Part shown: positions 1-35,397 of the stretch, one piece after another
How positions within the stretch are numbered: the first letter of the stretch is position 1
Layout: every line of letters begins with the position of its first letter
Source of the DNA: Nannocystis pusilla
Lineage (GTDB): Bacteria > Myxococcota_A > Polyangia > Nannocystales > Nannocystaceae
Length of the DNA: 35,397 nt
Direction: 5' to 3' (one strand)
Assembly (NCBI RefSeq): GCF_049337375.1
Contig: NZ_JBMPIV010000015.1
Program-made: the position numbers and the translations under genes
Notes under the pieces: model-generated
Told to the model about the DNA's origin: nothing
The model's input: the letters and a program-made list of their open reading frames with translations, nothing else
The model's database searches: none

Positions 1-22
1 CTGCGCCGGCGGAGAGCGAGAG

Positions 23-62
23 GCGTCTGTTCGACGGCCAGGGCTGGCCGCCGAACAGACGC
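23..62. terminator. GC-rich near-perfect hairpin with 11-bp outer stem and 7-bp inner stem; possible terminator for an upstream gene outside the window, or a REP-like hairpin
   Basis: GCGTCTGTTCG a CGGCCAG gg CTGGCCG c CGAACAGACGC: two nested inverted repeats read directly from the sequence; no clear T-tract follows. Confidence 0.3.
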
Positions 63-250
63 CATTTCACGAGCCGGGCGGCGTGCGTTCGTCGGAGACG
101 ATTGCTCGGGGGGCTCGGGGCGAGACGATGGTGATTCCGGTGACGGTGCTCGGCGTCAGTGCCGTGATTGGCATGATGGGGGCTCGGAGCGGCACTGGTC
201 GCGCGCCCTTTGGGTTGTTTGACGTTCCGGCGAGCTCTATCCTCAGTAGG

Positions 251-847
251 ATGCACTCTGAGGACCATGTTCCTGTCACGCTTGACGAACTCTCTGCAGC
301 CTTTCCTTGGCCAGAGGCTACCGCGCAGGCTTTCCCTGCTGTCGGCCCATCACCCGAACTCGGAGCGGTAGCAGCTGGAGGCTGGTGGGGCCATGCTTTC
401 AACTACAAGGATGCTGCGGATTTTTTGGTCGAGGGTTTGATAACCCAGCGCTTCGAGATGGAATCGATCGGCCCGATTCTCTTCTTATACCGCCACTACA
501 TCGAACTTTCGCTCAAGGCCATGGCGCATCAAGTCGCCACGAGAGATGAGGTAAGGAAGGCGGGTCATGACCTGAAAAGCGTGTGGAAGATCATCTGTGA
601 CGCTTGTGATTATCAACCCAGCGATCCTGAGCTTGCTGGCGTGGCTGCGCTAATCGAGGAGTGGTCGAAGATGGACGCCCTGTCGTTCGCATTTCGTTAC
701 CCGACGACAAAAGCCGGCACCCCCTCTCTTCACCCCGACCTTCCAACATTTGTCAACATCCGCTCGATTGCCCAGAGCATGACGGAGCTCGGCAACGCGT
801 TTTCTGTAATCGACGCCCACATCGACGGCATGATGGCGGAACCATAG
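251..847 (+). CDS. hypothetical protein in a low-GC island (about 54 % GC against about 72 % for flanks); possibly horizontally acquired; start uncertain (ORF opens at 83, ATGs at 173 and 251)
   Basis: Six-frame ORF 83..847; sharp compositional drop begins near position 175; protein is helical and non-repetitive (…FLYRHYIELSLKAMAH…AFRYPTT…); I recognise no family. Confidence 0.5.
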   Translation: MHSEDHVPVTLDELSAAFPWPEATAQAFPAVGPSPELGAVAAGGWWGHAFNYKDAADFLVEGLITQRFEMESIGPILFLYRHYIELSLKAMAHQVATRDEVRKAGHDLKSVWKIICDACDYQPSDPELAGVAALIEEWSKMDALSFAFRYPTTKAGTPSLHPDLPTFVNIRSIAQSMTELGNAFSVIDAHIDGMMAEP

Positions 848-1041
848 CAGTTGGGGACCAGAGCTCGGTGGTTCCGCGTCCGCCGCCTGCTCGGCTTCCA
901 GGGGATGCGTCGGTTCGAGCGCGAGTACACCGAAGCGGGCGACCTGGTCGGCGTCGCCGACATGGAGACTTTGCAGGTCGGCCACGCGCTGACCGTTGAG
1001 GAGCCCACCTGAAGCCGAGCCGGTGTGGTGAAGGCGGTCGT

Positions 1042-1821
1042 CTAGCCGCTGCAGGGGCCGCCCTGGGCGACCCAGCCGTCCTGGCCGCAGACGTAGTACT
1101 GAAAATTCTCGCCGCAGACCTGATGGCCGCATTCGGTCGCATACACGGTGTTGCCGAGGTAGTCCTTGCCGCCGGGGCAGTCGCAGCCGTCGTCGCCGCC
1201 GCAGACGCCGCCCTTGGCGACCCAGCCGTTCGGCTCGCAGGCGTAATACTGGAAGTCTTCGCCGCAGATCTGCTGGTCGCAGGCGGTCGCGTGCACGGGG
1301 TTGCCGAGGTTGTCAGTGCCGTCGGGGCAGTCGCATTCGTCGCCGTCGTCGTCGCCGTCGCCGCAGACGCCGCCCTGGGAGACCCAGCCGTTTTGCCCGC
1401 AGACGTAGTAATGGAAGTCCTCGCCGCAGACCTGGTGGCCGCATTCGGTGGCGTTCACGGTGTTGCCGAGGTAGTCCTTGCCGCCGGGACAATGGCAGCC
1501 GTCGTCGCCGCCGCAGACGCCGCCCTGGGCGACCCAGCCGTCCTGGCCGCAGACGTAGTACTGGAAGTCTTCGCCGCAGACCTGATAGCCGCAGACGTCG
1601 GTGTCCACGGGGTTGCCGAGGTGATCGGTGCCGCCGTCGCACGGACACCCGCCGCCGTCGCGCAGGTCGATCGCGGACGCGTCGGCGCGCGCGGCTGGCT
1701 GGTCGTCGCAGGCCAGCGGCGCGAGCACGGAGGCGCTCAGCAGCAGGGCGGCGCCGAGGCGCGAGGCGGAGAGGAGACGGCGCGAGAGCGAGGCGTGAGG
1801 GCGCGTGAAGGTGATGGACAT
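1042..1821 (-). CDS. secreted lipoprotein made of four tandem ~50-aa cysteine-rich repeats (CxCPGGKDYLGNTVxATECGHQVCGEDFQYYVCGQDGWVAQGGVCGGDDG)
   Basis: Signal peptide plus lipobox (LAPLAC); AAGGAA Shine-Dalgarno 7 nt upstream of ATG at 1819-1821; four near-identical repeats visible in the translation. Confidence 0.8.
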   Translation of the reverse strand: MSITFTRPHASLSRRLLSASRLGAALLLSASVLAPLACDDQPAARADASAIDLRDGGGCPCDGGTDHLGNPVDTDVCGYQVCGEDFQYYVCGQDGWVAQGGVCGGDDGCHCPGGKDYLGNTVNATECGHQVCGEDFHYYVCGQNGWVSQGGVCGDGDDDGDECDCPDGTDNLGNPVHATACDQQICGEDFQYYACEPNGWVAKGGVCGGDDGCDCPGGKDYLGNTVYATECGHQVCGENFQYYVCGQDGWVAQGGPCSG

Positions 1822-2162
1822 GGACGAATTCCTTGGTGGCCGCGCAGGCTCGCGGCGGGGCGCAGGCGGAGGCCGCCGCCGAGCACGACGCTGGCGTGAT
1901 CCGGCCTCCTGCGGGCATGACAGGCGGACGGATCCGTTGTCGCAGCGCGCGGACGAAAAAAATTTGATCGCGCGTCGGCGCGTGGAGCCGGGGCGTGACG
2001 GGGACAGGACGTCTTTCGGCGGTCAGGGCCGGCCGCCGACCGACGCGATTCACGATCCGGGCTGCGTGCGTATGTCGGAGACGAGCGTGTGAGGCTTCTT
2101 CGCGCGAGGAGTCAGGACGGCGACGGAGGTTCGCGTCGGCCGTGCGGTGATTCCGGCGATCG

Positions 2163-2310
2163 GAGCTCGGCGGCGTGAGCCGTTCAGGCGGCCGCGGTCC
2201 AGAGCTCGCGGTCCAAGGCCTCCCATGGGCGGCTCTGGCGATTCGGAGCTCGGCGGCGTTCAGGCGGCCGCGGACCAGAGCTCGCGGCCCAGGGCCTCCC
2301 AGAGGCGGCG
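2163..2310. repeat. tandem ~75-bp direct duplication; copy 2 contains the 3' end and stop of the ferritin-like gene, copy 1 is a degenerate duplicate just downstream
   Basis: ggagctcggcggcgt(gagccg)ttcaggcggccgcgg(t/a)ccagagctcgcgg(t/c)cca(a/g)ggcctccca(t/g)(g/a)ggcggc appears twice. Confidence 0.7.
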
Positions 2311-3330
2311 CGCGAGGTCGGGTGCGGGCAGGCCGGCGCGCCGTTCGAGGGTCTCGTCGAGGATGGGAGGATCGCGGAGAGCGAGGACGGCGCGTGAGCG
2401 GGCCGCGAGGACTCGAGTTCGTTCGTCGGCGCTCAGGCGGGGGGCGAGCCAGGCGTCGACGGCCCAGGCGAGGTCGGCGTGGGCGGCCTCGTCGGCGGCG
2501 ACCTCGGCCATGCAGGCGCGGAGCTCGGGGTCCTCGGCGACTCGCGCCTGGTGGGCGGCGAGCAGGGCGGCCCAGGTCTCGCCGACGCAGCCCTCGACGG
2601 CGTTCTCGAGCGCCAGCTCGACGAGCGAGCGGCTGCGGGCGGGCGCGAGCTCGACGGGGCTGGGGCGGCCGCCGAGGCGCCTGGCGATCGCGCCGAGGAG
2701 GTCGGCGTGGCGGGCCTCGTCGACCGCTGCGCGGAGGGCCGCGGCGATCAGCTCGGCGGGGGCGTGGTGTTCGCGGAGCTCGGCGGCGAGGCGCTCGAAG
2801 GCGGGGACGCTGGCGGCCTCGAGGTGGGCGACTTCGGCGAACCACCGCGCGACGGGATCGTCGCCGCCGCTGCGGCCCTCGGAGCGCAGGCCGGCGGGTC
2901 GCCGGCCGCCCTTGCAGTCGGTCTCGTACTGGCAGCGGATGTCGCTCTTGCTGGCGGGAATGGCGGCGCAACCGAGCACGGTGGTCATTCGCGGGGTGTG
3001 ATCGTCGTCGACGGCGCCGGTGGTCGTCGAGGTGGGGGCGCCGGTGGTGTCGCCGGGGGTCGGGTCGGTGGCCGAGGTGCTCGAGCTCGGGCTGCTCGGC
3101 TCGTCAGGGACAGCCGACGAACGGATCATGGGGCACAGGATCTGGCATTCGGCGAGGGTGAGGTTGCCGTCCTCGATGTAGGGCGCGAGGCGGTTGACGC
3201 CGATCGCAGTGACTTGTTCGCGCGTGCAGGGGTCGTCGGCCCCGCACCCGGACGCGGCGACCCCGGCGAGGATCGAGGCGAAGAGGAGGGGAAGCCGATG
3301 GGCGCCGAGCATGGGTGAGAATTTTAGCAC
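2260..3330 (-). CDS. lipoprotein with C-terminal ferritin-like domain
   Basis: GTG start at 3328-3330 preceded by GGAGGA Shine-Dalgarno at 8 nt; signal peptide plus lipobox (AASGCG); Thr/Ser/Pro-rich linker; C-terminal helical domain with repeated E/H ligand-like motifs (AHLEAASVPAFERLAAELREHH…) typical of the myxobacterial ferritin-like lipoprotein family as I recall it. Confidence 0.75.
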   Translation of the reverse strand: MLKFSPMLGAHRLPLLFASILAGVAASGCGADDPCTREQVTAIGVNRLAPYIEDGNLTLAECQILCPMIRSSAVPDEPSSPSSSTSATDPTPGDTTGAPTSTTTGAVDDDHTPRMTTVLGCAAIPASKSDIRCQYETDCKGGRRPAGLRSEGRSGGDDPVARWFAEVAHLEAASVPAFERLAAELREHHAPAELIAAALRAAVDEARHADLLGAIARRLGGRPSPVELAPARSRSLVELALENAVEGCVGETWAALLAAHQARVAEDPELRACMAEVAADEAAHADLAWAVDAWLAPRLSADERTRVLAARSRAVLALRDPPILDETLERRAGLPAPDLARRLWEALGRELWSAAA

Positions 3331-3420
3331 GTGGCCGATCCTCCGCCGTGCGTGCGAAGGCGGGCAGTCGCTCGGGCGATGTGGTGATTGCGACGGCAGA
3401 GACCGCCGACAGGTGCGCTG

Positions 3421-4179
3421 TCAGAAGCGGCCGGTGAGGCTGACGAGGGCGCCGCGCGGGGTGGGGCTCATGCCGGCGGAGAAGCGGCGGCCGCGATCGT
3501 TGCGGTGGAGCAGCGGGACGAGGACGCCGATGGCGGCGCCGGCGACGGAGCCGAACAGGACGTCGGTCCAGAAGTGCTTGCCGGCCTCGACGCGCAGGAC
3601 GCCGGTGGTGGCGCCGAGGCCGACTGCGAGCAGCCAGGCCGGGACGGCGGCGCGGGCCCGCGGGTGACGCAGGGTGAAGAGGGTGGCCCAGGCGCTCATC
3701 ATGGCGAAGGCGGTCGAGGTGTGACCTGAATAAAAGGACAGGCGCGCCTCCTCGGCCTGGACGTCGCCGAGCTCGCTCTCGGGCTCGTAGCTGTAGGGCC
3801 GCGGGCGGCGGACGGCGTACTTGACGAGGTTGTTGAGGCCGACGTTGACGGCGAGGACCTCGAACAGGACGACCACGTCGCGGGCCCAGCCGGCGGCGGC
3901 GTGACGGTAGGAGCCGGGGGCGCGGCGGCCGGCGAGGAGGGTGTCGGCGAGGTCGGCGACGATCGGAGCGGCGATCGCGGTGTAGAGCAGGGCGTCGGAG
4001 GCGTGGGCGGCCGCGAGGCTCTCGTTGCCGAGGACGCGCCGATCGAGGCCGTTGATGTGGCTGCGATCGCAGGCCTGACAGCCGGACCACCGTATGTCGC
4101 GGGCCGCGAGATCGGTGCCTAGCCACATGACGAGGCCGAGGGCGATGACGGGGACGTCGACGGCCGGCCGCAGGCGCAT
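3421..4179 (-). CDS. PAP2-family phosphatase (six-TM membrane phosphatase); the ORF can be extended 5' to 4551/4575, which would add a signal-peptide-like segment and a Pro-rich linker encoded by the repeat cluster
   Basis: PAP2 motifs KYAVRRPRP, YSGHTS and GKHFWTDV; six predicted TM helices begin at MRLRPAVDVPVIALGLV. Confidence 0.7.
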   Translation of the reverse strand: MRLRPAVDVPVIALGLVMWLGTDLAARDIRWSGCQACDRSHINGLDRRVLGNESLAAAHASDALLYTAIAAPIVADLADTLLAGRRAPGSYRHAAAGWARDVVVLFEVLAVNVGLNNLVKYAVRRPRPYSYEPESELGDVQAEEARLSFYSGHTSTAFAMMSAWATLFTLRHPRARAAVPAWLLAVGLGATTGVLRVEAGKHFWTDVLFGSVAGAAIGVLVPLLHRNDRGRRFSAGMSPTPRGALVSLTGRF

Positions 4180-4255
4180 GAGGTGCGGCGGGAGGGCCGG
4201 CGGCGCGAGCGGGAGCGGCGGATCGGCGGCAGGGGTCGTGCGGGCAGGCGGCGGA

Positions 4256-4450
4256 TATGTCCCTTGGGACATGTCTTCAGGGGCGTTCGACGAGGGCGTG
4301 GGCGGAGCCGGGTCGGATGTCCCTGGGGACAGGTTGTCGGGGGCGGCCGGATCGGCTGTCCCCGAGGATGTGCGGTCGAGAGGGGACGGCGGAACAGGTG
4401 AGGGTGTCCTCTCGGGCATGTCATCCGAGACATGTCCCGAGGGTCCGACC
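4256..4450. repeat. cluster of five copies of the palindromic repeat family (TGTCCCTTGGGACATGTC, TGTCCCTGGGGACAGGTTGTC, GCTGTCCCCGAGGATGTG, GGGTGTCCTCTCGGGCATGTCATCCGAGACATGTCCCGAGGGTCC) in the divergent PAP2/SUKH-gene intergenic region
   Basis: read directly from the sequence; a further half-copy TTTGGGGACAGGTG lies at 4605-4626. Confidence 0.8.
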
Positions 4451-4742
4451 AGCTGCCAGGCGTTCGGTCTGGAAGCGCGCGCCAGCGGGTGGGCGGCCGC
4501 GGGCGGGGCGGCGAGGGCGAGGACCAGGGCCAGAGACAGGCAGCGCGACATGCTCGGTCGGACGAGTATGCCCAATCGCAGGCCGGCGGCGCCGAGATCG
4601 GATGGCTTTGGGGACAGGTGAGTCGCGGGCTCGGCCGGAGGCGCGTCGATCGCGCTGTGTTGGCAGAGGACGTCCGGGTCGAGCCCGATGGACGCCCTGC
4701 TGGCAGAGGACCTCCGGGTCGGGCTACATTGGGCGTCCAGCG

Positions 4743-6062
4743 ATGCAGACCGGGACGTACGCGGAGCTCGAGGCGCGATTGACGGGGTTGGCGACGGCGG
4801 CCGCGGGCGGGGACGCGGAGGCGGCGCGATCGCTGACGCGCGAGCTGGAGGCGCTGGTCGAGGCGCCGGCGTGCCGCGAGGGCTGGCCGCGGCCCGGGAG
4901 CGTGGCGTTCAAAGCGTTCGATGTGTTCCTCGAGGCCGAGGGGGCCGAGCGATCGGCGACGCTGGGCCACCTCGCGGGGCCGTTCCTGCGGGCGATCGCG
5001 GCCCATCCGGAGACCCTCGGGGTGCCGCACGGCTTCCGGCCGGCGGCGACGCTGGGACCGTCGGCGATCCCGCTGCTGGTGGCGCTGCTGGACAGCGGGC
5101 TGCGACGGACGACGCGAGCGGCGATCGATGCGCTCGGCGAGTACAACCCGAACAACGAGGTCGGCTTCAAGCTGGCGGGCGAGGCGGTGAGCCGCTTGCT
5201 GGCGTACGCGGACGGCGAGGCGGTCGCGGCCGGGTTGATGAAGATCGAGTGGAACGACGAGCGGCTGTGGCTGCTGTTCCGCGTGCTGGCGGACGGCAAC
5301 TCGCTGGACCCGGCGAACCGCGGGCCGGCGACCGCGGTGGCGCTGGCGCGGCTGGTGGCGGCGACTGCGAGGATCACGGGTTCGGGGGCGGACAGGCTGC
5401 GAGCGCTGCTGCTGCGGGCGAAGATCATCCCGAAGGCGATGGCGCCGGGGATCGTGCTGGCGAGGTTGCCGAAGCAGCTGCCGCACACTGTGGCGGAGGC
5501 GCTGGCGTTGATGACCGCGTGGGAGCTGAGGCCCGCCGAGGTGGAGGCGAAGGGACCGGCGCGGGAGCGCGAGATCGAGGCGCTGGCGAAGCACGTGAGC
5601 GCCCGGATGCCGCAGGAATTGAGGCAATTGCTGGCGACGCACGCGGCGCTCGGGTCGCGCGACTTCGGGCCGCCGGCGCGCATGCGCCAGCTGTTCCACG
5701 AAATGGTGGGGACGATCGAGGACGACGAGGAGGAGGCCGACGACCCGCCGAGCGGCCGCGGGCGCTACGACGTGCGTGGCTTCGATCCGGCGAAGAAGGC
5801 GATCCCGCTGGGCAGCGATCCGTCCGGCGACCTGTTCTTCCTGGCGACGGGGGCGAAGTCGGAGGCGAACGCGGCGCCGGTGATCCGCTACCGCCACGAT
5901 CAGGCGCTGGTGGCCACGATCGCGGCCGACTCGCTCGGCGAGTACGTGGCGCTGATCCTGGCCCGCGCGTACGCCCGCCGCGAGGGGCTCGAGGCGCAGC
6001 TCGACAAGCTCGAGGGGCGCAAGCGGACGATCGTGTCAGGCTACAAGCCGCCGAAGCGATGA
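4743..6062 (+). CDS. hypothetical protein with C-terminal SMI1/KNR4 (SUKH-1)-like domain
   Basis: ATG at 4743 (M163 of ORF 4257..6062; the upstream part is repeat-encoded junk); C-terminus …AIPLGSDPSGDLFFLATG…PVIRYRHDQALVATIAADSLGEYVALIL matches the SUKH-1 pattern from memory. Confidence 0.6.
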   Translation: MQTGTYAELEARLTGLATAAAGGDAEAARSLTRELEALVEAPACREGWPRPGSVAFKAFDVFLEAEGAERSATLGHLAGPFLRAIAAHPETLGVPHGFRPAATLGPSAIPLLVALLDSGLRRTTRAAIDALGEYNPNNEVGFKLAGEAVSRLLAYADGEAVAAGLMKIEWNDERLWLLFRVLADGNSLDPANRGPATAVALARLVAATARITGSGADRLRALLLRAKIIPKAMAPGIVLARLPKQLPHTVAEALALMTAWELRPAEVEAKGPAREREIEALAKHVSARMPQELRQLLATHAALGSRDFGPPARMRQLFHEMVGTIEDDEEEADDPPSGRGRYDVRGFDPAKKAIPLGSDPSGDLFFLATGAKSEANAAPVIRYRHDQALVATIAADSLGEYVALILARAYARREGLEAQLDKLEGRKRTIVSGYKPPKR

Positions 6063-6256
6063 GCGGCGGACCGGCCGCGAGGGCTCCTGCCCGAGCACGA
6101 ACGATGACTCCCTTCATTCGGGCCCCTCGTCTCGTGGCCGTTTCCACGGGTGCTCGGCCATGCGTTACCAGCGGCGATCCATCCTCGGCACAAGCCCTGG
6201 CAAAGGATGACGGGCGGCACGAGGAGGCGCGCCCACGGCGTCGTGCTGCGGCCGCT

Positions 6257-7483
6257 TCATCGAGGCGATGAGCGAGGGGGACCTGGCCGGTCCACGGTCG
6301 CCACCAGCGTCTCGTGCAGGAGCGCGAGCGCCACGGCGATGCCCACCAAGAACCACGGAATTGCGCCGAGCCCGAGCCGTTGGCCGAGCACACCTGCGAG
6401 GCTGGGCATGACGGCGATGCCCGCGGTCGCGGCGCTCACCTGAAAGCCCACGGCGTGGGCCGCGTGCGACCCCATGCGGCGCGGCGTCTCGGCCATCAGG
6501 ACCGGGTACATGGGGGCCAGGGCGAAGCCGAGGAGCGCGAGGCCGGCGAATGCCACCCCCTGCGGTAGCCCGGGGAGAGCGAACAAGGCCGCGCCGAGCA
6601 CGGCGAGCGCGGTGGCGAGGCGCACGAGGAGCACCGGGCCCACGCGTTCGACGACGAAGCCGAGGACGACGCGGCCGGCCAACAGGCTCGCCCAGTAGAG
6701 GCTGACCCGGGTACCGGCCTGAACTTCGTCGAGCCCCCGCGCCTCGGTGAGCACGGTGAAGGCCCATTGACCCGCGGACATCTCGAGGCCGGCGTACAGC
6801 AAGAAGAACCCGAGCTGCAGCCACATGCGAGGGCGGCGCAGCACGTGGGGCCCGGCGTCTGGCTCGGCGATCGCGGCCGAGGTCGCGGCGTCCGGGGCAC
6901 TGGGGGCGGCGCCTTCGTCCCAGCGCCGGCGGGTGAAGACGAAGGCGACCGCGAGCACGCCGAGCGCTCCGGCGAGGACCGCATATCCCGTGCGCCACCC
7001 GGCCTCGCGCGCGAGGACTGCCGTCATGAGGGCAGGCCCGAGCGCCGCGCCCAAGCTGTAGGCCGCATGAAGCCAGGTCATGTGGCGCGCGCCAAAGTTG
7101 TGCGCGACGTAGGCGTTGAGCGCGGCATCGATCGCGCCGGAGCCGAAGCCCCCGATGCACGCCGCGGCGAGGAAGACGCCGAGGTTCGGCGCCGCAGCGA
7201 ACCCCGCGACCGCCAGCGTGACGATCGCGGTGCTGCCTGCCAGGAGCGCGCCGAGCCCCACGCGACGCATGAGGCTGCCGGCCGCCAGCCCCGAGAGGAA
7301 GTACGAGACCGCCAGAGCGGCCAGCGGCGCGCCGAGTGCCGCCTGGGGCAGCGAGAAGGCGGCGCGCAGCGACGGCCAGGCCACTCCGAGCACCGCGTCG
7401 GGCAGCCCGAGGCTGATAAAGCCGAGGTAGGCGAGCACGAGGAGCGTGGTCAGGTGACGCGAGGAGGCGGTGGGCTCGGGCAT
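6257..7483 (-). CDS. MFS transporter
   Basis: 12-TM pattern; start at M25 of ORF 6257..7555 (MPEPTASSRHLTTLLVLAYLGF…). Confidence 0.8.
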   Translation of the reverse strand: MPEPTASSRHLTTLLVLAYLGFISLGLPDAVLGVAWPSLRAAFSLPQAALGAPLAALAVSYFLSGLAAGSLMRRVGLGALLAGSTAIVTLAVAGFAAAPNLGVFLAAACIGGFGSGAIDAALNAYVAHNFGARHMTWLHAAYSLGAALGPALMTAVLAREAGWRTGYAVLAGALGVLAVAFVFTRRRWDEGAAPSAPDAATSAAIAEPDAGPHVLRRPRMWLQLGFFLLYAGLEMSAGQWAFTVLTEARGLDEVQAGTRVSLYWASLLAGRVVLGFVVERVGPVLLVRLATALAVLGAALFALPGLPQGVAFAGLALLGFALAPMYPVLMAETPRRMGSHAAHAVGFQVSAATAGIAVMPSLAGVLGQRLGLGAIPWFLVGIAVALALLHETLVATVDRPGPPRSSPR

Positions 7484-7926
7484 GAAGGCGAGGCTGCGCG
7501 CGGCTTCCGGGGGCCCCGGCGCCCGCGCTTTAATGGGGGCAGGGCGCGCTCGCACGTGAGCGAGGGGGTCGAGGGCGCCTGCGCGCTCTCAGCCGGGGGC
7601 CGGCTCTCCGTCCGCTGCGGGGGCGCAGATCCCGAAGTCGCCTGCGCAGGTGCCCGCTCGCCTCGGCTCGGCGTCCCTCGAAGAGGTGCGCCCACGATGC
7701 GATCCGCGCGGCCGCGCTGCCAGGCGACGCCAGGGCCCGTTCACCGACTCGGCCGGCGCGGCTCGGCTCGCCCCGGCGAGATCGCACGACACTCTCGTCA
7801 GACCAGGACGCCGGTGGGCTCCAGCCTCGTCGCAGGGGCTTCACCGACCCGCGCTGAAAACGGCGTCCAGGTCGCCTGCACGTCCCCTGGGCGGCTTGGC
7901 ACGGCCCCTGCTAAGGCCCCATCCGC

Positions 7927-9027
7927 ATGACGACCACGACTCGCCTCCTCACCTTGTCCTCGCTCTTCCTCGCACTGCCGGCCTGTGACTCGAAGGTCGA
8001 GGGTCATCACGCGAACGACGGCGACTCCGCGGCCGGCGAGGGCGACAGCGAGGGCGCCGAGGAAGGCGAGGGCGACAGCGAGGGCGAGGTCAAGAGTGAG
8101 GACGAAGGCGAGCCCGAGCCCAAGGCGGACTTCGGCCGCGCGGGCGAGATCTGCGACCAGTCCCAGCTGTCCGGCGAGTGTCAGATCGACGGCGTCGCCG
8201 GCCTCGAGTTCTGCGTGTGGTCGCTCGAACAGTACAACCACATCTGGACCGCCTGTCTGACGGAGACGTGCGCCAAGGAGGGCGACTCGCGCGCCTGTGA
8301 GGGCGGCACCCAGCACTGCGTCGCTTACGAGGCGACCCCCGACACCGGCGAGACGCGCTGGGGCGAGTGCGGCGAGGCCGACGAGTGCAAGCCGGGCGAC
8401 AGTCAGTCGTGCGGCTTCGGCGAGGAAGAGTTCGACATCGACATGGGCTGCATGGTCGACGAGGAGACCGGCCGCCACGTGTGGAACTGGGAAGACTGCA
8501 ACACCCCGCTGGTGCTGAGCTTCGGCGATGCCATCGAGTTCGCGCCGACCTCCGCCGCGGCGGCGGACTTCGACATCCACGGCGGCGCCGGCAGCTGCGC
8601 CCGCGCCGACTGGCCGACGGCCACCACCCCGTGGCTCGCGCTCGACCGCGACGGCAACGGCAGCATCGACGGCGGCCAGGAGCTGTTCGGCGCCGCCACC
8701 CGCCTGTCCTTCGGGTCAGGTGTGCACAACGGCTTCCAGGCCCTCGCCGAGCTCGACAGCGACCACGACGGCAAGATCACCGCCGCGGACGCGCGCTGGG
8801 GCGAGCTGATGCTGTGGGCCGACCACGACGCCGACCGTCGCTCGAGCGGCTGGGAGATGCTCCCGCTCGCGAGCTTCGAGATCGTCGAGATCGATCTCGG
8901 CTTCACCACCCGCCGCGAGTGCGATGCGCGCGGCAACTGCGGGCTCGAGCGCGCCAGCTTCGTCTACCGCACCGCCGGCCAGCAGCGCACCGGCGAGGTC
9001 GTCGACGTGCGCGTCGCCTGCGAATGA
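7927..9027 (+). CDS. secreted Cys-rich lipoprotein with acidic linker and DxDxDG calcium-binding-like motifs
   Basis: Signal peptide plus lipobox LALPACD; motifs LDRDGNGSIDGGQE and LDSDHDGKITAAD. Confidence 0.7.
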   Translation: MTTTTRLLTLSSLFLALPACDSKVEGHHANDGDSAAGEGDSEGAEEGEGDSEGEVKSEDEGEPEPKADFGRAGEICDQSQLSGECQIDGVAGLEFCVWSLEQYNHIWTACLTETCAKEGDSRACEGGTQHCVAYEATPDTGETRWGECGEADECKPGDSQSCGFGEEEFDIDMGCMVDEETGRHVWNWEDCNTPLVLSFGDAIEFAPTSAAAADFDIHGGAGSCARADWPTATTPWLALDRDGNGSIDGGQELFGAATRLSFGSGVHNGFQALAELDSDHDGKITAADARWGELMLWADHDADRRSSGWEMLPLASFEIVEIDLGFTTRRECDARGNCGLERASFVYRTAGQQRTGEVVDVRVACE

Positions 9028-9078
9028 GAGGACATGGCTGCGGGGCGGGGCGCGAGCCATCGCCTCCGCCCGGGCTGC

Positions 9079-10200
9079 TCACCCCGACGCCCCCAGCAAC
9101 TGCTGCCCGAGCGCCTCGGGGCAGCGCCACACATCTGCCACCGGCTCGTACGTACATATCGTCGAGCGGGCGCTCGATCGCGGCCCGGCCGGCGGCTGAT
9201 CGTCCGCGGCGATGTCCGTGAGCCGGCTGGTCTCGCGCAGCTGCAGGTCCGCGTGCCCGTCGCCGTCGACATCGCGGGCCAGCCACACCGTCTCCGCCGT
9301 CGACTCGCTGCCCCCGACATCCTCCGCGCGCATCACGTGCCGACGCGTCGCCGAGAACTGCACGTGCAGATCGGCCACCTCGAGGATGAACCCGACTTCA
9401 CCGCTCTCGTGGTCCATCGCCTGGTCGTGCTGCGGCCGCTCGACCGGCACGATCACCGTCAGCTCCGAGCGCCCGTCACCGTCGACGTCGTACACCTTGA
9501 ACTTGTGGGGCACGTCGTCGACCCGCATCGACCCCTCGAACAGCCGCCTCCGCCCCAGCACCGCGCCGTCGCGCACGCGCGCGACCTCCCACGCGAACAC
9601 CTCGCGTCCGGCCGCCGACCACATCACATACGGATCGGCGATCGCCCCCGCGAGGCACACGCTGAGCTCCCCCGGTGTCCCTTCGCACGCGTCCACCTGC
9701 GCCTCCAACCCCGTCAGCGCCGCCTCGAGCCGCCCCGCTCGCCGCTCCTGTGCCTGCCACGCCCGCGCCCCGTACCAGCGCAGCAACACCAGCTCGTCGC
9801 GCCCGACCGCCCTTCGATCGACCACCTCGATCACCTCCGCGTCTTCCCCTGCGAGCACCCGGCCCAGCGCCGCGAGCTCGACCGCCGACCCAGCGGGCGG
9901 AGCGACATCCGGCCTCGGCGCCTCGGCGACCTGCGACGCGACATCCTTGGCCACAACGACCTCCGTCCCGGGTCCGACATCCTTGCCCTGGGCGACCTCC
10001 TCCGACCCGACCGCCGCGCCATCCTTCGCCGCCACTACCGTGTCTGCGGCTCGATCCGCCGCGACCTGCCCGGCCGGCCCAGCCGCGACCTCGGGCTTCC
10101 CGTCACTCGCTCGCCCACCCGTCCCCTCGCTGGCCGTACAGCCCATCGCACCGCTCAGCGCGACGATCCACCCGAGCGCGCGTGGTCTAGAGAGCGACAT
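9079..10200 (-). CDS. lipoprotein with FG-GAP/VCBS-like DxDGDG repeats
   Basis: Start at M96 of ORF 9079..10485 (MSLSRPRALGWIVALSGAMGCT, lipobox); motifs VYDVDGDGRSEL and DVDGDGHADL. Confidence 0.6.
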   Translation of the reverse strand: MSLSRPRALGWIVALSGAMGCTASEGTGGRASDGKPEVAAGPAGQVAADRAADTVVAAKDGAAVGSEEVAQGKDVGPGTEVVVAKDVASQVAEAPRPDVAPPAGSAVELAALGRVLAGEDAEVIEVVDRRAVGRDELVLLRWYGARAWQAQERRAGRLEAALTGLEAQVDACEGTPGELSVCLAGAIADPYVMWSAAGREVFAWEVARVRDGAVLGRRRLFEGSMRVDDVPHKFKVYDVDGDGRSELTVIVPVERPQHDQAMDHESGEVGFILEVADLHVQFSATRRHVMRAEDVGGSESTAETVWLARDVDGDGHADLQLRETSRLTDIAADDQPPAGPRSSARSTICTYEPVADVWRCPEALGQQLLGASG

Positions 10201-10595
10201 GCGGCCAGTCAGCCACGCTCTCCCCGCCGCGTCAACCAGTCCGCGCGCGCGATCACCCGCTCTGAGAAAAGACACCGGGTCAAATCGTTGTTCAGGAGGC
10301 TGCTGCGACGAAATCGTGGATCGACTGCGCGTCGCTCGAATCGCTGGTGTGCGGCAACCTGTCCGTGCTGCTCGCCGTGCACCGCCGGCACTTCTACAAG
10401 GCCATCGGATACTACGAGGTGACCGGGGTGGGCGTGGAGCAGCCGGGTCAACCACGCGCTCTACGACCTCTACCCCGGCGCCCACGGTGGGCCGCGACTA
10501 CTTGACGCCCGTGAGCGTCCCGCGCTTCTCTGACCATCATGCGCTGTGCGGCCATTCAGGCCAGCGCCGTCGGGACGGGCGAGAGGCGGTCTGCG

Positions 10596-11050
10596 ATGCA
10601 CGATTCATCGCCCACCGGGTCGGAGCGACAGATTCTTCGCCCCACGGGTATGTTCATACCTCGGGGATACAGCCACGGCGTCCGCACGTCCGGCGGAGCG
10701 CTGATCTGCGTCGCCGGCCAGTCCGGGCGCGATTCAAGCGGCGCGTTGCGACGGTGAGGTCGTGGCGCAGACCCGTCAGGCGCTGATCAACCGTCGTCGC
10801 GGCCGGTGGGGGCACCATGGCCGCCGTCGTCCGGCTCGGCGTGCCGGTGACGAACATGGCCGACTTTCTCGCCCACTCGGTCGAGCTGGCGCTGCTGTTC
10901 CGGATGTTCTTCACCGCTGGCCTGCCAGCGATGTCGCTGCCCGAGGTCGTGCGCTTCATGGATCCCGCCGTGCTGATCGAGGTCGACGCGATGGCCGTCG
11001 TCTCCGAGCGGACGCCAGGGTCGCGCGCGTGCTTGGGCTGCAGGACGTGA
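10596..11050 (+). pseudogene. RidA/YjgF/TdcF-family (reactive-intermediate deaminase) pseudogene disrupted by two frameshifts
   Basis: RidA-like segments in three frames: MHDSS…FIPRGYSHGVRTSGGALICVAGQSGRD (frame 0), GEVVAQTRQALIN (frame 1), MAAVVRLGVPVTNMADFLAHSVEL…PAVLIEVDAMAVV (frame 2); shifts near 10745 and 10790. Confidence 0.55.
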
Positions 11051-11408
11051 CAGGAGATCCGGTCCTGCGAAGGAACGCACGTTCGGCTGGTAGGAATGAG
11101 CCGGGGGGCATACGCCTGAAGATGGCGCTCGCCGCGCTGTCGATCGCGTGCGGCCGTCGACGCGCTCCTGGACCTGACATCCCGGCTTCGCGCCGCGGTC
11201 GCGCCGGCGGAGACTGCCGTGGTTGCTAGCGAACACACCTTACGACGAGGCGGTGGTCCATTCATCGAAGTGCGGGTCTCCCCGTGGCCCCCAGGGCGGG
11301 GCGGAGCCGCCCCGGCCGCGCGAAATGCCTCCACGGCATGAACGCGATTCGGGTCGGGACCGAGAGCAATGCTCATAGCCGCGCTCGCGCGGGCGAAGGA
11401 TGAAGTTT

Positions 11409-12752
11409 ATGAACAGATTCACTCTCTCTCGACGAACGATGCTCCGAGGGGCAGCCGGCGTGTGCGTGGCGCTACCCTTCCTCGAAGTCATGGCGCGACC
11501 CGGCGGCGCGGGCCCGCGGCCGCGAGCGGCCCATCCGCGGCGCTTTATCGTGTTCTATACGCCGAACGGCACGGTGATGAAGAATTGGCGGCCGTCGGGT
11601 GACGCGGACGCATTCACGCTCTCGCCGATCTTGCAGCCGCTGGAGCCCTTCAAGCAGGAACTCGTCATCGTCGACGGCGTCGACGCGCTGTCGGCCTATC
11701 ACGGGCCGGGAGACGCCCACCAGAAGGGGACGGGGCAGGCGCTGACCGGCACCCAGCTGCAAGAGGGCAATTTCAAGGGCAGCAGCGACTTCACGGCCGG
11801 GTGGGCCGATGGCATCTCGATCGATCAGAAGATCGCCGACGCGATCGCGGGCTCGACGAAGTTTCGCTCGCTCGAGTTCGGGGTTCGCATCAAGGGCGCC
11901 ACGGTCAGCTCGCGGATCTCCTACCGCGGCCCGGCGCAGCCGCTCCCTCCCGAGGTCGATCCGGCGGCGGGTTTCGCCCGGATCTTCGGCGACCTCCATC
12001 TGTCCGCCGACGAGCGCGCGCGCAAGATCGCCGAGCGCCGCAGGGTCCTCGACGCAGTCGCGGCGGACTACGAGCGGCTCCTGCCGAGGGTCGGGGCGGC
12101 CGACCGGATCAAGCTGGAGGCGCACCTCGAGGCGGTCCGCGACATCGAGGGGCGGCTCGAGTCCGGGTACGACGACAGTGGCGTGTGTGCGCCGCCCGAG
12201 CTCTCCGACGAGCCCGACCTGCAGACGCTGGCGAAGGTCCCGGCGCTCGGCAAGCTGCAGATGGATCTCCTCGCCATGGCGATCGCCTGCGACCTGACTC
12301 GAGTGGCGTCGATCATGTGGGCGAACTCCTCGAACATCGACCCGTTTCCGTGGCTGTCGATCCACGAGGCGCACCACGAGCTGTCTCACCGCGGGGACGG
12401 CGACGACGACGCGCAGGAGAAGTTGACGAAGATCAACACCTGGTACGCCGAGCAGTTCGCTTATCTGCTCGCCAGACTGAGGGCGATCCCCGAAGGCGAC
12501 GGCACGGTCCTGGACAACACGCTGGTGGTGTGGGTCAACGAGCATCAGAAGGGCAATAACCACGATCGCAGTCAGATGCCCTACGTCCTCGCCGGGAAGG
12601 CGGGCGGCGCGGTGAAGACGGGCCGCTGGCTGCGGGTCGACGGCGAAGTGCCGCACAACAACCTCTGGGTCGGCTGCATGCACGCGATGAGGATCGACGA
12701 GATGAGCTTCGGCAACCCCAAGTACTGCACCGGCGCCCTGAGCCTGGCCTGA
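11409..12752 (+). CDS. DUF1552-family protein with twin-arginine signal
   Basis: SRRTMLRGAAGVCVALPFLEVMA Tat-like signal; length and motifs (HELSHRG…, VWVNEHQKGNNHD) fit DUF1552 as I recall it; AAGGA Shine-Dalgarno 9 nt before ATG 11409 (the ORF opens at 11400). Confidence 0.75.
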   Translation: MNRFTLSRRTMLRGAAGVCVALPFLEVMARPGGAGPRPRAAHPRRFIVFYTPNGTVMKNWRPSGDADAFTLSPILQPLEPFKQELVIVDGVDALSAYHGPGDAHQKGTGQALTGTQLQEGNFKGSSDFTAGWADGISIDQKIADAIAGSTKFRSLEFGVRIKGATVSSRISYRGPAQPLPPEVDPAAGFARIFGDLHLSADERARKIAERRRVLDAVAADYERLLPRVGAADRIKLEAHLEAVRDIEGRLESGYDDSGVCAPPELSDEPDLQTLAKVPALGKLQMDLLAMAIACDLTRVASIMWANSSNIDPFPWLSIHEAHHELSHRGDGDDDAQEKLTKINTWYAEQFAYLLARLRAIPEGDGTVLDNTLVVWVNEHQKGNNHDRSQMPYVLAGKAGGAVKTGRWLRVDGEVPHNNLWVGCMHAMRIDEMSFGNPKYCTGALSLA

Positions 12753-13158
12753 GGGCCGCGTGCGGCAGGGCGCCGGGGCAGGGGCATCGGTGGCCGGAGG
12801 GCCCGTGCGGGCCGGGTCCGCGCACGCGGTCCGCGGCCGCGACCCACGTCGGCCGGAAGCGAGAGCGCCATGAAGCCGCGTACGCTGTCGATCCGGGGCT
12901 CGGGCGGTTCGTCCCGTGCAACGCGGTCACGTCGCTCTCTCCCTTGCTCTCGCCGCCTGACCACCGCTACCGTGGCGGGGTGCCGGTCCTCGCGCGGATC
13001 CTCGGCCTCGCCGCCGCGCATGCGGGCGTTCGCGGCCCCGACCGTGTCCGGTGCGGCCCTGGTCGACCTTCACGGCGCGCTCGAACGCCCGCCCCGACGC
13101 GACCTTTCCTTTCGAACCTGTCGCTTCAGACAGCCTCCATGCCACGCTCGAGCGAGCC

Positions 13159-13950
13159 ATGACCGACACGAACACCTACGCCCTCGCTGACGCCGCCCAC
13201 GACGCCGAGCTCGCCCGCCTGCGGACCATCGAGGCCGACTGGGACGCCAAGACGCGGCGGCACCTCCAGGACCTCGGGCTCGGGCCGGGACATCGCTGCC
13301 TCGAAGTCGGCGCCGGGGCCGGCGGCGTCGCCAGATGGCTCTCGGGACAGGTCGGTCCGGGCGGCAAGGTCGTCGCCACCGACATCGACCCGCGCTTCCT
13401 CGCCGACCTGAACGCCGACAACATCGAGGTGCGCCGCCACGACATCGCCGTCGACCCGCTCGAGACCGACAGCTACGACCTGGTCCATTGCCGCGTCCTT
13501 CTGATCCACATGCGCGACCCGGCGGCCGTGCTGCAGCGGATGTTCGCCGCCCTGCGGCCGGGCGGCGCCTTCCTGTTCGAGGAGACCACCGGCCGCGCGG
13601 GCTCCGGCGCTCCCGGCTGGAGCGGCGCCGCGGCCTTCGACCGCGCCGAGGCGCGATACCTCGCCATGCTCGCGGCGATCGGCGTGCGGATGACCTACGG
13701 CGCCCATCTGCCGGGCCTGCTGCTCGGGCTCGGCGCGGTCGACGTCGGCGCCGAGGAGACCGCACACCTGCTGCGACCCGGCCCGCAGCTCGCCCTCAGG
13801 CTGGCGACCGTACGAGCCTTGCGCCCCCACGCGGTCGCCTCCGGCTCGTTCACGGAGGCCGAAATCGACGAGTACTGCGCCCTGCTCGCCGACCCCGACC
13901 TCGTCGCCGTCAACTCGCCCCTGATCAGCGTGTGGGGCCGCAGGCCCTGA
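13159..13950 (+). CDS. class I SAM-dependent methyltransferase
   Basis: Motif I LEVGAGAGGVARWL and acidic-loop VVATDID; start at M37 of ORF 13051..13950. Confidence 0.75.
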   Translation: MTDTNTYALADAAHDAELARLRTIEADWDAKTRRHLQDLGLGPGHRCLEVGAGAGGVARWLSGQVGPGGKVVATDIDPRFLADLNADNIEVRRHDIAVDPLETDSYDLVHCRVLLIHMRDPAAVLQRMFAALRPGGAFLFEETTGRAGSGAPGWSGAAAFDRAEARYLAMLAAIGVRMTYGAHLPGLLLGLGAVDVGAEETAHLLRPGPQLALRLATVRALRPHAVASGSFTEAEIDEYCALLADPDLVAVNSPLISVWGRRP

Positions 13951-14215
13951 TCGAGGCGGTCGCGCGGGGCATCGTCGCCGCGAGCGGGGAGCGCGAAGAG
14001 GAGCGAGGCTGGCCGATGAGACATGTGGGGTGAACCGGACGTTGGCATATGCAGGCGGGCTGGACGGGAAAGGCCCGCGAGGGCCGGCCAGGGCCTCGTC
14101 GACGCAGGTTGGGAGCGAACGGCCGGTGGCCGGTGGTGAGGCGAGGTCGGTGCGACGGCGCGCCGAACACGGTCGACGGCGGGGCGACGATGAGGCCGGG
14201 GTCGTGACAGTTCGC

Positions 14216-14273
14216 TGCACAAAGTCCGCCGAGTGTGCAATGGTGGCTTGCACAAAGTCGTCGCCGTGTGCAA
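14216..14273. promoter_or_regulatory. two tandem palindromic operators (TGCACA-N12-TGTGCA, 31-bp period) immediately upstream of the TetR gene; probable autoregulatory TetR operators
   Basis: cTGCACAAAGTCCGCCGAGTGTGCAAtgg and cTTGCACAAAGTCGTCGCCGTGTGCAAtgc read directly from the sequence. Confidence 0.6.
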
Positions 14274-14286
14274 TGCTGCATCGACG

Positions 14287-14979
14287 GTGAACGGGTCCAG
14301 GGGCAACGGCGAGACGCGCGAGGCGATCCTCGACGCCACCGATCGGCTGCTGACGACCCGGGGGTTCCGCAGCGTGACGATGGACGATATCGCCGGCGAG
14401 GCGGGGGTCAGCCGCCGGACTGTCTACATGTACTTCCCGAGCAAGGAAGAGGTCGGGCTGTCGTCGATCGACCGGGTGGTAGCGCAGACCTACGCACGGC
14501 TGGCGGCGCTGGCCGGCGGGGGCGGCGATCCGGCCGAGGTGCTGCGCGCGGTGCTGATCGAGCGGGTGCTGCGGCGGCTCGACAGCGTCAGCGCGTACCG
14601 CCAGAGCCTCGACGAGCTGTTCGAGGCGGTGCGGCCGGGGTACATGGCCCGAAGGACAGCCCACATGGAGCGCGAGGTGGCGCTGGTGGCCGGGATCCTG
14701 GCGGCCGGCGTGGCGTGCGGGCGGTTCGAGCTCGAGGACGCGGCGGCGACGGCGTCGACCCTGGTGAAGGCGACCAACGCGTTCCTGCCGTACAGCCTGA
14801 GCGTCGCCGAGCTCGGCGAGCGGGCGAAGGTCGAGGTCGAGGTCCGGCGCATGGCGGCGCTGCTGCTGAAGAGCGTGGTCGCGCCGGAGCCTCGACGTGG
14901 GGCGAAGCGGCCGACGCGGGCGAAGCCGACACGGGGCAAGCCGGCGCGGGCGCGAGCTCGGACGCGTGGCGCGAAGTGA
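14287..14979 (+). CDS. TetR-family transcriptional regulator
   Basis: N-terminal HTH (ETREAILDATDRLLTTRGFRSVTMDDIAGEAGVSRRTVYMYFPSKEE); GTG start at 14287 downstream of the operators (the ORF's ATG at 14233 lies inside operator 1). Confidence 0.75.
   Translation: MNGSRGNGETREAILDATDRLLTTRGFRSVTMDDIAGEAGVSRRTVYMYFPSKEEVGLSSIDRVVAQTYARLAALAGGGGDPAEVLRAVLIERVLRRLDSVSAYRQSLDELFEAVRPGYMARRTAHMEREVALVAGILAAGVACGRFELEDAAATASTLVKATNAFLPYSLSVAELGERAKVEVEVRRMAALLLKSVVAPEPRRGAKRPTRAKPTRGKPARARARTRGAK
14641..14670. repeat. repeat-family copy (TACATGGCCCGAAGGACAGCCCACATGG) inside the TetR coding sequence
   Basis: shares the GACATGGCCCGAAG extension with copies at 20946 and 30573; atypical codons cga agg aca. 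Confidence 0.5.
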
Positions 14980-15000
14980 AGACAAGGAGGTGAGACGAAG

Positions 15001-16134
15001 ATGCGATTGTCGACAGTGATCCTCGGTTGGTTGGCGCTATCCACGGTGCACACGATCGGTTGCGCGAAGGCGGCGGTCGCCAGTCCGGACGCGACGCCGC
15101 CGACCTCCGGCGGGCCGCAGATGGCCGTGCCGAAGGCGCCGCCGCCGAGAGGACCGGACGGGCCGATCACCGCGGCGGAGCGCGAGGAGGCGGTCGAGGC
15201 GCTGGCGCGCGAGCTGACGGCGAAGTACGTGTTCCCGGACAAGGCGAACGAGGTGGCCAGGGTGATCCGCGCCCGCCGCAAGCGCGGCGAGTACGACAAG
15301 ATCACGACGGGCCACGCGCTGGCGACGACGCTGACGAACGACATCAACGAGGTGCTGCGTGACGCGCACTTCCACGTCCGCTTCAGCAAGGAGACGCTGC
15401 CGCCGCAGCAGACCGAGGGGAAGCCGTCGGCCGAGGAGCTGGCCCGCTTCGAGGACTTCTCGCGCCGCATGAACGGAGGGTTCGAGAAGGTCGAGCGGCT
15501 GCCCGGCAACATCGGCTACCTGGAAGTCCGCGGGTTCGCCTTCCCCGGCCGCGGGTTCGAGGCGGCGTCGGCGGCGATGGCGTTCCTGGCGGAGACCGAC
15601 GCGCTGATCGTCGACCTCCGCCGCAACGGGGGCGGGTCGCCGGAGATGGTGGCGTACCTGTGCAGCTATCTGTTCGACGAGCGGGTCCACCTGAACGACC
15701 TGTACTTTCGGCCAGCCAACGAGACGCGCCAGTTCTGGACGGCGCCGGTGCCGGGCAAGTCCTACGTGGGCCGCGAGGTCTACGTGCTGACGAGCCCGCG
15801 CACCGGCTCGGCGGCGGAGGAGTTCGCGTACAACCTGAAGAACCTGGGGCGGGCGACGATCGTCGGCGAGGTGACGTGGGGCGGGGCAAACCCGGGCGAT
15901 ATGGTGCGCCTCGGCGACCACTTCAGGGCGTTCGTGCCGACGGGCCGGGCGATAAACCCGATCTCGAAGACGAACTGGGAGGGGGTGGGCGTGCAACCCG
16001 ACATCGCAGTGCCGGCCGAGGACGCGCTGCGGGTGGTCCAGGTCAAGCTGATCGAGCAGCAGATCGCCAAGGCGACGGACCCGGAGCTGAAGGCGGAGCT
16101 GGAGGAGCGGCTCCGCGAGCTGCAGCCGAAGTGA
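15001..16134 (+). CDS. S41-family (tail-specific/IRBP-type) peptidase lipoprotein
   Basis: AAGGAGGTGA Shine-Dalgarno before ATG 15001; lipobox HTIGCAK; motifs LIVDLRRNGGG and TGSAAEEFAYNLK. Confidence 0.85.
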   Translation: MRLSTVILGWLALSTVHTIGCAKAAVASPDATPPTSGGPQMAVPKAPPPRGPDGPITAAEREEAVEALARELTAKYVFPDKANEVARVIRARRKRGEYDKITTGHALATTLTNDINEVLRDAHFHVRFSKETLPPQQTEGKPSAEELARFEDFSRRMNGGFEKVERLPGNIGYLEVRGFAFPGRGFEAASAAMAFLAETDALIVDLRRNGGGSPEMVAYLCSYLFDERVHLNDLYFRPANETRQFWTAPVPGKSYVGREVYVLTSPRTGSAAEEFAYNLKNLGRATIVGEVTWGGANPGDMVRLGDHFRAFVPTGRAINPISKTNWEGVGVQPDIAVPAEDALRVVQVKLIEQQIAKATDPELKAELEERLRELQPK

Positions 16135-16148
16135 GGCGCGGCAGGGCG

Positions 16149-16388
16149 GGAGGACATGTCCGAGAGGACCTGTCTCGTGCGTGCGGAGGTCCGTGGGGAC
16201 ATGTCCTCTCGGACACTCCCGAGGGGACATGGCGGAGCGTCCGCGCGGCGCGCCCGTGCCGGCGCCGCGGGGAGGCGGTCTTTCGGGACATGTCCTTGCA
16301 GACATTTCCGCTGAGCTGGCGTCGGAGCGGCGCTCTCGTGGCCAGTTTTGTGTGTGGTGGTATTTGGGGACATGTCCTATCGGACGTG
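16149..16388. repeat. four repeat-family copies in the convergent intergenic gap between the S41 peptidase and SDR genes
   Basis: GGGAGGACATGTCCGAGAGGACCTGTCTCG; GGGGACATGTCCTCTCGGACACTCCCGAGGGGACATGGCGG; CGGGACATGTCCTTGCAGACATTTC; TTTTGTGTGTGGTGGTATTTGGGGACATGTCCTATCGGACGTGG. Confidence 0.85.
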
Positions 16389-16423
16389 GCCGACGAGACA
16401 GCAGGTTGGCGTCGGAGCGGCGC

Positions 16424-17188
16424 TCACATGGCGAGCTGGGCGCCGTCGATCGCCAGCGAGTGGCCGGAGATGAAGGCGGCGTCGTCGCTGCTGAGCCAGG
16501 CGATCGCGCGGCCCACCTCGTCGGCGCGGCCGGGGCGGCCCATCGGGATGGCGGAGATGACGGGCTCCATGACGGCGGGGAAGTTCGCCAGAGCGTTGTC
16601 GACCATCGGCGTGCCGGTGATGGCGGTCGGGGCGACGCAGTTGACGCGGATGCCCTGCCTGGCGTGGCCGAGGGCGGCGGAGCGGGTGATGCCGAGGACC
16701 GCGTGCTTGGTGGCGACGTAGGCCGAACCGGTGGGGGTGCCGACGTGAGAGAGGATCGAGGCGACGTTGACGATGCTGCCGCCGCCGCCCTGGGCGACCA
16801 TCTGCTTCAGCTGGTGCTTCATGCCGAGCAGGGTGCCGCGGACGTTGACGGCCATCATGCGATCGAAGGCGGCGCCGTCGACGTCGGTGACGGGGCCGAA
16901 GTCCTCGCAGATCCCGGCGGAGTTGACGGCGCAGTCGAGGCGGCCGAACTCGGCGACGGTGGCGGCGACGCCGGCGACGATGTCGTCCTCGACGGTGACG
17001 TCGAGAGGGACGAAGAGCGCCGGGGTGCCGCGGGCGCGCAGCTGCTCGACGACGCCCTGCCCCTCGGCCCGGCGACGCGCAGCGACCACGACCCTGGCCC
17101 CGGCGTCGGCGAAGGCGAAGGCGGTGGCCTTGCCGATGCCCGAGTTGCCGCCGACGATCAGCGCGACCTTGTCTCGCAACGAAACCAT
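16424..17188 (-). CDS. SDR-family oxidoreductase
   Basis: ALIVGGNSGIGKA Rossmann motif; catalytic Y-x3-K (YVATKHAV); start at M44 of ORF 16424..17317. Confidence 0.85.
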   Translation of the reverse strand: MVSLRDKVALIVGGNSGIGKATAFAFADAGARVVVAARRRAEGQGVVEQLRARGTPALFVPLDVTVEDDIVAGVAATVAEFGRLDCAVNSAGICEDFGPVTDVDGAAFDRMMAVNVRGTLLGMKHQLKQMVAQGGGGSIVNVASILSHVGTPTGSAYVATKHAVLGITRSAALGHARQGIRVNCVAPTAITGTPMVDNALANFPAVMEPVISAIPMGRPGRADEVGRAIAWLSSDDAAFISGHSLAIDGAQLAM

Positions 17189-17313
17189 AGTGCGAGCATA
17201 ACCAAAAGGCGCGGGCGATTCGGCGGCGCGGCAACGCTCGCGGCGGACGCGGAGGTCTTCATGCTTGAGGCGGCAGGCTGCCCTGGGCCAAGAACCGGGA
17301 CGCGAACGCGGCG

Positions 17314-17865
17314 TCACTCCCGATCCGCTCCCGGTGGAAGACGGGGCGTTGCTTCGCGCTCCGACCTGTCGAGCTGGTTCGCAACCCTCCGAGTACGCGG
17401 GATGACCGCCGTGACGAGCAACGCGGCGACGCCGACGACCACGGCGACGAGCGTCACCGCCTTGCCGACGTTGAACACGGCGAGCGTGGCCATGATCAAG
17501 CTCAGAGCGGCCAGCGTGGCTGGAAGTGCTCGACCCGACGGCTCGGATGACGATATCGGAACTGGCATGGTCCCGACCGCGAGCGGCCGTCGACGTATCT
17601 CCTTGCGGATGTGTCGTTCCACGATACCCATGACCAGATACGGGTAGATCGTGCTTCCCGCGAGCAGCACCCAGACCGACAGCTGAAGCTGCGCAACGAG
17701 CAGAAAGAGCAGCGGTGTGACTGGCAAGGCAACCAGCGTCACGAGTGGCAACACTAGCCGTTGTCGCTCTCTGTCGTTCCAGAACCAGAGCGTCGGAAGA
17801 ACACCGAGCAACTGGGGCCGGTCCAGTAGAGAGCGATGAACAGGAGGATCTTGGTTGCGTTGCAT
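17314..17865 (-). CDS. hypothetical membrane protein (about four TM helices), lower GC with atypical A/T-ending codons
   Basis: Start at M172 of ORF 17314..18378 (MQRNQDPP…); hydrophobic segments; codons such as caa, cct, gtt, cta, ttg, aga unusual for this genome. Confidence 0.45.
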   Translation of the reverse strand: MQRNQDPPVHRSLLDRPQLLGVLPTLWFWNDRERQRLVLPLVTLVALPVTPLLFLLVAQLQLSVWVLLAGSTIYPYLVMGIVERHIRKEIRRRPLAVGTMPVPISSSEPSGRALPATLAALSLIMATLAVFNVGKAVTLVAVVVGVAALLVTAVIPRTRRVANQLDRSEREATPRLPPGADRE

Positions 17866-17990
17866 CCGGCGCTGAAATCGATGCTCACCACGGAGCCGCG
17901 TCCCTCGAGGAGCTCGATCTCGACGTGGTCGCCTGAGCACGACGCATGAAGCTGAGTACGCCCGAGGGTCCCCGTGAGTCCGGTGACCGG

Positions 17991-18416
17991 TCAGTGCGGG
18001 CCGGAGGTCGGTTCGACGCGGACGCAGGTGCCCTCGGCGCCCTCGCGGACGAACTTGGCCAGCAGGGCCTCCATCTCGACGCGGGTGCCCTGCGCGAGGG
18101 CGTCGAGGCGCGTGCGGGCGACGGCCGGCGAGAGGCCCAGCATGTCGCGGAGGGCCTGCAGGACGCGGATCGGTCGCGGGCCGAGGCTGGTGAGGCGGAC
18201 GATCCACGAGCCGTTGGTGGCCAGGACGGCCGCTCGCGCGGCCGAGTCCCCGGCGTTGCTGTCCGACTCGAGCGAGAGGCCGCAGGCGAGGCAGCGGATC
18301 GCGGTGGACCAGCGGACCCCGTCGTCGCGGCGGGCGACGGTGTGATGCACGGTCACGCCGGTGCCGCACTGGGGACACCGGGCGGACGTGGTCGCGTGTT
18401 CACGCGTGACCGACAC
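17991..18416 (-). CDS. zinc-ribbon protein with ribosomal L7/L12 C-terminal-like domain
   Basis: CPQCG…CLACG zinc ribbon; C-terminus RPIRVLQALRDMLGLSPAVARTRLDALAQGTRVEMEALLAKFVREGAEG resembles the L7/L12 C-terminal fold. Confidence 0.55.
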   Translation of the reverse strand: MSVTREHATTSARCPQCGTGVTVHHTVARRDDGVRWSTAIRCLACGLSLESDSNAGDSAARAAVLATNGSWIVRLTSLGPRPIRVLQALRDMLGLSPAVARTRLDALAQGTRVEMEALLAKFVREGAEGTCVRVEPTSGPH

Positions 18417-18420
18417 GGCG

Positions 18421-20316
18421 CTAGGAGGCGGGGACGGGCTCGGCCCCGAGGTCGCGGGCGAGGTCGGCGAGCTCGCCGATCGGGACCTGCAGCGCGGGCA
18501 GACGGGTGATGTCGGCCCGCGCGGCCTGGGCGATCGACTCGCTGGCGCGCATGATGAGGCCGCCGTTGGCGTCGGCGACGACGGTGTAGCCGGCCTTGCG
18601 CAGGCGGGCGAGCCGGGCCTGGGCGGCGGGGGTGAGGTCGGTGGCGGTGATGCGCAGGGATGGCACGCGGCCGGGCCAGAGGGCGGCGAGGTAGGCGGTG
18701 ATCCGCGGCGGGTAGACGACGCCGCCGGCTGTCTTTTCGTTCAGGTGGACGTCGACCAGCGCGGGGTAGCCGTGCACGTCGCAGCGGACCGCCCCGTGCA
18801 AGTGGCTGGTCCACATCGCCTCGGGGCTGACGGGCGCGGGCCACAGGCGGTCGAACCACGCGGCGATGGCGTCGTAGCTGGGGAGGCGCTGGCCGCCGAG
18901 CGCGTCGCCCAGGCGCTGGACCTCGGCGCCGAACCGCTCGCCGCGCTCCTCCCGGCGCAGGCGCAGGAGGATGGCGAGGACGGCGATGGCGATGGCGGCG
19001 TACCACAGGCCGAACAGCAGCAGCCCGCCGCAGACGATGGCGGCGAACAGGAGGCCGAGGCCGCCGTCGCGGACCTGTTGCTGGCGCCGCTCGTCGGCGT
19101 GGCGCGCCAGGAGGGCGCGGCGAGCGACCGCGAGGGCGCTGGCGGGGATCCGGCCCTCCGGCTCGGGGCCGGCGAGGTCGGGGCGATCGGGGAGGAAGGA
19201 GCGGACGGCGGCGATCAGGTCCCGGGTCGCGGGCGAGGCGGGGCTGTCGGCGGGCTCGCGCACCGCGGCGACCACCAGCGGCGCCTCGGCCAGACCGCCG
19301 GGCGGGGCCGCCAGCCCCGCCGTGGCCGAGGGGGTGCTGAGGCTGGCGCCGGAGCGGTTGGAGAGGATCGCCAGGAGCGAGGAGTTCGACGGGCTCATCG
19401 CGGCGCCCGGGAGGGTGTCGCTGGCGGCCGTCCGCGCGGCCGGGTCGCGGGCGAGGCTGGCCCCGAGGCCAGGTGCCTGCTCGCGCGGGGCGGGCAAGGG
19501 GCCGGACAGCGCGGCGGGGTCGAAGCCGGGAGCGACCGCGGTGCGGAGGCCCGGCGCGGCGGGTGAGCTGTCTGCAGGGACAGGTGATGAGGAGGCGCGG
19601 AGGGCGGCGAGGTGGCTGTCCGAAGGGACAGATGATGGCCGGCTGTCCGTGGGGACAGGCGGGGATCGCGTGGCCGCGGGGTCGAGGTCATGGCTGTCCG
19701 TGGGGACAGGCGGCCGGTGGCTGTCCGCAAGGGCAGGTTGATGGAGGCTGTCCGCAAGGACAGGCGCATCGACGGGCAGGGACAGCTGGGCCGGCTCCGG
19801 CGCGGCGTCGTGCCCGTGGGCGGCCAGGCCCGCGGCCGGCTCGGCCGACAGGGGGCCGGGGCGGGCGTCGGCCCAGCGGCCGGGGCGGGGGCCCTGCAGG
19901 GTGTCGCCGGGCTCGGGGGCGGCGAGCGGAGCGTTGCTGTCTCTCAGGACAGGTCGCAGGGGAGCCGGGACGGCGGGCGGCGGGGCCGGGCCGATCGAGA
20001 GCAGGGTGGTCGGCGGGACGGGCGCGGCGAGCAGCCTGGCCGAGGGCCCGGGCTGGTGGCGCGCGTGGAGCCGCGGGCTCGGCGGCGGGGCCTTGGCGTC
20101 GGGTTCGGGGCTGACCTTCGGGACAGGTGCGCTGTGGACCAGGTCGCTGACGGCCTGCTGGATCGCCCGCTCGTAGAGGGCCAGAGCGTCGGCGACGGCC
20201 GGCGGCAAGCCGTGGGGCTGCCGGCAGGCGGGGCAGTCGGCGGCGTCGCGGAGGTCGGCGAGCGAGAGCGCGTGCTGGCAATGCGGGCAGCGCAACGCGA
20301 GCGTCGGAGAGAGCAC
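18421..20316 (-). CDS. membrane-anchored protein: N-terminal zinc ribbon (CPHCQ…CPAC), long Pro-rich linker containing a six-unit repeat array, one TM helix, C-terminal globular domain of unknown function; 5' end uncertain (GTG 20316 or TTG 20295; the ORF opens at 20754)
   Basis: C-terminal ~220 aa non-repetitive and protein-like (…FDRLWPAPVSPEAMWTSHLHGAVRCDVHGYPALVDVHLNEK…); 4-nt gap to the downstream gene suggests an operon. Confidence 0.5.
   Translation of the reverse strand: MLSPTLALRCPHCQHALSLADLRDAADCPACRQPHGLPPAVADALALYERAIQQAVSDLVHSAPVPKVSPEPDAKAPPPSPRLHARHQPGPSARLLAAPVPPTTLLSIGPAPPPAVPAPLRPVLRDSNAPLAAPEPGDTLQGPRPGRWADARPGPLSAEPAAGLAAHGHDAAPEPAQLSLPVDAPVLADSLHQPALADSHRPPVPTDSHDLDPAATRSPPVPTDSRPSSVPSDSHLAALRASSSPVPADSSPAAPGLRTAVAPGFDPAALSGPLPAPREQAPGLGASLARDPAARTAASDTLPGAAMSPSNSSLLAILSNRSGASLSTPSATAGLAAPPGGLAEAPLVVAAVREPADSPASPATRDLIAAVRSFLPDRPDLAGPEPEGRIPASALAVARRALLARHADERRQQQVRDGGLGLLFAAIVCGGLLLFGLWYAAIAIAVLAILLRLRREERGERFGAEVQRLGDALGGQRLPSYDAIAAWFDRLWPAPVSPEAMWTSHLHGAVRCDVHGYPALVDVHLNEKTAGGVVYPPRITAYLAALWPGRVPSLRITATDLTPAAQARLARLRKAGYTVVADANGGLIMRASESIAQAARADITRLPALQVPIGELADLARDLGAEPVPAS
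19568..19770. repeat. array of six GCTGTCCGNNGGGACAGG(T/C)G units with irregular 27-51 bp spacing, encoding PVPTDS(H/R)-type peptide repeats in the linker of the 18421..20316 protein; more copies at 19935-19955 and 20108-20140
   Basis: read directly from the sequence. Confidence 0.8.
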
Positions 20317-20692
20317 GGCGGGACCATACCGCAGAACACGGGCGGCGGACCGGCCTGCGGGCGCGGGCGTGGGCGCGCAGGCGGAGGGGGCGGGCCGGGA
20401 GCGACGACGGCGGGTGTCGGCGGCGAGATCGCCGAGCGGGCTCGTCGGTGGCGACGGTCCCGAGCGCGGTCGAGATCGCGGCGGGGCGCGTGACGAGATC
20501 GACAGGGTCGGGCGGTGAGGTCGGTCCGCGAGGCGGGACGCAGTTCGTGGGTGGGGAGCCGGTAGCGGCGCCGTGCGGCCGGGACCGCGGAGCGGTGACG
20601 GGGCGGCGCCGGGCGCGGGCGAGGATGCGCGCGGCGGCGACTCGCGGTATGAGGAGGCGCCGCGCGCGACCGGCGGGCGGCGAGCTTTTACC

Positions 20693-23404
20693 GTGCCCGA
20701 TCTGCCCGTCTCGCCTCCTTCGCCCCGCGGCCTCGATCTCCCCGGCGCCGCCACTCAATTCGCGCCGCTCGTCGACGAGCGGCTGGCCAACGGCGCCCGC
20801 CTGCTGATCCTGCCCGGGCGACCGGCCGGGGCCGGGCCGGCGGCGGTGCAGCTGTGGGTCGGCTCGGGCACGGCGGCCGAGCGAGAGGACGAGCACGGCT
20901 GCGCCCACCTGCTCGAGCACATGCTCTTCAAGCCATGTGTTTTGGGACATGGCCCGAAGAGCAACCGCGCGCGCCTGGCTGCGGCCGGGGTGCGGCGGGC
21001 CGAGGAGGCGTTCGACCTGGCGGGCGCGATCGAGGCGCTCGGCGGCGACATCAACGCGTTCACCAGCCACGACGAGACGGTGGTCCACGTGACTACGCCG
21101 GCGGCCCGCGCGGCCGAGGCGGCGGCGCTGGTGGCCACCGCGACGCTGTTCCCGACGCTCGACCCGGCCACGCTGGGGCAGGAGCGCGAGGTGGTGATCG
21201 AGGAGATCAAGCAGTACGACGACGATCCGGGCCAGCGGGTGACGCAGGCGGCGCTGTCGCGGGTGTACGGGGCGCACGCGTACGCGCGGCCGGTGCTCGG
21301 CCTGGCGGAGGAGGTCGCGGGGCACTCGGCGGCGCGGCTGCGCGGGTATCACCGGCGGGCCTACGCCGGCGAGCGGCTGACTCTGGTGGCGGTCGGCGCG
21401 GTCGACGTGGCGGCGCTGCGCAAGGTGGCGCGGGCGATCGTCGGCGCGCTGCCGGCGGCCAAGAGGCGCGCGACGGCGGGCGAGCCGGCGGCGAAGCCGG
21501 GGGTGACGCTGCGCCGCGCCGAGGTCCAGGAGACCTACGCGCTGCTGGCCTGGCCGGCCCCGGCGGCGGGCGCGGCCGAGGCGGCGGCGATCGACGCGGC
21601 GGCGGTGGTGCTCGGCAACGGCGAGTCGTCGCGCCTGGTCGCCGAGACACGTCGCAAAGAACAGGTCGTCTCGGACATCCAGGCCCACTGCGACACGCTG
21701 CGCCACGGCGGGACGGTGATGGTGTCGGCGCGCACGACCGCGGGCCAGACGGCGGCGGCGGTGGCGGCGGTGCTGGCCCAGGTGCGGCGGCTGGCGGACG
21801 CGCCGGTGTCGGCCGAGGAGCTGGCGCGGGCCAAGGCGATCCTCGAGAGCGACCTGGTGTACCGGCGCGAGACGGTGCAGGGCCAGGCCCACGCGCTCGG
21901 GGCCTGCGCGACGCTGTTCGGCGACCTGGCCCGCGAGCGCGAGTACTACGCGGCCCTGGCGGCGCTGACGCCCGAGGCGGTCCGCTCGGCCTGCGCGCGC
22001 TGGCTCGACCCGGCGCGCGCGAGCGTCAGCCTCGAGCTGCCGCGCGCGGAGGTGGATGTCCAAACGGCCAGGTCGATCAAGGCCGCGGTGGCCGAGGCGC
22101 TGAAGCCGGCGCCGACGCCGGGGCGCGCCGGGGCGACGCCGCGCCGGGCCAGCGACGGGATCGAGACGGTGACCCTGGCGTGCGGGCTGCGCCTGCTGGC
22201 GCGGGTCGAGCCGGCGGTGCCGGTGGCGGCGGGCTGGCTGATCTGGCCGGGCGGGCTGCGGCGCGAGCCGGCGGCGCTGGCCGGCGCGAACTCGGTGATC
22301 GCGGCGCTGCTGACCCGCGGCAACGCCCGCACCGGCGGCGAGGCGCTGAGCCGGGCGATCGACGGGATGGCCGCGGGGCTCGACGGCTTCGCCGGCCGCA
22401 ACAGCCTGGGCCTGCACTTCGAGTGCCTGAGCCGCCACTTCCCGGCGGTGCTCGGGCACGCGCTCGACTGCGCGACGACACCGAAGTTCGCGGCCGACGA
22501 GCTCGAGGAGGAGCGGCGGGTGGCGCTGCAAGATCTGGCGGCCGAGGTCGACGACCCGGGCGCGGTGGCCAGCCGCGGGCTCAACGCGCTGCTGTACGGC
22601 GAGCACCCGTTCAGCCGCCCGGGCCGCGGCACGCCGGCCGGCCTGCGGGCGCTGACGCCGGCCAAGCTGCGGGGGCTGTGGCGCCGCGACTACCCGATCG
22701 GGCAGGCGGTGCTGGCCCTGGCCGGCGACATCGACGTCGCGGCGGCGGCGGCTCAGGTCGAGGCGGCGCTGCGCGAGGCTGGCCTCGGGGACAGGCTGTC
22801 TGAAGGGCCAGGTGCGCCGAAGAAGTTCGCGGCGCCGACCGGGCCGCGCGAGCGCGAGATCTTCCAGGACCGCGAGCAGGCCCACATCGCCCTCGGCTGG
22901 CCGGGCATCGCCGTGGGCGACGAGCGCGAGCCGACCCTCGACGTGCTCAGCGCGGTGCTCGGCGGCCAGACCGGGCGGCTGTTCACGGCGCTGCGCGAGG
23001 TCCAGGGGCTGGTGTACGAGGTGTCGATGAGCAGCGTCGAGGGCCTCGACGCCGGCCACGTGGCGATCCACGCGTCGACGAGCCAGGACAAGCTGCCGAA
23101 GGCGATGGCCGCGATCGCGGCGGAGGTCGAGCGCGCGGTGCGAGAGCCGCCGTCGGCGGCGGAGGTCGAGCGCGCCAAGGCGTGGCTGGTCGGCCAGTTC
23201 GAGCTCGGCCAGCAGCGCCGCAGCCGGATGGCGTCGCTGCTGGCGCTGTCCGAGGTCTACGGGCTGCCGCGCGCGCGCGCGTTCGCGTACCCGCAGCGGG
23301 TCGCGGCGGTGACCGCCGAGGGGGTGTGGGCGCTGGCGAGGACGCTGTTCCGCCCGCAACGCGCGGCCCGCTGCGTGGTCCGGGCGCGCCGGCGCAAGGG
23401 CTGA
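20693..23404 (+). CDS. two-unit M16-family (pitrilysin-like) zinc metallopeptidase carrying an 18-aa in-frame insertion right after the HxxEH motif
   Basis: HLLEHMLFK…DINAFTSHDETVVHV plus second M16 unit; GTG 20693 start is an inference (the ORF opens at 20573). Confidence 0.75.
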   Translation: MPDLPVSPPSPRGLDLPGAATQFAPLVDERLANGARLLILPGRPAGAGPAAVQLWVGSGTAAEREDEHGCAHLLEHMLFKPCVLGHGPKSNRARLAAAGVRRAEEAFDLAGAIEALGGDINAFTSHDETVVHVTTPAARAAEAAALVATATLFPTLDPATLGQEREVVIEEIKQYDDDPGQRVTQAALSRVYGAHAYARPVLGLAEEVAGHSAARLRGYHRRAYAGERLTLVAVGAVDVAALRKVARAIVGALPAAKRRATAGEPAAKPGVTLRRAEVQETYALLAWPAPAAGAAEAAAIDAAAVVLGNGESSRLVAETRRKEQVVSDIQAHCDTLRHGGTVMVSARTTAGQTAAAVAAVLAQVRRLADAPVSAEELARAKAILESDLVYRRETVQGQAHALGACATLFGDLAREREYYAALAALTPEAVRSACARWLDPARASVSLELPRAEVDVQTARSIKAAVAEALKPAPTPGRAGATPRRASDGIETVTLACGLRLLARVEPAVPVAAGWLIWPGGLRREPAALAGANSVIAALLTRGNARTGGEALSRAIDGMAAGLDGFAGRNSLGLHFECLSRHFPAVLGHALDCATTPKFAADELEEERRVALQDLAAEVDDPGAVASRGLNALLYGEHPFSRPGRGTPAGLRALTPAKLRGLWRRDYPIGQAVLALAGDIDVAAAAAQVEAALREAGLGDRLSEGPGAPKKFAAPTGPREREIFQDREQAHIALGWPGIAVGDEREPTLDVLSAVLGGQTGRLFTALREVQGLVYEVSMSSVEGLDAGHVAIHASTSQDKLPKAMAAIAAEVERAVREPPSAAEVERAKAWLVGQFELGQQRRSRMASLLALSEVYGLPRARAFAYPQRVAAVTAEGVWALARTLFRPQRAARCVVRARRRKG
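20924..20977 (+). repeat. 54-bp element-derived in-frame insertion (CCATGTGTTTTGGGACATGGCCCGAAGAGC…) encoding PCVLGHGPKSNRARLAAA inside the M16 peptidase
   Basis: compared with the canonical HxxEHMxFKGT spacing recalled from MPP-beta and pitrilysin; atypical codons tgt gtt ttg gga cat. Confidence 0.6.
22787..22816. repeat. repeat-family copy (GGGGACAGGCTGTCTGAAGGGCCAGGTGCG) in-frame in the M16 inter-unit linker
   Basis: read directly from the sequence. Confidence 0.55.
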
Positions 23405-23429
23405 GCCCCTGTTCTCCGCGACAGGTCGA

Positions 23430-23459
23430 GAGTGACATGTCCCCGGGGACATGTCACTC
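23430..23459. repeat. perfect 30-bp palindrome GAGTGACATGTCCCC|GGGGACATGTCACTC built from the repeat core, filling the convergent gap between the M16 gene and the next gene
   Basis: reverse complement equals itself, checked base by base. Confidence 0.9.
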
Positions 23460-23468
23460 GGGCCATGG

Positions 23469-23897
23469 TCAATCGTCGTCGGGCTCGACGTCCGGGTGGG
23501 CGACCCGGCGCGCGCCGGCGACCGTGAGGTACTCGTCGCGGTCGCGCAGGCGGTCGACTCGCAGGTCGCCGCCGACGTAGAACTCGGTCTCGAAGATGGC
23601 GAGCTCGCGGGCGACGAGGTCGCCGAGGACGACCGCGCACATCAGGCGGTCGGACACGCAGAGGTCGCCGCGCACCGTGAGGCTGCCGGTGACGACGATG
23701 GTGCCGATGTCGTCGGGGGCGGCGGCGAGCTGCAGCTGCGACCAGTGCTCGTCGCCGAGCCAGGCGTCGCCCTCGACGGTGAGGTCGCCCTCGTAAACGG
23801 CGCAGGCGCAGCCGTAGCGGCCGCCCGAGGCGAGGCGGGCGAAGGTGCCGTGGCGGCGGTCGAGCTCGGCTTCGCTGATGACGACGGGCTTCAGCAC
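23469..23897 (-). CDS. hypothetical protein with a beta-helix/bactofilin-like periodic pattern (GDLTVEGDAWLGD…TGSLTVRGDLCVSD…VGGDLRVD)
   Basis: GTG start at 23897; the ORF's upstream extension to 23957 is encoded by a repeat copy at 23950-23991 (GAGGACATGTTGGATAGAACATGGCGAAAGGGTCATGTTCGA). Confidence 0.45.
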   Translation of the reverse strand: MLKPVVISEAELDRRHGTFARLASGGRYGCACAVYEGDLTVEGDAWLGDEHWSQLQLAAAPDDIGTIVVTGSLTVRGDLCVSDRLMCAVVLGDLVARELAIFETEFYVGGDLRVDRLRDRDEYLTVAGARRVAHPDVEPDDD

Positions 23898-24163
23898 GCG
23901 GCGAGTCTGGCACGCCGCGGGGGCGCTGTCACGGCGCCAGCGTGGCCAAGAGGACATGTTGGATAGAACATGGCGAAAGGGTCATGTTCGATGCGACGCG
24001 CGAGGTCGGCGTGGACCGTGGAGGGTGCCGGCCCTGCTGGCAGGCTGCGCCGAGCGCTGCCTGCTCGTCGAGGGCGCGGGTCGATGGGACGAGGGGGGCA
24101 TGGCTCCTCCGCGACCGGCGACGGAGTCCGGCGTGGACGTCTGATCTTTAAAATAAGCTGTCC

Positions 24164-24379
24164 TCAGGGCCAGTCGTCGAGGTCGAGGCCGCGGGCCAGC
24201 TCGGCGTCGCCGGCCAGCAGATCGCGCAGGGTCGCCTCGCGCACGCCGAGGGCGCGGGCGCCGGCGCTCACGCTGCACTGGGCCGCCAGGACCGCCCGGA
24301 CCTCGCGGCGAAAGGCGAGCGGGTCGGCGCGGCGGAGGGCCAGGAGCAACGGCTCGCGGGGCTCGGCGGGCAAGGTCAC
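24164..24379 (-). CDS. possible small Fis-type HTH protein (…VSAGARALGVREATLRDLLAG…); its last eight codons and stop are supplied by a repeat copy (TTTAAAATAAGCTGTCCTCAGGGCCAG, 24148-24176)
   Basis: tail of ORF 24164..25237; GTG start; weak. Confidence 0.3.
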   Translation of the reverse strand: MTLPAEPREPLLLALRRADPLAFRREVRAVLAAQCSVSAGARALGVREATLRDLLAGDAELARGLDLDDWP

Positions 24380-24523
24380 GCGCGAGGACTGTAGCGCTTG
24401 TCGCGGCCGGGGCGGAGCGCGGCGAAGCAGAGGCCGTGGCGCTCGTCGCAGCGGGGACGCGCGGGCCGAAGCAGAGGCTGGGGCGCTTGTCGCGGCTGGG
24501 GCAGACGTGCTGAAGTGGCGTCG

Positions 24524-25147
24524 ATGTCGGGGCGACGGATCGGCGCGTGGATGTTGCTGGGGCTGCTGCTGGGCGGGTGCGACCCGGCGAAGGAGAGGGA
24601 GCTGGCGGCGGTGCGGGCGGAGCTGGCGGCGACGTCGGCGCTGGTCAAGGAGCAGGGCCAGCGGATCGAGTCGCTGACGAGCGAGCTGGCGAAGGCGCGG
24701 GCCGATCGGGTCCTGTGCGAGGTCGATCGGTCTCCGCCCGGTGGGGCCGGCGACGCTCCGCCAGCGCCGGCGACGGACGCTCCGCCAGCAGGAGAGGCGA
24801 CGCCGACGCTGTCGCCGACGTGCGCCGAGGGGACCTGCGTGGTGAAGCGCAGCGAGCTCGAGGCGTTCATGGCGGCGCCCGAGGCGATGGCCCGGCTGGC
24901 GCGCGTGCTCCCGGCGATGGAGGACGGCAAGGCGGTCGGCTTCAAGCTGTTCGCGATCCGCTCCGAGTCGCCGCTGGCGCTGCTGGGTTTTAAAAATGGG
25001 GACCTGGTGCGCACCGTGGCCGGGCGAGCGGTGGGTGACATGGAGGCGTTGCTGCAAGCGTACTCGCAGCTGCGCACGCTCGACCGCTGGACGGTCACGG
25101 GTACGCGCAAGAGCGGGCCGTTCGAGGTGACGATCGCGGTGCAATGA
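24524..25147 (+). CDS. lipoprotein with coiled-coil segment and C-terminal PDZ/GspC-like domain
   Basis: MSGRRIGAWMLLGLLLGGCD lipobox; C-terminus …FKLFAIRSESPLALLGFKNGDLVRTVAGRAV… is PDZ-like. Confidence 0.65.
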   Translation: MSGRRIGAWMLLGLLLGGCDPAKERELAAVRAELAATSALVKEQGQRIESLTSELAKARADRVLCEVDRSPPGGAGDAPPAPATDAPPAGEATPTLSPTCAEGTCVVKRSELEAFMAAPEAMARLARVLPAMEDGKAVGFKLFAIRSESPLALLGFKNGDLVRTVAGRAVGDMEALLQAYSQLRTLDRWTVTGTRKSGPFEVTIAVQ

Positions 25148-25228
25148 GAAGACTGTCCGAAGGGACAGGTGGTCGTGGCGAGCCGGTCGGTCGAGGCGAG
25201 AAGACTGTCTGAAGGGACAGGTGGCGGC
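25148..25228. repeat. two direct copies (54-bp period) of GAGAAGACTGTC(C/T)GAAGGGACAGGTGG filling the convergent gap between the PDZ lipoprotein and XRE genes
   Basis: read directly from the sequence. Confidence 0.85.
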
Positions 25229-25233
25229 GGCCG

Positions 25234-25440
25234 TCACTTCGCGTCGGGGTCGAACTGAAACACGGCCTCGAGCGGGACCGCGAAGGCGAGGGCGATCCGG
25301 AAGGCCACCTCGAGCGAGGGGGCGTACTTGCCGCCCTCGATCGCGTTGACGGTCTGGCGGCTGACGCCGATCCGCTCGGCCAGCTCCTGCTGCGTCATCT
25401 CGCCGCGCTCGAAGCGGAGCTGGCGGATCCGGTTCTTCAC
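25234..25440 (-). CDS. XRE-family helix-turn-helix transcriptional regulator (68 aa)
   Basis: VKNRIRQLRFERGEMTQQELAERIGVSRQTVNAIEGGKYAPSLEVAFRIALAF; GTG start. Confidence 0.7.
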   Translation of the reverse strand: MKNRIRQLRFERGEMTQQELAERIGVSRQTVNAIEGGKYAPSLEVAFRIALAFAVPLEAVFQFDPDAK

Positions 25441-25463
25441 GCTGCCGCGCGCGGGCTCCACGG

Positions 25464-25883
25464 CTACATCCCGCGCCGGTAGTAGACGAGCTGCAGCGCG
25501 AGGCGGGCGAGCTCCGACAGGTAAAGCGACAGCAGCAACAGGTGCGCGACCCACACCGGCTCGACTGCGACGACGAGGGCGCCGATGGCCCCGATCACGC
25601 CGGTGGCGAGGATCCAGCCGGTGCGGCCCTCTGCGCGCCCCTCGAACTCGCGGTCGCGGACGTCGGCGGGCTCGGGGCGGCCGATGAGCGCGGCGACGAG
25701 GTGACCGCCGACGAGGAGCGCCACCAGCAGCACGACGGCGACCGCGAACACGCCGGCGAAGGCCGGCAGGATGGTGATGCCACTCGCCAGCATCCAGCCG
25801 GCGACCACGAAGTAGAGGCCCAGCGCGACGGTCACGCCGAGCAGCTGGATCCACACGCTCTTCTCCGCGAACGAGGCGCTCAT
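25464..25883 (-). CDS. small integral membrane protein cotranscribed with the XRE regulator (DUF2178-like arrangement)
   Basis: four hydrophobic helices; start at M19 of ORF 25464..25937. Confidence 0.55.
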   Translation of the reverse strand: MSASFAEKSVWIQLLGVTVALGLYFVVAGWMLASGITILPAFAGVFAVAVVLLVALLVGGHLVAALIGRPEPADVRDREFEGRAEGRTGWILATGVIGAIGALVVAVEPVWVAHLLLLSLYLSELARLALQLVYYRRGM

Positions 25884-25910
25884 GCGCGCCTCAGGGGTGG
25901 CAGCTTTGCT

Positions 25911-25963
25911 TGACACGATGTCAAAGATACGCGACACGGGAGCCGTGTCAAGCTAGCTTGACA
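25911..25963. promoter_or_regulatory. three overlapping palindromes carrying TTGACA hexamers: TTGACAcgaTGTCAA, GACACGGgagCCGTGTC, GTCAAGCTAGCTTGAC. Probable promoter/operator of the membrane-protein/XRE operon
   Basis: read directly from the sequence; lies immediately upstream of the minus-strand operon start. Confidence 0.55.
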
Positions 25964-26210
25964 TGAGTGGCGAGAACGTGGCGGAACGCCTGGCCTGCAG
26001 GCGCTGGCGTCGATCAGCAGCGATGCGCGTGGACGCGCGGGCGCCGGAGCGTTGTGGCGGGGACCACACGGATCTGCTCCAGGTTCTGGGTGGGCGAAGT
26101 CGCGCAAGGTCGATCCCCGCAGGCGATCAAGCCGTTCGCGTCGGGACGAGTCGCGCCACGAAGGCGCTCGCGCGCCCGGGTGAGGCTGGGCGTCGGCCTC
26201 GCGTGTCTGC

Positions 26211-26332
26211 GAGGACATGCGCGCGAGGACATGCGCGCGAGGACATGCGCGCCAGGGCATGCGCGAGGACATGCGCGCGAGGACATGCGCGCGAGGACAT
26301 GCGCGCGAGGACATGTCCGAGAGGACATGCCC
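26211..26332. repeat. microsatellite-like tandem array, about nine units of GAGGACATGCGCGC (14 bp), ending in GAGGACATGTCCGAGAGGACATGCCC. An expansion of the repeat-family half-site
   Basis: read directly from the sequence; lies just 3' of the stop at 26347. Confidence 0.9.
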
Positions 26333-26346
26333 TCGGAGCCAGCGGC

Positions 26347-28128
26347 TCAGGCGGCGGAGGCGACGCCGAGGGTGCGGGCGAGGGCGCGGGCGACCGCGAG
26401 GGGGCGGCCCTTGAACACGCGGACGTACGGGATGGCGCTGGCCCGGGCGGCGCGGGCGAGGATCCCGTCGATGTTGTGGGCCTGGAAGCCGGTGGCGATG
26501 AGCACGTAGTCGTAGCTGTGGCGCGAGATGCTCTCGCACTGGGCCTGGACCTTGCGGGCGTTGCCGTCGCACCAGGTGATGTCGAGGCCGAGCGACTCCT
26601 CGAGCTTCGACTTGAGGTCGGGGTCCTCGCGGTTGCTGACGAACAGGACCCGCTTGCCCTCGACCTTGGGCCGGACCTGGGCGACCAGGTGCGCGCCCGG
26701 ATCGTCGACGTCGTCGGTCTCTTCCTCGAGGTCGCTGTCGCTGTCGGACGGCAGCACGCCGAGCTCGCCGCGCTTGATCACGTCCTGCAGGCCGGTGAGG
26801 CGGCGACGCATGCGGCGGTCCTCGAACAGGTCGGGGCGCAGGGCGTCGATGCGCGGGCGGATCGGCTGGACCAGCGACGCGACCTCGGGCGTGTTGTGGG
26901 CGTCGAAGGCCCGGCCGAGGAAGGCGAGCAGGGCCTCGTCGTCGAAGCTGTCGGCGGCGACCAGGGCGTCGCGTTCGGCTCGCACCGCCGCTTGCTGCTG
27001 GCGGACCTGATCGGCCGAGGGCCCGGTCTTGGCGCGCTCGGGCGGCGGGATGAACTCGGGGTCGAGCCAGCGGCGCAGCTGCGGCAGGCGCTCGCCGAGG
27101 CGCCCCGCGAGCCAGCGCAGGCGGCCCATGACGGCGCCCCAGGTCTCGGGGTCCTCGGCGGCGATGAAGCGACGGATGTCGCGCAGCGCCTGGGCGTGCT
27201 TGACGAGCGCGTCGAGCTGCTCGTTCGGCAGCTCCTCCGGCGGCGTGGTCAGGTGGCGCGGCGGCGGGTCGGTGACGTTGCCGGCGATGGCCTCGACGGC
27301 GCGCTGGGCCTCGCGCAGGAGGGCGCGCGGCTGGCCCGGCGGGGCCTTGCGCGGGCGGTCGGCCCAGCCGTAGTCGTCGACCGGGACCTCGCTGGTCATC
27401 GCGCGCTCGCGATGGTTCTGCACGAACTCGTGCGCCTCGGCCCAGGTCTTCGGCGCGTGCAGCGTCTTCAGCCCGAGCTCGGTGACCACGCACGCGGGCA
27501 CCGCGTTCATCTGCAGCGCCTGCACCGAGCCGGGCCACAAGGTCTTGCTGAGGTTCGTCAGCTCGTGGGCGATCCGCCGCACCAGCACGGTGATCTTGTG
27601 CTCGCCCTGGAACTGCTCGTCGAAGCTGCGCGCGCGGGAGATCCACGCCAGCATGTAGACCTTCTGATAGCGCGGCGACATCAGCGCGAAGTCGGGCCGC
27701 ATGTCCTGGATGTCCTTGAGGATCTCTTCCAGGGTCTCACGCGCCTCGGCGACCGCAGCAGCGGGATAAGTCGGTAGCTGGATCCGGCCGACGATCGGGC
27801 TGCGCGGTAGCTCGGGCTGCTCGGGCGCGGCGGGCGGGGCGGTGGGGATAACTTCGGGGGATACTGCGGCGCTGGGTGGCGCCGCCTGCGGACGGGCTGG
27901 CTCCTGGAGGCCGTCGCGGAAGCGATCGAAGAGTTGACGCGCGGCCGCCGACGGAAACATCTGCGTCAGCGCATCTTCGAGGGCGCTGTCACGATCGGGT
28001 CCGCGGCCGAGCCACCGCTCCGTGTCGCGCCAGATCAGCACCTCGGTCCACTGATGGGTATACATCGCGTGGCGGTAGCCGCTGTCCGCGAGAAACTTGG
28101 GTAGCCAGCGCGCGCCGTCGTCGTGCAT
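26347..28128 (-). CDS. hypothetical protein (593 aa); acidic linker and conserved-looking C-terminal domain
   Basis: long non-repetitive ORF with typical codon usage; lies 180 bp downstream of FabG on the same strand. Confidence 0.55.
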   Translation of the reverse strand: MHDDGARWLPKFLADSGYRHAMYTHQWTEVLIWRDTERWLGRGPDRDSALEDALTQMFPSAAARQLFDRFRDGLQEPARPQAAPPSAAVSPEVIPTAPPAAPEQPELPRSPIVGRIQLPTYPAAAVAEARETLEEILKDIQDMRPDFALMSPRYQKVYMLAWISRARSFDEQFQGEHKITVLVRRIAHELTNLSKTLWPGSVQALQMNAVPACVVTELGLKTLHAPKTWAEAHEFVQNHRERAMTSEVPVDDYGWADRPRKAPPGQPRALLREAQRAVEAIAGNVTDPPPRHLTTPPEELPNEQLDALVKHAQALRDIRRFIAAEDPETWGAVMGRLRWLAGRLGERLPQLRRWLDPEFIPPPERAKTGPSADQVRQQQAAVRAERDALVAADSFDDEALLAFLGRAFDAHNTPEVASLVQPIRPRIDALRPDLFEDRRMRRRLTGLQDVIKRGELGVLPSDSDSDLEEETDDVDDPGAHLVAQVRPKVEGKRVLFVSNREDPDLKSKLEESLGLDITWCDGNARKVQAQCESISRHSYDYVLIATGFQAHNIDGILARAARASAIPYVRVFKGRPLAVARALARTLGVASAA

Positions 28129-28309
28129 CGCCCGTTACGCTAGTCTTTTCGCGCTGCTGCTGCAACGAAGGGGCAAAATGCCGCGCGCGGACGGAGGTCC
28201 GCGCGGGCAGGGTGAGGGCCTGCCGTGGCGGAGGCTGTTCAGCGCCGCGCGCGCCGTCACGGACGCCGTTCGCCGCCCGTGAGGCCCGATCAGAACCGCG
28301 TGCGGCGGT

Positions 28310-29089
28310 TCAGGTGCCGATGACGGAGCCGCCGTCGACGCTCAAGATGGCGCCGTTGATGAAGCTCGACTTGTCGTCGGCCAGGAAGAGATAGGCGCGA
28401 GCGATGTCGTCGGGCTGTCCGGCGCGGCCGACCGGGGTGTGCTCGATCAGCGCGTTATAAACCTTCTCGGGGATGCTCTTGACCATGTCCGTGGCGATGA
28501 AGCCCGGGGCGACGGCGTTCGCCGTGATGCCGTAACGGCCGAGCTCGCGCGCCCATACGCGCGTCATGCCGACGACGCCGGCCTTGGCGGCGACGTAGTT
28601 GGTCTGGCCGAAGTTGCCGTACAACGCGACCACCGAGCTGGTGCTGACGATCCGCCCGTACTTCTGGGCGATCATCGTCGGCACGACCGCCTGGGTGCAG
28701 TTGAACACGCCCTTGAGGCAGACATCGAGGACGAACTGGAACTGGTCGGCGCTCATCTGACCGACCACCTGTCCGTCCTTGACCTTGACGAGCTGGCCGT
28801 CGCGGACGACGCCGGCGTTGTTGATGAGGACGTCGATCCGGCCGAAGCGCTCGAGCACGGCGGCGACCCCGGCGACGCAGTCCTCGGGCTTGCTGACGTC
28901 GACCTTGCGAGCGATGGCGACGCCGCCGGCGGCGGTGATCGCGGACACGACCTCCTCGGCTGCCTGTTCGGCCAGGTCCCACACGGCCACGCCGTAGCCG
29001 GCCTCGGCGAACTTGAGAGCGGTGGCGCGGCCGATGCCGTTGCCGCCGCCGGTGACGATGGCGATCCGCGGTTGCTGGGTGCTTGTCAT
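28310..29089 (-). CDS. fabG: 3-oxoacyl-ACP reductase (FabG-like SDR)
   Basis: IAIVTGGGNGIGRA; NNAG; S…YVAAKAGVVG; start at M131 of ORF 28310..29479. Confidence 0.85.
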   Translation of the reverse strand: MTSTQQPRIAIVTGGGNGIGRATALKFAEAGYGVAVWDLAEQAAEEVVSAITAAGGVAIARKVDVSKPEDCVAGVAAVLERFGRIDVLINNAGVVRDGQLVKVKDGQVVGQMSADQFQFVLDVCLKGVFNCTQAVVPTMIAQKYGRIVSTSSVVALYGNFGQTNYVAAKAGVVGMTRVWARELGRYGITANAVAPGFIATDMVKSIPEKVYNALIEHTPVGRAGQPDDIARAYLFLADDKSSFINGAILSVDGGSVIGT

Positions 29090-29257
29090 GCGGCGGCGAG
29101 CGTACCGAGGGCCGCCGAGGTCGCCTGCACCAAGAGCCAGGGTGAGATGTGAGCTTGCGCCCTGTCGGTGACCGCAGCGCGCGGCTCGGGCGTCCACGGA
29201 GGATGATGGCCGCCGCTTGTCGTCTCCAGGGCGATCCCCGTAGGATGCGCCGACCCC

Positions 29258-29545
29258 ATGACAGAGACCGCGCCGCCCGAAGCCCTGGTCCGCGAGATCA
29301 AGGAGCTCATCATCGAGGCCCTGATGCTGCAGGACATGACCCCCGAGGACATCGACCCGGAGGCGCCGCTTCTGGTCGAGGGGCTGGGCCTCGACTCGAT
29401 CGACGTGCTCGAGCTGGCGATGGCCATCGGCAAGAAGTACGGCGTCAAGACCCGCGCCGACGACGCCCAGAACCGACACATCTTCGCCAGCGTGACCAAC
29501 CTGGCCCGCTTCGTCGCCGAACAGCGCGCGCCGGCGGCGAGCTGA
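29258..29545 (+). CDS. acyl carrier protein
   Basis: GLDSID phosphopantetheine-attachment motif; 95 aa. Confidence 0.85.
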   Translation: MTETAPPEALVREIKELIIEALMLQDMTPEDIDPEAPLLVEGLGLDSIDVLELAMAIGKKYGVKTRADDAQNRHIFASVTNLARFVAEQRAPAAS

Positions 29546-29553
29546 GGCCCGAC

Positions 29554-30204
29554 ATGGCGGACCCGAACGGCGAGCCGCGGCGAGCCGCGGGGGTCCCCAG
29601 GTGGGTGCCCGCGGTGCTGCGGTCGGTGGTGATCGGCGGCTATCCGCTGGTCGTGTACCTCGGCATGACGCGCTGGAGCCCGCGCACCCTGGCGCTGGTG
29701 CTGGCGGTGGCGCTGCTCCCGGGGCTTCTGCTGCGCCTGCGCGAGGCCCGGCGCGAGGACCTGTGGCCGGTGCTGCGGGTGCCGCTGTCGCTGTTCGGGC
29801 TGTTCGCGGCGGCGGCGCTGTCGGGCGAGCAGCGGCTGTTCATGGCCCTGCCGGTGCTGGTCAACCTGGGCCTCTTGGCCAACTTCGCCGCCAGCCTGCG
29901 CGGGCCGGTGTCGCTGGTCGAACGGTTCGCACGCCTGCAGGAGCCCGACCTGCCGCCCGGCGGGCCGGCGTACTGCCGCACCTGGACCAAGATCTGGTGC
30001 GGTTTCTTCGTCGCCAACGCGGCCGTCAGCGCCGGCCTGGCGCTGTGGGCCCCGGTGGCCTGGTGGACGCTCTACACCGGACTTTTGGCCTACCTGCTGA
30101 TCGGGGTAATGTTCACCGTCGAGTTCGTCGTCCGCAAGGCGACCTTCCGTCGCTTCGGCGACGGGCTGCCCGACCGCCTGCTCCGCCGACTGCTCCGCGC
30201 ATGA
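29554..30204 (+). CDS. integral membrane protein of the lipid cluster
   Basis: multiple TM helices; stop overlaps the next start (ATGA at 30201-30204). Confidence 0.65.
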   Translation: MADPNGEPRRAAGVPRWVPAVLRSVVIGGYPLVVYLGMTRWSPRTLALVLAVALLPGLLLRLREARREDLWPVLRVPLSLFGLFAAAALSGEQRLFMALPVLVNLGLLANFAASLRGPVSLVERFARLQEPDLPPGGPAYCRTWTKIWCGFFVANAAVSAGLALWAPVAWWTLYTGLLAYLLIGVMFTVEFVVRKATFRRFGDGLPDRLLRRLLRA

Positions 30205-32255
30205 AGTCGTTCGCCCCGCTCGTCCACACCGATCCCGCGGCGCTCGTCGCCGTGGGCGAGGCCGGCGCGCGCACGGCCGGCGAGCTCATGCGCGACGCGA
30301 GGGCCGTCGCGGCGCGGCTGCCGGCGCCGATGCCGGGGAGCGAGGTGCTGGTGGTGTGCGGCGACCGCTACCACCTGGCGGTGACGACCCTGGCGGCGTG
30401 GCTGCGCGGCCACGCGGTCGCGCTGCCGCCCAACGCCCAGCCGGCGGCCGTGCGCGAGCTGGCCGGGCGGCCGTCGGTGGTCGCGCTGCTGCACGACTCC
30501 GACCTGGCCGACGCGCAGGACGTCCGCGAGTGGCTGGAAGGACATGTTTCAGGGGACATGGCCGATCCGACATGGCCCGAAGCGCTGGCGCCCGATCGCC
30601 GGCTGGCGGTCGTGTACACCTCGGGCAGCACCGGCGATCACCAGCCGTGCGCCAAGACGGCCGCGCAGCTGCTCGGCGAGGCGCAGGCGCTGGCGGCCAC
30701 GTTCGCCCTGCGGGCCGGCGAGGTGGCGCTGGCGACGGTGCCGCCGTACCACCTCTACGGGCTGCTGTTCGGGATCCTGGCGCCGCTGGCTGCGGGGGCG
30801 GCGTTCGCCCGCGAGACGCCGCTGCACGCCGAGACGGTGGCCCGGGCGGCGCGGCAGGTGGAGGCGACGGTGCTGGTCAGCACGCCGGCGCACCTGCGCG
30901 GGCTGACGGTGCTGACGCGCGGCGACCTGCCGCCGCTGTCGCGGGTGTTCTCGTCGGGCGCGCCGCTGCCGCGGGCCACCGCCGACGAGCTGCTGACCAA
31001 GCTGGGCCTGCAGGTGACCGAGGTGTACGGCTCGTCGGAGACCGGCGGGATCGGCTGGCGGCGGCACGAGGATGTTTTAAAAGACATGTCCCCGGAGCCA
31101 GCCTGGACGCCGCTGCCGGGAGTGACGGTCGAGGTGGCGGCCGAGGGGCGGCTGCTGCTGCGCTCGCCGTTCTTGGCCCCGGACGCGCCGGTGCCGTACC
31201 CGTGCGAGGATCGCGTCGAGGTCGACGCGCGCGGCGGGTTCCACCTGCGCGGGCGGCTCGACGGGGTGGTGAAGATCGCCGGCAAGCGGGTGGCGGTGGC
31301 CGAGGTCGAGCAGCGCCTGCTGGCGCTGGCGGCGGTGGCCGACGCCGCGGTGGTGGCGGTCGAGTCGCCGGGCGCGCGCGGGCACGAGCTGGTGGCCGCC
31401 GTGGTGGCGCGCGAGGCCGGGCGCGACGCCGCCGAGCTGGTGGCCGAGCTGCGGCGGGCGCTGCTGCCGTGGTTCGACCCGGTGGTGGTGCCGCGGCGGA
31501 TCAAGGTGGTGCCGGCGCTGCCGCGCGAGCCGAGCGGCAAGCTGACGCGGCGCAAGCTGCACGCGCTGCTCGGGCTCGCGGGCGAGGAGGAGAGTGCGTC
31601 GGGTGGCGCGAAGGACATGTCTGTGAGGACAGATGCCGACGCAGCGAGCGCGGGTCCGAGGCTCGGTGGCGCGAGGGACATGTCCGCGGGGACAGAGGCC
31701 GCACCAGAGCGCGGTGGCGCGAGGGACATGTCCGCGGGGACAGAGGCCGCACCGGAGCGAGGTGGCGCGAGGGACATGTCCGCGGGGACAGATGCCGATC
31801 CGGAGCGCGGTGGCGCGAGGGACATGTCCGCGGGGACAGAGGCCCATGGGGCGTCGTGGGGTGTCTCGCGAGACATGTCCGCGGGGACAGGTGGCGCGTC
31901 GGCGTTCGCGCTGGGCGGCCACGCGCGGCGCGACGAGGGCGGGGCGGCGGTGCACGAGGTCGAGGTGGGGGTGCCGGTCGACCTTGCGTTCTTCTGCGGG
32001 CACTTCGACGCGCTGCCGGTGCTGCCGGGGGTGGCGCAGCTGACCGCGCTGGTGGTGCCGCAAGTGGCGGCGCTGCGGCCGGAGCTGGGGCCGCTGAGGC
32101 GGGCGGCGCGGCTGAAGTTCACCCGGCCGATCGCGCCGGGCGACGCGCTGGTGCTGCGGCTCGAGGTCCGCGGGACTCAGGTCCGCTTCTCGTTGGCGCG
32201 GGCCGGCGAGGTGGTCACGGCGGGGGCGCTCGAGTACGAGGCGCGCGGAGGCTGA
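30201..32255 (+). CDS. AMP-dependent synthetase/ligase fused through a 5.5 x 16-aa repeat linker to a FabA/FabZ-like hotdog dehydratase domain
   Basis: YTSGSTG and GSSETGG AMP-binding motifs; FFCGHFDALPVLPGVAQL matches the hotdog dehydratase active-site motif; the true ATG at 30201 overlaps the upstream stop. Confidence 0.8.
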   Translation: MKSFAPLVHTDPAALVAVGEAGARTAGELMRDARAVAARLPAPMPGSEVLVVCGDRYHLAVTTLAAWLRGHAVALPPNAQPAAVRELAGRPSVVALLHDSDLADAQDVREWLEGHVSGDMADPTWPEALAPDRRLAVVYTSGSTGDHQPCAKTAAQLLGEAQALAATFALRAGEVALATVPPYHLYGLLFGILAPLAAGAAFARETPLHAETVARAARQVEATVLVSTPAHLRGLTVLTRGDLPPLSRVFSSGAPLPRATADELLTKLGLQVTEVYGSSETGGIGWRRHEDVLKDMSPEPAWTPLPGVTVEVAAEGRLLLRSPFLAPDAPVPYPCEDRVEVDARGGFHLRGRLDGVVKIAGKRVAVAEVEQRLLALAAVADAAVVAVESPGARGHELVAAVVAREAGRDAAELVAELRRALLPWFDPVVVPRRIKVVPALPREPSGKLTRRKLHALLGLAGEEESASGGAKDMSVRTDADAASAGPRLGGARDMSAGTEAAPERGGARDMSAGTEAAPERGGARDMSAGTDADPERGGARDMSAGTEAHGASWGVSRDMSAGTGGASAFALGGHARRDEGGAAVHEVEVGVPVDLAFFCGHFDALPVLPGVAQLTALVVPQVAALRPELGPLRRAARLKFTRPIAPGDALVLRLEVRGTQVRFSLARAGEVVTAGALEYEARGG
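30537..30584. repeat. repeat-family copy (GAAGGACATGTTTCAGGGGACATGGCCGATCCGACATGGCCCGAAGCG) in-frame in the ligase, encoding EGHVSGDMADPTWPEA just before the YTSGSTG motif; a second copy at 31071-31099 encodes DVLKDMSPEP
   Basis: atypical codons (gtt tca, aca, gaa, tta aaa). Confidence 0.7.
31603..31905. repeat. tandem array of about 5.5 units of 48 bp, each GGTGGCGCGAGGGACATGTCCGCGGGGACAGAGGCCGCACC(A/G)GAGCG(C/A), encoding (ERGGARDMSAGTEAAP)n between the ligase and dehydratase domains
   Basis: read directly from the sequence; not CRISPR-like because the units have no unique spacers. Confidence 0.9.
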
Positions 32256-32269
32256 GGCGGTGCGTATGG

Positions 32270-32403
32270 CCGAAGGGGCAGGTCGTTGCCAGATGTCCGG
32301 GAGGACAGGTCGTCCGCCGACGGTCGGCGGGCGGGGTGCGCCCCGCGGCGGGAGGCGGGCATGAGCGCGGACGGAGGCCAGGATGTGTCCCGAGGGACAG
32401 GTG
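32270..32403. repeat. repeat copies in the ligase/GT2 intergenic region and in the first 15 codons of GT2 (CCGAAGGGGCAGGTCGTTGCCAGATGTCCGGGAGGACAGGTCGTCC; GGATGTGTCCCGAGGGACAGGTG)
   Basis: read directly from the sequence. Confidence 0.75.
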
Positions 32404-33176
32404 AAGCCGGGGCCGCGGCGTTCCGGCCGTGCGCGCTGATCCCGACCTTCGACAACCCGCGGACGGTGCGGGACGTGGTGCTGCGGGTCAAGGCGCACCT
32501 GCCCGACGTGGTGGTCATCGACGACGGCTCGGGGCCGGAGGGCCGCGCCGCGGTCGAGGCGCTCGGGGCGGAGGGGCTGGCGCACGTGCGGCGACGGCCG
32601 CACAACGGCGGCAAGGGGGCGGCGGTCAAGACCGGGTTCCAGTTCGCCCACGAGCTCGGCTACACCCACGCGCTGCAGGTCGACGCCGACGGGCAACATG
32701 ACCTGGGGGACATCCCGCAATTCCTCGCCACCGCGCGCGAGCGGCCGGACGCGCTCGTCCTCGGGGCGCCGGTGTACGACGCGTCGGCGCCCAAGGGGCG
32801 GCTCGTCGCCCGCAAGATCACGCTGTTCTGGACCAACTTCGAGGCGGGGCGCGGGGTCATCACCGACCCGATGTGCGGCTTCCGCGTGTACCCGCTGGCG
32901 CCCGCGCTGGCGCTCGGGCGCACCGGCGACCGCATGGACTTCGACATCGAGATCGCGGTCCGCCTGGTGTGGGCGGGGGTGCCGGTGATCAACCTGCCGA
33001 CCAAGGTCCGCTACATCGGCCGCGACGAGGGCGGAGTGTCGCACTTCCGCGTGTTCGGCGACAACGTCAAGATCTCGTGGCTGCACACCCGGCTGTCGTT
33101 CCAGCGGGTGATGGTGCGCCCGTGGGTCAACCTCTACCGCCGCCTGCGCCGCCCGGCGCTGCCGGCCGGCCGCTGA
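32361..33176 (+). CDS. family-2 glycosyltransferase (polyprenyl-phosphate sugar transferase-like)
   Basis: GGGAGG Shine-Dalgarno 6 nt before ATG 32361; …ALIPTFDNPRTV…VVVIDDGSGPEG…QVDADGQHD motifs. Confidence 0.8.
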   Translation: MSADGGQDVSRGTGEAGAAAFRPCALIPTFDNPRTVRDVVLRVKAHLPDVVVIDDGSGPEGRAAVEALGAEGLAHVRRRPHNGGKGAAVKTGFQFAHELGYTHALQVDADGQHDLGDIPQFLATARERPDALVLGAPVYDASAPKGRLVARKITLFWTNFEAGRGVITDPMCGFRVYPLAPALALGRTGDRMDFDIEIAVRLVWAGVPVINLPTKVRYIGRDEGGVSHFRVFGDNVKISWLHTRLSFQRVMVRPWVNLYRRLRRPALPAGR

Positions 33177-33186
33177 GGGGCTGCGC

Positions 33187-33252
33187 GAGAGGACAGGTTC
33201 GATCGGCCATGGCTCATCAGGCAGGTGCGGGGGGACATGTCCCGGAGGACAA
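33187..33252. repeat. repeat copy (GAGAGGACAGGTTCGATCGGCCATGGCTCATCAGGCAGGTGCGGGGGGACATGTCCCGGAGGACAACC) between the GT2 and acyltransferase genes
   Basis: read directly from the sequence. Confidence 0.75.
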
Positions 33253-33263
33253 CCGGGCCGGGG

Positions 33264-33435
33264 CCGCGGCGGGCGAGCGCGGGGCGGGCGTGCCGGCGAC
33301 CGCCGCCGGGCAGGGGAGCGAGCGCGAGGCGGGCGGCGCCGCGGCGGGCGAGCGCGGGGCGGGCGTGCCGGCGACCACCGCGGGGCAGGGGAGCGAGCGC
33401 GAGGCGGGCGGCGCCGCGGCGGTCGAGGGCGACCG
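33264..33435. repeat. 75-bp tandem duplication (2.3 units) encoding (AAAGERGAGVPATAAGQGSEREAGG)n upstream of, or inside a 5' extension of, the acyltransferase gene
   Basis: read directly from the sequence. Confidence 0.85.
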
Positions 33436-33442
33436 GGCGTGG

Positions 33443-34321
33443 ATGACCCGGCCCGAGCGCGGGACGGTGCTCGGGATCAAGGCGACGCTGCTGTTCTGCC
33501 GGGTGTTCGGCCGCCGCGGGGCGGGGGTGCTGCTGGCGGTGATCACCTTCTACTACGCGCTGTTCGCCGGGGCGGCGCGGCGGGCCTCGCAGGACTACCT
33601 GCGGCGGATCGGCCAGCCGCACGGTTTCTGGGCCAGCTGGCGCCACATCTACACGTTCGCCCGCTGCGCCCTCGACCGCGTGTTCCTGGTCCGCGGCGAG
33701 ACGTCGCGGTTCCGCATCACGCACACGGGCATCGAGCACCTGCGGGCGCTGCAGCAGCAGGGCAAGGGGGCGCTGCTGCTCGGGGCGCACCTCGGCTCGT
33801 TCGAGGCGATGCGGGCCAGCAGCGCCGACAAGCGGCTGCCGATCCACATCCTCGCGTACTGGCAGAACGCGAAGATGATAAGCGACTTCTTGCGCACGGT
33901 GCAGGCCGACTTCGACGTGCGCGTGATCCCGATCGACCCGCGCGACACCAGCTACATCCTGGCCGCCAAGGAGGCGATCGAGCGCGGGGAGCTGGTGGCG
34001 GTGCTCGGCGACCGGGTCGGGGTCAACGAGAAGACCTGCACGGCCGAGTTCCTGGGCGCTCCGGCGCGCTTCCCGACCGGGCCCTACACCCTGGCGGCGC
34101 TGCTAAAGTGCCCGATCTATTTGACTTTCGGGCTTTATCACGGGCCCGACCGCTACGATCTGTATTGCGAGCCCTTCGCCGAACAATTAGAACTCCCCAG
34201 AGGCCGCCGCGAGGCCGCCACCGCCGCCCATGTCCAGCGCTACGCCGAACGCCTCGAGCACTACTGCCGCCTCGCGCCGCTCAACTGGTTCAACTTCTAC
34301 GAGTTCTGGAGGGCGGAGTGA
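33443..34321 (+). CDS. LpxL/HtrB-like (lysophospholipid/lipid A-type) acyltransferase; an alternative upstream start at 33209 would include the repeat-encoded extension
   Basis: family-like pattern RPERGTVLGIKATLLF…ALLLGAHLGSFE…AVLGDR; the stop TGA overlaps the GTG start of the next gene (GTGA). Confidence 0.7.
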   Translation: MTRPERGTVLGIKATLLFCRVFGRRGAGVLLAVITFYYALFAGAARRASQDYLRRIGQPHGFWASWRHIYTFARCALDRVFLVRGETSRFRITHTGIEHLRALQQQGKGALLLGAHLGSFEAMRASSADKRLPIHILAYWQNAKMISDFLRTVQADFDVRVIPIDPRDTSYILAAKEAIERGELVAVLGDRVGVNEKTCTAEFLGAPARFPTGPYTLAALLKCPIYLTFGLYHGPDRYDLYCEPFAEQLELPRGRREAATAAHVQRYAERLEHYCRLAPLNWFNFYEFWRAE

Positions 34322-35397
34322 GTAGCGCGCGCGTCCTCATCGTGGGGCCCGGGGGCATCGGCCTCGACGACGTGGTTCAGCTGGCCGAAGGGACAGCTTT
34401 CCCGGCGCTCGACGACGCCCCGGAGTACCGGGCGCTGCTGGGCCGCGGCGCCGACCACCTGGCGCGCCGGCTGGCCGCGGGCGAGGTCGTCTACGGGGTC
34501 ACGACCGGGTTCGGCGACTCGTGCGAGACGTCGGTGCCCGACGAGCACGTGGCGGCGATGCCGATCAACCTGATGCGCTTCCACGGCTGCGGCACCGGGC
34601 GGATCCTCGACGAGGTCGAGGCGGCCGCGGTGGTGGCGGTGCGGCTGGTGGCGCTGGCGCGCGGCTGGTCGGGCGTGCGCGTCGAGGTGCTCGAGCGCCT
34701 GTGCGACCTGCTGCGGCACCGCCTGCTGCCGCGGATCCCCGCCGAGGGCTCGGTCGGGGCCAGCGGCGATCTGACGCCGCTGTCGTACGTGGTGGCGGCG
34801 CTGGTCGGCGAGCGCGAGGTCTGGTTCAAGGGACAGGTCGCGCCCGCGGCCAAGGCGCTGCGCGAGGCCGGGATCCCGCCGCTCGTGCTGCAGCCCAAGG
34901 AGAGCCTGGCGCTGATGAACGGGACCAGCGTCATGGTCGGGCTCGGTTGCCTGGCGGTCGCGCGCGCGCAGCGGCTGGCGCGCCTGTGCGCGGCGCTGAC
35001 GGCGATGGGCAGCGACGTCCTCGGCGGCAACCCCGCTCACTTCGACGACCGCATCTTCGCCGCCAAGCCGCACCCGGGCCAGAGGGCCGTGGCGGGGTGG
35101 ATCCGCGAGGATATCGAGTTCCCGCGGCCGGCCGCCCCCGCCCGCATCCAGGACCGCTACTCGATCCGCTGCGCCCCCCACGTGATCGGCGTCCTCGTCG
35201 ACGCGCTACCCTGGGTCCGGCAGTGGCTGGAGGTCGAGATCGTCGGCGCCAACGACAACCCGCTGGTCGACCCGGAGACCGGCGAGGTGCTGCACGGCGG
35301 CAACTTCTACGGCGGCCACGCCTGCTTCGCGCTCGACTCGCTCAAGACGGCGGTGGCAAACCTCGCCGACCTGGTCGACCGCCAGATCGCGCTGGTC
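34318..35397 (+). CDS. aromatic amino acid ammonia-lyase (HAL/TAL/PAL, MIO-dependent), 5' part only; continues past the window end
   Basis: GVTTGFGDS…; MIO-forming GSVGASGDLTPLS (Ala-Ser-Gly at 34759-34767); absent from the ORF track because it has no stop within the window. Confidence 0.8.
   Translation, partial: MSSARVLIVGPGGIGLDDVVQLAEGTAFPALDDAPEYRALLGRGADHLARRLAAGEVVYGVTTGFGDSCETSVPDEHVAAMPINLMRFHGCGTGRILDEVEAAAVVAVRLVALARGWSGVRVEVLERLCDLLRHRLLPRIPAEGSVGASGDLTPLSYVVAALVGEREVWFKGQVAPAAKALREAGIPPLVLQPKESLALMNGTSVMVGLGCLAVARAQRLARLCAALTAMGSDVLGGNPAHFDDRIFAAKPHPGQRAVAGWIREDIEFPRPAAPARIQDRYSIRCAPHVIGVLVDALPWVRQWLEVEIVGANDNPLVDPETGEVLHGGNFYGGHACFALDSLKTAVANLADLVDRQIALV

Follow-up and report, generated by a model that had tools for sequence, protein, structure and literature searches.

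A short palindromic repeat family in Nannocystis and its likeness to REP hairpin elements

A rigid 14-nt module and its intergenic copies

The window analysed here is a stretch of 35,397 nt of Nannocystis pusilla DNA with genes on both strands, among them genes for PAP2, SUKH-domain, TetR-family, S41 peptidase, SDR, M16 peptidase, AMP-binding, glycosyltransferase, acyltransferase and ammonia-lyase proteins. Between and within these genes lies a 14-nt palindromic module, TGTCC-N4-GGACA, which is chained as GGACATGTCC and can be written as the rigid unit GGACA-TGTCC-NNNN; pairing of TGTCC with the next GGACA gives a stem of 5-8 bp and a 4-nt loop. The over-represented repeat family noticed in a sequence-only reading of this DNA proved to be real. 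GGACATGTCC had 10 exact matches (16152, 16197, 16286, 16368, 26309, 31676, 31724, 31772, 31820 and 33233) against 0.04 expected from dinucleotide shuffles, and TGTCCNNNNGGACA, the form TGTCC-N4-GGACA, had 18 against 0.02. The word GGACAGGT was found 15 times, 13 of them on the plus strand, with 0.72 expected, and ACATGGCCCGAAG occurred exactly three times (14642, 20947 and 30570) with 0.02 expected. The sequence-only reading had counted at least ten exact palindromes, a correct number although its coordinates were off by 0-9 nt, and more than 30 relaxed copies, where we found about 38 with one mismatch allowed across the two 5-mers. Most of its main loci contain a copy or at least a variant that can still be recognised. 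At 31071-31099 the window keeps only a TGTCC half-site, with three mismatches in the core, and other species carry an exact or one-mismatch copy. Its weaker loci (14018-14050 left out) are half-sites or decayed copies, and its T-rich left flank is the loop plus the decayed left arm of the preceding copy. The lack of stop codons in the core was confirmed by direct reading and is unremarkable at 72% GC.

Among spacers of 0-12 nt, one arrangement of the half-sites occurs with N4 alone (93 copies) and the other with N0 alone (32). In 96 distinct copies the core is invariant and the loop is free, with a bias to GNNG; 35 of these copies have a 3' GGT tail, whereas the mirror 5' ACC is present in 2. 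Folding energies span -3 to -14 kcal/mol, with many stems of just 5 bp at -3 kcal/mol, and thus the conserved property of the module is its sequence and not the stability of its hairpin. Across the 35 kb, upwards of 20 separate loci share the common core of 14-20 nt, and their flanks are unrelated. The sequence-only reading did not recognise a described family; no description was found in the literature searched and Rfam gave no match.

The family is mostly extragenic, clustered and commoner 3' than 5' of genes. Exact copies are located in three of about five convergent gaps (16135-16423, 23405-23468 and 25148-25233), in one divergent gap (about 4180-4742), in three same-direction gaps and in two coding linkers, which agrees with the earlier placement of copies in convergent gaps, one divergent gap and coding sequence. 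All copies described below are given on the plus strand, apart from one palindrome that is given without strand. The divergent gap between the PAP2 gene (minus strand) and the SUKH-domain gene (plus strand) contains a cluster of about five copies at 4256-4450, exact at 4258-4271 and 4318-4331, and at 4605-4626 there is a right half-site with its polar tail, GGACAGGTG, the left arm of which has decayed (TGGCT-ttgg). A cluster of 5-6 copies, including four GGACATGTCC, fills 16149-16388 where the S41 peptidase and SDR genes converge; the gap between these genes measures 289 nt in the window and is shorter in strain RBIL2 (177 nt) and in N. pusilla Na p29 (87 nt). On the 3' side of the M16 gene, a convergent gap of 64 nt holds a perfect 30-nt palindrome, GAGTGACATGTCC-CCGG-GGACATGTCACTC (23430-23459, without strand), whose 13-bp stem folds as DNA with -14.2 kcal/mol. 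A further convergent gap contains two units of 52 nt (25146-25228), both reading GAGAAGACTGTCYGAAGGGACAGGTGG; RBIL2 has one unit there and Na p29 four, and one copy fits a simple terminator pattern on the minus strand. Between two minus-strand genes, an array of about 9 units with a 14-nt period (26204-26330) consists of GGACATGCGCGCGA, the module with a mutated TGTCC arm, and ends in an intact GGACATGTCC-GAGA-GGACA; relative to the window, this region is 82 nt shorter in RBIL2 and 162 nt longer in Na p29. Just 3' of the fusion-gene stop (32267-32310), a decayed copy, TGGCC-gaag-GGGCAGG, with exact counterparts in N. punicea and N. exedens, is followed by an exact copy at 32294-32307. Another exact copy, with polar tail, lies upstream of the glycosyltransferase gene (32386-32402), and a GGACAGGT half-site with GGGGACATGTCC-CGGA-GGACA separates the glycosyltransferase and acyltransferase genes (33191-33251).

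Copies within genes

In the TetR-family gene (14233-14979) a variant copy, ACATGGCC-CGAA-GGACAG, lies between the two domains (14642-14659). The minus-strand gene at about 18421-20300 encodes a Zn-ribbon, a Pro-rich linker, a TM segment and a C-terminal domain, and contains an array with a 27-nt period (19569-19762) in which each copy is read in a single frame, CCT GTC CCn nnG GAC AGC, giving PVPxDS. Its Pro-rich linker has a single copy, TGTCT-ctca-GGACAGGT (19938-19954), exact in 6 of 7 species, and its linker also holds a one-mismatch copy, TGACC-ttcg-GGACAGGT (20112-20128), in the same frame as the array. In the M16 peptidase, TTTTGGGACATGGCCCGAAG (20935-20960) forms part of a 17-residue Nannocystis-specific insertion directly after the HxxEH motif. 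In a variable loop of this protein, the one-mismatch copy at 22780-22805 leaves the length unchanged with respect to outgroups and may thus be old or a match by chance. Further one-mismatch copies are found close to where the minus-strand gene 23469-23957 starts (23943-23956), overlapping the stop of a small minus-strand HTH gene (24159-24172) and, as a weak case, in the ammonia-lyase gene (34382-34395). The AMP-binding domain carries GGACATGTTTCAGGGGACATGGCCGATCCGACATGGCCCGAAG in a variable stretch before the YTSGS motif (30537-30584), and the decayed copy in the AMP-binding coding region (31073-31099) is exact in N. punicea with 1-3 mismatches in other species. Six copies with a 48-nt period (31602-31892), four of them GGGACATGTCCGCGGGGACAG, form an array in the linker that joins the AMP-binding_C domain to the FabA-like one and are translated as GGARDMSAGTEAAPER repeats; across species this linker varies from 196 to 400 nt and stays in frame throughout.

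The in-frame arrays of the two genes read RDMSAGT and PVPxDS within disordered linkers, their indels are multiples of three, and they force the rare Pro codon CCT, which accounts for 11 of the window's 482 Pro codons. Copies are retained only at places where they do little harm, namely in intergenic DNA and, in frame, in disordered linkers and surface loops of proteins. A precedent is offered by the Rickettsia palindromic elements (RPEs), reportedly described by Ogata et al. in Science in 2000. RPEs are palindromic and inserted in frame in protein-coding genes, and the proteins tolerate the added peptide segments in their surface or linker regions. The module likewise forms in-frame palindromic repeats in linker and surface regions, but RPEs are single insertions of 100-150 bp, whereas the module is a unit of 14-48 nt in tandem arrays that are mainly intergenic. 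Mycobacterial MIRU and bacterial VNTR loci resemble it in their intergenic tandem arrays, in unit numbers that differ between close strains and in in-frame arrays with units in multiples of three. Unlike MIRU, with a unit of 40-100 bp per locus, the module is one common hairpin word dispersed across many loci.

Orientation, turnover and distribution

The module keeps one orientation across the 35 kb despite genes on both strands, and its polar tail is found on the G-rich strand irrespective of which way the genes point. In independent contigs the orientation reverses when the masked GC skew changes sign; over 18 loci, orientation and local GC skew gave a Spearman coefficient of 0.83 (p 2e-5), with 13 loci concordant and 2 discordant. 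This independence of gene strand argues against an RNA-level role, in which copies would serve as transcription terminators, mRNA 3'-end stabilisers or processing sites. Such a role would suit the preference for gaps after genes, the single terminator-like minus-strand copy, the strong palindrome between convergent genes and the excess of G-T wobble over A-C variants in the genome set (18 vs 3). However, this excess is gone in the metagenome set (12 vs 9), a U tract is not the rule, terminator-like sites are not enriched (5 against 3.4 expected), many stems have only 5 bp, copies also occur in the divergent promoter gap and in coding sequence, and Rfam holds no match. Because orientation ignores gene strand and only one copy is terminator-like, the RNA-structure element suggested by the sequence-only reading is very unlikely as a general explanation.

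Comparison of the window with relatives of 95-97% identity showed that many indels of at least 9 nt are gains or losses of module-containing units; in intergenic gaps and coding linkers this holds for nearly all of them. Every resolvable gain was a tandem unit change; no clean filled-versus-empty insertion of a single copy into unique sequence was seen in the relatives compared. The flanks showed no consistent target duplication and long terminal repeats were absent, which speaks against the MITE-like element considered earlier. Tight head-to-tail arrays reach about 17 units with periods of 18-25 nt, and neighbouring gene ends are sometimes duplicated with a copy (N. punicea; window 16313-16428). 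The alignments fit a gain and loss of whole units by local arrays through slippage or unequal recombination between copies. Decayed copies occupy sites where other species hold exact ones, and for some copies 5-6 of 7 species have the exact sequence, the core being more conserved than the linker around it. Copies are lineage-specific, with birth, decay and copy-number change between close relatives. The sequence-only reading had held that ancestral copies at orthologous sites of relatives lacking the family elsewhere would count against it, and several copies are indeed ancestral and conserved at orthologous sites; the family stands because other copies are lineage-specific gains.

These tandem changes, the co-duplicated gene ends and the lack of target duplication would be expected of a self-propagating hairpin microsatellite that needs no trans enzyme. 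A few ancestral seeds would have grown by slippage and spread by recombination and segmental duplication, with concerted evolution within arrays keeping the common core. We consider this unlikely, given that more than 20 loci with unrelated flanks share only the short core, that independent metagenome contigs contain the same core, that 5-nt arms are too short for homogenising by homologous recombination and that slippage alone would not predict strict N4 spacing or polarity.

An orthologous region of 22 kb contained 9-15 copies in each of six Nannocystis species, and a distant Nannocystis MAG contained 4. In contrast to 93 copies in 170 kb of Nannocystis DNA, one copy was detected in 33 other loci with a GC content of at least 0.68 (524 kb), which have homologues of the same M16 gene as their anchors and came mostly from other Nannocystaceae or Myxococcota. 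Judged from the loci compared, the family appears restricted to the genus Nannocystis. Density is uneven: the N. radixulma orthologue of the window has 9 exact copies and 21 in total within one mismatch, and an independent 21-kb locus of this species, about five-fold poorer, holds a single exact copy, another 3 at one mismatch and 1 GGACATGTCC. A very frequent, genus-specific short word with inverted pairs after genes and preferred frames within them is also what the Neisseria DUS and Pasteurellaceae USS look like, and the copies could by that analogy mark self DNA for natural transformation. DUS and USS, though, are dispersed, evenly distributed single words of 9-12 nt, asymmetric and without tandem arrays or strand polarity, whereas the module is a clustered, polar and uneven palindromic pair of 5-mers, and an uptake function is extremely improbable.

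Proposed protein recognition and likeness to REP elements

Invariant half-sites, strict spacing, a free loop and widely varying stem stability suggest recognition by a sequence- and geometry-specific protein rather than selection for stable structure. The protein could be a Nannocystis-specific host factor acting on the chromosome, either a dimeric helix-turn-helix or nucleoid-associated protein reading the 5-N4-5 palindrome, as the dimer-site geometry would allow, or a direction-sensing system like KOPS/FtsK or Chi/RecBCD reading the polar G-rich tail. KOPS (GGGNAGGG) and Chi (GCTGGTGG) are G-rich, over-represented polar chromosome words that, like the module, follow the G-rich (leading) strand and not the direction of the genes. 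They are, however, single asymmetric 8-mers, mostly within genes, that form no hairpins or arrays and need no inverted partner, and the tail GGACAGGTG matches neither consensus. The copies kept in all seven species with the core conserved above the flanks, together with the variable hairpin stability and an orientation that tracks GC skew as in KOPS and Chi, would suit a host protein; a per-site copy number free to vary among close species (1 to 4 or 0 to 6), decay at orthologous sites, long head-to-tail arrays and copies within coding linkers would not. We know of no such protein and regard this explanation as unlikely.

The explanation that we prefer, and to which we give roughly even credence, is that the module family is a new, genus-restricted, very short REP-like hairpin repeat, spread by a hairpin-specific enzyme acting in trans and amplified by slippage. 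Since the polar tail is always on the G-rich strand for any gene direction, the relevant form would be the lagging-strand template while it is single-stranded at the replication fork, which is the substrate of IS200/IS605 and REP-associated Y1 (HUH) transposases. Invariant half-sites and geometry with a strand-bound tail lead us to propose that new sites are reached through a Y1 (HUH)-like enzyme, after which local arrays would grow by slippage. Y1 transposases are known to act on hairpins in lagging-strand template DNA (PMC3333891, PMC6006769). A RAYT-like enzyme that reads both a hairpin and a short word beside it would account for the polarity of the module. Like REP, BIME and REPIN elements (PMC3333891, PMC3116915, PMC3733652), the copies are short GC-rich hairpin repeats of high copy number, mostly extragenic, commoner after genes with occasional ORF copies, clustered, variable between related strains and lineage-specific in sequence; REPs inside ORFs and REPs favouring 3' gaps have been described (PMC3733652).

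The REP/RAYT type named by the sequence-only reading was borne out in its REP/BIME-like behaviour but not in its hallmarks. The module is only 14-20 nt long, compared with 20-40 nt for REPs, and the canonical GTAG/CGTC tag is absent from it. Its arrays run head-to-tail as a rigid 14-nt unit, without the alternating REP/iREP pairs and linkers of BIMEs, and unlike REPs it keeps one orientation over tens of kb, tracking GC skew. Dispersal would probably need a hairpin-specific enzyme, and a tblastn search for a Y1/RAYT gene with E. coli RayT, IS200 TnpA and IS608 TnpA returned only noise from 2.6 Mb, a weak test as only about 0.3 Mb of this was Nannocystis. The conservation of copies in 5-6 of 7 species, stronger in the core than in the linker, would also fit a host function, and the uneven density and the lack of a resolved single-copy insertion or target duplication likewise weigh against the preferred explanation. 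The N4/N0 geometry, the skew-following polarity, the genus restriction and the in-frame translated arrays are observations that the sequence-only reading did not contain.

Enrichment and geometry of the hairpin repeat

The sequence-only reading had claimed that a palindrome is over-represented in the window, and this was confirmed: at a GC content of 72.5% the core GGACATGTCC occurred 10 times, compared with 0.04 occurrences expected from shuffles. The hairpin repeat TGTCC-N4-GGACA was found 18 times (0.02 expected), GGACAGGT 15 times (0.72 expected) and ACATGGCCCGAAG three times (0.02 expected). When up to one mismatch was allowed in the two 5-mers the window contained 38 copies. The loci listed initially held up, with exact 10-mer coordinates that were 0-9 nt off. 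At 31071-31099 a half-site survives in the window and nothing beyond it, and the weaker loci at 1996-2020, 13333-13360, 34385-34400 and 34826-34840 turned out to be half-sites or decayed copies. A chance or compositional artefact was ruled out by the shuffles together with outgroup loci of equal GC.

The arrangement of the half-sites was determined in 170 kb of Nannocystis DNA. TGTCC was followed by GGACA at a spacer of four nucleotides in 93 cases and at most once at any other spacer between 0 and 12. In the opposite order, GGACA directly adjoined TGTCC in 32 cases, compared with 12 cases distributed over spacings of 2, 3, 4 and 7. Since the half-sites occur at only two spacings, the family is built from a 14-nt module, GGACA-TGTCC-NNNN, and the array with a 14-nt period at 26204-26330 consists of such modules, their TGTCC arm mutated. 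A position matrix was derived from 96 distinct copies, its ten core positions being fixed by the search pattern itself. It showed a free spacer sequence with a GNNG bias and the flanks 5' (A/G)(G/C)(A/C) and 3' (G/T)G(T)(G/C). Two flavours of the module were seen, a symmetric one, CATGTCC-N4-GGACATG, and a polar one, (G)CTGTCC-N4-GGACAGG(T); the 3' tail GGT was present 35 times and its mirror image, 5' ACC, twice.

Folding as ssDNA gave the expected hairpin in every copy folded, with energies from -3 to -14 kcal/mol. The conserved part of the hairpin is only 14 nt (5+4+5), and stems reach 6-13 bp in some copies; what is conserved is the sequence and geometry of the module and not the stability of the hairpin. 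An excess of G-T wobble pairs was rejected as evidence for the strand that folds, being too weak (18 versus 3 in genomes but 12 versus 9 in metagenomes). At the RNA level, individual copies such as 25153-25168 and 23430-23459 may have a role, the former being the one copy of about 38 with an intrinsic terminator pattern (minus strand). Such a role is unlikely for the family as a whole, as Rfam 15 gave no match at gathering score anywhere in the window and terminator-like sites (a GC-rich stem plus a T tract) were not enriched (5 against 3.4 expected). A tRNA scan of the window found none. The favoured reading of the module is a REP-like element that would be handled by a hairpin-specific enzyme of single-stranded DNA; the main rival, a host protein that reads the module as its site, fits the geometry.

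Distribution and turnover in Nannocystis

The gene of the M16 peptidase (approximately 20573-23404) has syntenic orthologues in Nannocystis sp. RBIL2, N. bainbridge, N. punicea, N. exedens, N. radixulma and N. pusilla Na p29, with protein identities of 87-98%, and its more distant homologues belong mostly to other Nannocystaceae and Myxococcota. The 22-kb orthologous region had 9-15 exact repeat copies in each of six Nannocystis species, and a distant Nannocystis metagenome-assembled genome (56% protein identity) carried four in 16 kb. A single copy was present across 524 kb in 33 other loci, whose GC fraction was 0.68 or higher and most of which belong to other Nannocystaceae and Myxococcota. 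Copies of N. radixulma were mostly of the symmetric form, while many in the N. pusilla group had a polar GG tail, which suggests species-specific subfamilies.

The density was uneven within a species. The N. radixulma orthologue of the window contained 9 exact copies and 21 in total within one mismatch. An independent N. radixulma locus of 21 kb (L294), reached via a paralogous gene and thus unbiased as to the repeat, contained one exact copy, three more at one mismatch and one GGACATGTCC, a density about five-fold lower. The density of the window can therefore not be extrapolated genome-wide. Pairs of copies separated by 8-38 nt were sought in metagenomes, which yielded several Nannocystis-like contigs (71-78% GC); among these, L280 had 20 copies in 9 kb, with an array of about 17 back-to-back units at periods of 18-25 nt. 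Three short metagenome contigs from unrelated organisms (L220, L219 and L288; 42-54% GC) had 4-7 copies of TGTCC-N4-GGACA within 1-2 kb; these are presumably other tandem repeats with the same word by chance. Scanning viral contigs with TGTCCNNNNGGACAGGTG returned 120 loci, nearly all of them single chance matches; none had a Nannocystis-like density, and the result serves as a background value only.

We aligned the window with N. pusilla Na p29 (97% identity) and Nannocystis sp. RBIL2 (95% identity). Many of the indels of at least 9 nt were gains or losses of module-containing units, and nearly all such indels in intergenic gaps and coding linkers involved these units, with length changes of 27, 52, 82, 102, 114 and 202 nt. 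The gap between the S41 and SDR genes measures 289 nt in the window, 87 nt in Na p29 and 177 nt in RBIL2, and the gap at 25146-25228 holds 2, 1 or 4 units according to species. Some copies are old, those at 19617, 19644 and 19938 being exact in five to six of seven species; others were lineage-specific, and others again had decayed where relatives retain an exact copy. The conserved copies fit a site read by a host protein, which accords poorly with the free change in copy number and the decay. A pure slippage model accounts for the arrays but does not explain how a common 14-nt core came to be dispersed among flanks that are unrelated. In the species alignments no lone module was seen cleanly inserted into unique sequence, nor was there a consistent flanking direct repeat indicating target-site duplication; the sole excess, the 3-mer GGC on both sides, is due to array spacers. 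The module explains many of the length differences of at least 9 nt among close Nannocystis genomes in this region, so that it can readily serve for strain typing and is likely to cause trouble in assembly and annotation.

Other length differences and repeats were recorded in the region. At 17265-17982 the window has about 700 nt of lower GC where RBIL2 and Na p29 hold about 76 nt; the stretch overlaps an ORF at 17314-18378 (minus strand, weak Acyl_transf_3 match) and may reflect strain-specific gene gain or loss. A 44-nt tandem repeat at 24394-24501 (2.4 copies), at the start of a PDZ-domain ORF, differs in length by 89 nt from RBIL2. A G-rich 75-nt tandem repeat at 33254-33431 (2.4 copies, 94% identity), at the 5' end of an acyltransferase gene, lacks 126 nt in RBIL2 and has no hairpin module inside. 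A tandem repeat of about 150 nt at 1045-1636 (3.9 copies, 79% identity) is unrelated to the hairpin family and lies in a cysteine-rich ORF (1042-1821, minus strand) with weak zinc-finger-like Pfam matches only. An extra gene of about 800 nt, located on the minus strand between the M16 peptidase gene and its next neighbour in N. punicea (L003, 12551-13466), N. exedens (L004, 12551-13356) and Na p29 (L006, 12546-13402), is missing from the window, RBIL2 and N. radixulma. Its product is Ser/Thr-rich, Cys-rich and apparently secreted. The stretch upstream of this gene, which separates it from the M16 stop codon, contains module copies or variants (half-sites, one-mismatch and decayed forms).

Polarity and relation to known repeat classes

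All polar copies in the window point in one direction, though genes occupy both strands. We compared orientation with GC skew at 18 loci that each had two or more polar copies, after masking all half-sites and 40 nt on each side of them. Orientation tracked the sign of the remaining skew (Spearman rho 0.83, p = 2e-5), with 13 loci concordant, two discordant and three tied; contigs of negative skew had 3 forward and 38 reverse copies, and contigs of positive skew 25 forward and 6 reverse. The G-rich strand is presumably the leading strand. Polar chromosome words of the KOPS or Chi type switch orientation at the replication origin and terminus, and the module was compared with them by proxy, through the masked GC skew of the 18 loci. 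The polarity is compatible with a site read by a host protein. It would also be expected of a REP-like element handled by a hairpin-specific enzyme; enzymes of this kind, IS200/IS605 TnpA and RAYT, work on the template of the lagging strand (PMC3333891, PMC6006769).

Searches of the literature on Nannocystis and other myxobacteria did not find a description of such a repeat. The short interspersed repeats described so far come mostly from Proteobacteria. Among them, REPs are imperfect palindromes of 20-40 nt that form stem-loops; a stem-loop formed in every module copy folded, its conserved part being only 14 nt. Like REPs, the module was present in the window at high copy number and mainly extragenically, in convergent and same-direction gaps. 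The 35 kb contained 18 exact copies, or about 38 when one mismatch was allowed, N. radixulma L294 being about five-fold poorer. BIMEs consist of REP pairs whose orientation alternates and which have defined linkers, whereas the module arrays are head-to-tail with a single polarity and periods of 14, 18-25, 27, 48 and 52 nt. In REPINs two inverted REPs form a larger hairpin that is the mobile unit; larger symmetric hairpins were present in some copies (for example 23430-23459, with a 13-bp stem, and 26306-26335), but most copies are without them. MITEs carry the terminal inverted repeats of a parent IS, are 50-500 bp long and produce a target-site duplication. They were rejected for the module, with its unit of 14-20 nt, no consistent target-site duplication and no parent IS seen. 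Two fused transposon ends (TG...CA) were likewise rejected: the known transposase sites are all far longer than these arms, and there is no duplication.

In a REP-RAYT system, the genome that carries the repeat also has a single-copy gene for a Y1 HUH transposase, with repeat copies at its flanks. We searched 2.6 Mb of DNA, including about 0.3 Mb from Nannocystis (genomes of 11-13 Mb), by tblastn with E. coli RayT, whose query sequence was confirmed to be correct, IS200 TnpA and IS608 TnpA. No match was better than E = 0.18, and the best matches were without the HUH and Tyr motifs. A database search with E. coli RayT was uninformative for Nannocystis, its best 120 matches all being from Enterobacteriaceae. 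The ORF at 26347-28128 (minus strand), which adjoins the 14-nt-period array and encodes a conserved protein of 593 residues with no Pfam match, was considered as a RAYT; its weak similarity to RayT (E 0.2-3), without the HUH/Tyr catalytic motifs, was judged to be noise. In the REP superfamilies one end of the palindrome bears a conserved tetranucleotide, GTAG or CGTC (PMC3733652, PMC3333891). In the matrix of 96 distinct copies GTAG/CTAC and CGTC/GACG were absent on both sides.

High copy number, restriction to one lineage, turnover by birth, decay and change in copy number, a tendency to sit where little harm is done, a core that is invariant like a recognition site and encloses a free loop, and a polarity blind to transcription together form the pattern expected of a REP-like element handled by a hairpin-specific enzyme of single-stranded DNA. 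Membership of the module in the REP/RAYT family is not established. The module is unusually small, geometrically strict and of one orientation relative to strand composition, and could therefore show the minimal substrate of a hairpin-recognising enzyme.

Copies in coding sequence

Genes in the window were mapped by third-position GC and Pfam. A DUF1552 protein (11400-12752) matched, with 100% identity across 93% of its length, a protein that NCBI names as N. pusilla; exact-protein look-ups of the S41 peptidase, P0126 and P0121 returned no record. Half of the 18 exact copies were intergenic, in convergent and same-direction gaps and one divergent gap, and the other nine lay in two disordered coding linkers. 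REPs have been described both within ORFs and in 3' gaps (PMC3733652).

Five cases of coding copies were clear. In the first, one long ORF carries, in the linker from its AMP-binding_C to its FabA-like domain, an array (31602-31892) that is read as GGARDMSAGTEAAPER repeats. The length of this linker varies from 196 to 400 nt among six species, and it is in frame throughout; in N. radixulma it has no intact core and one stretch that may be a degenerate remnant. A protein search with the translated array (GGARDMSAGT... x4) scored 0 of 3196 candidates, for which low-complexity filtering is probably to blame. The gene set at 28310-35397 looks like an aryl-polyene or related lipid-pigment cluster, with a FabG-like SDR, an acyl carrier protein (29258-29545), the AMP-ligase fused to a FabA/ApeI-like dehydratase, a family-2 glycosyltransferase, a lipid A-type acyltransferase and an aromatic amino-acid ammonia-lyase.

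The second case is the array at 19569-19762, with further copies at 19938 and 20112. A conserved protein encoded on the minus strand (Zn-ribbon, linker, TM and C-terminal domain) has these copies in its Pro-rich linker. All eight copies were read in one frame, CCT GTC CCn nnG GAC AGC, giving PVPxDS. CCT accounts for 11 of the 482 proline codons in the genes of the window, a rarity by which the DNA word dictates the codon in these copies. Identity was higher in the core than in the rest of the linker in most comparisons (0.95 versus 0.72 with N. punicea, for example). The third is a 17-residue insertion directly after the HxxEH motif of the M16 peptidase; it contains TTTTGGGACATGGCCCGAAG and occurs in all the Nannocystis species, the outgroups being without it. 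Module variants were also found in the inter-domain stretch of a TetR protein and in the AMP-binding domain, N-terminal of the YTSGS motif. Repeat DNA appears here to be translated in frame, making inter-domain linkers up to about 70 residues longer from one species to another.

Such coding copies, like the tight arrays, fit poorly with a site read by a host protein. REP-like in behaviour, the family stands apart through its minimal architecture, its arrays of head-to-tail units, a polarity linked to skew and its frequent translation in frame. A more far-reaching proposal, to which we give little credence, is that the module would be recognised by a protein specific to Nannocystis and working on the lagging-strand template, making it a new replication-oriented hairpin signal beyond selfish DNA, whose spread would also have written RDMSAGT, PVPxDS and GHGPKS into linkers and loops of conserved proteins, including the 17-residue insertion adjacent to the M16 active site.

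In Na p29 (L006, approximately 9000-11170, corresponding to 19900-20754 of the window) the N-terminal Zn-ribbon part of the protein encoded at 18421-20300 is out of frame compared with the other six genomes, which is either a frameshift or a sequencing error.

Follow-up and report, generated by a model that had tools for sequence, protein, structure and literature searches.

A genus-specific palindrome in the predicted linker of a Nannocystis pusilla PAP2-family phosphatase gene, and a probable promoter duplication at its divergent SUKH neighbor

Background

What are clustered short palindromes and a direct repeat doing at the start of two divergently transcribed genes? The question is raised by a locus of Nannocystis pusilla, lying in a stretch of 35,397 nucleotides (here called the window; G+C content, 72.5%) whose source is identified by a PAP2-family protein that matches P0001, a 376-aa N. 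pusilla entry at NCBI, with 100% identity. An initial annotation had treated 4256-4742 as intergenic throughout, and had proposed that its palindromes, if they are protein-binding sites, make it a candidate regulated promoter. The larger part of that region is in fact PAP2 coding sequence (4256-4551), as the NCBI gene model, an alignment of homologs and open frames in six orthologs agree, and the gap between the two divergent genes, PAP2 and SUKH, is confined to the 191 bp at 4552-4742. The reading that we favor, with a probability of roughly 0.7, is that the locus comprises a PAP2 linker with passenger copies of a palindrome whose niche elsewhere is at the 3' ends of genes and, separately, a 40-bp duplication of the SUKH promoter. 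The locus itself is, accordingly, ordinary: a translated linker plus a duplicated promoter. The palindrome, as will be seen, is less so.

Where does the PAP2 gene begin?

The PAP2-family phosphatase gene occupies 3421-4551 on the minus strand and specifies 376 aa from an ATG at 4551, an assignment based on Pfam, the NCBI model (which begins at this ATG) and orthologs. The PAP2 domain itself is not in doubt: the minus-strand ORF at 3421-4575 matches PF01569 with E=9.6e-23 (80.8 bits, vs a gathering cut-off of 27.2). The 5' segment, 4492-4551 on the minus strand (MSRCLSLALVLALAAPPAAA, then HP), encodes MSRCLSLALVLALAAPPAAAHP, a typical signal peptide with a conserved hydrophobic N-terminus whose first codon is the NCBI start and over which GC3 is back to 0.9; its cleavage site was placed by eye. 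Next comes a variable Pro/Ser/Ala-rich linker (4192-4491, minus strand), which bears the element copies, includes the peptide stretch EDMSQGTYPPPAR, and is open in orthologs of differing length. The succession of a hydrophobic N-terminus, a variable Pro/Ala-rich linker and a conserved PPHLMRLRPAVDVPVI core is common to the homologs with an intact N-terminus (alignment, n=14), and is also found in PAP2 homologs outside Nannocystis. In six Nannocystis orthologs the frame is open from the same ATG without an internal stop, the linkers varying so that the proteins range from 376 to 416 aa.

Codon usage tells the same strip of sequence apart from its surroundings. In the PAP2 frame GC3 is 0.9-1.0 over 3420-4230, approximately 0.7 over 4230-4440 and 0.9 over 4440-4560; it is high on both sides of the element array, in the same frame and on the same strand. 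PAP2 linkers have a GC3 of 0.80 vs 0.95 in the remainder of the gene, and certain codons are concentrated in them: GGA (12/35 in linkers vs 1/130 in the remainder), CAT (12/16 vs 0/45) and ACA (15/39 vs 0/82). Judged from sequence, 4192-4551 is translated as the predicted signal peptide and disordered Pro-rich linker of a membrane PAP2 phosphatase, with the start codon and the cleavage site placed by prediction.

As an alternative to its operators, the initial annotation had offered a long form of the PAP2 ORF, starting at 4575, that would translate the copies as a Pro-rich N-terminal linker. The translated linker is upheld; the TTG at 4575 gives way to the ATG at 4551. The NCBI model and all orthologs begin at ATG, and the TTG is further rejected because the distance between the ATG and a GGGCATACT block that is conserved upstream of it as DNA changes from species to species through indels whose lengths are not divisible by three. 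The block (4565-4573, minus strand) contains a -10-like CATACT, lies 13 nt before the PAP2 ATG and has a core without any variation among six aligned loci; loci L109 and L111 carry the block as well, and it would be a candidate PAP2 promoter.

One point that speaks against ATG 4551 is that gene callers start PAP2 beyond the signal peptide in three loci, L003, L005 and L109 (at 5001, 5001 and 2505, respectively). These models all begin at an ATG borne by the palindromic element (GACATGTCC) and thereby lose the conserved signal peptide. In L003 and L005 no stop interrupts the longer frame that starts at the conserved ATG, and the same was read by eye in L109. That the element carries an ATG thus accounts for the mis-started PAP2 models in 3/8 genomes.

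The palindromic copies at the PAP2 locus

The element copies that had been reported at 4256-4450 are really there. With one mismatch or less, GGACATGTCC has 22 matches in the window vs 0.83 expected, three of them at 4253, 4267 and 4428. Expressed as TGTCC-N4-GGACA units, the array consists of three with at most one core mismatch (4258-4271, 4318-4331 and 4405-4418), three more, identified by eye, with two mismatches in a 14-bp register (4357-4370, 4419-4432 and 4433-4446), and a half unit at 4272. The PAP2 ORF contains all of the recognizable copies at 4253-4446, at 105-300 nt from its start, and they can be read as peptide. The copy at 4253-4285 (TGTCC-CTTG-GGACA, flanked by GGATA and TGTCT) is read as PEDMSQGTY and the copy at 4318-4331 (TGTCC-CTGG-GGACA) as NLSPGT; the degenerate copy at 4357-4370 (TGTCC-CCGA-GGATG, two mismatches) yields TSSGT, and the second N. 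pusilla locus (L001) has no GGACA arm at the aligned site, the difference being one of substitutions and not of a gap. The three tandem units at 4405-4446, in 14-bp register, are read as GHVSDDMPERT and are the best-conserved copy across six orthologs.

These copies differ in their capacity to form hairpins. The triple unit (4398-4450) folds, as RNA, at -26.6 kcal/mol (z = -3.4); the other PAP2 copies are short and their hairpins weak (-7 to -9 kcal/mol), no different from those of shuffled sequences. The arms of the PAP2 copies are the best-conserved islands of a linker that can otherwise barely be aligned, in agreement with what is found for the arms genome-wide. Given the cross-species conservation of these arms and the strength of the hairpin at 4398-4450, the PAP2 copies may affect PAP2 expression; in the main they would be passengers with no role as operators.

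The true gap contains a single element-like copy, TGGCT-TTGG-GGACA, at 4603-4616 (two mismatches; repeat family D2), which is conserved in the window, L001 and L002 and altered in L003.

An element of defined geometry, restricted to one genus

The core of the element is TGTCC-N4-GGACA, and its full 24-mer is GGACATGTCC-N4-GGACATGTCC, often continued in a 14-bp register. The spacing is strict: at N4 the window has 38 matches with no more than one mismatch, vs at most one at any other spacing from N0 to N8, and in 852 kb of other Nannocystis DNA there are 239 exact matches at N4 vs at most three at each other spacing. In the same 852 kb, the back-to-back junction, GGACA followed by TGTCC, is equally specific, here to zero spacing. 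The logo is symmetric (RCM-TGTCC-BNNV-GGACA-KGY). With 38 copies in the 35-kb window, the element occurs approximately once per 1-2 kb. It is also confined to its lineage: a search of one genome from each of 185,579 species found the perfect 24-mer in 103 stretches, about three of them from outside Nannocystis/Nannocystaceae. Rfam yielded no family at gathering score over the whole window, and a literature search on Nannocystis repeats, on GGACATGTCC in bacteria and on myxobacterial REP sequences turned up no description of the element. The family appears to be undescribed, and to belong to the broad class of lineage-specific interspersed palindromes.

Several arrays of the element, and other repeats near it, were noted in the window. 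Plainly non-coding DNA carries it at 16150-16390 (behind the stop at 16134), at 23438 (between the convergent stops at 23404 and 23469) and at 26204-26330 (behind the stop at 26347). The convergent gap at 16135-16423 holds five copies, the last two of which are each followed by a 19-nt direct repeat, TGGCGTCGGAGCGGCGCTC (near 16318 and 16409), in a mosaic layout that recalls the NIMEs of Neisseria. At 23426-23463 a palindrome with a perfect 13-bp stem is built on the element (-23.4 kcal/mol, z = -4.7). A 14-nt-period array at 26209-26330, made up of 8.9 copies of GCGAGGACATGCGC behind a minus-strand gene (stop at 26347), ends in a full element (-23.9 kcal/mol) and resembles the element's 14-bp register in which one arm has decayed to TGCGC. 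A tandem repeat of 75-nt period (33254-33431; 2.4 copies, 94% identity) begins just past an element at 33233-33251. Other tandem repeats are found at 24394-24501 (44-nt period, 2.4 copies, 79% identity) and at 1045-1636, where 3.9 copies of a 150-nt unit at 79% identity (a 312-nt period was also scored) lie within a Cys-rich minus-strand ORF, 1042-2022, whose counterpart in other species is annotated DUF4215.

The element lies mainly behind genes and is mostly inherited in place

The positions of the element relative to genes were taken from maps made with a crude GC3-based caller, which recovered 5/6 of the complete L001 genes with the same stops, and missed PAP2. On these maps 78 of the 93 evaluable perfect 24-mers (~84%) fall within 150 nt after a predicted stop, 43 of the 78 between convergent stops, and only three of the 93 are in a coding core. 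Leaving out the 24-mers that served to fetch the loci, the density of the element is 3.0/kb in the 100 nt after stops, 0.21/kb in coding cores (a 14-fold difference) and 0.66/kb elsewhere. The main niche of the element would thus be the stretch of a few tens of nucleotides that follows a stop codon, the full-size copies forming strong hairpins there.

Evidence for such hairpins is specific to the full-size copies. In these, the first two facing bases beyond the conserved arms form a Watson-Crick pair 60% of the time (expected, 30%), and stems run up to nine pairs further, generating hairpins of 10-16 bp; folding energies are -23 to -24 kcal/mol for two examples (z = -4.7 and -5.6). Within the core, symmetric double substitutions are moderately more frequent than expected. 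Short copies display neither covariation nor compensatory change in their flanks, so that selection for a hairpin is supported only for the full-size copies; for the short ones, this lack of flank covariation fits a protein-binding site as well as it does a hairpin. G+C-rich hairpins directly after genes bring intrinsic terminators to mind. The oriented post-stop copies have no U-tract (the T fraction is 0.20 downstream vs 0.17 upstream), for which reason the element is not a canonical intrinsic terminator, and these same copies have no RNA tetraloop or oriented loop preference. Full-size copies may instead be sequence-defined 3'-end hairpins that help to form or protect the ends of transcripts, or sites recognized by a specific factor.

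A bolder version of this proposal can be entertained, tentatively: that the genus-specific 24-bp palindrome is a recognized signal at thousands of sites that also happens to write linker peptides (GHVPEDMS, DMSxGT, PVPxDS), and that it is either a factor-dependent terminator or 3'-end mark that does without a U-tract, or else an uptake or recombination signal maintained by drive. Were that so, the PAP2 array, placed as it is behind a signal peptide, could be an intragenic site of pausing or attenuation.

Might the element simply be mobile, a REP- or MITE-type repeat spread by a transposase such as a RAYT, with the PAP2 copies its insertions? A short, high-copy palindrome at 3' ends and in convergent gaps, arranged in arrays and limited to one genus, is what such a repeat would look like. 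What makes this origin unlikely is the comparison of orthologous sites and of sequence beyond the palindrome. Only one of 72 orthologous comparisons has a clean gap in one partner; most copies are either conserved in place or decayed by substitution, and must therefore have been largely inherited in place instead of recently inserted. Nor is there conserved sequence past approximately 24 bp or a GTAG-type head in the logos. Between species, orthologous sites retain 89-95% identity in the arms, vs 62-63% in the 4-nt center and 63-65% in the flanks. The arms would be kept by selection or drive that acts on DNA or RNA and not on peptide, a point to which the copies inside genes speak below.

The direct repeat before the SUKH gene

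The repeat on the SUKH side of the gap is unrelated to the palindromic element and has to be accounted for separately. The gene that it precedes, 4743-6062 on the plus strand, encodes a putative SUKH (SMI1/KNR4-like) protein of 439 aa, assigned by Pfam and by its orthologs: SMI1_KNR4 (PF09346) scores E=7e-5 and 23.9 bits, just under the gathering cut-off of 25.4, homologs P0127, P0128 and P0130 carry the SMI1/KNR4 domain, and one ortholog is named SMI1/KNR4. The orthologs (439-444 aa), some of which bear an SMI1/KNR4 annotation, share the same ATGCAGACC start. GC3 in the SUKH frame rises only from about 4710; longer forms starting at ATG 4257 or 4602 were considered and rejected, as GC3 is 0.53-0.63 upstream of 4700 and the orthologs start at MQT.

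That there is a direct repeat upstream of the SUKH ATG is borne out: TGGCAGAGGACSTCCGGGTCG is found at 4661-4681 and 4701-4721 (two matches vs 0.01 expected), and neither elsewhere in the window nor in the first five loci. Between the two 21-nt cores there is a single base difference; taken over 32 nt the repeat is 84% identical, and over units of 40 nt it matches at 30/40 positions (75%). The distal unit, A (4653-4692, plus strand, delimited by repeat search and alignment), has a -10-like hexamer decayed to CCGATG; the proximal unit, B (4693-4732, plus strand, delimited by alignment), comprises a candidate -35 (CTGGCAG), a spacer and a -10-like TACATT at 4725-4730. The claim that GGACGTCC, within the repeat, is a relative of the core of the palindromic element does not hold: its two matches in the window are no excess over the 1.72 expected, its geometry differs, the second copy of the repeat reads GGACCTCC in its place, and it is absent from the N. 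bainbridge ortholog.

Comparing strains gives the repeat a simple history. The gap is 145 bp in L001, the second N. pusilla, and the window differs from it by one exact 40-nt insertion; the one unit of L001 matches B at 34/40 positions and A at 32/40. N. bainbridge likewise has a single unit (without GGACGTCC), and N. radixulma, N. punicea and two metagenome relatives are without the repeat motif. What is retained throughout is the hexamer: each of the seven SUKH loci has a TAnnnT, in the forms TACATT, TAGATT, TACCTT, TAACCT and TACCGT, 10-12 nt upstream of its conserved ATGCAGACC. The insertion relative to L001, the hexamer in the proximal unit, the CTGGCAG at -35 distance from it and the decay of the distal hexamer together lead us to interpret the repeat as a promoter duplication. 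It is probably a strain-specific, 40-bp tandem duplication of the putative SUKH core promoter that has brought no new function. (A technical note: a consensus scan of 4200-4800 found no sigma-70 site and no terminator, so that the -10-like blocks of the locus are candidates by virtue of cross-species conservation only.) Conserved -10-like blocks are situated 10-13 nt before both ATGs of the divergent pair (4563-4573 and 4725-4730), and neither ATG is preceded by a Shine-Dalgarno sequence; this suggests that the PAP2 and SUKH mRNAs are leaderless, or nearly so.

One can ask whether the two 21-nt repeats are instead paired sites, 40 bp apart on the same face of the helix, for a regulator that controls SUKH. 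The spacing, close to four helical turns, is right for this, the repeats overlap the -35 and spacer of the likely promoter, and their cores have stayed one base apart while the 40-nt units as a whole are only 75% identical. We nevertheless find such paired sites doubtful: the sister N. pusilla strain and N. bainbridge make do with one copy, N. radixulma and N. punicea have not conserved the motif, further copies are missing from the window and the first five loci, and a different tandem duplication has arisen in the same gap of a metagenome relative. The latter, at 2700-2815 of L111, arose independently, repeats in tandem the region around the PAP2 start (GACGGCGCGACATCCGGGTCCG...) and suggests that the gap is prone to duplication. 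A metagenome scan with the repeat unit yielded 120 single-copy matches, none followed by a SUKH start; they are, for that reason, unrelated GC-rich 20-mers, and uninformative about the duplication.

Element copies in coding sequence

Returning to the palindrome: about a quarter of its clusters (93/399) are embedded in open frames, and the 114 embedded units make use of the frames very unequally. The DMSxGT frame (xTG-TCC...GGG-ACA) accounts for 62 and the (P)VPxD frame (GTC-C..G-GAC) for 47, with five in the frame that encodes Cys; in the PAP2 linker both of the favored frames stand side by side (GHVSDDMPERT). Shorter copies would thus be tolerated in protein linkers, in two frames that avoid cysteine.

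The window contains two further in-frame arrays. One, at 31602-31889, has a 48-nt period (3.8 copies, 94% identity) and encodes GGARDMSAGTEAAPER; it constitutes the linker exactly between the AMP-binding_C and FabA/ApeI-like dehydratase domains of ORF 29496-32255, and may be a former intergenic array captured by gene fusion. The other, at 19569-19762, has a 27-nt period and six element copies that are read in the other frame, as PVPTDS, in a minus-strand ORF, 18421-20754, without a Pfam domain.

Is the peptide, then, what matters, and the DNA palindrome a by-product of motifs (GHVPEDMS, DMSxGT) that the PAP2 linker needs? The motifs do recur in all Nannocystis PAP2 linkers and in the linkers of other proteins, and the 27- and 48-nt array periods are multiples of three. 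Even so, we regard a peptide requirement as very improbable: the same DNA occurs in non-coding regions (including the array of 14-nt period), its two frames specify unrelated peptides, it imposes rare codons ending in A or T, which have been kept from species to species despite a genomic GC3 of 95%, and the motif is missing from the linkers of PAP2 homologs outside Nannocystis. Its presence in non-coding DNA, its use of two reading frames and its rare codons make the element a DNA-level feature and not a peptide motif.

The operators originally proposed for a regulated divergent promoter at 4256-4742 fare no better, and are most unlikely: conserved half-sites about a free 4-bp center, short copies without flank covariation, and a degenerate copy (4603-4616) that is conserved in four species some 50 bp upstream of the putative PAP2 start, do have the look of sites for a dimeric DNA-binding regulator, whereas 6/7 copies lie within the PAP2 ORF, downstream of its start, and genome-wide the element is too frequent (about one per 1-2 kb) and in the wrong places (after stops and in linkers) for a gene-specific operator.

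Comparison with known repeat systems

The REP sequences and BIMEs of enterobacteria and pseudomonads are short, high-copy, hairpin-capable palindromes located after stops and between convergent genes, and restricted to lineages. The Nannocystis element shares with them the 3'-end and convergent niche, the high copy number, the hairpin-capable palindrome and the lineage restriction; it departs from them in its defined arms of 5-10 nt, free 4-nt center and 14-bp array register, in the lack of a GTAG-like head in its logos, and in having about a quarter of its clusters in-frame inside ORFs. The DNA uptake sequences of Neisseria (DUS) and Haemophilus (USS) are asymmetric words that also work singly. 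Like them, the element is present about once per kb and as inverted pairs behind genes, is kept across species, and in genes is limited to tolerated frames and weakly constrained parts of proteins; unlike them, it is a palindrome with a strict N4 spacing, whose half-site matters only in the inverted N4 arrangement. Its presence in coding sequence, the absence of a GTAG-type head and its being a strict palindrome and not an asymmetric word mean that the element has the defining features of neither REP/BIME nor uptake sequences.

Other resemblances are more partial. Rickettsia palindromic elements (RPE) are clear insertions of approximately 100-150 bp that lie in-frame in genes and add peptide segments to proteins. 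The element resembles them as a palindromic repeat found in-frame in protein-coding genes, and differs in its units of 14-24 bp, which are mostly extragenic and, in the orthologous comparisons made here, mostly conserved in place. The dRS3 and NIME repeats of Neisseria have fixed inverted hexamers around a variable core and are assembled into mosaic arrays, dRS3 being a phage integration target; fixed inverted arms, a variable core and arrays are features in common with dRS3, while sequence and spacing differ. Cyanobacterial HIP1, an uninterrupted 8-mer linked to a methyltransferase, is likewise a highly iterated palindrome of coding and non-coding DNA, again with a different sequence and spacing.

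Implications

For the locus, the outcome is the removal of a false lead: there is no promoter packed with operators here. For annotation, two cautions follow. Low-GC3 islands within Nannocystis ORFs are not to be taken as non-coding, and the start-calling error seen in PAP2 is likely wherever the element occupies an N-terminal linker. For the genus, there remains a sequence-defined palindrome, its arms conserved and its loop free, behind approximately a fifth to a third of genes: a handle on transcript ends, or on the marks of gene ends, in a high-GC myxobacterium with a 12-13-Mb genome that does without canonical U-tract terminators at these sites.

Follow-up and report, generated by a model that had tools for sequence, protein, structure and literature searches.

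An in-frame array of a REP-like hairpin motif in the Pro-rich linker of a Nannocystis pusilla zinc-ribbon membrane protein

REP, BIME and REPIN elements, described in Enterobacteria and Pseudomonas and mobilised by RAYT, are short hairpin palindromes that are lineage-specific, present in very many copies and located extragenically, just after genes and especially between convergent genes, either singly or in clusters. The motif that we describe here, found in a 35,397-nucleotide stretch of Nannocystis pusilla DNA (the window) and in other DNA of the genus, shares all these features. Nevertheless, its core is 16–22 nt long, against about 20–40 nt for REP, it lacks the conserved 5' GTAG-like tetranucleotide of REP (as observed in 190 perfect copies), its arrays are mostly direct, unlike the inverted REPIN doublets, and it is frequently present in in-frame coding arrays, which is atypical for REPs. 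A cognate gene for RAYT, a Y1 HUH transposase often flanked by the repeats in REP systems, was not seen in the window, whose 29 predicted genes include no transposase, and a regular-expression screen for RAYT-like ORFs (HUH...YxxNP) in Nannocystis DNA sampled to a total of about 600 kb found none, which is a weak negative.

Rickettsia palindromic elements (RPEs) are palindromic repeats located within protein genes, in frame, which add a peptide without destroying the protein (PMC10969869). The Nannocystis motif is likewise found in frame inside ORFs of unrelated function. RPEs, however, are single insertions of about 100–150 bp with a conserved peptide of tens of residues, whereas the motif contributes 6–7 residues, forms tandem arrays limited to disordered linkers and has most of its genomic copies between genes, in a genome with 73–78 % GC. 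Coding VNTR-like linker repeats resemble the array in their location in a disordered region, in having units that are multiples of 3 and in a copy number that varies between close strains; ordinary coding VNTRs are, nevertheless, private to one gene, whereas the core of the motif is a genome-wide non-coding element that is also present in unrelated genes and in different frames.

HIP1, in cyanobacteria, is a highly iterated contiguous octameric palindrome without a loop, present about once per kb in coding and non-coding DNA, and its primary function is unknown. It is similar to the motif in being a very short palindrome of a single lineage, with about one copy per kb in both coding and non-coding DNA; to our knowledge it shows no preference for 3' ends, and we know of no in-frame peptide-repeat arrays formed by it. 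The DNA uptake sequences of Neisseria (10–12 nt) also occur about once per kb, often as inverted terminator-like hairpins after genes, and are tolerated in coding DNA. They are unrelated to the motif in sequence, the likeness lying in density, 3'-end hairpins and tolerance in coding regions.

We consider it probable that a genus-wide REP-like hairpin motif, tolerated in disordered linkers and expanded there in tandem, forms the array described below as an in-frame, translated cluster.

The host gene and its hairpin array

The array is located in a gene on the minus strand (18421–20316) coding for a hypothetical protein of 631 amino acids with a zinc ribbon (CPHC...CPAC), a linker, a transmembrane region and a C-domain. 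An annotated N. pusilla protein of the same length (631 aa) is 100 % identical to it, with a start identical to that of the ORF. Its zinc ribbon (CxxC...CxxC) and a helix form the N-terminal part (aa 6–62), followed by a Pro/Ala/Ser-rich linker (aa 63–398), a transmembrane helical region (about aa 417–451) and a conserved alpha/beta C-domain (aa 505–625). According to the AF2 confidence profile the linker is disordered, and the array sits within this predicted disordered region of 335 residues. No family was matched in Pfam and NCBIfam searches of the protein, its AF2 model had no counterpart in the PDB at E 0.001 or better according to Foldseek, and a profile search covering 1.84 billion representatives retrieved only 35 relatives, mostly sharing just the transmembrane and C-terminal part.

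A repeat search identified six 18-nt copies in frame at 19567–19764 on the minus strand (aa 185–250), bearing out the sequence-only reading of this DNA, which had described a six-unit irregular array in the Pro-rich linker of a zinc-ribbon membrane protein. The unit is the palindrome CTGTCC-N4-GGACAG, with a 6-bp stem and a 4-nt loop, and in the mRNA strand it reads CCT GTC CNN NNG GAC AGC, coding for P-V-(P/L)-x-D-S. The copies start at positions 19567, 19615, 19642, 19693, 19720 and 19747, with start-to-start distances of 48, 27, 51, 27 and 27 nt, followed by 189 and 174 nt to two single copies; the spacings of 27, 27, 27, 47 and 51 bp listed previously were nearly right as values, but their order was wrong and 47 should be 48. 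All the spacings between copies in the host gene are multiples of 3 and all copies share one reading frame. The array codes for PVLADSL, PALADSH, PVPTDSH, PVPTDSR, SVPSDSH and PVPADSS, in which the PVPTDSH, PVPTDSR, VPSDSH and PVPADS peptides read before are recognized. The single copies, both on the minus strand and expected near 19935–19955 and 20108–20140, are found at 19936–19953 (PVLRDSN, aa 122, orthologous position kept in six genomes) and at 20110–20127 (PVPKVSP, aa 64, one arm mismatch, orthologous position kept in five genomes). We also identified, as a weak repeat match at 19456–19473 (minus strand, PGLGAS, aa 282), a degenerate copy, CTGGCC-N4-GGCCAG, whose arms are altered complementarily on both sides; it is invariant among orthologues and its first codon is CCT.

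The perfect copies of the array fold as RNA hairpins with –8 to –13.5 kcal/mol. The array spacers are related to each other (63–84 % identity), a tandem repeat with a period of 27 was detected by TRF, neighbouring copies have common loops (TTGC/TTGC at 27 nt and CCAC/CCAC at 51 nt), as expected from local duplication, and the alignment of the window with strain ILAH1 revealed an indel of one 27-nt unit. The period, the common loops and the unit indel point to tandem duplication.

Motif copies in the window and in the genus

The consensus of the motif is R-S-[A/C]TGTCC-N4-GGACA[G/T]-G-Y, with a length of about 16–22 nt. Of 283 copies collected, 190 perfect ones were oriented and combined in a position matrix, in which only a weak R-S before the core and a weak G-Y after it were observed, and the information content is at background more than 3 nt beyond the 16-nt core, on either side. 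The window contains 36 matches to the 16-mer with up to two mismatches, against 1.94 expected (a number reached in none of 100 shuffles), and 38 matches to TGTCC-N4-GGACA with up to one mismatch, against 1.12 expected in these 35 kb; the 7-mers GGACATG (28 against 2.4 expected), GACATGT (20 against 0.9) and GACAGGT (16 against 1.7) are also enriched. In a scan for doublets in 185,579 species genomes, 64 of the 120 stretches listed are from Nannocystis, and the matches listed from elsewhere are mostly isolated doublets.

We collected 543 copies in 542 kb of Nannocystis DNA, an absolute density inflated by the choice of 8-kb loci containing a doublet. The motif is about 6.5 times denser in non-coding-like DNA (3.25 per kb) than in coding-like DNA (0.50 per kb), the calls outside annotated loci being those of a GC3 log-odds segmentation made for this analysis. 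Convergent spacers contain 6.5–11.7 copies per kb and divergent spacers 0–0.7 per kb, and in tandem spacers seven of eight copies are closer to the 3' end. The motif behaves as a REP-type element: with roughly one copy per kb, it is strongly enriched outside coding DNA and found almost exclusively just after stop codons, most of all where genes converge, in arrays or as single copies. In the window, convergent gene ends harbor five clustered copies at 16156–16387 (between stops at 16134 and 16424), the copies at 23409–23459 (between the stop of an M16 peptidase gene at 23404 and that of a minus-strand gene at 23469), which include the 30-nt perfect palindrome GAGTGACATGTCCCCGGGGACATGTCACTC (–23.4 kcal/mol, z = –4.8), and two copies (AGAAGACTGTCYGAAGGGACAGGTGG) at 25153–25220.

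The whole window gave 0 matches to any Rfam family at the gathering score. Our literature search on palindromic repeats of Nannocystis or myxobacteria, or on GGACATGTCC, found no relevant description, the sequence query giving mostly p53 papers, and the hairpin motif is apparently undescribed. Two known kinds of element were considered and rejected: a MITE, since there is no element of 50–500 bp with terminal inverted repeats and target-site duplications and the signal ends 3 nt beyond the 16-nt core, and an intrinsic terminator, in which a T/U tract follows a GC-rich hairpin, since only one copy (25153–25168, minus strand) has a T-rich tail and the window has 5 terminator-like sites where 3.2 are expected.

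In-frame copies are present in three unrelated genes of the window, and likewise in many large ORFs of other Nannocystis loci. Besides the host gene, a second in-frame array, GGGACATGTCCGCGGGGACAG, with a 48-nt period, is located at 31602–31890 on the plus strand; the GGARDMSAGTEAAPER repeats that it encodes belong to the linker (aa 472–563) between the AMP-binding_C domain and the ApeI/FabA-like hotdog domain of the product of gene 30201–32255. Three other in-frame copies (4257–4419, minus strand, with spacings of 60 and 87 nt) code for EDMSQGT, DNLSPGT and DDMPERT in the linker that separates the PAP2 domain of ORF 3421–4575 from its signal peptide. These two genes, as well as the paralogue-like P0017 and P0018, read the motif in a frame (DMSxGT, LSPGT) different from that of the host gene. 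In coding-like DNA the three frames are used in the proportion 114:89:17, and 60 of 70 pairs of neighbouring copies have a spacing divisible by 3. The repeats lower GC3 and create alternative long ORFs on both strands. The palindrome itself, its genus-wide presence, mainly at the 3' ends of genes, and the in-frame copies in two further window genes had been missed in the sequence-only reading.

The motif could, on the other hand, be primarily the site of a putative sequence-specific dimeric DNA- or RNA-binding protein, such as a factor for nucleoid structure, segregation, uptake, methylation or regulation, with the intragenic arrays kept because they are useful, an explanation that we consider unlikely, although the most serious of the alternatives. 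The sequence itself is conserved, beyond what complementarity demands, the spacer is fixed at 4 nt, similar palindrome doublets of other phyla resemble operators, and covariation support for the hairpin is weak: 29 compensatory double substitutions were counted in the arms against 8.8 expected, on a GC-rich background in which non-compensatory doubles are also present. In addition, at 26209–26330 there are direct 14-nt repeats of the half-site GGACATG with no inverted partner, which are better explained by a protein-binding half-site than by a hairpin. We found no conserved flanks or target-site duplications around the motif, so copy-and-paste mobility is unproven and the copies may have arisen by convergent selection of a protein-binding site. 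Nevertheless, about one site per kb, positioned behind stop codons and hardly ever in divergent (promoter) spacers, is not the distribution of a regulator, and no candidate binding protein was found.

Constraint on the unit and translation of the array

PVPxDS-type repeats recur in the linkers of many large Nannocystis proteins and are typical of Pro-rich disordered spacers, and the two single copies of the host gene are kept at orthologous positions, as would be expected if PVPxDS were a selected short linear motif (a module for binding, modification or spacing, for instance), tandemly repeated at the protein level, with the DNA palindromy and the likeness to intergenic repeats as by-products. 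We regard this explanation as improbable. The first proline of the unit is always encoded by the rare CCT codon, which accounts for 3.6 % of the Pro codons elsewhere in the window and of which all ten in the host gene are inside motif copies, and the serine is always AGC. In N. bainbridge, the variants ATGTCC/GGACAT lead to H in place of P and I in place of S (HVPADIS), replacements that track the A/C and G/T alternatives of the DNA motif; the arms of the motif are conserved while the flanks have diverged, other linkers read the same DNA in a second frame, and the majority of copies are non-coding, at 3' ends. Considering the confinement of CCT, the N. bainbridge variants, the conservation of the arms and the second reading frame, the conserved unit is, as far as sequence comparison can tell, a DNA-level element and not a selected peptide.

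The sequence-only reading had also considered that the 5' 60 % of the ORF might be non-coding and that the array might precede a shorter gene, comprising the membrane region and the C-terminal domain, as an intergenic or 5'-UTR cluster. Indeed, GC3, which is 0.86–1.0 along the ORF, decreases to 0.72–0.84 in the array, remote homologues have only the transmembrane and C-terminal part in common, and similar arrays elsewhere may precede genes, such as a QueG-like ORF (in locus L058). This possibility is very remote and is refuted by the criterion of that reading itself, since in no orthologue does the gene begin past the array. The comparison of orthologues, which that reading had proposed, found the N-terminal 62 residues, zinc ribbon included, nearly invariant and the annotated start identical; the indels are all confined to the linker (gene nt 211–916) and are all net multiples of 3, and none of the six good orthologues has a stop codon. 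Moreover, GC3 is 0.9–1.0 on both sides of the array, and the remote low-GC homologue P0023 has a matching arrangement of zinc ribbon, transmembrane region and C-domain. Taking together the identical start, the conserved N-terminus, the high GC3, the in-frame linker-confined indels, the architecture of P0023 and the predicted disorder, the array region is, by this comparison, translated, with the start of the gene upstream of the array.

Array copy number and unit length vary among species, with units of 27 and 51 nt here and of 21 nt in N. bainbridge. This variation, the in-frame indels restricted to the linker and the dispersal of the motif in the genome support the amplification of an element within the linker, as was proposed earlier. 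In P0007 the linker is read in another frame (LSPRTA), which was considered as a sign of a dispensable peptide; this candidate was dropped, as the M16 and S41 genes next to it are split in that assembly too and the alignment shows 1-nt gaps. Frameshift errors of a long-read assembly fall at the repeats.

The idea of a CRISPR-like array, degenerate or miniature, suggested by short palindromic repeats with regular spacing and already set aside in the sequence-only reading on account of repeats of only about 20 bp, of non-unique spacers and of the location in a plausible ORF, deserves almost no credence, because the conserved unit has 16–18 nt (22 nt at most with flanks) against about 23–55 nt for CRISPR repeats, the gaps between cores have 11–35 nt and are 63–84 % identical where CRISPR spacers are unique and of about 26–72 nt, the array is inside an ORF conserved in orthologues, the 29 predicted genes of the window include no cas gene or Cas domain, and the motif is dispersed genome-wide as single copies.

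Possible spread of the motif and its significance

For the reading that we favour, a translated cluster of a genus-wide REP-like motif, the following course may be envisaged. Two or three old copies, common to the orthologues, would have been present in the linker of the host gene, and the central block of the array would have repeatedly grown and shrunk by tandem duplication or deletion of hairpin-bearing units with lengths multiple of 3, growth possibly taking place by slipped-strand or unequal-recombination events. The frame would be kept by selection, as the zinc ribbon and the membrane and C-terminal domains must share one polypeptide. Within genes in general, the motif would persist where its peptide is harmless, that is, in disordered linkers and in the two frames giving PVPxDS or (L/M)SxxT; the frame that introduces Cys (CPxGQ) is seldom used. 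Intergenic copies may act as 3'-end stem-loops, protecting mRNA ends or serving in termination, or may be recognized by a sequence-specific protein, whereas intragenic copies would be near-neutral passengers, chiefly modulating linker length.

At the locus itself the annotation is settled: the long ORF is taken as real, with its start upstream, and the repeat is neither a CRISPR nor a leader. The motif combines the 3'-end placement of REP with the in-frame residence in proteins of RPEs. We further suggest, tentatively and as a possibility somewhat short of probable, that it may be a Nannocystis-specific REP-like micro-palindrome with roughly ten thousand copies per 12-Mb genome, a figure extrapolated from about 0.7–1 copy per kb and not a whole-genome count, and that, besides marking the 3' ends of genes, it may routinely seed and expand within coding DNA, as a proteome-wide source of disordered linker repeats (PVPxDS, DMSxGT). 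If so, a selfish or regulatory DNA motif would directly shape the length and composition of linkers, whether in membrane proteins, next to signal peptides or in multidomain biosynthetic enzymes, and a dedicated sequence-specific enzyme or binding protein might be involved. If confirmed genome-wide, the motif would offer a clean system to study how short palindromes spread with no mobilising transposase found, in a limited search, how non-coding motifs turn into protein sequence, and how linker length evolves in large myxobacterial proteins, possibly including polyketide and non-ribosomal peptide megasynthases.

The host gene and its linker

The repeat array lies in a minus-strand ORF, running from a GTG at 20316 to a stop at 18421, whose product matches a hypothetical protein annotated in N. 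pusilla (631 aa) at 100 % identity. Its codon-position GC pattern is typical of coding DNA, with a GC3 of 0.86–1.0 that decreases to 0.72–0.84 within the array. We found 15 relatives of the protein, all Nannocystis-like, and aligned 12 of them, leaving out two fragments and the frameshifted P0007. These 12 share a near-invariant N-terminus (MLSPTLALRCPHCQ...CPAC..HGLP...ALYERAIQQ) and, after it, a linker that varies, a hydrophobic segment and a C-domain that is conserved. In pairwise DNA alignments of five good orthologues with the window gene, indels are confined to nt 211–916, and each is a multiple of 3 or, in the repetitive part, belongs to paired indels that add up to one. AlphaFold2 predicted order at aa 6–62 and about 400–625, and the array (aa 185–250) falls within aa 63–398, a region with pLDDT below 50 and without secondary structure. 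A profile search against 1.84 billion representatives retrieved just 35 relatives; one of them, P0023, from a low-GC organism, shares the plan of zinc ribbon, membrane part and C-domain but has no long linker. The host protein could be assigned to no Pfam or NCBIfam family, and a fold search of the PDB gave no match. Synteny around the gene is kept: upstream lies a divergent M16 peptidase gene, and downstream follow genes for a small hypothetical protein, an SDR and an S41 peptidase.

The conserved N-terminus, the in-frame indels, the coding GC pattern and the plan of P0023 show that the host gene is real, with its start upstream of the array, and so refute the alternative considered in the sequence-only reading, in which a non-coding array precedes a shorter gene. 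Of the architecture that this reading proposed to compare among orthologues, the order zinc ribbon, linker, hydrophobic segment and C-domain is kept, but the linker is variable. In one locus (L124; N. pusilla GCA_049060185.1, 1–7860, a long-contig assembly) the host-gene linker is out of frame (LSPRTA...), the nearby genes for the M16 and S41 peptidases are each broken up, and the SDR gene is lengthened (353 vs 254 aa); the single-base gaps in its DNA alignment suggest indel errors of that assembly.

The repeat unit

A repeat search of the window (GC ~73 %) confirmed the cluster described from the sequence alone, as copies of the 18-nt GCTGTCCGNNGGGACAGG starting at 19567, 19615, 19642, 19693, 19720 and 19747; two further copies start at 19936 and 20110, and one weak copy at 19456. 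The start-to-start distances (48, 27, 51, 27, 27, 189 and 174) are all multiples of 3, and TRF called a 27-nt period. A CRISPR array, already dismissed in the sequence-only reading, was rejected on every criterion. The core of the repeat is the palindrome CTGTCC-N4-GGACAG, of which the window contains 36 occurrences when up to 2 mismatches are allowed (1.94 expected); for its short form, TGTCC-N4-GGACA, there are 38 at up to 1 mismatch (1.12 expected). Perfect copies are predicted to fold into 6-bp/4-nt hairpins of -8 to -13.5 kcal/mol, and the fold of the entire array region has z = -3.5.

What repeats is an element of the DNA rather than a module of the peptide. In 17 other genes of the window, 3.6 % of the proline codons are CCT; all ten CCT codons of the host gene are inside motif copies, eight of them opening CCT GTC CNN NNG GAC AGC or its degenerate variants, and the motif serine codon is invariably AGC. 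Among orthologues the phase of the copies is constant, while their number and unit length vary (at up to 1 mismatch, 8 copies in both the window and a second N. pusilla, 6 in both strain ILAH1 and N. exedens, and 9, with a 21-nt period, in N. bainbridge), and a metagenomic relative has 6 copies elsewhere in the linker. In N. bainbridge, ATGTCC and GGACAT variants give the peptide HVPADIS or PVPADIS; these substitutions are radical for the peptide and track the A/C and G/T alternatives permitted in the DNA motif. Orthologous copies keep their arms and diverge in their flanks, and across many loci (190 oriented perfect copies out of 283 collected) no information content above background extends further than about 3 nt from the core on either side. 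Other genes read the motif in other frames: two in the window, described below, and those of the paralogue-like P0017 and P0018, whose linkers contain LSPGT and LSSGT.

Copies elsewhere in the window and across Nannocystis

A second in-frame array, of about 5 copies of GGGACATGTCCGCGGGGACAG with a 48-nt period, is present on the plus strand at 31602–31890 and encodes GGARDMSAGTEAAPER repeats, placed exactly in the interval from the end of the AMP-binding_C domain (aa 447) to the start of the ApeI/FabA-like hotdog domain (aa 590) of gene 30201–32255. The product has 684 aa, and that of the ILAH1 orthologue 621 aa, which suggests copy-number variation of this array. The genes of 28310–35397 resemble an aryl-polyene/flexirubin-type pigment cluster (SDR/KR, ACP, a 216-aa protein without Pfam match, AMP-ligase fused to ApeI-like dehydratase, GT2 glycosyltransferase, lipid A-type acyltransferase and aromatic amino acid ammonia-lyase). 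Three in-frame minus-strand copies at 4257–4419, spaced 60 and 87 nt, encode EDMSQGT, DNLSPGT and DDMPERT in the stretch that separates the signal peptide of ORF 3421–4575 from its PAP2 domain; in the N. exedens homologue (L002, 16201–17451) this position is occupied by three copies with spacings of 126 and 129 nt. Two copies start exactly at candidate start codons, 32385 (GTGTCC...; candidate start of the GT2 gene 32385–33176) and 4272 (ATGTCC..., Met-Ser), although the longer ORF, with signal peptide, looks more likely for the PAP2 gene.

The M16 peptidase gene and the next gene converge, and between their stops lies a 30-nt perfect palindrome, GAGTGACATGTCCCCGGGGACATGTCACTC (23430–23459; -23.4 kcal/mol, z = -4.8); the orthologous ILAH1 spacer (L001, 6825–6882) retains the arms with a different loop. 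A short AT-rich island, tctttaaaataag (24140–24160; rest of the window 73 % GC), adjoins the copy at 24158, and TTTAAAA is among the most over-represented 7-mers. Two other tandem repeats were observed: a 150-nt one at 1045–1636 (minus strand; 3.9 copies at 79 % match; a 312-nt period was scored as well), with no relation to the hairpin motif, in gene 1042–1821, whose Cys-rich product has weak RING-like matches, and a 75-nt one at 33254–33431 (plus strand; 2.4 copies, 94 % match), in the N-terminal part, upstream of the Pfam domain, of the lipid-A-acyltransferase-like gene 33209–34321.

One genome for each of 185,579 species was scanned for two motif copies 7–37 nt apart. Among the matches listed, 64 of 120 stretches are from Nannocystis (pusilla, exedens, radixulma, punicea, bainbridge, RBIL2 and MAGs), and the others are mostly isolated doublets (8-kb loci with two or three copies each); two loci hold more. 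Several of the latter doublets look like operators: those of Gemmatimonadota (GTGTCC-N4-GGACAC; L021, L027, L040, L057, L075, L098, L113 and L123) and Kribbella (GACATGTCC-N4-GGACATGTC; L039 and L088) may be paired operator sites of some regulator.

The 64 Nannocystis loci and the window hold 543 copies in 542 kb, at 3.25 per kb in non-coding-like vs 0.50 per kb in coding-like DNA (split by codon-position GC log-odds segmentation), absolute densities that are inflated by the choice of loci for doublets. Neighbour spacing is a multiple of 3 in 60/70 coding-like vs 67/145 non-coding-like pairs, and coding-like copies are read as PVPxDS, LSxxT and CPxGQ in a ratio of 114 : 89 : 17. In-frame arrays also occur in other Nannocystis ORFs, some more than 2,600 codons long. 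In L001, L002 (recorded assembly gene calls) and the window (our own gene map), convergent (3'/3') spacers have 6.5–11.7 copies per kb and divergent ones 0–0.7, and 7 of 8 copies in tandem spacers are closer to the stop of the upstream gene. The copies are not canonical intrinsic terminators, since only one has a T-rich tail.

Growth, action and relation to known elements

Adjacent copies share loops (TTGC/TTGC at 27 nt, CCAC/CCAC at 51 nt), spacers between array copies are 63–84 % identical, and the window differs from ILAH1 by one 27-nt unit, the signature of local tandem duplication and deletion. The array would grow and shrink by this process, with selection retaining only in-frame products; the first copies may have arisen by insertion or by mutation towards the motif. 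Amplification of an element in the linker of a real ORF, as preferred from the sequence alone, is supported by the kept N-terminus, the in-frame indels and the dispersal of the motif across the genus.

Compensatory arm changes number 29 vs 8.8 expected, but the GC-rich background and the occurrence of non-compensatory doubles confound this excess. Instead of forming hairpins, the motif possibly serves a sequence-specific protein: at 26209–26330, in the spacer downstream of the minus-strand gene 26347–27960, about nine direct repeats of the 14-nt GAGGACATGCGCGC carry the half-site without inverted partner, which fits a protein-binding half-site better than a hairpin, and the 4-nt spacer of the palindrome is fixed.

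In distribution the motif is most like REP elements, but it lacks their conserved foot tetranucleotide; RAYT, another REP feature, and transposases were not found among the window genes, and screening about 600 kb of Nannocystis DNA by motif likewise gave none, the latter a weak negative. Rickettsia RPEs reside in frame inside genes (PMC10969869), as the Nannocystis motif does, but measure 100–150 bp against its 16–22 nt. The motif matches no Rfam family and our literature search found no description of it; the host-gene array is one instance of a genus-wide, apparently undescribed micro-palindrome.

Follow-up and report, generated by a model that had tools for sequence, protein, structure and literature searches.

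Selfish palindromes that settle in frame within genes are commonly regarded as something peculiar to Rickettsia and are linked to small populations and weak selection. REP, BIME and REPIN sequences typically form tandem or alternating clusters just past stop codons and are mobilised by RAYT (Y1) transposases, the cognate RAYT gene usually being flanked by REPs. MITEs (ERIC, BOX, Correia/NEMIS and the cyanobacterial MITEs) are 50–500 bp long, with terminal inverted repeats and target-site duplications. The Rickettsia palindromic elements (RPEs) are described, in the accounts drawn on here, as sequences of around 100–150 bp that encode a recognisable conserved peptide and lie in frame within conserved genes (Ogata et al. 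2000, via PMC10969869 and PMC3733652). REPs have occasionally been reported within coding regions (PMC3733652), and intragenic MITEs can form in-frame fusions with host ORFs (PMC10969869). The present analysis concerns a palindromic repeat of Nannocystis which, in an ancestor of the genus, was probably inserted in frame past the zinc motif of an M16 peptidase and has been tolerated there in the manner of an RPE.

The peptidase gene (20693..23404, plus strand) specifies an M16 (pitrilysin-family) metallopeptidase of 903 aa with four domains (M16 and M16_C, twice). It lies in the window, i.e., the whole stretch of 35,397 nt of Nannocystis pusilla DNA that was analysed, the ORFs of which were delimited by GC3/ORF analysis and Pfam. 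The preliminary description of this DNA had recognised an M16 peptidase, and this is borne out by matches to PF00675 (E=1.3e-27; 96.9 bits, cut-off 22.3) and PF05193 (E=9.5e-55; 185.7 bits) and by 100% identity to the annotated N. pusilla M16 metallopeptidase, P0001. The PF00675 match is broken into three stretches, the best of which lies past the insert and begins only at position 50 of the profile. The HLLEH zinc-binding/catalytic motif (H72, E75 and H76; residues 72–76, 20906..20920, +) can be read directly from the sequence, and its columns are invariant among 107 orthologs, as are the distal glutamates E164 and E171 of the EREVVIEE segment (21182..21205, +). From what is established for M16 enzymes (H70, H74 and E150 of yeast MPP-beta; the structures of MPP and pitrilysin), E171 is presumably the third zinc ligand. 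This ligand usually lies some 70–76 residues past HxxEH, in an ExxxxxxE segment; the distance from H76 to E171 is about 95 residues, as against about 76 when the extra segment is left out, the longer spacing being due to the insert. The AlphaFold model (pLDDT 92.5) adds a predicted clam-shell fold of four alpha/beta domains to the other family features, namely HxxEH, the two Pfam matches and the distal glutamates with their presumed ligand role, and its best Foldseek matches are PqqL (6ofs, E=3e-40), FusC (6b03, 6e-37), and IDE and pitrilysin (both around 1e-30). Values of dN/dS between close species are 0.13–0.39, which, with the invariant HxxEH, E164 and E171, marks the gene as functional and under purifying selection.

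At the zinc motif the protein reads HLLEHMLFK-PCVLGHGPKSNRARLAAA-GVRRAEEAFDLAGAIEALGGDINAFT, exactly as first quoted, and phmmer alignments to two solved M16 enzymes, 3amj and 3hdi, show an 18-residue target gap directly past HxxEHMxFK. The 18 extra codons claimed for this position do exist; they are P81–A98 (PCVLGHGPKSNRARLAAA) at 20933..20986 (+), 9 nt downstream of the interval 20924–20977 originally assigned, with the reservation that alignment cannot decide which 18 of residues 81–107 (20933–21013) are the extra ones. The K..N loop has 40 aa here compared to 22 aa in the nearest outgroup orthologs and a median of 23 aa in 91 distant orthologs, and the extra segment is missing from the PDB homologs and about 45 Nannocystaceae orthologs. 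This loop is indel-prone even without the repeat: in 119 orthologs its length varies between 19 and 48 aa, and it is at least 26 aa long without the motif in 9 of the 91 distant orthologs. Long loops without the motif are those of P0039, P0056 and L042, the last showing plain GAGAGA slippage. The insert had been placed in the enzyme core, which is true of the sequence, because the second zinc ligand precedes it and the third follows it, but structurally the site is a length-variable loop. AlphaFold predicts an extra helix between α1 and α2 (pLDDT 95–97) and an otherwise unchanged fold; judged by DSSP strings and pLDDT, the order of secondary structures equals that of the short-loop ortholog P0030 save for an added strand (82–83), helix (91–97) and strand (107–108). 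A derivation of NRARLAAAGV by duplication of the following helix (DLAGAIE) was considered and dropped, the likeness being weak and by eye only.

The repeat family is built of units of TGTCC-N4-GGACA, which read GGACA-TGTCC where they abut and then have a period of 14 bp. Position frequencies of 93 copies give a consensus of about 22 nt, ggcTGTCCgnrgGGACAggtg, with flanks of R-S-M upstream and K-G-T-S downstream; no conserved sequence extends past these ~22 nt in the 93 copies, and the core is without a stop codon in all six frames. The window contains 18 exact TGTCC-N4-GGACA cores (0.02 expected) and 22 occurrences of GGACATGTCC with at most one mismatch (0.83 expected). The density is about 5 exact and about 11 near-exact cores per 10 kb, and the window holds 45 clusters of the family. 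Of 38 cores with at most one mismatch, 10 are inside Pfam-supported coding stretches and 10 inside conserved ORFs, i.e., about half are in ORFs. The two-unit, 28-nt pattern is present on 72 separate metagenome contigs; an apparent bias of orientation relative to the replication strand on these contigs (agree/disagree 22:8) was rejected, since the criterion used (3' GG versus 5' CC) is confounded with GC skew. A literature search returned no account of such a repeat in Nannocystis or other myxobacteria, and Rfam gave no family match.

Several copies in the window serve as references. A canonical one, TGACATGTCCccggGGACATGTCA (23433..23470; RNA fold −24.2 kcal/mol, z=−3.5), lies in the short spacer between the stop codon of the M16 gene (23404) and a convergent downstream ORF, with which it shares that ORF's last two bases (23469–23470). 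An array of six 48-bp units (31593..31902, +; repeat search families D1/D5), with Pfam domains on both sides, reads in frame as a (G)ARDMSAGT linker from an AMP-binding to a FabA-like domain in ORF 29496–32255, and the copy number of this linker differs between species (2–7 units). The AMP-binding domain itself has two internal repeat-like stretches, for which the PDB homologs are too distant to class them as insertions. Another array, with a 14-bp period, is in non-coding DNA (26195..26351, repeat search family D2), while copies 27 or 51 bp apart (19564..19767) form in-frame PVPTDSH-type repeats of a minus-strand ORF (18421–20754) that is conserved in L001–L006. The family is dynamic at such sites, in that unit number varies among species whose M16 genes are 97% identical, intergenic arrays gain and lose whole units, and arrays in ORFs differ by whole 48-bp units; no duplication was visible at the variable sites in the species comparison.

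The repeat-derived part of the insert (20933..20963) comprises two decayed 14-bp units, recognised by a relaxed PWM, family matches, orthologous units and A/T-ending codons. Core 1 (TGTGTtttgGGACA, 20936–20949) scores 17.8 bits and core 2 (TGGCCcgaaGAGCA, 20950–20963) 9.0 bits with the relaxed PWM, an iteratively refined matrix, and the two units match family copies at 30569–30582 (14/14) and 14642–14654 (13/13). They carry 2 and 3 core mismatches, and a strict PWM trained on perfect cores only did not score the insert copy at 8 bits or more, so that the assignment leans on the orthologs and the relaxed PWM. With the latter, relatives without the repeat give 0.245 scores of at least 16 bits per 10 kb, and about 0.001 matches are predicted per 54-nt segment; the CATG spacing dominates this matrix, which gives a score to the conserved EHMLFKP codons as well and is therefore supporting evidence only. 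The original statement that the 54 bp are a repeat-family copy holds for about 31 nt, the first 10–11 codons, but the remaining codons (NRARLAAA..., NRARLAAAGVRR) match no family copy. The atypical codon usage that had been pointed out is real: GC3 of the gene is 96.1%, and 5 of 11 codons at 20930–20962 end in A or T (binomial P=3e-5). Within the genus the orthologs carry the segment with equally atypical codons, CCA, TGT, GGA and CAT being invariant across six species, and the outgroups are without it.

Repeat family and long loop have the same distribution. The six genomes of cultured Nannocystis and a sister clade of MAGs have both, and about 45 other Nannocystaceae loci have neither; exact cores number 4–6.6, 0–2.5 and essentially 0 per 10 kb in these three groups, and long, intermediate and short loops belong to exactly the taxa with those densities. 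Orthologs of the sister clade carry units at the very same place that are exact or nearly so, e.g., TTGCCCGAGGAACATGTCCCGAGGAACATGT in L008, TGTCCcgaaGGACA in L063 and TGTCCtcgcGGACA in L066. Exact GGACATGTCC is present in the loops of L007 and L061, exact cores in L063 and L066, and cores with one mismatch in L008, L035, L064 and L065. The loop of L061 is longer by only 4 aa, about one unit, and those of L065 and L044 by 8 to 9 aa, two units. Loop units are translated as GHVPK, AMSSRTG or PCPG; all three frames are thus in use, which places the origin at the DNA level. Two deeper Nannocystis lineages, L067 and L068, keep CCA TGT CCx where the window has TGTGT, and TGTGT is therefore derived. 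The RPE-like, tolerated, in-frame insertion of a palindrome put forward in the preliminary description agrees with all of this, i.e., with outgroups that are without the segment, a family confined to long-loop lineages, and orthologous units in three frames.

The likely course of events is that one or two units entered the M16 gene in the ancestor shared by the cultured Nannocystis species and the sister MAG clade, at the loop leading from the HxxEH helix to the next helix, with a net gain that would have been a multiple of three. Because this loop tolerates changes of length, all catalytic residues were kept and the insertion could become fixed. In the crown genus the loop would then have been enlarged to +18 residues, the repeat part decaying by point substitution (TGTCC to TGTGT, GTC to GGC, GGC to AGC), and the insert may now be plain protein sequence, close to neutral in function, which the model shows as a short additional helix with a beta-bridge closing it. 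The insertion is ancient and fixed, not recent. Neither a target-site duplication nor an empty-site/filled-site pair nor a mobilising enzyme came to light, so that transposition is only a possible means of insertion.

Besides the loop (site A), the M16 gene has three repeat-like sites. Site D (22775..22815), two units (GAGGCTGGCCtcggGGACAGGCTGTCTgaagGGCCAGGTGC; PWM 15–18 bits; A/T-ending codons 5/14) in the inter-domain linker, corresponds to the second in-frame copy formerly placed at 22787–22816; it is a family match (18/19 to 25205–25223), but the linker has 44 aa compared to 41–48 aa in outgroups, and so no net length was added. Site C (22052..22075) is a single unit-like sequence (GTGGATGTCCaaacGGCCAGGTCG; PWM 17.7–18.9 bits); it lies in a helix of low conservation, where the alignment shows no indel. 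Site B (21636..21681) is a weak, three-unit-like stretch (PWM 10–15 bits) in a region found to be conserved and indel-free in the outgroup codon comparison, with an A/T-ending run, ACA CGT CGC AAA GAA (A/T-ending codons 4/15), and may be a chance match. Of the gene's 35 A/T-ending codons, 16 fall in the 48 codons that make up the repeat-like sites (P=6e-13), and 7 of the 8 that are fixed genus-wide are within the four sites, a strong Fisher result that mostly restates where the ancestral codons lie. Sites B, C and D show no net change of length, and insertion by itself does not account for them.

These three sites are an argument for a motif drive without transposition, of the HIP1 or Neisseria/Haemophilus uptake-sequence type, in which biased repair, gene conversion or uptake-linked recombination overwrites permissive DNA, an already expanded loop included. 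It would also accommodate the roughly half of copies that are within ORFs and the fixed A/T-ending codons of the four sites, and the core density of the window falls in the range of USS/DUS densities. Yet 54 nt cannot come from substitution alone, loop length follows unit content (as in L061, L065 and L044), and intergenic and in-ORF arrays change by whole units, all of which makes this origin improbable. Ordinary drift in loop length, with growth by slippage or duplication and a chance resemblance to the family, is close to refuted and can be given hardly any credence. Two lineages have exact cores at this very place, where about 3e-5 would be expected in a 60-nt loop, and six more have one-mismatch cores there, motif-bearing long loops are confined to genomes with the repeat family, and both the relaxed-PWM null and the cluster of A/T-ending codons speak against coincidence; on the other side are the wide range of loop lengths, the motif-free long loops, and the degeneracy of an insert copy that the strict PWM misses.

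A further feature of the insert is an inverted repeat that takes in active-site codons. Its left arm (TGCTCTTCAAGCCATGT, 20922..20938, +) covers the conserved codons M-L-F-K-P-C, and 15 of its 17 nt are complementary to the right arm within the insert (ACATGGCCCGAAGAGCA, 20947..20963, +). The predicted RNA fold of 20915–20970 has −26.2 kcal/mol (z=−4.6; 0/200 shuffles equally stable), and the hairpin is kept in L002–L005, with z from −3.8 to −5.0 over five species; it is missing in L067, the sister clade (z > −0.9) and the outgroup. Template switching (snap-back) at replication, by which the second unit would be an inverted copy of the upstream MLFKPC codons and not a family copy, fits the complementarity, and both departures of the window copy from the canonical unit improve pairing. 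The homologous unit of the sister clade (GGA CAT GTC CCG AAG G..), however, has the same position and frame with neither upstream complementarity nor hairpin, and L067 is likewise without a hairpin, so that the complementarity is secondary. Such a de novo origin is thus highly improbable, and it is more likely that a unit already in place underwent quasipalindrome 'correction'. Compatible with insertion, though unlikely, is retention for a nucleic-acid function, either as an mRNA or DNA hairpin over the active-site codons (translational pausing, mRNA stability) or as a protein-binding site. Species differences fall in the apical loop, break one pair beside the internal loop (20956 in L002) or lengthen the stem, and the hairpin's stability and the CCA, TGT, GGA and CAT codons persist as described. 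Against this, only 1 of just 11 synonymous stem sites varies versus a 28% baseline, which is not significant alone (P ~0.14), synonymous sites give no significant sign of constraint on the repeat either, a palindromic unit beside unit-like sequence always yields such a hairpin, deeper insert-bearing lineages are without it, and nothing in Rfam matches. It is also possible, if doubtful, that the mini-palindrome, free of stop codons, is hyper-abundant in Nannocystis at roughly one cluster per kb, enters ORFs about as readily as intergenic DNA and is routine raw material for new loops and linkers, and that the M16 hairpin has been reshaped for an RNA- or DNA-level function of its own. Examples under such a reading are the M16 loop, reused in three frames by different lineages, and the 2–7-unit linker from AMP-ligase to FabA-like dehydratase.

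Set beside other four-domain M16 peptidases (PqqL 6ofs, FusC 6b03, pitrilysin 1q2l and IDE), the Nannocystis enzyme has in common the HxxEH inverted zincin motif, the distal glutamates, and M16 plus M16_C twice per chain, but shares only 13–18% sequence identity with them, and the 18 residues inserted between its second and third zinc ligands are peculiar to Nannocystis. Here a probable insertion between two zinc ligands of a conserved enzyme has been retained genus-wide. The orthologs show several stages, from an empty loop through one that is 4 aa longer (about one unit) and loops with two units to the decayed insert of +18 aa, with units in three frames, and the loop is thereby a clean natural experiment on the conversion of repeat DNA into protein. 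Should the rest of the genome resemble the window, the family would contribute measurably to new loops and linkers, and would also be a practical nuisance for gene calling and indel-aware alignment in Nannocystis.

Among repeats, the family resembles REP, BIME and REPIN sequences in being an imperfect palindrome of 20–40 nt, of very high copy number, clustered, and variable among close relatives. Unlike these, its consensus (93 copies) has neither a GTAG nor a CGTC head, no RAYT or other transposase is encoded among the ORFs of the window, and about half of the copies are intragenic where REPs are predominantly extragenic. The MITE features of a 50–500 bp body, terminal inverted repeats and target-site duplication were not seen in it. 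With HIP1 of cyanobacteria and USS/DUS it has in common that a short motif is far more frequent than expected in coding and non-coding DNA alike, that inverted pairs lie downstream of genes, and that some occurrences in ORFs are free of indels; those motifs spread by substitution or recombination bias, a length-neutral pattern that sites B, C and D fit, whereas site A, the AMP–FabA linker and the intergenic arrays change by whole units. The closest likeness is to RPEs, as an interspersed palindrome that is in frame in conserved, functional genes, tolerated, vertically inherited, and also present in non-coding DNA. There is no sequence relationship between the two, the unit is only 14 bp (22-nt consensus), inserts are of 1–7 units and use three reading frames, and the host is a free-living myxobacterium of 72–73% GC with contigs up to 13.2 Mb, in contrast to the reduced intracellular genomes that harbour RPEs. 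The Nannocystis repeat behaves in the manner of an RPE without belonging to that group. That the outcome is the same in a myxobacterium whose genus has chromosome-scale contigs takes 'selfish DNA inside working proteins' beyond Rickettsia, and the repeat joins a known kind, the RPE/REP-like in-frame repeats, as a new example.

The M16 family metallopeptidase is encoded on the plus strand by an ORF of 903 aa (20693-23404), in a window of 72.5% G+C, and its product is 100% identical to an annotated N. pusilla protein. Its identity, as given in the preliminary description, is supported by Pfam matches to PF00675 (E=1.3e-27) and PF05193 (E=9.5e-55, two copies), and Foldseek groups the protein with PqqL, FusC, pitrilysin and IDE. 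The peptide quoted there, HLLEHMLFK and the residues following it, occurs exactly in the translated ORF; read from the plus strand, HLLEH lies at 20906-20920, MLFK at 20921-20932 and the 18 extra residues (PCVLGHGPKSNRARLAAA) at 20933-20986. Since the extra codons start at 20933, their original placement at 20924-20977 was 9 nt too early. Their number was correct: phmmer comparison with the solved M16 structures 3amj and 3hdi (E ~1e-31) opens an 18-residue gap in the target right after HxxEHMxFK. Alignment to PF00675 gave a match, but the active-domain match is split into stretches, the best of which begins at profile position 50, downstream of the insert.

The repeat family to which this insert had been assigned has the 14-bp unit TGTCC-N4-GGACA, and its existence was borne out by 18 exact cores in the window, where shuffles predict 0.02. 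With one mismatch or fewer, GGACATGTCC occurs 22 times (0.83 expected). Single units have the consensus ggcTGTCCgnrgGGACAggtg, and units are also joined as GGACA|TGTCC to form 14-bp tandem arrays; family copies show no sequence conservation past about 22 nt of the unit, and their consensus lacks a GTAG or CGTC head. A refined weight matrix detected 45 clusters in 35 kb of the window, the background at the same threshold, measured over 571 kb from relatives that lack the repeat, being 0.37 hits per 10 kb. Per 10 kb, six cultured Nannocystis genomes have 4-6.6 exact cores and a sister clade of MAGs labelled 'Nannocystis sp.' has 0-2.5; about 45 other Nannocystaceae loci have essentially none. 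Judged from these sequence counts, the family is real and lineage-specific. The 28-nt two-unit pattern is present on 72 separate metagenome contigs, so the family is interspersed. The repeat has no Rfam match, and no description of the family was found in a literature search.

Within the insert, two degenerate cores could be recognized, TGTGTtttgGGACA (20936-20949, two mismatches to the family) and TGGCCcgaaGAGCA (20950-20963, three mismatches). They were missed by a model trained on perfect cores, and the refined model gave the insert 17.8 bits; scores of at least 16 occur in outgroups at 0.245 per 10 kb, or about 0.001 expected in 54 nt. The closest matches outside the gene are 14/14 to the copy at 30569-30582 and 13/13 to 14642-14654. 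The view that the insert DNA is a family copy holds for these two cores, which also have ortholog support, but not for the rest of the insert codons (NRARLAAA...), which match no family copy.

Comparative evidence from ortholog sequences is decisive for the origin of the segment. In the nearest outgroups the stretch reads CCC TTC GCC AAG GGG GGC CCG CCC GGG GAT (PFAKGGPPGD), in a loop of 22 aa. Among relatives, locus L061 has a loop longer by 4 aa with an exact GGACATGTCC inside, and five others (L007, L008, L035, L064, L065) carry GGA/GAA CAT GTC CCR ARG G.., which shares position and frame with GGA CAT GGC CCG AAG AGC of the window; the L008 loop, TTGCCCGAGGAACATGTCCCGAGGAACATGT, consists of two near-perfect units. 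Exact cores are also found in L063 (TGTCCcgaaGGACA) and L066 (TGTCCtcgcGGACA) in other frames (PCPG..., AMSSRTG); as the units at this single loop are read in each of the three frames, a peptide-level explanation is excluded. The deep Nannocystis lineages L067 and L068 retain CCA TGT CCx, so that TGTGT in the window is a derived decay of TGTCC. Loop lengths are 36-41 aa in Nannocystis (P0001-7), 26-39 aa in the sister clade (P0008-28) and a median of 23 aa (range 19-48) in 91 more distant orthologs. The 18-aa segment is absent from the outgroups but present across cultured Nannocystis. In one outgroup, L042 (5441-5548), the same loop has grown to 36 aa by GCC GGT / GAG GGC repeats (GAGAGAGAGAGEGEGEG), and it therefore tolerates unrelated insertions too.

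The atypical A/T-ending codons reported for the insert are evident against a gene-wide GC3 of 96.1% (35 A/T-ending codons of 903): they make up 5 of 11 codons at 20930-20962 (P=3e-5), and 16 of the gene's 35 fall inside the 48 codons of four repeat-like sites (P=6e-13). One of these, site D (22775-22815), is the second copy previously noted in the inter-domain linker. The two-unit match there is genuine (18/19 to 25205-25223) but represents no net insertion, as the linker of 44 aa is within the outgroup range of 41-48 aa. Site C (22052-22075) is a strong, indel-free match, and site B (21636-21681; residues 315-330) a weaker one with 14-bp spacing, also indel-free and in a conserved region. Site B carries a run of A/T-ending codons (ACA CGT CGC AAA GAA ... 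GTT in relatives), in a gene of 96% GC3; the sister clade has G/C-ending codons there.

The insert, with the same unusual codons, is common to the window and six other cultured Nannocystis assemblies (L001-L006), and M16 DNA identity to the window is 89-97.5% (L001-L005); it is therefore old and not an assembly artefact. In L006 (N. pusilla Na p29), a 1-nt frame shift relative to all other genomes is found at about position 10810 (M16 codon ~270), and most likely reflects an error in assembling long reads, not a pseudogene. Gene-wide dN/dS is 0.13-0.39 among close species, and the insert differs from that of L005 by eight non-synonymous and two synonymous changes; it tends to appear less constrained than the gene as a whole, the sites being too few to judge. 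HxxEH, E164 and E171 are unvarying in 107 orthologs. In the AlphaFold model (pLDDT 92.5 for the full protein, 95-97 for the insert), the insert comes after the HxxEH helix (70-77) and before the following one (109-115), and is predicted to add a strand (82-83), a helix (91-97) and a strand (107-108). The short-loop ortholog P0030 has an otherwise identical order of secondary-structure elements, with a mere coil (53-65) at this position, and the model shows the insert as a self-contained addition with its two ends meeting.

Positions 20947-20963, which make up the insert's right half, are a 15/17 reverse complement of the conserved M-L-F-K-P-C codons (20922-20938), which form the left arm of a predicted hairpin. 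The RNA fold of 20915-20970 is predicted at -26.2 kcal/mol (z=-4.6; none of 200 shuffles equally stable). L002-L005 are predicted to form this hairpin as well (z -3.8 to -5.0), and L067, the sister clade and one outgroup are not. Both substitutions that set the window copy apart from the canonical unit strengthen arm pairing. Where species differ, the change is located in the apical loop or lengthens the stem, with the exception of 20956 in L002, which breaks a pair beside the internal loop. Stem conservation over 11 synonymous sites is not significant (P ~0.14). The hairpin is best regarded as either a quasipalindrome correction or a by-product of a palindromic unit beside a fortuitously unit-like sequence, and it may have a function.

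Across the window, 10 of the 38 cores with one mismatch or fewer fall in coding stretches with Pfam support, and 10 in conserved ORFs. A plus-strand ORF (29496-32255) joins AMP-binding and AMP-binding_C domains to a FabA-like dehydratase domain by a linker made of six 48-bp units (GGARDMSAGTEAAPER; array 31593-31902) and nothing else; the number of DMS motifs is 7 in the window, 5 in L004, 3 in L003 and 2 in L001, with the frame always kept. Unit-like stretches also lie inside the AMP-binding domain, at 30526-30577 (EWLEGHVSGDMADP) and 31068-31105 (HEDVLKDMSPEP; codons GAT GTT TTA AAA), both conserved across Nannocystis species, PDB homologs being too distant to call them insertions. A conserved minus-strand ORF (18421-20754) with an N-terminal CxxC...CxxC and no Pfam match carries units at 19564-20130, 27 or 51 bp apart, as in-frame PVPTDSH-type repeats in a low-complexity region. 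Array periods within ORFs are divisible by three (27, 48, 51, 63 and 3x14=42; e.g., 19617-19749, 31681-31876), whereas those in non-coding DNA are 14 or 52 (e.g., 26204-26314), a contrast that looks like a selection filter on frame. Unit number in intergenic clusters varies between species 97% identical in M16. Single unit-like sequences occur in Pfam-supported parts of a TetR regulator, an S41 peptidase, a methyltransferase and a GT2 glycosyltransferase (14640-14663, 15696-15719, 13331-13354, 32694-32717). Single units with an orientation readable from the flanks (3' GGT rather than 5' ACC) all point the same way (15/15) regardless of gene strand; GC skew is positive in the window and confounds the orientation test in metagenome contigs. 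Downstream of the M16 stop codon, L003, L004 and L006 have about 0.9 kb more DNA before the next gene is reached. This DNA is edged by repeat units and probably includes a gene with abundant repeats of Cys, Gly and Thr type; it is absent from the window (spacer 23405-23468), L001 and L005. A minus-strand ORF holds, at 1047-1658, a pair of 84% identical direct repeats of 300 nt with 150/162-nt sub-repeats, which have no relation to the palindrome family.

The evidence best supports an ancient insertion that kept the frame: one or two units would have entered a permissive M16 loop, which later grew while the repeat signal decayed, the enzyme being functional all along. No transposase was found in the window, no target duplication was seen, and the family consensus has no RAYT-type tag. 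Chance resemblance of the segment to the family is effectively excluded. The lack of net indels at sites B, C and D keeps alive the alternative that unit-like sequence arose or was copied in place, and motif drive of the HIP1/USS type may explain these three sites, but it is unable to add the 54 nt of the insert. In the sister clade the second unit of the insert occurs without any such complementarity to the upstream codons, which contradicts a snap-back origin for it.

Functionally, the M16 insert is the phenomenon known from Rickettsia palindromic elements (RPEs), and to this extent the proposed likeness to a tolerated in-frame RPE insertion stands; the Nannocystis repeat itself differs from the RPE families in size and sequence and so does not belong to them. 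The insert likewise corresponds to the REPs that are now and then found within genes, as Di Nocera et al. noted (PMC3733652) and as PMC10969869 reviews, but the family differs from REP/RAYT systems in two respects, the terminal tag and extragenic location, and it lacks the features of MITEs. The points of added interest are a hotspot reused in three frames, the building of linkers, and the hairpin. What is new is the repeat family and its host, while what the repeat does is already known.

Follow-up and report, generated by a model that had tools for sequence, protein, structure and literature searches.

The window, that is, the whole stretch of 35,397 nucleotides from Nannocystis pusilla analysed here, carries short palindromes in the convergent gaps between an M16 peptidase gene and a 162-aa gene, between a PDZ lipoprotein gene and an XRE gene, and between the genes of an S41 peptidase and an SDR. 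All copies are compiled in Table 1. The perfect 30-bp palindrome of the M16 gap, as given in the original prediction, was confirmed; with arms of 15 it is the longest perfect palindrome of the window, and in first-order Markov simulations (n = 200) the longest arm measured 7-11 in 199 runs and 16 in one. It begins 25 nt past the M16 stop codon (23402-23404), ends 9 nt from the stop codon of the opposing gene (23469-23471), and has an orthologous copy with two differences in N. pusilla CP185339. Most of the remainder of the 64-nt gap is taken up by a degenerate hairpin, the orthologues of which are intact or nearly so (TGTCC-ttcg-GGGCA in CP185339, CTGCCC-ttcg-GGACAG in strain Na p29). The strong hairpin potential claimed beforehand is borne out by a folding energy of -32.6 kcal/mol for this gap (z = -2.8). 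Relative to shuffles, folding energies lay 2.6-4.3 SD lower in the M16 gap and in the first half of the S41/SDR gap; in the second half of the latter and in the PDZ/XRE gap the difference was 1.7-3.1 SD.

Table 1. Copies and arrays of the palindromic repeat in the window (positions are those of the whole stretch).
Feature	Position	Strand	Setting	Description
Cluster	4253-4441		probable divergent gap	4-5 copies: 4253-4276, 4314-4335, 4405-4441
Cluster	16152-16386		convergent gap, S41 peptidase/SDR	at least 5 copies; cores at 16157, 16188, 16202, 16291, 16373
In-frame array	19569-19762	minus	conserved 631-aa hypothetical protein	6 cores, 27-nt period; PVPxDS repeats
Decayed copy, degenerate hairpin	23409-23424		directly after M16 stop codon	CTGTTC-tccg-CGACAG
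Perfect palindrome GAGTGACATGTCCCCGGGGACATGTCACTC	23430-23459		convergent gap, M16 peptidase gene/162-aa gene	GTGACA-TGTCC-CCGG-GGACA-TGTCAC; 13-bp stem plus self-complementary loop
Direct-pair copy 1	25146-25172		convergent gap, PDZ/XRE	core TGTCC-gaag-GGACA at 25154-25167; minus-strand T-rich tail
Direct-pair copy 2	25198-25224		convergent gap, PDZ/XRE	TGTCT-gaag-GGACA; one G.U-type change
Array	26204-26330		co-directional gap	about 9 units of 14 nt (GCGAGGACATGCGC), then full copy GGACATGTCC-gaga-GGACATGCCC
In-frame array	31602-31889	plus	coding	6 cores, 48-nt period; encodes (GGARDMSAGTEAAPER)n
Two copies	32294-32399		co-directional gap, after AMP-ligase/dehydratase gene	cores at 32294 and 32386; decayed third at about 32266-32283
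Single copy	33232-33251		co-directional gap, between glycosyltransferase and acyltransferase genes	GGGACATGTCC-cgga-GGACA

The PDZ/XRE gap holds a 27-nt unit, GAGAAGACTGTCYGAAGGGACAGGTGG, which occurs twice with a period of 52 nt, as originally predicted, with one mismatch between the occurrences and with the pair starting at 25146, not at 25148. The first copy shares the last two bases of the TGA of the PDZ lipoprotein gene, and the second lies 9 nt from the stop codon of the XRE gene (25234-25236). On the minus strand the first copy is terminator-like, with CTGTCCCTTCGGACAG followed by TCTTCTCATT; both copies have a TCTTCTC tail on this strand, and they therefore look like one-directional terminators for the XRE operon, not bidirectional ones. 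The gap has two copies in the window, two in CP185339 and four in Na p29, where the repeated unit contains a copy of the PDZ gene 3' end, which points to tandem duplication. The S41/SDR gap (16135-16423) holds at least five copies, the cluster stated beforehand.

Contrary to what the original prediction implied, placement is not confined to convergent gaps: in the window, copies also lie in a probable divergent gap, in co-directional gaps and inside two genes. The cluster in the probable divergent gap is flanked by a minus-strand gene with coding signal to about 4215 and a plus-strand gene from about 4743, both placed by GC3 periodicity only. The co-directional array at 26204-26330 lies just 3' of the stop codon of a 593-aa gene and differs in length from that in Na p29 and CP185339. 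Past the stop codon of the AMP-ligase/dehydratase gene, the first copy is intact in N. exedens and N. punicea and decayed in N. pusilla. The single copy at 33232-33251 has been kept at this site, with a varying loop, in four further genomes.

A palindromic repeat family of Nannocystis

The palindrome of the M16 gap and the 27-nt direct pair are copies of one 24-base palindromic family, which is specific to the genus Nannocystis and apparently previously undescribed. Its building blocks are the pentamers GGACA and TGTCC; the full unit is GGACATGTCC-N4-GGACATGTCC, a dimer of 10-nt palindromes found in 34 of 250 copies, and the minimal unit, or core, is TGTCC-N4-GGACA. Stems are conserved in sequence; the loop, always of 4 nt, is free. 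Stems measure 5-13 bp; those of at least 7 bp are common in convergent gaps, and most coding copies have only 5-6 bp. With 62 loop classes among the 250 copies, the diversity is unlike that of a recently copied master element.

In the window, the core with at most one mismatch gave 38 matches against 1.12 expected (34-fold), and none of 100 shuffles reached as many; GGGACATGTCC gave 34 matches against 0.46 expected (74-fold over shuffles), a number likewise reached in none of 100 shuffles. The spacings are fixed: GGACA and TGTCC abut at 0 nt, TGTCC and GGACA stand 4 nt apart, and GGACA follows GGACA with a 14-nt period. Ten of ten GGACATGTCC sites have an adjacent N4-GGACA-like partner. Isolated pentamers and isolated 10-mers are not enriched, and essentially all of the pentamer excess is explained by the paired hairpin arrangements at 0, 4 and 14 nt. 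Chance palindromes, or protein-level repeats with secondary similarity in the DNA, might be considered in view of the regular peptide repeats that the coding arrays encode. This reading has next to no probability and is refuted by the shuffles together with the occurrence of the motif in non-coding gaps and, within coding sequence, in three frames and on both strands.

When 185,579 species were scanned, 87 of 120 among the matches listed fell in Nannocystis, Nannocystaceae or related MAGs, the remaining 33 being spread over many unrelated taxa. In the Nannocystis sample (620 kb, at least 8 genomes) the core density is 0.165 exact and 0.54 near-exact matches per kb, from which about 2,000 exact and about 6,000-6,400 near-exact copies per 12-Mb genome are extrapolated. 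An Rfam search at gathering thresholds matched no family, and a literature search for palindromic, REP or RAYT elements in Nannocystis or myxobacteria gave nothing relevant; thus no Nannocystis repeat family is described in Rfam or the literature searched. The word GGACATGTCC itself appeared in the literature only in papers on p53 response elements, a coincidence.

Placement at 3' ends and terminator features

The copies accumulate where they are tolerated, mostly within a few tens of nucleotides 3' of stop codons, and they are densest and longest-stemmed between convergent genes. Among some 620 kb of Nannocystis DNA, from which segments selected for carrying a match were left out, exact cores number 2.10 per kb in convergent gaps, 0.40 in co-directional gaps, 0.20 in divergent gaps and 0.10 in coding sequence (a ratio of 21 : 4 : 2 : 1), so that the expected enrichment at 3' ends was found. 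Genes were called from GC3 periodicity, so that their 5' ends are approximate, and with them the extent of co-directional and divergent gaps; convergent gaps are exact. At least one copy, one mismatch allowed, is present in 56% of convergent gaps, where the nearest stop codon lies at a median of 18 nt; in co-directional gaps the upstream stop is at a median of 58 nt from the copy, versus 164 nt for the downstream start. The stem extends by a mean of 2.5 bp (up to 13 bp) in convergent gaps versus 0.5 bp in coding sequence, and the full double palindrome is found in 16 of 56 copies of convergent gaps versus 1 of 103 coding copies.

A T-rich tail accompanies about 10-16% of intergenic copies, some 85-90% having no U-tract. 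At least four T in a 9-nt tail were found for 16% of convergent and 12% of sense-side co-directional copies, versus a background of 3.6%, and a terminator scan of the window passed one copy. Most copies lack the U-tract that directly follows the GC-rich stem-loop of a canonical intrinsic terminator. U-less hairpins terminate poorly in the high-GC bacteria tested; U-less "I-shaped" hairpins have been proposed as terminators for high-GC bacteria. Were the copies merely intrinsic terminators, selected at each 3' end and not members of a spreading repeat family, one would understand their position right past stop codons, the tails of the PDZ/XRE pair in the sense of the minus-strand XRE operon, and the fact that T-rich tails in co-directional gaps stand on the sense side of 7 of 58 copies versus 1 of 58 on the other. 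GC-containing stem-loops a few to tens of nucleotides past stop codons, a minority of them T-tailed, are indeed what the two have in common. Independent selection would not, however, give the same 10-nt arm at thousands of sites, nor put more than 100 copies into the coding sequences of some 600 kb; the prevailing lack of a U-tract and the existence of divergent-gap copies further speak against this explanation, which we regard as very unlikely.

Copies inside genes, decay and local duplication

About 40% of the cores, by count, lie inside coding sequence. The sample of some 600 kb holds 104 coding copies, in three frames and on both strands, and they use rare codons (GGA, CAT, GTC and so on). 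In the window, the array at 31602-31889 forms the linker between an AMP-binding_C domain and an ApeI-like dehydratase domain of one protein; its RDMS units number 0-6 across Nannocystis species, and homologues outside the genus have none. The copy number of the array at 19569-19762 likewise varies among Nannocystis species, and in P0127, a strain of N. pusilla, this stretch is read in a different frame (LSPRT). The domains flanking both coding arrays are intact in conserved proteins. In such disordered protein linkers nothing but the short core has persisted, and any of the three frames may be the translated one. With all frames and both strands used, rare codons, and a switch of frame between strains, this is an element at the level of DNA and not a protein motif.

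The compensated stem variants TGTCT..AGACA (13 copies) and TGCCC..GGGCA (11 copies) outnumber uncompensated double changes at the same pairs, and the sequences indicate that stem pairing is maintained. Among one-sided stem changes in co-directional gaps, sense-strand G.U is not preferred (21 versus 17), and G.U-type single changes in coding sequence number 21 sense versus 35 antisense; the absence of a sense-strand preference argues against strong selection at the RNA level. Base composition is the simplest explanation for the wobble excess on the G-rich strand (88 versus 42). At orthologous sites, 6.1% of stem positions are substituted versus 10.9% in loops and 9.3% in flanks, a trend only (p about 0.15).

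When the window was aligned with Na p29 (98% identity), all alignment breaks fell at element-bearing gaps or tandem arrays. One of these is a 75-bp array that is not obviously of this family. The comparison yielded no clean pair of insertion and empty site, only changes of copy number and one 840-bp gene indel. Copies are passed on at orthologous sites, where point mutations degrade them, and they become more numerous locally through tandem duplication or slippage; the arrays that vary between strains have a period of 14 or 52 nt outside genes and of 27 or 48 nt inside them.

Relation to known elements and significance

HIP1 (GCGATCGC) is a cyanobacterial motif, and DUS and USS are the uptake sequences of Neisseria and of Pasteurellaceae (Haemophilus), inverted pairs of which downstream of genes double as terminator hairpins. 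They resemble the Nannocystis family as very short, lineage-specific motifs, about one per 1-5 kb, in coding and non-coding DNA, with a frame preference set by codon usage. Along these lines, the pentamer arms might be DNA-level recognition sites, either for an abundant protein that binds a specific sequence, for instance a nucleoid, segregation or gyrase-type factor, or arising from a bias of uptake, recombination or repair such as has been proposed for HIP1 and the uptake sequences, and the hairpin would be a by-product of dimer-site symmetry. Conservation of the arm sequence itself, beyond complementarity and with a free loop, fits such sites, and so do the strict 0/4/14-nt phasing, which extends to a 14-nt array of GGACATG alone, the presence in every coding frame as with HIP1 and USS/DUS, and the lack of a sense-strand G.U preference. 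On the other hand, HIP1, DUS and USS occur mostly as single oriented copies, whereas here the isolated words are not enriched and the excess lies in paired hairpin arrangements; a genome-wide motif does not predict the stop-proximal convergent bias with its longer stems, the compensated double changes point to pairing being of importance, and there is no known candidate binding protein. We consider this reading unlikely.

Rickettsia palindromic elements (RPE) are selfish palindromic DNA of 100-150 bp that sits in frame in protein-coding genes of Rickettsia as single insertions. The Nannocystis family resembles them in being palindromic and genus-specific, in being tolerated within open reading frames as extra peptide segments, and in occurring between genes as well. 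It differs from them in sequence, in a unit of only 14-30 nt, in its variable tandem linker arrays, in the use of all three frames and in its myxobacterial host. RPE are mentioned in PMC1166351 and PMC10969869.

The closest likeness of the hairpins is to the REP/BIME elements of enterobacteria and pseudomonads, the class named in the original prediction. These are hairpin repeats of 20-40 nt with conserved stems and short variable loops, numbering from hundreds to thousands, each restricted to one genus or species, often clustered and occasionally intragenic. A REP is defined by a basal stem that pairs throughout its 7-20 nt and is closed by a loop of 2-5 nt, and carries, 0-2 nt 5' of the stem, the tag GTAG/GTGG or CGTC that RAYTs use as a guide (PMC6006769). 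In the survey of GTAG- and CGTC-tagged families by Di Nocera et al. 2013, REPs mostly occupy sites downstream of genes, between ORFs that converge or run in one direction, and some are intragenic (PMC3733652). As the original prediction implies, the Nannocystis family could be a canonical REP/REPIN, moved by a RAYT (TnpA_REP, an HUH/Y1 transposase) whose single-copy gene lies at another place in the genome (for REPIN-RAYT systems, see PMC3116915 and PMC3337134). It shares with REPs the short hairpin, in which the stems are conserved and the 4-nt loop varies, the high, dispersed copy number restricted to one genus, and a placement that is, by density, mainly downstream of ORFs and matches that reported in PMC3733652. 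The guide tag, however, is absent: GTAG and GTGG each stand at 1 of 294 intergenic stem flanks, and CGTC at 8 of 294. The family unit, built of pentamers in strict 0/4/14-nt phase, is fully symmetric and not tagged on one side, and its intragenic share is far from the occasional intragenic REP. The orientation of asymmetric forms relative to GC skew (57 versus 54) reveals no replication-strand bias, unlike the targeting of the lagging-strand template. As a weak further argument, tblastn with E. coli RayT over 810 kb of Nannocystis DNA, less than 1% of the sampled genomes, returned nothing significant (best E = 0.09). A weak match in the gene of the 593-aa protein (E 0.09-1) was dismissed.

REPINs consist of two inverted REPs at fixed spacing that form a longer hairpin and are replicated as a unit. 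The 24-nt form is itself a dimer of 10-nt palindromes; beyond it, no inverted doublet of higher order with a conserved spacer was found, the spacings within clusters being irregular, and the loops vary far more than those of young REPIN populations. With the tag absent and no RAYT homologue in the 810 kb, membership in the REP/BIME-RAYT class is not established, and a canonical REP seems as improbable as recognition sites at the DNA level. What holds of the original assignment are the dispersed palindromic hairpins and their 3'-end placement.

The pile-up of copies just past gene ends, taken together with their in-frame presence in proteins, leads us to favour, as the probable explanation, a REP-like element without the tag: short palindromic repeats specific to Nannocystis, which form stem-loops at 3' ends and expand locally in tandem. 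The longer intergenic copies, once transcribed, would fold into stable stem-loops at the 3' ends of mRNAs, and these may serve as barriers to 3'-exonucleases or as aids to pausing and termination. Owing to the palindromic symmetry, one copy would serve both converging transcripts, and the minority with T-rich tails would be ordinary one-way intrinsic terminators. The original dispersal to thousands of loci would call for a putative trans-acting activity that recognises the GGACA/TGTCC arms, candidates being a hairpin-specific single-strand DNA transposase or a bias of recombination or repair. A doubtful, bolder version has the arms of a non-RAYT element read by a dedicated Nannocystis activity; the element, apart from marking 3' ends, would then seed in-frame arrays in protein linkers that quickly grow and shrink and that shift frame between strains.

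Nannocystis genomes are among the largest bacterial ones and are mined for natural products; to our knowledge, no terminators have been mapped in the genus. An element specific to the genus and met every 2-6 kb or so is a typing marker, and at the same time a hazard for assembly and annotation, as open reading frames are split or fused by gene callers at the arrays (the M16 and glycosyltransferase calls are fragmented). A REP-like element that lacks the RAYT guide tag, is translated as part of many proteins and makes linker length vary from strain to strain raises the questions of how it was dispersed and whether the host exploits it. Judged from sequence, the family is probably one of the factors that set mRNA 3' ends in Nannocystis, and, if a dedicated activity does read its arms, it would generate variation in protein length throughout the 12-Mb genome of a social bacterium.

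Architecture and taxonomic range

The pentamers GGACA and TGTCC are common to all these repeat sequences and are rigidly spaced: TGTCC directly abuts a preceding GGACA (0 nt) in 10 cases, a spacer of exactly 4 nt separates TGTCC from a following GGACA in 18, and a 14-nt period between GGACA pentamers is seen 15 times, so that the full unit is GGACATGTCC-N4-GGACATGTCC, of which three-quarter and half forms are frequent. With at most one mismatch, the core TGTCC-N4-GGACA matches the window 38 times against 1.12 expected from shuffles, and GGGACATGTCC 34 times against 0.46. The arms are conserved but the loop varies freely (250 copies fall into 62 loop classes); Rfam gave no family match anywhere in the window.

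Among proteins of N. pusilla, one is 100% identical to the 631-aa protein encoded in the window, and the matches to the AMP-ligase/dehydratase protein have 88-89% identity. Syntenic loci were compared from N. pusilla Na p29 (L001; ~98% nucleotide identity with the window), N. pusilla CP185339 (L005), N. exedens DSM 71 (L003) and N. punicea FL3 (L006). A scan for GGGACATGTCCNNNNGGACA in one genome per species (185,579 species) returned at least 120 stretches; among the matches listed, 87 of 120 belonged to Nannocystis species, one Nannocystaceae MAG or two Myxococcota MAGs, and the remaining 33 were isolated matches spread through many unrelated taxa. The element family is real, and apparently undescribed so far, the literature searched containing no account of them for Nannocystis or any other myxobacterium.

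Placement at gene ends and strain-variable junctions

Genes were called from GC3 periodicity, with exact stop codons and approximate start codons, and these calls reproduce the annotation of orthologous loci. The placement sample consisted of 87 Nannocystis 8-kb loci, and its counts are unbiased by locus discovery because segments containing the scanned pattern were dropped.

Density of element cores by genomic context in the Nannocystis sample
Context	Exact cores per kb	Cores per kb, at most 1 mismatch	Segments with at least one copy (at most 1 mismatch)
Convergent gaps	2.10	6.01	56%
Co-directional gaps	0.40	1.57	18%
Divergent gaps	0.20	0.51	8%
Coding sequence	0.10	0.33	19%

The median distance from a copy to the nearest stop codon is 18 nt in convergent gaps, and in co-directional gaps the corresponding medians are 58 nt to the upstream stop and 164 nt to the downstream start. 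Stem extension is longest in convergent gaps (mean +2.5 bp, up to 13 bp; only +0.5 bp in coding sequence), and the full double palindrome is nearly all intergenic, occurring in 16 of 56 convergent copies versus 1 of 103 coding copies. At the overall densities of the sample (0.165 per kb for exact cores, 0.54 for near-exact ones), a 12-Mb genome would by extrapolation hold ~2,000-6,400 copies. A matching placement, with enrichment at 3' ends and in convergent gaps, has been reported for REPs (PMC3733652). On these density and position data the claimed enrichment at convergent 3' ends is upheld well beyond the window. The element is not confined to such gaps: copies within the window also occupy probable divergent, co-directional and coding sites, and two of its five convergent gaps hold no copy.

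Coordinates of the features discussed (window positions unless a locus is named)
Feature	Position	Strand	Remark
Element copies	4253-4441		probable divergent gap
Element copies	26204-26330		co-directional gap
Element copies	32294-32399		co-directional gap
Element copies	33232-33251		co-directional gap
Coding array 1	31602-31889		48-nt period; encodes GGARDMSAGTEAAPER repeats
Coding array 2	19569-19762		27-nt period; encodes PVPxDS repeats in the conserved 631-aa protein
M16 peptidase gene	20759..23404	+	Pfam match
Strain-variable junction	23405-23468
Insert segment at M16 junction	L001 2164-3015; L003 3049-3851; L006 2740-3655		compared with window 23405-23468
Decayed second hairpin	23409-23424		M16 gap
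162-aa gene	23469..	-	stop codon faces M16 gene; opposing end of gap
XRE gene end	25234-25236
Split public gene calls (M16, glycosyltransferase)	L001 264-2069; L005 615-3327; L001 12020-12828
44-bp tandem repeat	24394-24501		2.4 copies
18-nt palindrome TGTCAAGCTAGCTTGACA	25946-25963		perfect
Region of TGTCAAGCTAGCTTGACA and TTGACAcgaTGTCAA	25905-25965
RayT tblastn match	27268-27477	-	in 593-aa gene
75-bp tandem repeat	33254-33431		2.4 copies, 94% matches
Tandem repeats of 150 and 312 bp	1045-1636		inside gene 1042..1776 (minus strand)
Conserved gene cluster	29285-35397		also in L001-L006

The 64-nt gap between the stop codons of the M16 gene and the opposing 162-aa gene does contain the perfect palindrome first noted (23430-23459; 30 nt, arms of 15), the longest perfect one in the window; the longest palindrome arm was 7-11 in 199 of 200 first-order Markov simulations and 16 in the remaining one. 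It sits exactly at a junction where a Cys-rich gene is present or absent: the window and CP185339 have the palindrome and lack the gene, Na p29 and N. exedens are without the palindrome and carry a ~840-bp segment with a Cys-rich 195-196-aa minus-strand gene, and N. punicea, likewise without the palindrome, has a larger, differently annotated insert. The distribution of the ~840-bp segment conflicts with overall sequence identity, because the window is closest to Na p29, and suggests recombination or repeated loss. In some Nannocystis assemblies only, public gene calls split the M16 peptidase and glycosyltransferase genes each into two ORFs.

The repeat cluster first noted in the S41/SDR convergent gap is present, with at least five copies within 16135-16423, and the 27-nt direct pair after the PDZ lipoprotein gene is real, but it lies at 25146-25172 and 25198-25224 and not at 25148-25228 as first placed, so that the first copy overlaps the TGA of that gene. 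This PDZ/XRE gap holds two copies in the window, two in CP185339 and four in Na p29, where the duplicated unit carries a copy of the PDZ gene 3' end; copies are thus also multiplied locally. Many copies have been inherited, occupying orthologous sites in several species, where changes fall mostly in loops and flanks (stems 6.1%, loops 10.9%, flanks 9.3%; the rate difference is not significant). Decay is seen in the first copy past the AMP-ligase stop codon: N. exedens and N. punicea have it intact, whereas the N. pusilla copy is degenerate. All breaks in the alignment of the window with Na p29 (98% identity) fall at element-bearing gaps or tandem arrays, among them the 75-bp array, which is not obviously part of the palindromic family; since the blastn alignment breaks there, its copy number differs between the strains. 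No clean single-copy insertion/empty-site pair, such as would indicate transposition, was found between the window and Na p29.

Several neighbouring features were recorded. The LpxL-type acyltransferase gene has the 75-bp array at its 5' end, and the 44-bp tandem repeat lies in the divergent gap 5' of the PDZ lipoprotein gene. The palindrome TGTCAAGCTAGCTTGACA, with TTGACAcgaTGTCAA near it, adjoins the 5' side of the minus-strand 157-aa/XRE two-gene operon; the two overlap a sigma-70-like promoter match, the single one in 18 kb, and are a candidate operator for the XRE regulator, unrelated to the repeat family. The gene with the 150- and 312-bp repeats probably encodes a repetitive protein. 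GC skew is strongly positive and uniform over the window (1-35397; G 39.6% versus C 32.9%), the cumulative skew rising monotonically though genes lie on both strands.

Copies inside genes

The GGARDMSAGTEAAPER repeats form the linker joining an AMP-binding_C domain to an ApeI-like dehydratase domain; Nannocystis orthologues have 0-6 such units, homologues outside the genus none. The surrounding conserved cluster comprises genes for an acyl carrier protein, a 216-aa protein, the AMP-ligase fused to the ApeI-like dehydratase, a family-2 glycosyltransferase and the LpxL-type acyltransferase, continues with aromatic ammonia-lyase, 4HBT thioesterase, LolA-like, MMPL and DUF3261 genes, and looks like an aryl-polyene or coumarate-primed lipid pathway.

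The PVPxDS array varies in copy number between species. In N. pusilla strain P0127 another frame is used for the central repeats of the 631-aa protein, giving SPRT/LSxRT (LSPRT) instead of PVPxDS, before the protein returns to its conserved C-terminal half (aligned to window 19400-19900); the array thus tolerates frame shifts in and out. The 104 coding copies of the sample use all three frames (66, 30 and 8) and both strands, with translations V(P/L)xD, (M/L)SxGT or CPxG(Q/H). The ranking of frames seems to track compatibility with GC3-rich codon usage, and rare codons (GGA CAT) reveal an origin at the DNA level.

Relation to known repeats and possible function

The family resembles REPs in its size, hairpin form, copy number, restriction to one lineage and position 3' of ORFs, and the REP/BIME-type reading is thus partly supported; it departs from them in the defining tag, no GTAG, GTGG or CGTC adjoining the element stems. 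Like Rickettsia palindromic elements it is translated in frame, but its unit is five times shorter and forms arrays; like HIP1 and DUS/USS it is a very short word, specific to its lineage and found both inside and outside coding sequence, but its isolated halves are not enriched. The family is filed as an untagged REP-like palindromic repeat. A tblastn search with E. coli RayT against 810 kb of Nannocystis DNA gave no significant match; the only match, to the 593-aa gene and its orthologues (25-26% identity over 72 residues, E 0.09-1), was dismissed on that ground as a RayT homologue, and Pfam found no confident domain in the 593-aa protein.

The predicted hairpin potential is thermodynamically credible. 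The 64-nt M16 gap folds at -32.6 kcal/mol on the plus strand (z -2.8) and -31.5 kcal/mol on the minus strand (z -2.6), and the first half of the S41/SDR gap at -92.6 (z -4.3) and -76.9 kcal/mol (z -3.7), respectively; z-scores of -1.7 to -3.1 mark the weaker folds of its second half and of the PDZ/XRE gap. Compensated double changes (TGTCT..AGACA 13, TGCCC..GGGCA 11) outnumber uncompensated ones at the same pairs, which suggests that pairing matters; one-sided stem changes did not favour G.U on the sense strand, and the asymmetric form showed no bias relative to GC skew. A T-rich tail follows only ~10-16% of intergenic copies, and a terminator scan of the window flagged just one copy (25153-25168, minus strand). 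Both copies of the 25146-25224 pair share a TCTTCTC tail, which fits termination of the XRE operon in one direction. Short copies within coding sequence are probably merely tolerated. On these results a role at mRNA 3' ends is plausible for the long intergenic copies, as stem-loops that may serve as barrier, pause or termination signals.

Follow-up and report, generated by a model that had tools for sequence, protein, structure and literature searches.

A 14-nt variable-number tandem repeat beside a conserved gene of the Nannocystis pusilla group and its relation to a palindromic gene-end element

In the stretch of N. pusilla DNA analysed here (35,397 nt, G+C 72.5%; hereafter the window), the 3' side of a gene for a 593-aa protein carries a variable-number tandem repeat (VNTR), or minisatellite, locus: a non-coding array of 14-nt units whose copy number varies between fixed flanks among closely related strains. 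Every testable feature that defines such a locus was found at this site. The array probably arose from a small cluster of head-to-tail copies of the palindrome TGTCC-N4-GGACA, in which one degenerate unit was amplified, and a neutral or near-neutral repeat is the likeliest account of it. Taken alone, it is an ordinary kind of fast-evolving repeat; more unusual is the family of its parent element, which is dense, strand-polar and, in one gene, in frame.

The repeat and its alleles

The unit of the array reads GAGGACATGCGCGC on the plus strand and CATGTCCTCGCGCG on the minus strand, and Tandem Repeats Finder (TRF) delimits the array to 26209-26330 (period 14, 8.9 copies, 89% matches, score 195; consensus GCGAGGACATGCGC). 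Nine GG[AG]CATG starts (26213, 26227, 26241, 26255, 26267, 26281, 26295, 26309 and 26323) succeed one another at spacings of 14, 14, 14, 12, 14, 14, 14 and 14 nt, with one unit of 12 nt and one variant unit, CCAGGGCATGCGCG. The original prediction had placed about nine copies of a 14-bp unit at 26211-26332, terminating in the canonical element, and our data agree on both points: the gene-side end of the array is GAGGACATGTCCGAGAGGACATGCC, which has the canonical form of the local palindrome and lies in an inverted repeat with a 13-bp stem and a 4-nt loop. The motif GAGGACATG occurs 12 times in the window compared with 0.26 expected, a number reached by none of 100 shuffled sequences. Such head-to-tail copies of a unit of roughly 10-100 nt characterise VNTRs and minisatellites, and because the unit measures 14 nt the array belongs to this class rather than to the microsatellites. 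Thus, from the earlier description as a microsatellite-like expansion of a half-site by slippage, the half-site amplification stands and the term microsatellite does not; slippage is a mechanism that we infer from the composition of the units (see below).

As predicted, the array lies 3' of the 593-aa gene, beginning 14 nt past its stop codon (TCA on the plus strand at 26347-26349). The product is a hypothetical protein, for which one source labels an orthologue 'DUF2325 domain-containing' and which gave no significant Pfam hit; it is conserved across Nannocystis and relatives, and a scan with one genome per species returned Nannocystis only. Codon-position GC periodicity is present in both genes adjoining the spacer and absent from 25930-26346, and we therefore regard this region as non-coding. 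Two open reading frames span the array, 26014-26328 on the minus strand and 25963-27777 on the plus strand. They were rejected as genes, there being no codon periodicity in that region, a repeat period that is not a multiple of 3, and alleles that differ by frame-shifting lengths; the distances from stop codon to distal anchor across alleles (54, 58, 62, 136 and 298 nt) hold no common reading frame.

Table 1. Features at and around the tandem array (window coordinates).
Feature	Position	Strand	Basis
593-aa gene whose 3' flank carries the array	26347-28128	-	ORF list, GC3 0.93, Pfam, homologues
Proximal canonical hairpin	26306-26335	-	Inverted repeat I9, DNA fold, alignment, alleles
Tandem array, 8.9 x 14 nt	26209-26330	no strand	TRF, direct-repeat family D1, unit list, no codon periodicity
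Distal boundary hairpin	26197-26214	-	Alignment, anchor coordinates, RNA fold
Genus-conserved non-coding block, CTGGAGCAGATCCGTGTGGTCCnCGCCACA	26031-26083	-	Alignment of 9 genomes
Sigma-70-like promoter, TTGACA-16-TATCTT (10 of 12)	25924-25951	-	Scan; conserved in alignment
Downstream membrane-protein/XRE operon	25237-25883	-	Pfam, translations, gene calls in L012 and L013

Alleles were compared over the region that follows the stop codon of the 593-aa gene, between a leading flank, TGA-GCCGCTGGCTCCGAGG, and a distal anchor, GCAGACA[CT]GCGAGGCCGACG (GCAGACA[CT]GCGAGG), both of which are shared by the N. pusilla group. Between these flanks we found 3 units in Nannocystis sp. RBIL2 (54 nt from stop to anchor), 4 in JBMEQO01 (58 nt), 3 in CP185339.1 (62 nt), 9 in the window (136 nt) and 20.6-21 in N. 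pusilla Na p29 (298 nt; 20.6 copies by TRF), these numbers being read from assemblies and not from reads. The adjacent gene is 98-99.5% identical among these strains. A difference in copy number from strain to strain with conserved flanks is what is expected of a VNTR, and the suspicion that the array might be hypervariable, to be checked by looking for length polymorphism in other isolates, is borne out at the orthologous site. The array can accordingly serve as a strain-typing marker for the N. pusilla group, with five alleles in five assembled genomes.

Three contigs assembled from short reads in the Logan collection (L009, L010 and L011) all end 64-86 nt past the stop codon, inside the array, after at least 4-5 units; they add a further distinct, incomplete allele to the typing series. 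Since short-read contigs break there, the array is evidently hard to assemble from such reads, and the repeat explains the assembly breaks on the 3' side of the 593-aa gene. No fetched locus is an exact match to the window DNA, the nearest being L009, which like the other two Logan contigs is 98.9% identical to it, and Na p29, at about 98%; the 593-aa product is 100% identical to a cluster representative (P0001) that is carried on three short-read contigs.

In a neighbour-joining tree of the adjacent gene, the window (9 units), the Logan sequence (at least 5) and Na p29 (21) form one clade with at least 99.3% identity, and the alleles of 3-4 units fall in sister strains at 98-98.8% identity. 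Alleles of at least 5 units are thus limited to one clade, and copy number changes between close relatives, since members of this clade carry 9 as opposed to 21 units and their flanking gene differs by only 0.5%. No array was found at the site in N. exedens, N. punicea, N. bainbridge and N. radixulma. Errors of repeat collapse or expansion during sequencing or assembly could also create apparent differences in copy number, and the broken short-read contigs might be taken to point that way. This explanation is extremely improbable, however: at 122-281 nt the array sits well inside single long reads, four NCBI assemblies with contigs of 6.1-12.7 Mb have identical flanks and allele-specific internal variants, and copy number follows phylogeny.

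Among known systems, the locus resembles the minisatellites of the MIRU-VNTR type in Mycobacterium tuberculosis. Both are intergenic head-to-tail repeats with a unit longer than that of a microsatellite; in both, copy number varies among close strains while the flanks stay fixed, and internal variants permit the typing of alleles. Unlike MIRUs, which measure 40-100 nt, the unit described here has 14 nt, is not a multiple of 3, gives no sign of translational coupling, and is the decayed half of a palindromic hairpin element.

Derivation from a palindromic gene-end element

The 35-kb window has 38 copies of the parent element, TGTCC-N4-GGACA (TGTCCNNNNGGACA, up to 1 mismatch), compared with 1.12 expected, and 22 of the related palindrome GGACATGTCC, compared with 0.83. 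In sampled regions of six Nannocystis species the element reaches a density of 1.1-1.5 per kb, and its count is zero in two more distant Nannocystis loci from metagenome-assembled genomes (L006 and L008). Within the sampled region its copies occupy the gaps between conserved coding blocks. Beyond pairing alone, the sequence of the stem is conserved over many copies and in all six species, with loops that vary.

To relate the element to genes, we used codon-position GC for a crude gene call, both in the window and in independent element-bearing high-GC metagenome contigs. Of 281 called genes, 57 have the core of the nearest element 0-20 nt past the stop codon and 20 more have it 20-40 nt past (77 of 281), while the distribution on the 5' side of the genes is flat. 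The element is therefore associated with stop codons, and the hairpin at the gene-side end of our array, with its core 20 nt after the stop, falls in the modal class of positions. Copies with asymmetric flanks (GGC-TGTCC-N4-GGACA-GGTG) point in one direction across the window (15-16 as opposed to 0-1), and their orientation tracks the sign of the GC skew, that is the G-rich strand, and not the strand of the gene. The independent contigs behave alike, with orientation counts of R59:L13 at skew above 0.02 and R4:L9 at skew below -0.02 (Spearman 0.64, p = 0.014, n = 14), and GC3 skew in the window likewise follows the strand rather than the gene. Since flank orientation follows GC skew, a polarity at the DNA level, relative to the replication strand, is suggested by these sequence data.

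These properties recall the REP/BIME and REPIN elements of Enterobacteria and Pseudomonas. REP elements, like stem-loops at Rho-dependent 3' ends, have established roles at the 3' ends of mRNAs. Like REPs, the parent element is, in the sampled region, a short, imperfect palindrome with very many copies, mostly extragenic and at gene 3' ends, and its multi-copy clusters vary between strains. Unlike REPs, it lacks a GTAG-type tetranucleotide (none was seen at the foot of the hairpin in the aligned copies, whose flanks read GGC...GGTG or ACA...TGT); its core is much shorter (14-24 nt); its clusters run head to tail in strict 14-nt phase instead of alternating with linkers; and some of its copies are predicted to be translated in frame. 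By analogy, the element is probably a REP-like hairpin of gene 3' ends that would protect or define the ends of mRNAs, unlike a classical U-tract terminator. Two results counsel caution about such a role at the RNA level, namely the flanks that follow GC skew and the non-significant G.U bias on the sense strand (see below). We were not able to find a description of it in the searchable literature on palindromic, REP, RAYT or tandem repeats of Nannocystis and myxobacteria; a search for GGACATGTCC returned only papers on p53 response elements. Rfam likewise gave no family at gathering score for any part of the window; when 25850-26400 was scanned permissively, its sole match was a chance miRNA (E = 0.5).

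When copies of TGTCC-N4-GGACA are concatenated, the natural period is 14 nt (5 + 4 + 5), with GGACA/TGTCC palindromes at the junctions. Clusters of this kind are indeed found in the sister strains, where 3-4 hairpins directly follow the stop codon of the 593-aa gene, and the array derives from such a 14-nt-phased cluster. Judged by its sequence, the JBMEQO01 allele displays the putative ancestral form: TGTCC-ATCA-GGACA, TGTCC-ACAA-GGACA, TGTCC-TTGT-ATATA and TGTCC-TCGC-AGACA, joined head to tail. Every allele retains TGTCC-TCTC-GGACA, its arms extended, as the first hairpin and TGTCC-TCGC-AGACA as the last unit. The GGACA arm of the middle units, by contrast, has decayed to GAACA, GTACA, GCACA or ATATA in the short alleles and to GCGCA in the long ones, and the amplified unit is therefore GCGCA-TGTCC-TCGC, which is GAGGACATGCGCGC on the plus strand and the half-site unit of the earlier description. 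We propose that, in the lineage of the window, one middle unit would have lost its GGACA arm to become GCGCA-TGTCC-TCGC and would then have been copied repeatedly, to 9 copies in the window and about 21 in Na p29, most likely through slipped-strand mispairing or unequal recombination, with no change to the canonical hairpin at one end or to the last unit at the other. In this one locus a palindromic gene-end element can thus be followed as it decays to a half-site and is then amplified.

Slippage is the most likely mechanism in view of the near-homogeneous units, the insertions and deletions of CG and the multi-unit duplications: the 12-nt units are short of one CG dinucleotide, as expected of nested (CG)n slippage, and in the Na p29 array a three-unit block of 40 nt is duplicated. 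Stepwise insertion of units by some element-mobilising activity could also yield 14-nt-phased arrays, a possibility hinted at by arrays elsewhere that have heterogeneous loops. According to such a model, a spreading activity, for example a Y1/RAYT-like single-strand transposase, would add 14-nt units beside existing ones. The many 14-nt-phased arrays with unrelated loops would be hard to obtain by recent slippage, and the element is polar relative to GC skew, as is known for the single-strand transposition of IS200/IS605 elements. Moreover, an identical 20-nt stretch, GAGGACATGTCCGAGAGGAC, GAGA loop included, is found at two gene 3' ends 10 kb apart (16150-16169 and 26307-26326), a finding that either copy-and-paste or gene conversion from one copy to another could account for. 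In our array, however, the units are near-identical down to the degenerate arm and the spacer, multi-unit blocks are duplicated and there are 2-nt CG indels, as slippage or unequal exchange typically leaves behind. Among the 14 window ORFs that were scanned against Pfam, none matched a transposase family. We thus consider targeted insertion very unlikely as the source of this array.

A broader proposal would see the 14-nt-phased arrays as footprints of an undescribed REP-like system of Nannocystaceae, in which a minimal 14-nt unit spreads strand-specifically and coupled to replication, and the homogenised arrays are runaway products that modulate 3'-end formation upstream. Were this distinctly unlikely proposal true, the unit would prefer sites next to its own copies, mark most gene 3' ends and ride in frame inside proteins.

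Transcript ends and possible effects on neighbouring genes

On the minus strand the proximal hairpin reads CGAGGGCATGTCC-TCTC-GGACATGTCCTCG, with its edge about 11-14 nt after the stop codon, and each of the five N. pusilla-group alleles has it. Its DNA fold, at -12.7 kcal/mol, is far better than that of shuffled sequences (z = -7.0). Similarly to intrinsic terminators and 3'-protective stem-loops, it is a GC-rich stem-loop directly 3' of a gene, and its family peaks 0-40 nt after stop codons. Yet the stretch that follows the stem, TCGCGCGCATG, has no U tract, and a terminator scan called no site at the array or at the proximal hairpin; because the U tract is lacking, the hairpin is not a canonical intrinsic terminator. 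The stems of the element also differ from those of terminators in sharing one sequence over the sampled regions instead of being idiosyncratic, and the sense-strand bias towards G.U pairs that selection on RNA would produce was not significant among hairpins located 3' of genes (97 G.U-compatible as opposed to 80 A.C mismatches).

At the other end, the last degenerate unit, TGTCC-TCGC-AGACA, overlaps a hairpin with a 6-bp stem (CCTCGC-AGACAC-GCGAGG), and all alleles keep both this boundary and the anchor at 26191-26210. For the minus-strand RNA of 26180-26360, the fold is moderately better than for shuffled sequences (z = -2.7), with the distal stem among its pairs, and this signal comes from the two terminal hairpins. 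We rejected the array body as strongly structured, because three units taken by themselves had no advantage in folding over shuffled sequence (z = -1.1 to -1.8); the markedly structured part is the terminal canonical hairpin only.

Farther downstream, the block at 26031-26083 is conserved in all nine Nannocystis genomes examined, including species that have neither the array nor the XRE operon. It contains a small hairpin at 26050-26070 with a weak fold (z = -2.05), which reads ATGTGGT/ACCACAT in N. exedens and GTGTGG/CCACAC elsewhere; the block has no match in Rfam. It is a candidate for the true 3'-end signal of the 593-aa gene, or for a small RNA. Since the array is placed between the stop codon and this genus-wide block, it may, if the block marks the end of the transcript, lie in a 3' UTR whose length varies five-fold.

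The promoter of the operon that follows has its -35 box, TTGACA, at 25951-25946, about 260 nt from the edge of the array, close to the 300 bp originally estimated. It sits within operator-like TTGACA/TGTCAA palindromes (25908-25966; inverted repeat I10 and direct repeat D3). The operon encodes a 139-aa membrane protein (25467-25883) and an XRE-type helix-turn-helix regulator of about 75 aa (25237-25461; Pfam HTH_3, 4.7e-14). A link between the array and this regulator was discarded, as the palindromes use TTGACA/TGTCAA and not TGTCC; the GACATG that they share is probably a coincidence. Operon and palindromes (25237-25966, minus strand) are present in the N. pusilla group and in N. bainbridge; at this position N. 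exedens, N. punicea and N. radixulma have neither, and their spacer is occupied by hairpin elements. In an N. pusilla assembly (L012, JBMEQO010000002.1, 3001-5100) the gene caller extended the C-terminal 69% of the 593-aa protein across the spacer, giving a 699-aa product that stops just short of the XRE gene; it is probably an artefact of annotation or of a frameshift across a GC-rich, stop-poor spacer.

The original prediction had also raised an influence on termination or mRNA stability, and copy number might have such an effect on the 593-aa gene. On this view, the array would be transcribed with this gene and its copy number would act as an expression switch: by making the 3' region between the stop-proximal hairpin and the conserved block longer and differently structured, it would alter how efficiently transcription terminates, how stable the mRNA is or how much read-through reaches the membrane-protein/XRE operon. 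The position of the array 14 nt after the stop and upstream of a genus-wide block that is possibly the true 3' end, the better-than-shuffled fold of the minus-strand RNA, and the concentration of the element family directly after stop codons are all consistent with this. However, the array units themselves fold like shuffled sequence, a U tract is lacking, the downstream operon has a conserved promoter and operator palindromes of its own, and sister strains and species live with 0-4 units; we consider such tuning unlikely. The last two of these points, an operon with its own conserved promoter and palindromes and relatives that function with 0-4 units, are also why we favour a neutral or near-neutral repeat. 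If copy number nonetheless affects the formation of 3' ends, the alleles of 3, 9 and 21 units form a natural series for the study of 3' ends that depend on a hairpin and not on a U tract in high-GC bacteria.

The array shares with the phase-variable simple repeats of contingency loci in Neisseria and Haemophilus a tandem structure prone to slippage and a copy number that changes from strain to strain. However, it follows the 3' end of one gene and has the next promoter about 260 nt downstream, an arrangement with no apparent on/off logic; because it is neither inside an open reading frame nor within promoter spacing, it is not a contingency locus.

The same-direction TGTCC half-sites spaced every 14 bp might alternatively recruit a protein that recognises the element, such as a REP-binding, nucleoid-associated or transposase-like factor, with the array acting as a sink or nucleation site. 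Conservation of the stem sequence itself, over copies and six species and with variable loops, would fit such recognition, as would flanks whose orientation tracks GC skew and not transcription, a property at the DNA level. But with one palindrome arm gone, the amplified units would be poorer sites than the canonical copies, and their number is unconstrained among close strains, which makes a protein-binding role highly improbable.

Related repeats elsewhere

A metagenome scan for four CATGTCC in 14-nt phase yielded 117 stretches, of which only the high-GC subset is informative; most of the 117 were set aside as unrelated low-GC tandem repeats that contain CATGTCC. In high-GC contigs with the same hairpin there are arrays of 4-10 units in 14-nt phase, frequently next to a stop codon. 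Some of these arrays have an unrelated loop in each unit, and others are homogenised with a decayed GGACA arm (7 x GGGCATGTCCTGCG, 6 x CGTCATGTCCTCGC, 6 x CGCCATGTCCTCAG and 4 x CGCCATGTCCCTCG), so that the pattern of decay and amplification recurs in environmental high-GC contigs. Short runs of 2-3 units are present in the window as well, for example at 16152-16234, after an S41 peptidase gene; this run contains the 20 nt that are identical to the end of our array.

A further array of the hairpin element, 48 nt x 3.8, lies on the plus strand at 31600-31890, inside the open reading frame 30201-32255. The protein has AMP-binding/AMP-binding_C at aa 13-447 and a FabA/ApeI-like domain at aa 590-661, and the array falls in the linker that joins them (about aa 466-563); the GC3 phase is unchanged before and after it. 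The distances between conserved anchors around this array are 329, 191, 140, 302, 206, 200 and 128 nt in seven genomes; all seven equal 2 modulo 3, and the reading frame is therefore preserved. It looks, from this frame conservation, like translated in-frame insertions of a palindromic element, comparable to the Rickettsia palindromic elements (RPEs). The likeness concerns the parent family, and not the array at 26209-26330, in that a copy sits in frame in a coding gene. RPEs, unlike these elements, are single insertions of 100-150 nt and are unrelated in sequence, whereas the parent element forms short units in variable arrays of an interdomain linker.

Eight copies of the element cluster at 19569-20125, including an array with a period of 27 nt at 19641-19766. 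This stretch is free of stop codons, and a crude call gives an open reading frame at 18421-20316 (minus strand) with no Pfam hit; the cluster is either coding or part of a long divergent intergenic region. Finally, repeats of long period are found at 1045-1636 (150/312 nt x 3.9/1.8) and 33254-33431 (75 nt x 2.4, 94% matches); they bear no relation to the hairpin element and seem to lie in coding regions.

Follow-up and report, generated by a model that had tools for sequence, protein, structure and literature searches.

Probable in-frame copies of a short Nannocystis hairpin repeat in an acyl-AMP ligase

Two rare-codon patches and the linker repeats of an acyl-AMP ligase from Nannocystis pusilla are likely to be copies, lying in frame and partly decayed, of a short hairpin repeat of the Nannocystis lineage. 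The most fitting reading of the ligase copies is as fossil passengers derived from a REP/TRIT-like hairpin repeat, with the Rickettsia palindromic elements (RPEs) as an analogy. They are recognizable as copies of a DNA-level repeat because the same 10-mer and 14-nt period recur in non-coding DNA, in all three reading frames, at roughly 80-fold enrichment and in the Nannocystis lineage only. Comparison of orthologous sequences shows the ligase copies to be ancient and fixed, not a strain-specific insertion, because the orthologs of all cultured Nannocystis species and of more distant relatives carry them. The window referred to below is the whole stretch of DNA that was analysed, 35,397 nucleotides in length.

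The repeat unit and its lineage

In a position matrix the repeat unit is a 10-nt palindrome, GGACATGTCC, with a variable 4-nt spacer and no conserved flank outside the palindrome. Two units together fold into a 24-nt stem-loop (stem 10 bp, loop 4 nt), and in longer arrays the 14-nt period is kept strictly; the spacer, unlike the conserved core, is variable, and loop sequences differ from copy to copy. Within the window, GGACATGTC with at most one mismatch has 57 matches against 6.5 expected from dinucleotide shuffles, exact GACATGTC occurs 17 times against 0.22 expected from base composition, and unit pairs at 14-nt spacing number 14 against 0 in 100 shuffles. The period is kept in 82 of about 150 successive matches, and around independent anchors the match at an offset of +/-14 nt is 5.5 of 10 bases, compared with about 2.7 at other offsets. 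Motif density is about 0.2-0.5 per kb. In cultured Nannocystis, 22-35 kb of sequence hold 8-17 exact GACATGTC; in Enhygromyxa, Plesiocystis, Anaeromyxobacter and other outgroups the number is about zero.

Non-coding copies fold strongly (z -2.4 to -5.3), and some single copies contain symmetric deviations (T1/A10 at 23433, C5/G6 in locus L008). Stem mismatches of the G-T and A-C types are symmetric relative to the sense strand (11 vs 11 and 11 vs 14). An excess of UNCG/GNRA loops (24% vs 8%) and a TTCG/GAAG strand asymmetry left no sense-strand bias once redundancy had been removed and copies were oriented by the upstream gene. Given the symmetric mismatches and unbiased loops, a structure acting solely as RNA is not supported.

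The repeat was seen with no target-site duplication, terminal repeat or transposase, and an Rfam scan of the window gave no family match. Viral contigs scanned with CATGTCC-N4-GGACATG yielded 103 single matches, judged to be about a chance number, and no arrays, which argues against a phage link. The literature searched (Nannocystis repeats, the 10-mer, REPs in myxobacteria) held no description of this repeat, matches to the 10-mer being p53 or primer noise; the RDMSAGT linker repeats, searched in order to count further proteins with peptides derived from the element, but a query too short and of too low complexity, had no protein match at E <= 0.01. A CRISPR-like array was dropped in view of spacers of only 4 nt, and iterons were likewise considered and dropped. 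The PadR-type operator ATGT-N8-ACAT fits in sequence and was dropped because thousands of 3'-end sites are unlike a transcription-factor regulon.

Copies within the ligase-dehydratase gene

The host gene and its copies are as follows.

30201..32255, + strand: intact ORF of 684 aa, a fusion of an acyl-AMP ligase (ANL adenylation domain) with an ApeI/FabA-type dehydratase, from Pfam
30540..30577, + strand: site 1, three units at the 14-nt period, GGACATGTTT-CAGG-GGACATGGCC-GATC-CGACATGGCC, translated EGHVSGDMADPTWP (aa 113-126)
31068..31091, + strand: site 2, a 24-nt two-unit copy, GAGGATGTTT-TAAA-AGACATGTCC, translated EDVLKDMS (aa 290-297)
31602..31893, + strand: inter-domain linker of 48-bp tandem repeats, each with GGGACATGTCC-GCGG-GGACA, translated GGARDMSAGTEAAPER

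The encoded protein comprises an AMP-binding domain (aa 13-314; PF00501 at 1.2e-29), an AMP-binding_C domain (aa 368-447; PF13193 at 1.1e-11) and, spanning roughly aa 590-661, an ApeI/FabA hotdog domain. Together with both AMP-binding domains, the motifs YTSGSTG (the P-loop, aa 139-145), YGxxETGG, GRxDxxxKxxG and C-terminal PRExxGKL place it among the ANL enzymes, and its PDB matches are acetyl-CoA synthetases and other members of that superfamily. It is 88-89% identical to AMP-binding proteins of N. pusilla, and its core motifs are unvarying in ortholog alignment A1. With the ORF intact and all core motifs conserved, the gene is not interrupted, and the original prediction is not refuted on that count. 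The gene is one member of a cluster of aryl-polyene-like type, the others encoding an ACP, a membrane protein, a GT2 glycosyltransferase and an acyltransferase.

Two in-frame copies had been predicted in the adenylation domain, one immediately upstream of YTSGSTG and one in the C-terminal subdomain. Both copies are present in the AMP-binding domain and site 1 ends 12 residues upstream of YTSGSTG, but the second location has to be corrected: site 2 sits in the N-terminal AMP-binding domain, in a loop between strands 282-288 and 302-304, and the C-terminal subdomain begins only near aa 355-368. The units of site 1 are read in three different frames, giving G-H-V, D-M and T-W; at site 2 the first unit is degenerate (GAGGATGTTT) and is separated by the spacer TAAA from a second, AGACATGTCC. 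The linker repeat has a 48-bp period, 3.8 copies and a 94% match in a tandem repeat finder, with six units starting at 31613, 31676, 31724, 31772, 31820 and 31871. Across the whole ligase there are 10 motif matches and 2 unit pairs, compared with 1.5 matches and 0 pairs in 300 codon permutations. A gene fusion that captured an intergenic hairpin was dropped as the source of the linker copies; the ligase-dehydratase fusion predates the motif.

Codon usage marks the same segments. In 8-codon windows the codon-adaptation minima of the gene fall at site 2 (0.134, the lowest) and site 1 (0.224, the second lowest), against 0.74 for the whole gene, which bears out the atypical usage claimed at the outset. 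The particular codons named as rare fared unevenly. GTT, TCA, TTA and AAA, like GGA and ACA, each account for under 8% of the codons in their synonymous set, while GGG, GAC and ATG are not rare. TTA, absent from 6080 reference codons, occurs once inside site 2; a bldA-like control through this codon was dropped, since just 3 of the 7 species have it. What the rare codons reflect is the sequence of the repeat, not foreign DNA or a broken gene.

In the predicted structural model site 1 is a coil with pLDDT of about 60, falling below 50 at aa 115-117, the site 2 loop has pLDDT of about 59, and linker aa 463-566 are disordered. The model gives the DPTWPEA segment of site 1 fair confidence (block pLDDT about 82), and this segment is probably now a structural part of the ligase protein. 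Neither site has any excess of folding over shuffled sequence (z -0.37 for site 1 and -0.27 for site 2).

The residues and DNA units of both sites are present in the orthologous ligases of every cultured Nannocystis species, and copies also occur in metagenome relatives at 70-75% amino-acid identity, with decayed remnants down to about 60%; homologs at <=56% identity are without the patches. We infer that the copies entered before the Nannocystis radiation. Site 1 units are shared by L001-L006, L083 and L084, and between the window and L084, whose ligase protein is 75% identical, units 2 and 3 share 19 of 20 bases. Orthologs L003-L006 keep a clearer first unit at site 2 (e.g. GAGCATGTCC-TCGG-GGACATGTCT), while the copies are visibly decaying in L081, L085 and L007. 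The relatives L081-L085 encode shorter proteins (578-608 aa). Linker copy number differs among species; the linker is without motif units in L005 and far shorter in L007-L008. At sites 1 and 2 the unit number is constant across all orthologs, and phase variation by gain or loss of 14-nt units was accordingly dropped. Compared with motif-free outgroups, the site 1 loop has 29 residues against 24-28 and site 2 is about 6 residues longer. The patch columns evolve faster than the rest of the ligase (9 of 19 scored columns are variable, compared with 68 of 424 outside the patches), and D-M and T-W-P are invariant among cultured species while spacer-encoded residues vary freely. Synonymous conservation is not in excess in the patches (7/10 against 234/356 in the rest of the gene), a comparison of few sites in seven species of only 2-9% DNA divergence, which bears out neither selection on the ligase copies nor their neutrality. 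The original prediction of a shared inserted element had been staked on orthologs lacking these residues. The same residues were found in them, which leaves an origin from the element in place but not a recent, strain-specific insertion.

Genomic placement and turnover

Copies elsewhere in the window include the following.

23428..23459, unstranded: perfect two-unit hairpin, the reference non-coding copy, GAGAG-TGACATGTCC-CCGG-GGACATGTCA-CTC
16152..16391, unstranded: four arrays, each of 2-3 units, lying between the convergent genes for an S41 peptidase (+) and an SDR (-)
26213..26332, unstranded: tandem array of nine 14-bp units, immediately downstream of the (-) gene 26347..28128
4253..4437, - strand: two two-unit copies (4253-4276, 4414-4437) in the N-terminal part of a putative PAP2 ORF, read as EDMSQGTYP and GHVSDDMP
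32265..32404, + strand: expanded ligase/GT2 junction with three two-unit elements (32265-32285, 32290-32312, 32381-32404)
33189..33254, + strand: two elements at the GT2/acyltransferase junction (33189-33215, 33231-33254), with a 75-bp tandem repeat after them

The reference hairpin occupies a 64-nt spacer between convergent genes and folds at -25.7 kcal/mol (z -4.35); folding is also strong at 16146-16181 (z -3.1) and at 4408-4443 (-23 kcal/mol, z -5.3). The copy at 4414-4437 reads the same peptide theme as the ligase, as had been predicted for the PAP2 ORF, whose start is signal-peptide-like, yet GC3 drops to 0.72 over the repeat copies. As read from the sequence, no T-run follows the hairpins at 23459, 16175, 4276 and 26332, and these hairpins differ from canonical intrinsic terminators in having no U-tract.

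The main habitat of the repeat is the first 30 nt or so past stop codons, especially of convergent gene pairs. By GC3-phase gene calls made here, and including metagenome loci chosen for containing one perfect 24-mer, the 149 arrays include 34 between convergent genes, 0 between divergent genes, 39 beside a 3' end, 12 beside a 5' end and 32 that ORFs read through; of 151 non-coding arrays, 75 begin 0-20 nt after a stop codon. Roughly a fifth of arrays thus lie inside ORFs, mostly in the cysteine-free frame giving GHVxxDMS. Coding copies are read in the DMS frame 25 times, in the GHV frame 11 times and in the TCP frame 7 times, and GHVxxDMS peptides recur in unrelated ORFs.

Species differ by gains, losses and expansions of copies in non-coding arrays and operon junctions, and the arrays vary in number and position among species whose flanking genes are 91-98% identical. 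The array at 26213..26332 has about 22 units in L001 and 3 in L002 and is absent from L003, L005 and L006. In L081 the ligase and GT2 genes overlap and the GT2/acyltransferase junction is only 3 nt. At the ligase/GT2 junction L003 has an additional insert of 30 bp that contains ATGTCC-GCAG-GGACAG. Among too few filled and empty pairs it is the one clean case of presence and absence, and it has no target-site duplication of the kind that flanks the terminal inverted repeats of a miniature inverted-repeat transposable element (MITE).

Origin and significance of the ligase copies

Several known systems resemble the Nannocystis repeat in part. RPEs are palindromic and occur both between genes and in frame inside unrelated genes, where the added peptide is compatible with the host fold (PMC10969869). 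The Nannocystis repeat is likewise both intergenic and in frame within unrelated coding genes, and its peptides resemble in-frame surface peptides in that the ligase ORF reads through three sites, the loops are low-pLDDT coils and about 32 of 149 arrays lie in ORFs. RPEs differ in their length of about 100-150 bp, in forming ten families with a conserved peptide and in residing in the small genomes of obligate intracellular bacteria. The Nannocystis repeat has a 14-nt unit and variable spacers, its copies measure 24-42 nt, no sequence relationship places them in an RPE family, and the hosts are cultured, free-living Nannocystis with longest genome contigs of 11-13 Mb. TRIT elements of Mycobacterium (tuberculosis rho-independent terminator motif) are genus-restricted, palindromic and narrowly placed at stop codons, with a centre at about -8 and 147 copies (PMC3152330). 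A genus-restricted, conserved palindromic hairpin in many copies in a high-GC genome, narrow stop-codon placement and a symmetry that implies bidirectionality fit the TRIT definition as far as placement and sequence go; the Nannocystis motif differs in peaking 0-20 nt past the stop, concatenating at a 14-nt period and being read through in ORFs. REPs (repetitive extragenic palindromes) are imperfect palindromes of 20-40 nt that form stem-loops, cluster, lie mostly at gene 3' ends and vary among strains; they are extragenic by definition and have a conserved GTAG-type head recognized by the Y1 transposase RAYT. The Nannocystis repeat shares with REPs and BIMEs the stem-loop, the 20-40 nt length, the clustering, the 3'-end placement and the variation between strains, but its consensus has no GTAG-like head and about 20% of its arrays are intragenic.

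The highly iterated palindromes of cyanobacteria are over-represented by lineage (PMC5861425, PMC4390886), the short palindrome HIP1 by 15- to 300-fold (PMC5861425). The repeat described here resembles HIP1 in an over-representation of one to two orders, within that fold range, and in occurring in coding and non-coding DNA, in all frames and in one lineage. HIP1 sites, however, are conserved between genomes, are tied to cognate methyltransferases, have no 3'-end preference and do not form hairpin pairs or 14-nt arrays, whereas non-coding Nannocystis copies turn over. The uptake sequences of Neisseria (DUS) and Pasteurellaceae (USS) occur as inverted pairs behind genes and also within ORFs in tolerated frames. 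Compared by density and distribution only, the Nannocystis repeat is similar (about 0.2-0.5 per kb, inverted pairs behind genes, tolerated ORF frames), but uptake sequences are not palindromic and form no fixed-period arrays.

In the proposed mechanism a 24-nt copy equals eight codons and three periods (42 nt) equal 14 codons, so that the reading frame is kept. Selection at the protein level would then retain mainly the frame free of cysteine and stop codons, GGA-CAT-GTC-CNN-NNG-GAC-ATG-TCC, which would read G-H-V-x-x-D-M-S. Within the ligase the copies occupy the disordered linker and, in the N-terminal adenylation domain, a pair of variable surface loops; they have since lost hairpin potential and would be carried as passenger peptide. 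Transposition, templated conversion and slippage are candidate routes by which copies may reach new places.

It is rather unlikely that the motif is instead a functional genome-wide nucleic-acid signal, with the ligase copies kept by selection on that signal and the coding sequence serving a dual purpose. Candidate signals would be a TRIT-like factor-dependent bidirectional terminator, a DUS/USS- or HIP1-like uptake or recombination signal, or sites of the form TGTCC-N4-GGACA for a dimeric protein. A conserved core with freely varying spacers is what a recognized sequence would have, the very narrow placement past stop codons and strong convergent-gene bias recall TRIT (PMC3152330), the over-representation lies within the 15- to 300-fold range of HIP1 (PMC5861425), and the 19 of 20 bases shared with L084 at site 1 stand out beside 75% protein identity. 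However, the ligase copies have neither hairpin potential (z about -0.3) nor excess synonymous conservation and are decaying in L081, L085 and L007; the non-coding copies turn over and, unlike HIP1, are not conserved at orthologous positions; no U-tract follows the hairpins; and the symmetric stem mismatches and the absence of a sense-strand loop bias leave an RNA-only structure unsupported.

An origin in place, in which a motif-biased process rewrote existing variable loops at unchanged length, is less probable still. Candidates are ectopic gene conversion from other copies, quasi-palindrome template switching and the methylation-linked short-patch repair proposed for HIP1. The site 1 loop is of nearly outgroup length (29 vs 24-28 residues), each copy has its own loop or spacer sequence, and the symmetric deviations at 23433 (T1/A10) and in L008 (C5/G6) are expected from correction toward a perfect palindrome. 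Clear net gains elsewhere (the 30-bp L003 insert, junction expansions of 140-250 nt, the expanded linker) speak against it, three phased units would require about 20 directed changes by substitution alone, and no such mechanism or enzyme was identified in this analysis. It is very improbable that the patches were selected at the level of the protein, as a peptide motif serving the function or regulation of the enzyme, with the DNA similarity secondary. The invariant D-M and T-W-P of cultured species and the fair model confidence of DPTWPEA (block pLDDT about 82) would suit it, but the three frames at site 1 already contradict it, identical units lie in non-coding DNA, rare codons are used, homologs at <=56% identity do without the patches, and spacer-encoded residues vary freely. 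Of the inserted element first proposed, a DNA-level repeat as opposed to independent peptide evolution is upheld; a clean net insertion is not, given the 29 against 24-28 residues of the site 1 loop. The preferred reading, that of fossil in-frame copies of a hairpin repeat, has difficulties of its own: net insertion at site 1 is not demonstrated and needs a compensating deletion or in-place conversion, and copy-specific loop sequences are unusual for copy-and-paste elements.

The repeat unites a REP/TRIT-type 3'-end placement with an RPE-type in-frame colonization of proteins, in one of the largest bacterial genomes. For annotation, rare-codon, AT-richer patches of this kind are neither foreign DNA, sequencing error nor pseudogenization, a point relevant for Nannocystis biosynthetic clusters. 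We suggest, tentatively, that an active hairpin system not described before (GGACATGTCC, 14-nt period) is present in Nannocystis and close relatives, with probably thousands of copies per 12-Mb genome, and is either a mobile loop-rewriting hairpin or a recognized signal. If mobile, it would be a hairpin colonizing gene ends and reading frames, a proteome-wide rewriting of loops and linkers that is RPE-like in a large free-living genome; if a recognized signal (TRIT-, HIP- or DUS-like), its intragenic copies would be maintained at the nucleic-acid level. Should the family-wide pattern hold, GHVxxDMS would be a marker peptide for element-derived protein segments, the copies would form a natural data set of protein loops tolerating 8-16 extra residues, and the repeat could be considered for a role in non-canonical termination, or in protecting 3' ends, in a high-GC lineage without U-tract terminators at these sites.

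The ligase gene and its two patches

Copies of a 10-nt palindromic unit are translated inside the ligase-dehydratase gene, which sits in DNA of about 72-75% GC and whose protein shares 88-89% identity with Nannocystis pusilla AMP-binding proteins. The ORF extends from 30201 (ATG) to 32255 and encodes 684 aa, its ATG overlapping the stop of an upstream membrane-protein gene.

30540-30577, + strand: site 1, GGACATGTTT-CAGG-GGACATGGCC-GATC-CGACATGGCC, three units at exact 14-nt spacing
31068-31091, + strand: site 2, GAGGATGTTT-TAAA-AGACATGTCC, translated EDVLKDMS
Ligase aa 13-314: AMP-binding (Pfam)
Ligase aa 368-447: AMP-binding_C (Pfam)
Ligase near aa 590-661: ApeI/FabA hotdog domain (Pfam)

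The neighbors are a FabG-like gene (minus strand) and genes for an ACP, a membrane protein, a GT2 glycosyltransferase and a lipid-A-type acyltransferase; syntenic clusters of relatives extend into aromatic-lyase-family (PF00221), thioesterase, LolA-like and MMPL genes. The ACP gene contains, at 29332-29356, GGACATGACC-CCCGA-GGACATCGAC, translated LQDMTPEDIDP, the first unit of which is kept in distant metagenome relatives (L081 3078; L084 738). It may be ordinary ACP sequence that perhaps resembles the unit by accident, and was left out of the element-copy count.

The original prediction of two in-frame element copies with atypical codons within the ligase is real: three phased units lie at site 1 and a two-unit copy at site 2. 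Site 2 was misplaced, however, in the C-terminal subdomain; aa 290-297 form a loop of the N-terminal AMP-binding domain, between strands 282-288 and 302-304. As 14 is not divisible by 3, the site 1 units are translated in three different frames, giving G-H-V, D-M and T-W. Measured with a table of 6080 codons from 18 confident genes of the window, site 2 (0.134) and site 1 (0.224) are the lowest 8-codon adaptation windows of the gene (0.74 overall). The next-lowest all fall in the inter-domain linker of 48-bp tandem repeats, except one that covers the latter half of site 1. TTA, which occurs in none of the 6080 reference codons, is found at 31077-31079 as a leucine codon of site 2; the cultured loci L001 and L002 have it too, at sites 1 and 2. 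As only 3 of 7 species have TTA, it probably arises from the AT-richer spacer of the repeat rather than acting as a regulatory codon.

Motif abundance is not due to chance. With at most one mismatch, GGACATGTC has 57 matches in the window vs 6.5 expected, and 14-nt-spaced unit pairs number 14 vs 0 in 100 shuffles; the ligase alone holds 10 matches and 2 pairs vs 1.5 and 0 in 300 codon permutations. Three window sites share the 13-mer ACATGGCCCGAAG: 14640-14659 (TetR gene), 20934-20961 (N-terminal region of an M16 peptidase) and 30568-30583 (ligase site 1). Unit and CGAA spacer are therefore shared past the 10-mer core, which hints that some copies at least may descend from one another.

Architecture and distribution of the hairpin repeat

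Successive unit matches are spaced by 14 nt in 82 of about 150 cases, with minor peaks at 28 and 42, and the position matrix shows GGACATGTCC conserved and the 4-nt spacer unconserved. The 10-mer equals its own reverse complement, so two units side by side pair into a hairpin (10-bp stem, 4-nt loop), and the 14-nt period thus has a structural reason, stem plus loop. Frequently, a full central unit stands between half units, CCTGTCC-N4-GGACATGTCC-N4-GGACAGG. Single two-unit non-coding copies (36-40 nt) fold at -13.6 to -25.7 kcal/mol (z -2.4 to -5.3 vs shuffled), and at 23428-23459 and 4408-4443 the stem reaches past the units through copy-specific complementary flanks. Some copies deviate symmetrically from the unit (T1/A10 at 23433, C5/G6 in the more distant Nannocystis locus L008). 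Two tests gave no sign of an RNA-only structure: G-U and A-C mismatches are symmetric, and the loops are without sense-strand bias once redundant copies are removed. No T-run was found after the hairpins, which are therefore not canonical intrinsic terminators.

Across 80 loci around ligase homologs in reference genomes, exact GACATGTC occurs 8-11 times per 22 kb in six cultured Nannocystis species vs about 0.13 expected, and 2-3 times in Nannocystis metagenome-assembled genomes; it is essentially absent from Enhygromyxa, Plesiocystis, other Nannocystaceae, Anaeromyxobacter, Planctomycetota and the remaining loci. Metagenome relatives with 68-75% ligase identity hold 0-2 exact units per 6-16 kb, so the repeat is far denser in cultured Nannocystis. 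A metagenome scan with the perfect 24-mer returned 91 stretches, reduced to 80 loci (522 kb) with a GC content of 68-77% in nearly all; outside the selecting copy these contain 108 further units (0.22 per kb), again with 14-nt periodicity. No description of the repeat was found in the searchable literature.

History and present state of the ligase copies

Both sites carry the same units in all six cultured species, at 91-98% DNA identity, according to a protein alignment of ligase homologs (A1) and ortholog DNA. The prediction, which proposed a shared inserted DNA element, counted orthologs with the same residues as refuting it; they refute a recent insertion, but not an origin from the element. 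Among the metagenome relatives, L084 reads GGGCAGGTCC-CGGA-GGACATGGCC-GAGT-GGACATGGCC at site 1, with a comparable arrangement in L083, and the units are decayed in L081 and L085. More distant Nannocystis genomes (L008-L010, 58-62% identity) read GGAGCTGTCC-CCGG-GGACAGGTCC at site 1, L007 keeps a remnant, and homologs at 56% identity or less show no trace. Being shared by cultured species and relatives and present as remnants, the ligase copies are older than the radiation of the clade.

The site 1 loop has 29 residues vs 24-28 in outgroups, and site 2 is longer than in outgroups by about 6. These lengths do not establish a clean insertion of 42 nt or 24 nt; one has to suppose either conversion in place or an insertion offset by a loss. 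Net gain of element-bearing sequence is clear close by. The linker (31602-31893) has 6 units in the window vs 0-4 in orthologs, and the L081-L085 proteins are shorter (578-608 aa). The ligase/GT2 (32256-32402) and GT2/acyltransferase (33177-33424) junctions measure 140-250 nt, with five elements in the window, and in L081-L085 the same genes overlap or lie 3-4 nt apart. Two-unit elements and a 75-bp tandem repeat (33254-33431) fill these junctions, and the cultured locus L003 has a 30-bp insert at the ligase/GT2 junction.

Folding shows no excess over shuffled sequence at site 1 (z -0.37), site 2 (-0.27) or one linker unit (-0.36). In the AlphaFold2 model of the ligase (mean pLDDT 79) both sites are predicted as coil; block pLDDT is about 60, dropping under 50 at aa 115-117, and reaches about 82 in the DPTWPEA part. 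Linker aa 463-566 are predicted disordered. Variable columns make up 9 of the 19 scored in the patches vs 68 of 424 elsewhere, raised synonymous conservation was not found in the patches in a comparison of low power (7/10 vs 234/356), and the catalytic motifs are all invariant in A1. From the lack of excess folding, the predicted coil loops, the higher variability, the unraised synonymous conservation and the invariant catalytic motifs, we read the ligase copies as passenger relics, partly absorbed into the fold. The recent-insertion reading is not supported; the best explanation for the patches is that they are ancient relics, kept in frame, of a hairpin repeat of the Nannocystis lineage.

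Copies elsewhere and their turnover

ORF-internal units give D-M-S in 25 cases, G-H-V in 11 and T-C-P in 7, and two-unit copies recurrently give GHVxxDMS across unrelated ORFs. Of the 24-mer's frames only this one has no cysteine codon, and in it element and codon bounds coincide (8 codons); in other frames TGT is often changed, to TGG (site 1 unit 3), TAT (4253-4276) or GGT (GGACAGGTCC variants). The pattern fits a DNA element filtered by protein tolerance and not a peptide motif.

4253-4276, - strand: copy in the PAP2 ORF (3421-4575), EDMSQGTYP (TGT to TAT)
4414-4437, - strand: copy in the same ORF, GHVSDDMP
26213-26332: nine-unit 14-bp tandem array (GAGGACATGCGCGC), lying 15 nt past the stop codon of the minus-strand gene 26347..28128

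The 5' extension of the PAP2 ORF may be genuinely coding, both copies then lying in frame, since it opens with the signal-peptide-like MSRCLSLALVLALAAPPAAA followed by a Pro/Ser/Thr-rich stretch; against this, GC3 is down at 0.72, and folding persists in the 4408-4443 copy (-23 kcal/mol). Tandem repeats of 27 bp (19641-19766), each carrying the half-unit hairpin variant GGCTGTCC-N4-GGACAGG, lie within the minus-strand ORF 18421..20754, whose 777-aa protein has no Pfam match. Since both flanks share the same minus-strand coding phase, translation of these repeats into a linker of 9-residue repeats is probable.

Genes around arrays were called from GC3 phase with 180-nt flanks, a procedure checked on the window's Pfam-supported genes.

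Locations of 149 classifiable arrays (GC3-phase calls)
Convergent-gene spacers: 34
Divergent-gene spacers: 0
Adjoining a 3' end: 39
Adjoining a 5' end: 12
Flanked by genes of one strand but different frames: 7
Within longer non-coding DNA: 25
Within an ORF, read through: 32

Non-coding arrays begin 0-20 nt past the upstream stop codon in 75 of 151 cases; window copies in convergent-gene spacers are at 16152-16391 and 23428-23459. Non-coding copies turn over quickly between species. The 14-bp array has 9 units in the window, about 22 in N. pusilla L001 (about 5830-6130) and 3 in L002, and is absent from L003, L005 and L006, where TGTCC-GAAG-GGACA hairpins are scattered in its place. The convergent spacer 23405-23468 is an indel hot spot, its hairpin having an additional gene beside it in three species. 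The product of this small minus-strand gene, which falls exactly within that spacer (L001 2150-3035, L003 2720-3670, L006 3040-3870; 64 nt in the window), seems to have a lipoprotein-like N-terminus followed by a stretch rich in Thr and Ser and by a Cys-rich C-terminal part. Such fast turnover favors a repeat that proliferates or is neutral over functional sites conserved one by one.

Units of the GGACATGG type overlap apparent starts at 9030-9039 (ATG 9034), 29547-29556 (ATG 29551), 23952-23972 (divergent pair CAT 23955-23957 / ATG 23970-23972) and, in L081, the acyltransferase start (about 6450-6470). These overlaps could reflect chance, start-codon context or element ATGs recruited as new starts. 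The 150-bp and 312-bp tandem repeats at 1045-1636 (79-87% match), which fall inside a Cys-rich minus-strand ORF that has weak RING/zinc-finger-like Pfam matches, have no relation to the hairpin repeat.

In its narrow post-stop placement and convergent-gene bias the repeat resembles the mycobacterial TRIT motif (PMC3152330) and REPs, in its in-frame copies RPEs (PMC10969869), and in its degree of over-representation HIP1 (PMC5861425). It has no sequence kinship with any of them, and features that define these families are in part lacking here. Taken alone, the ligase case is modestly interesting; more so is the family of repeats from which the patches derive.
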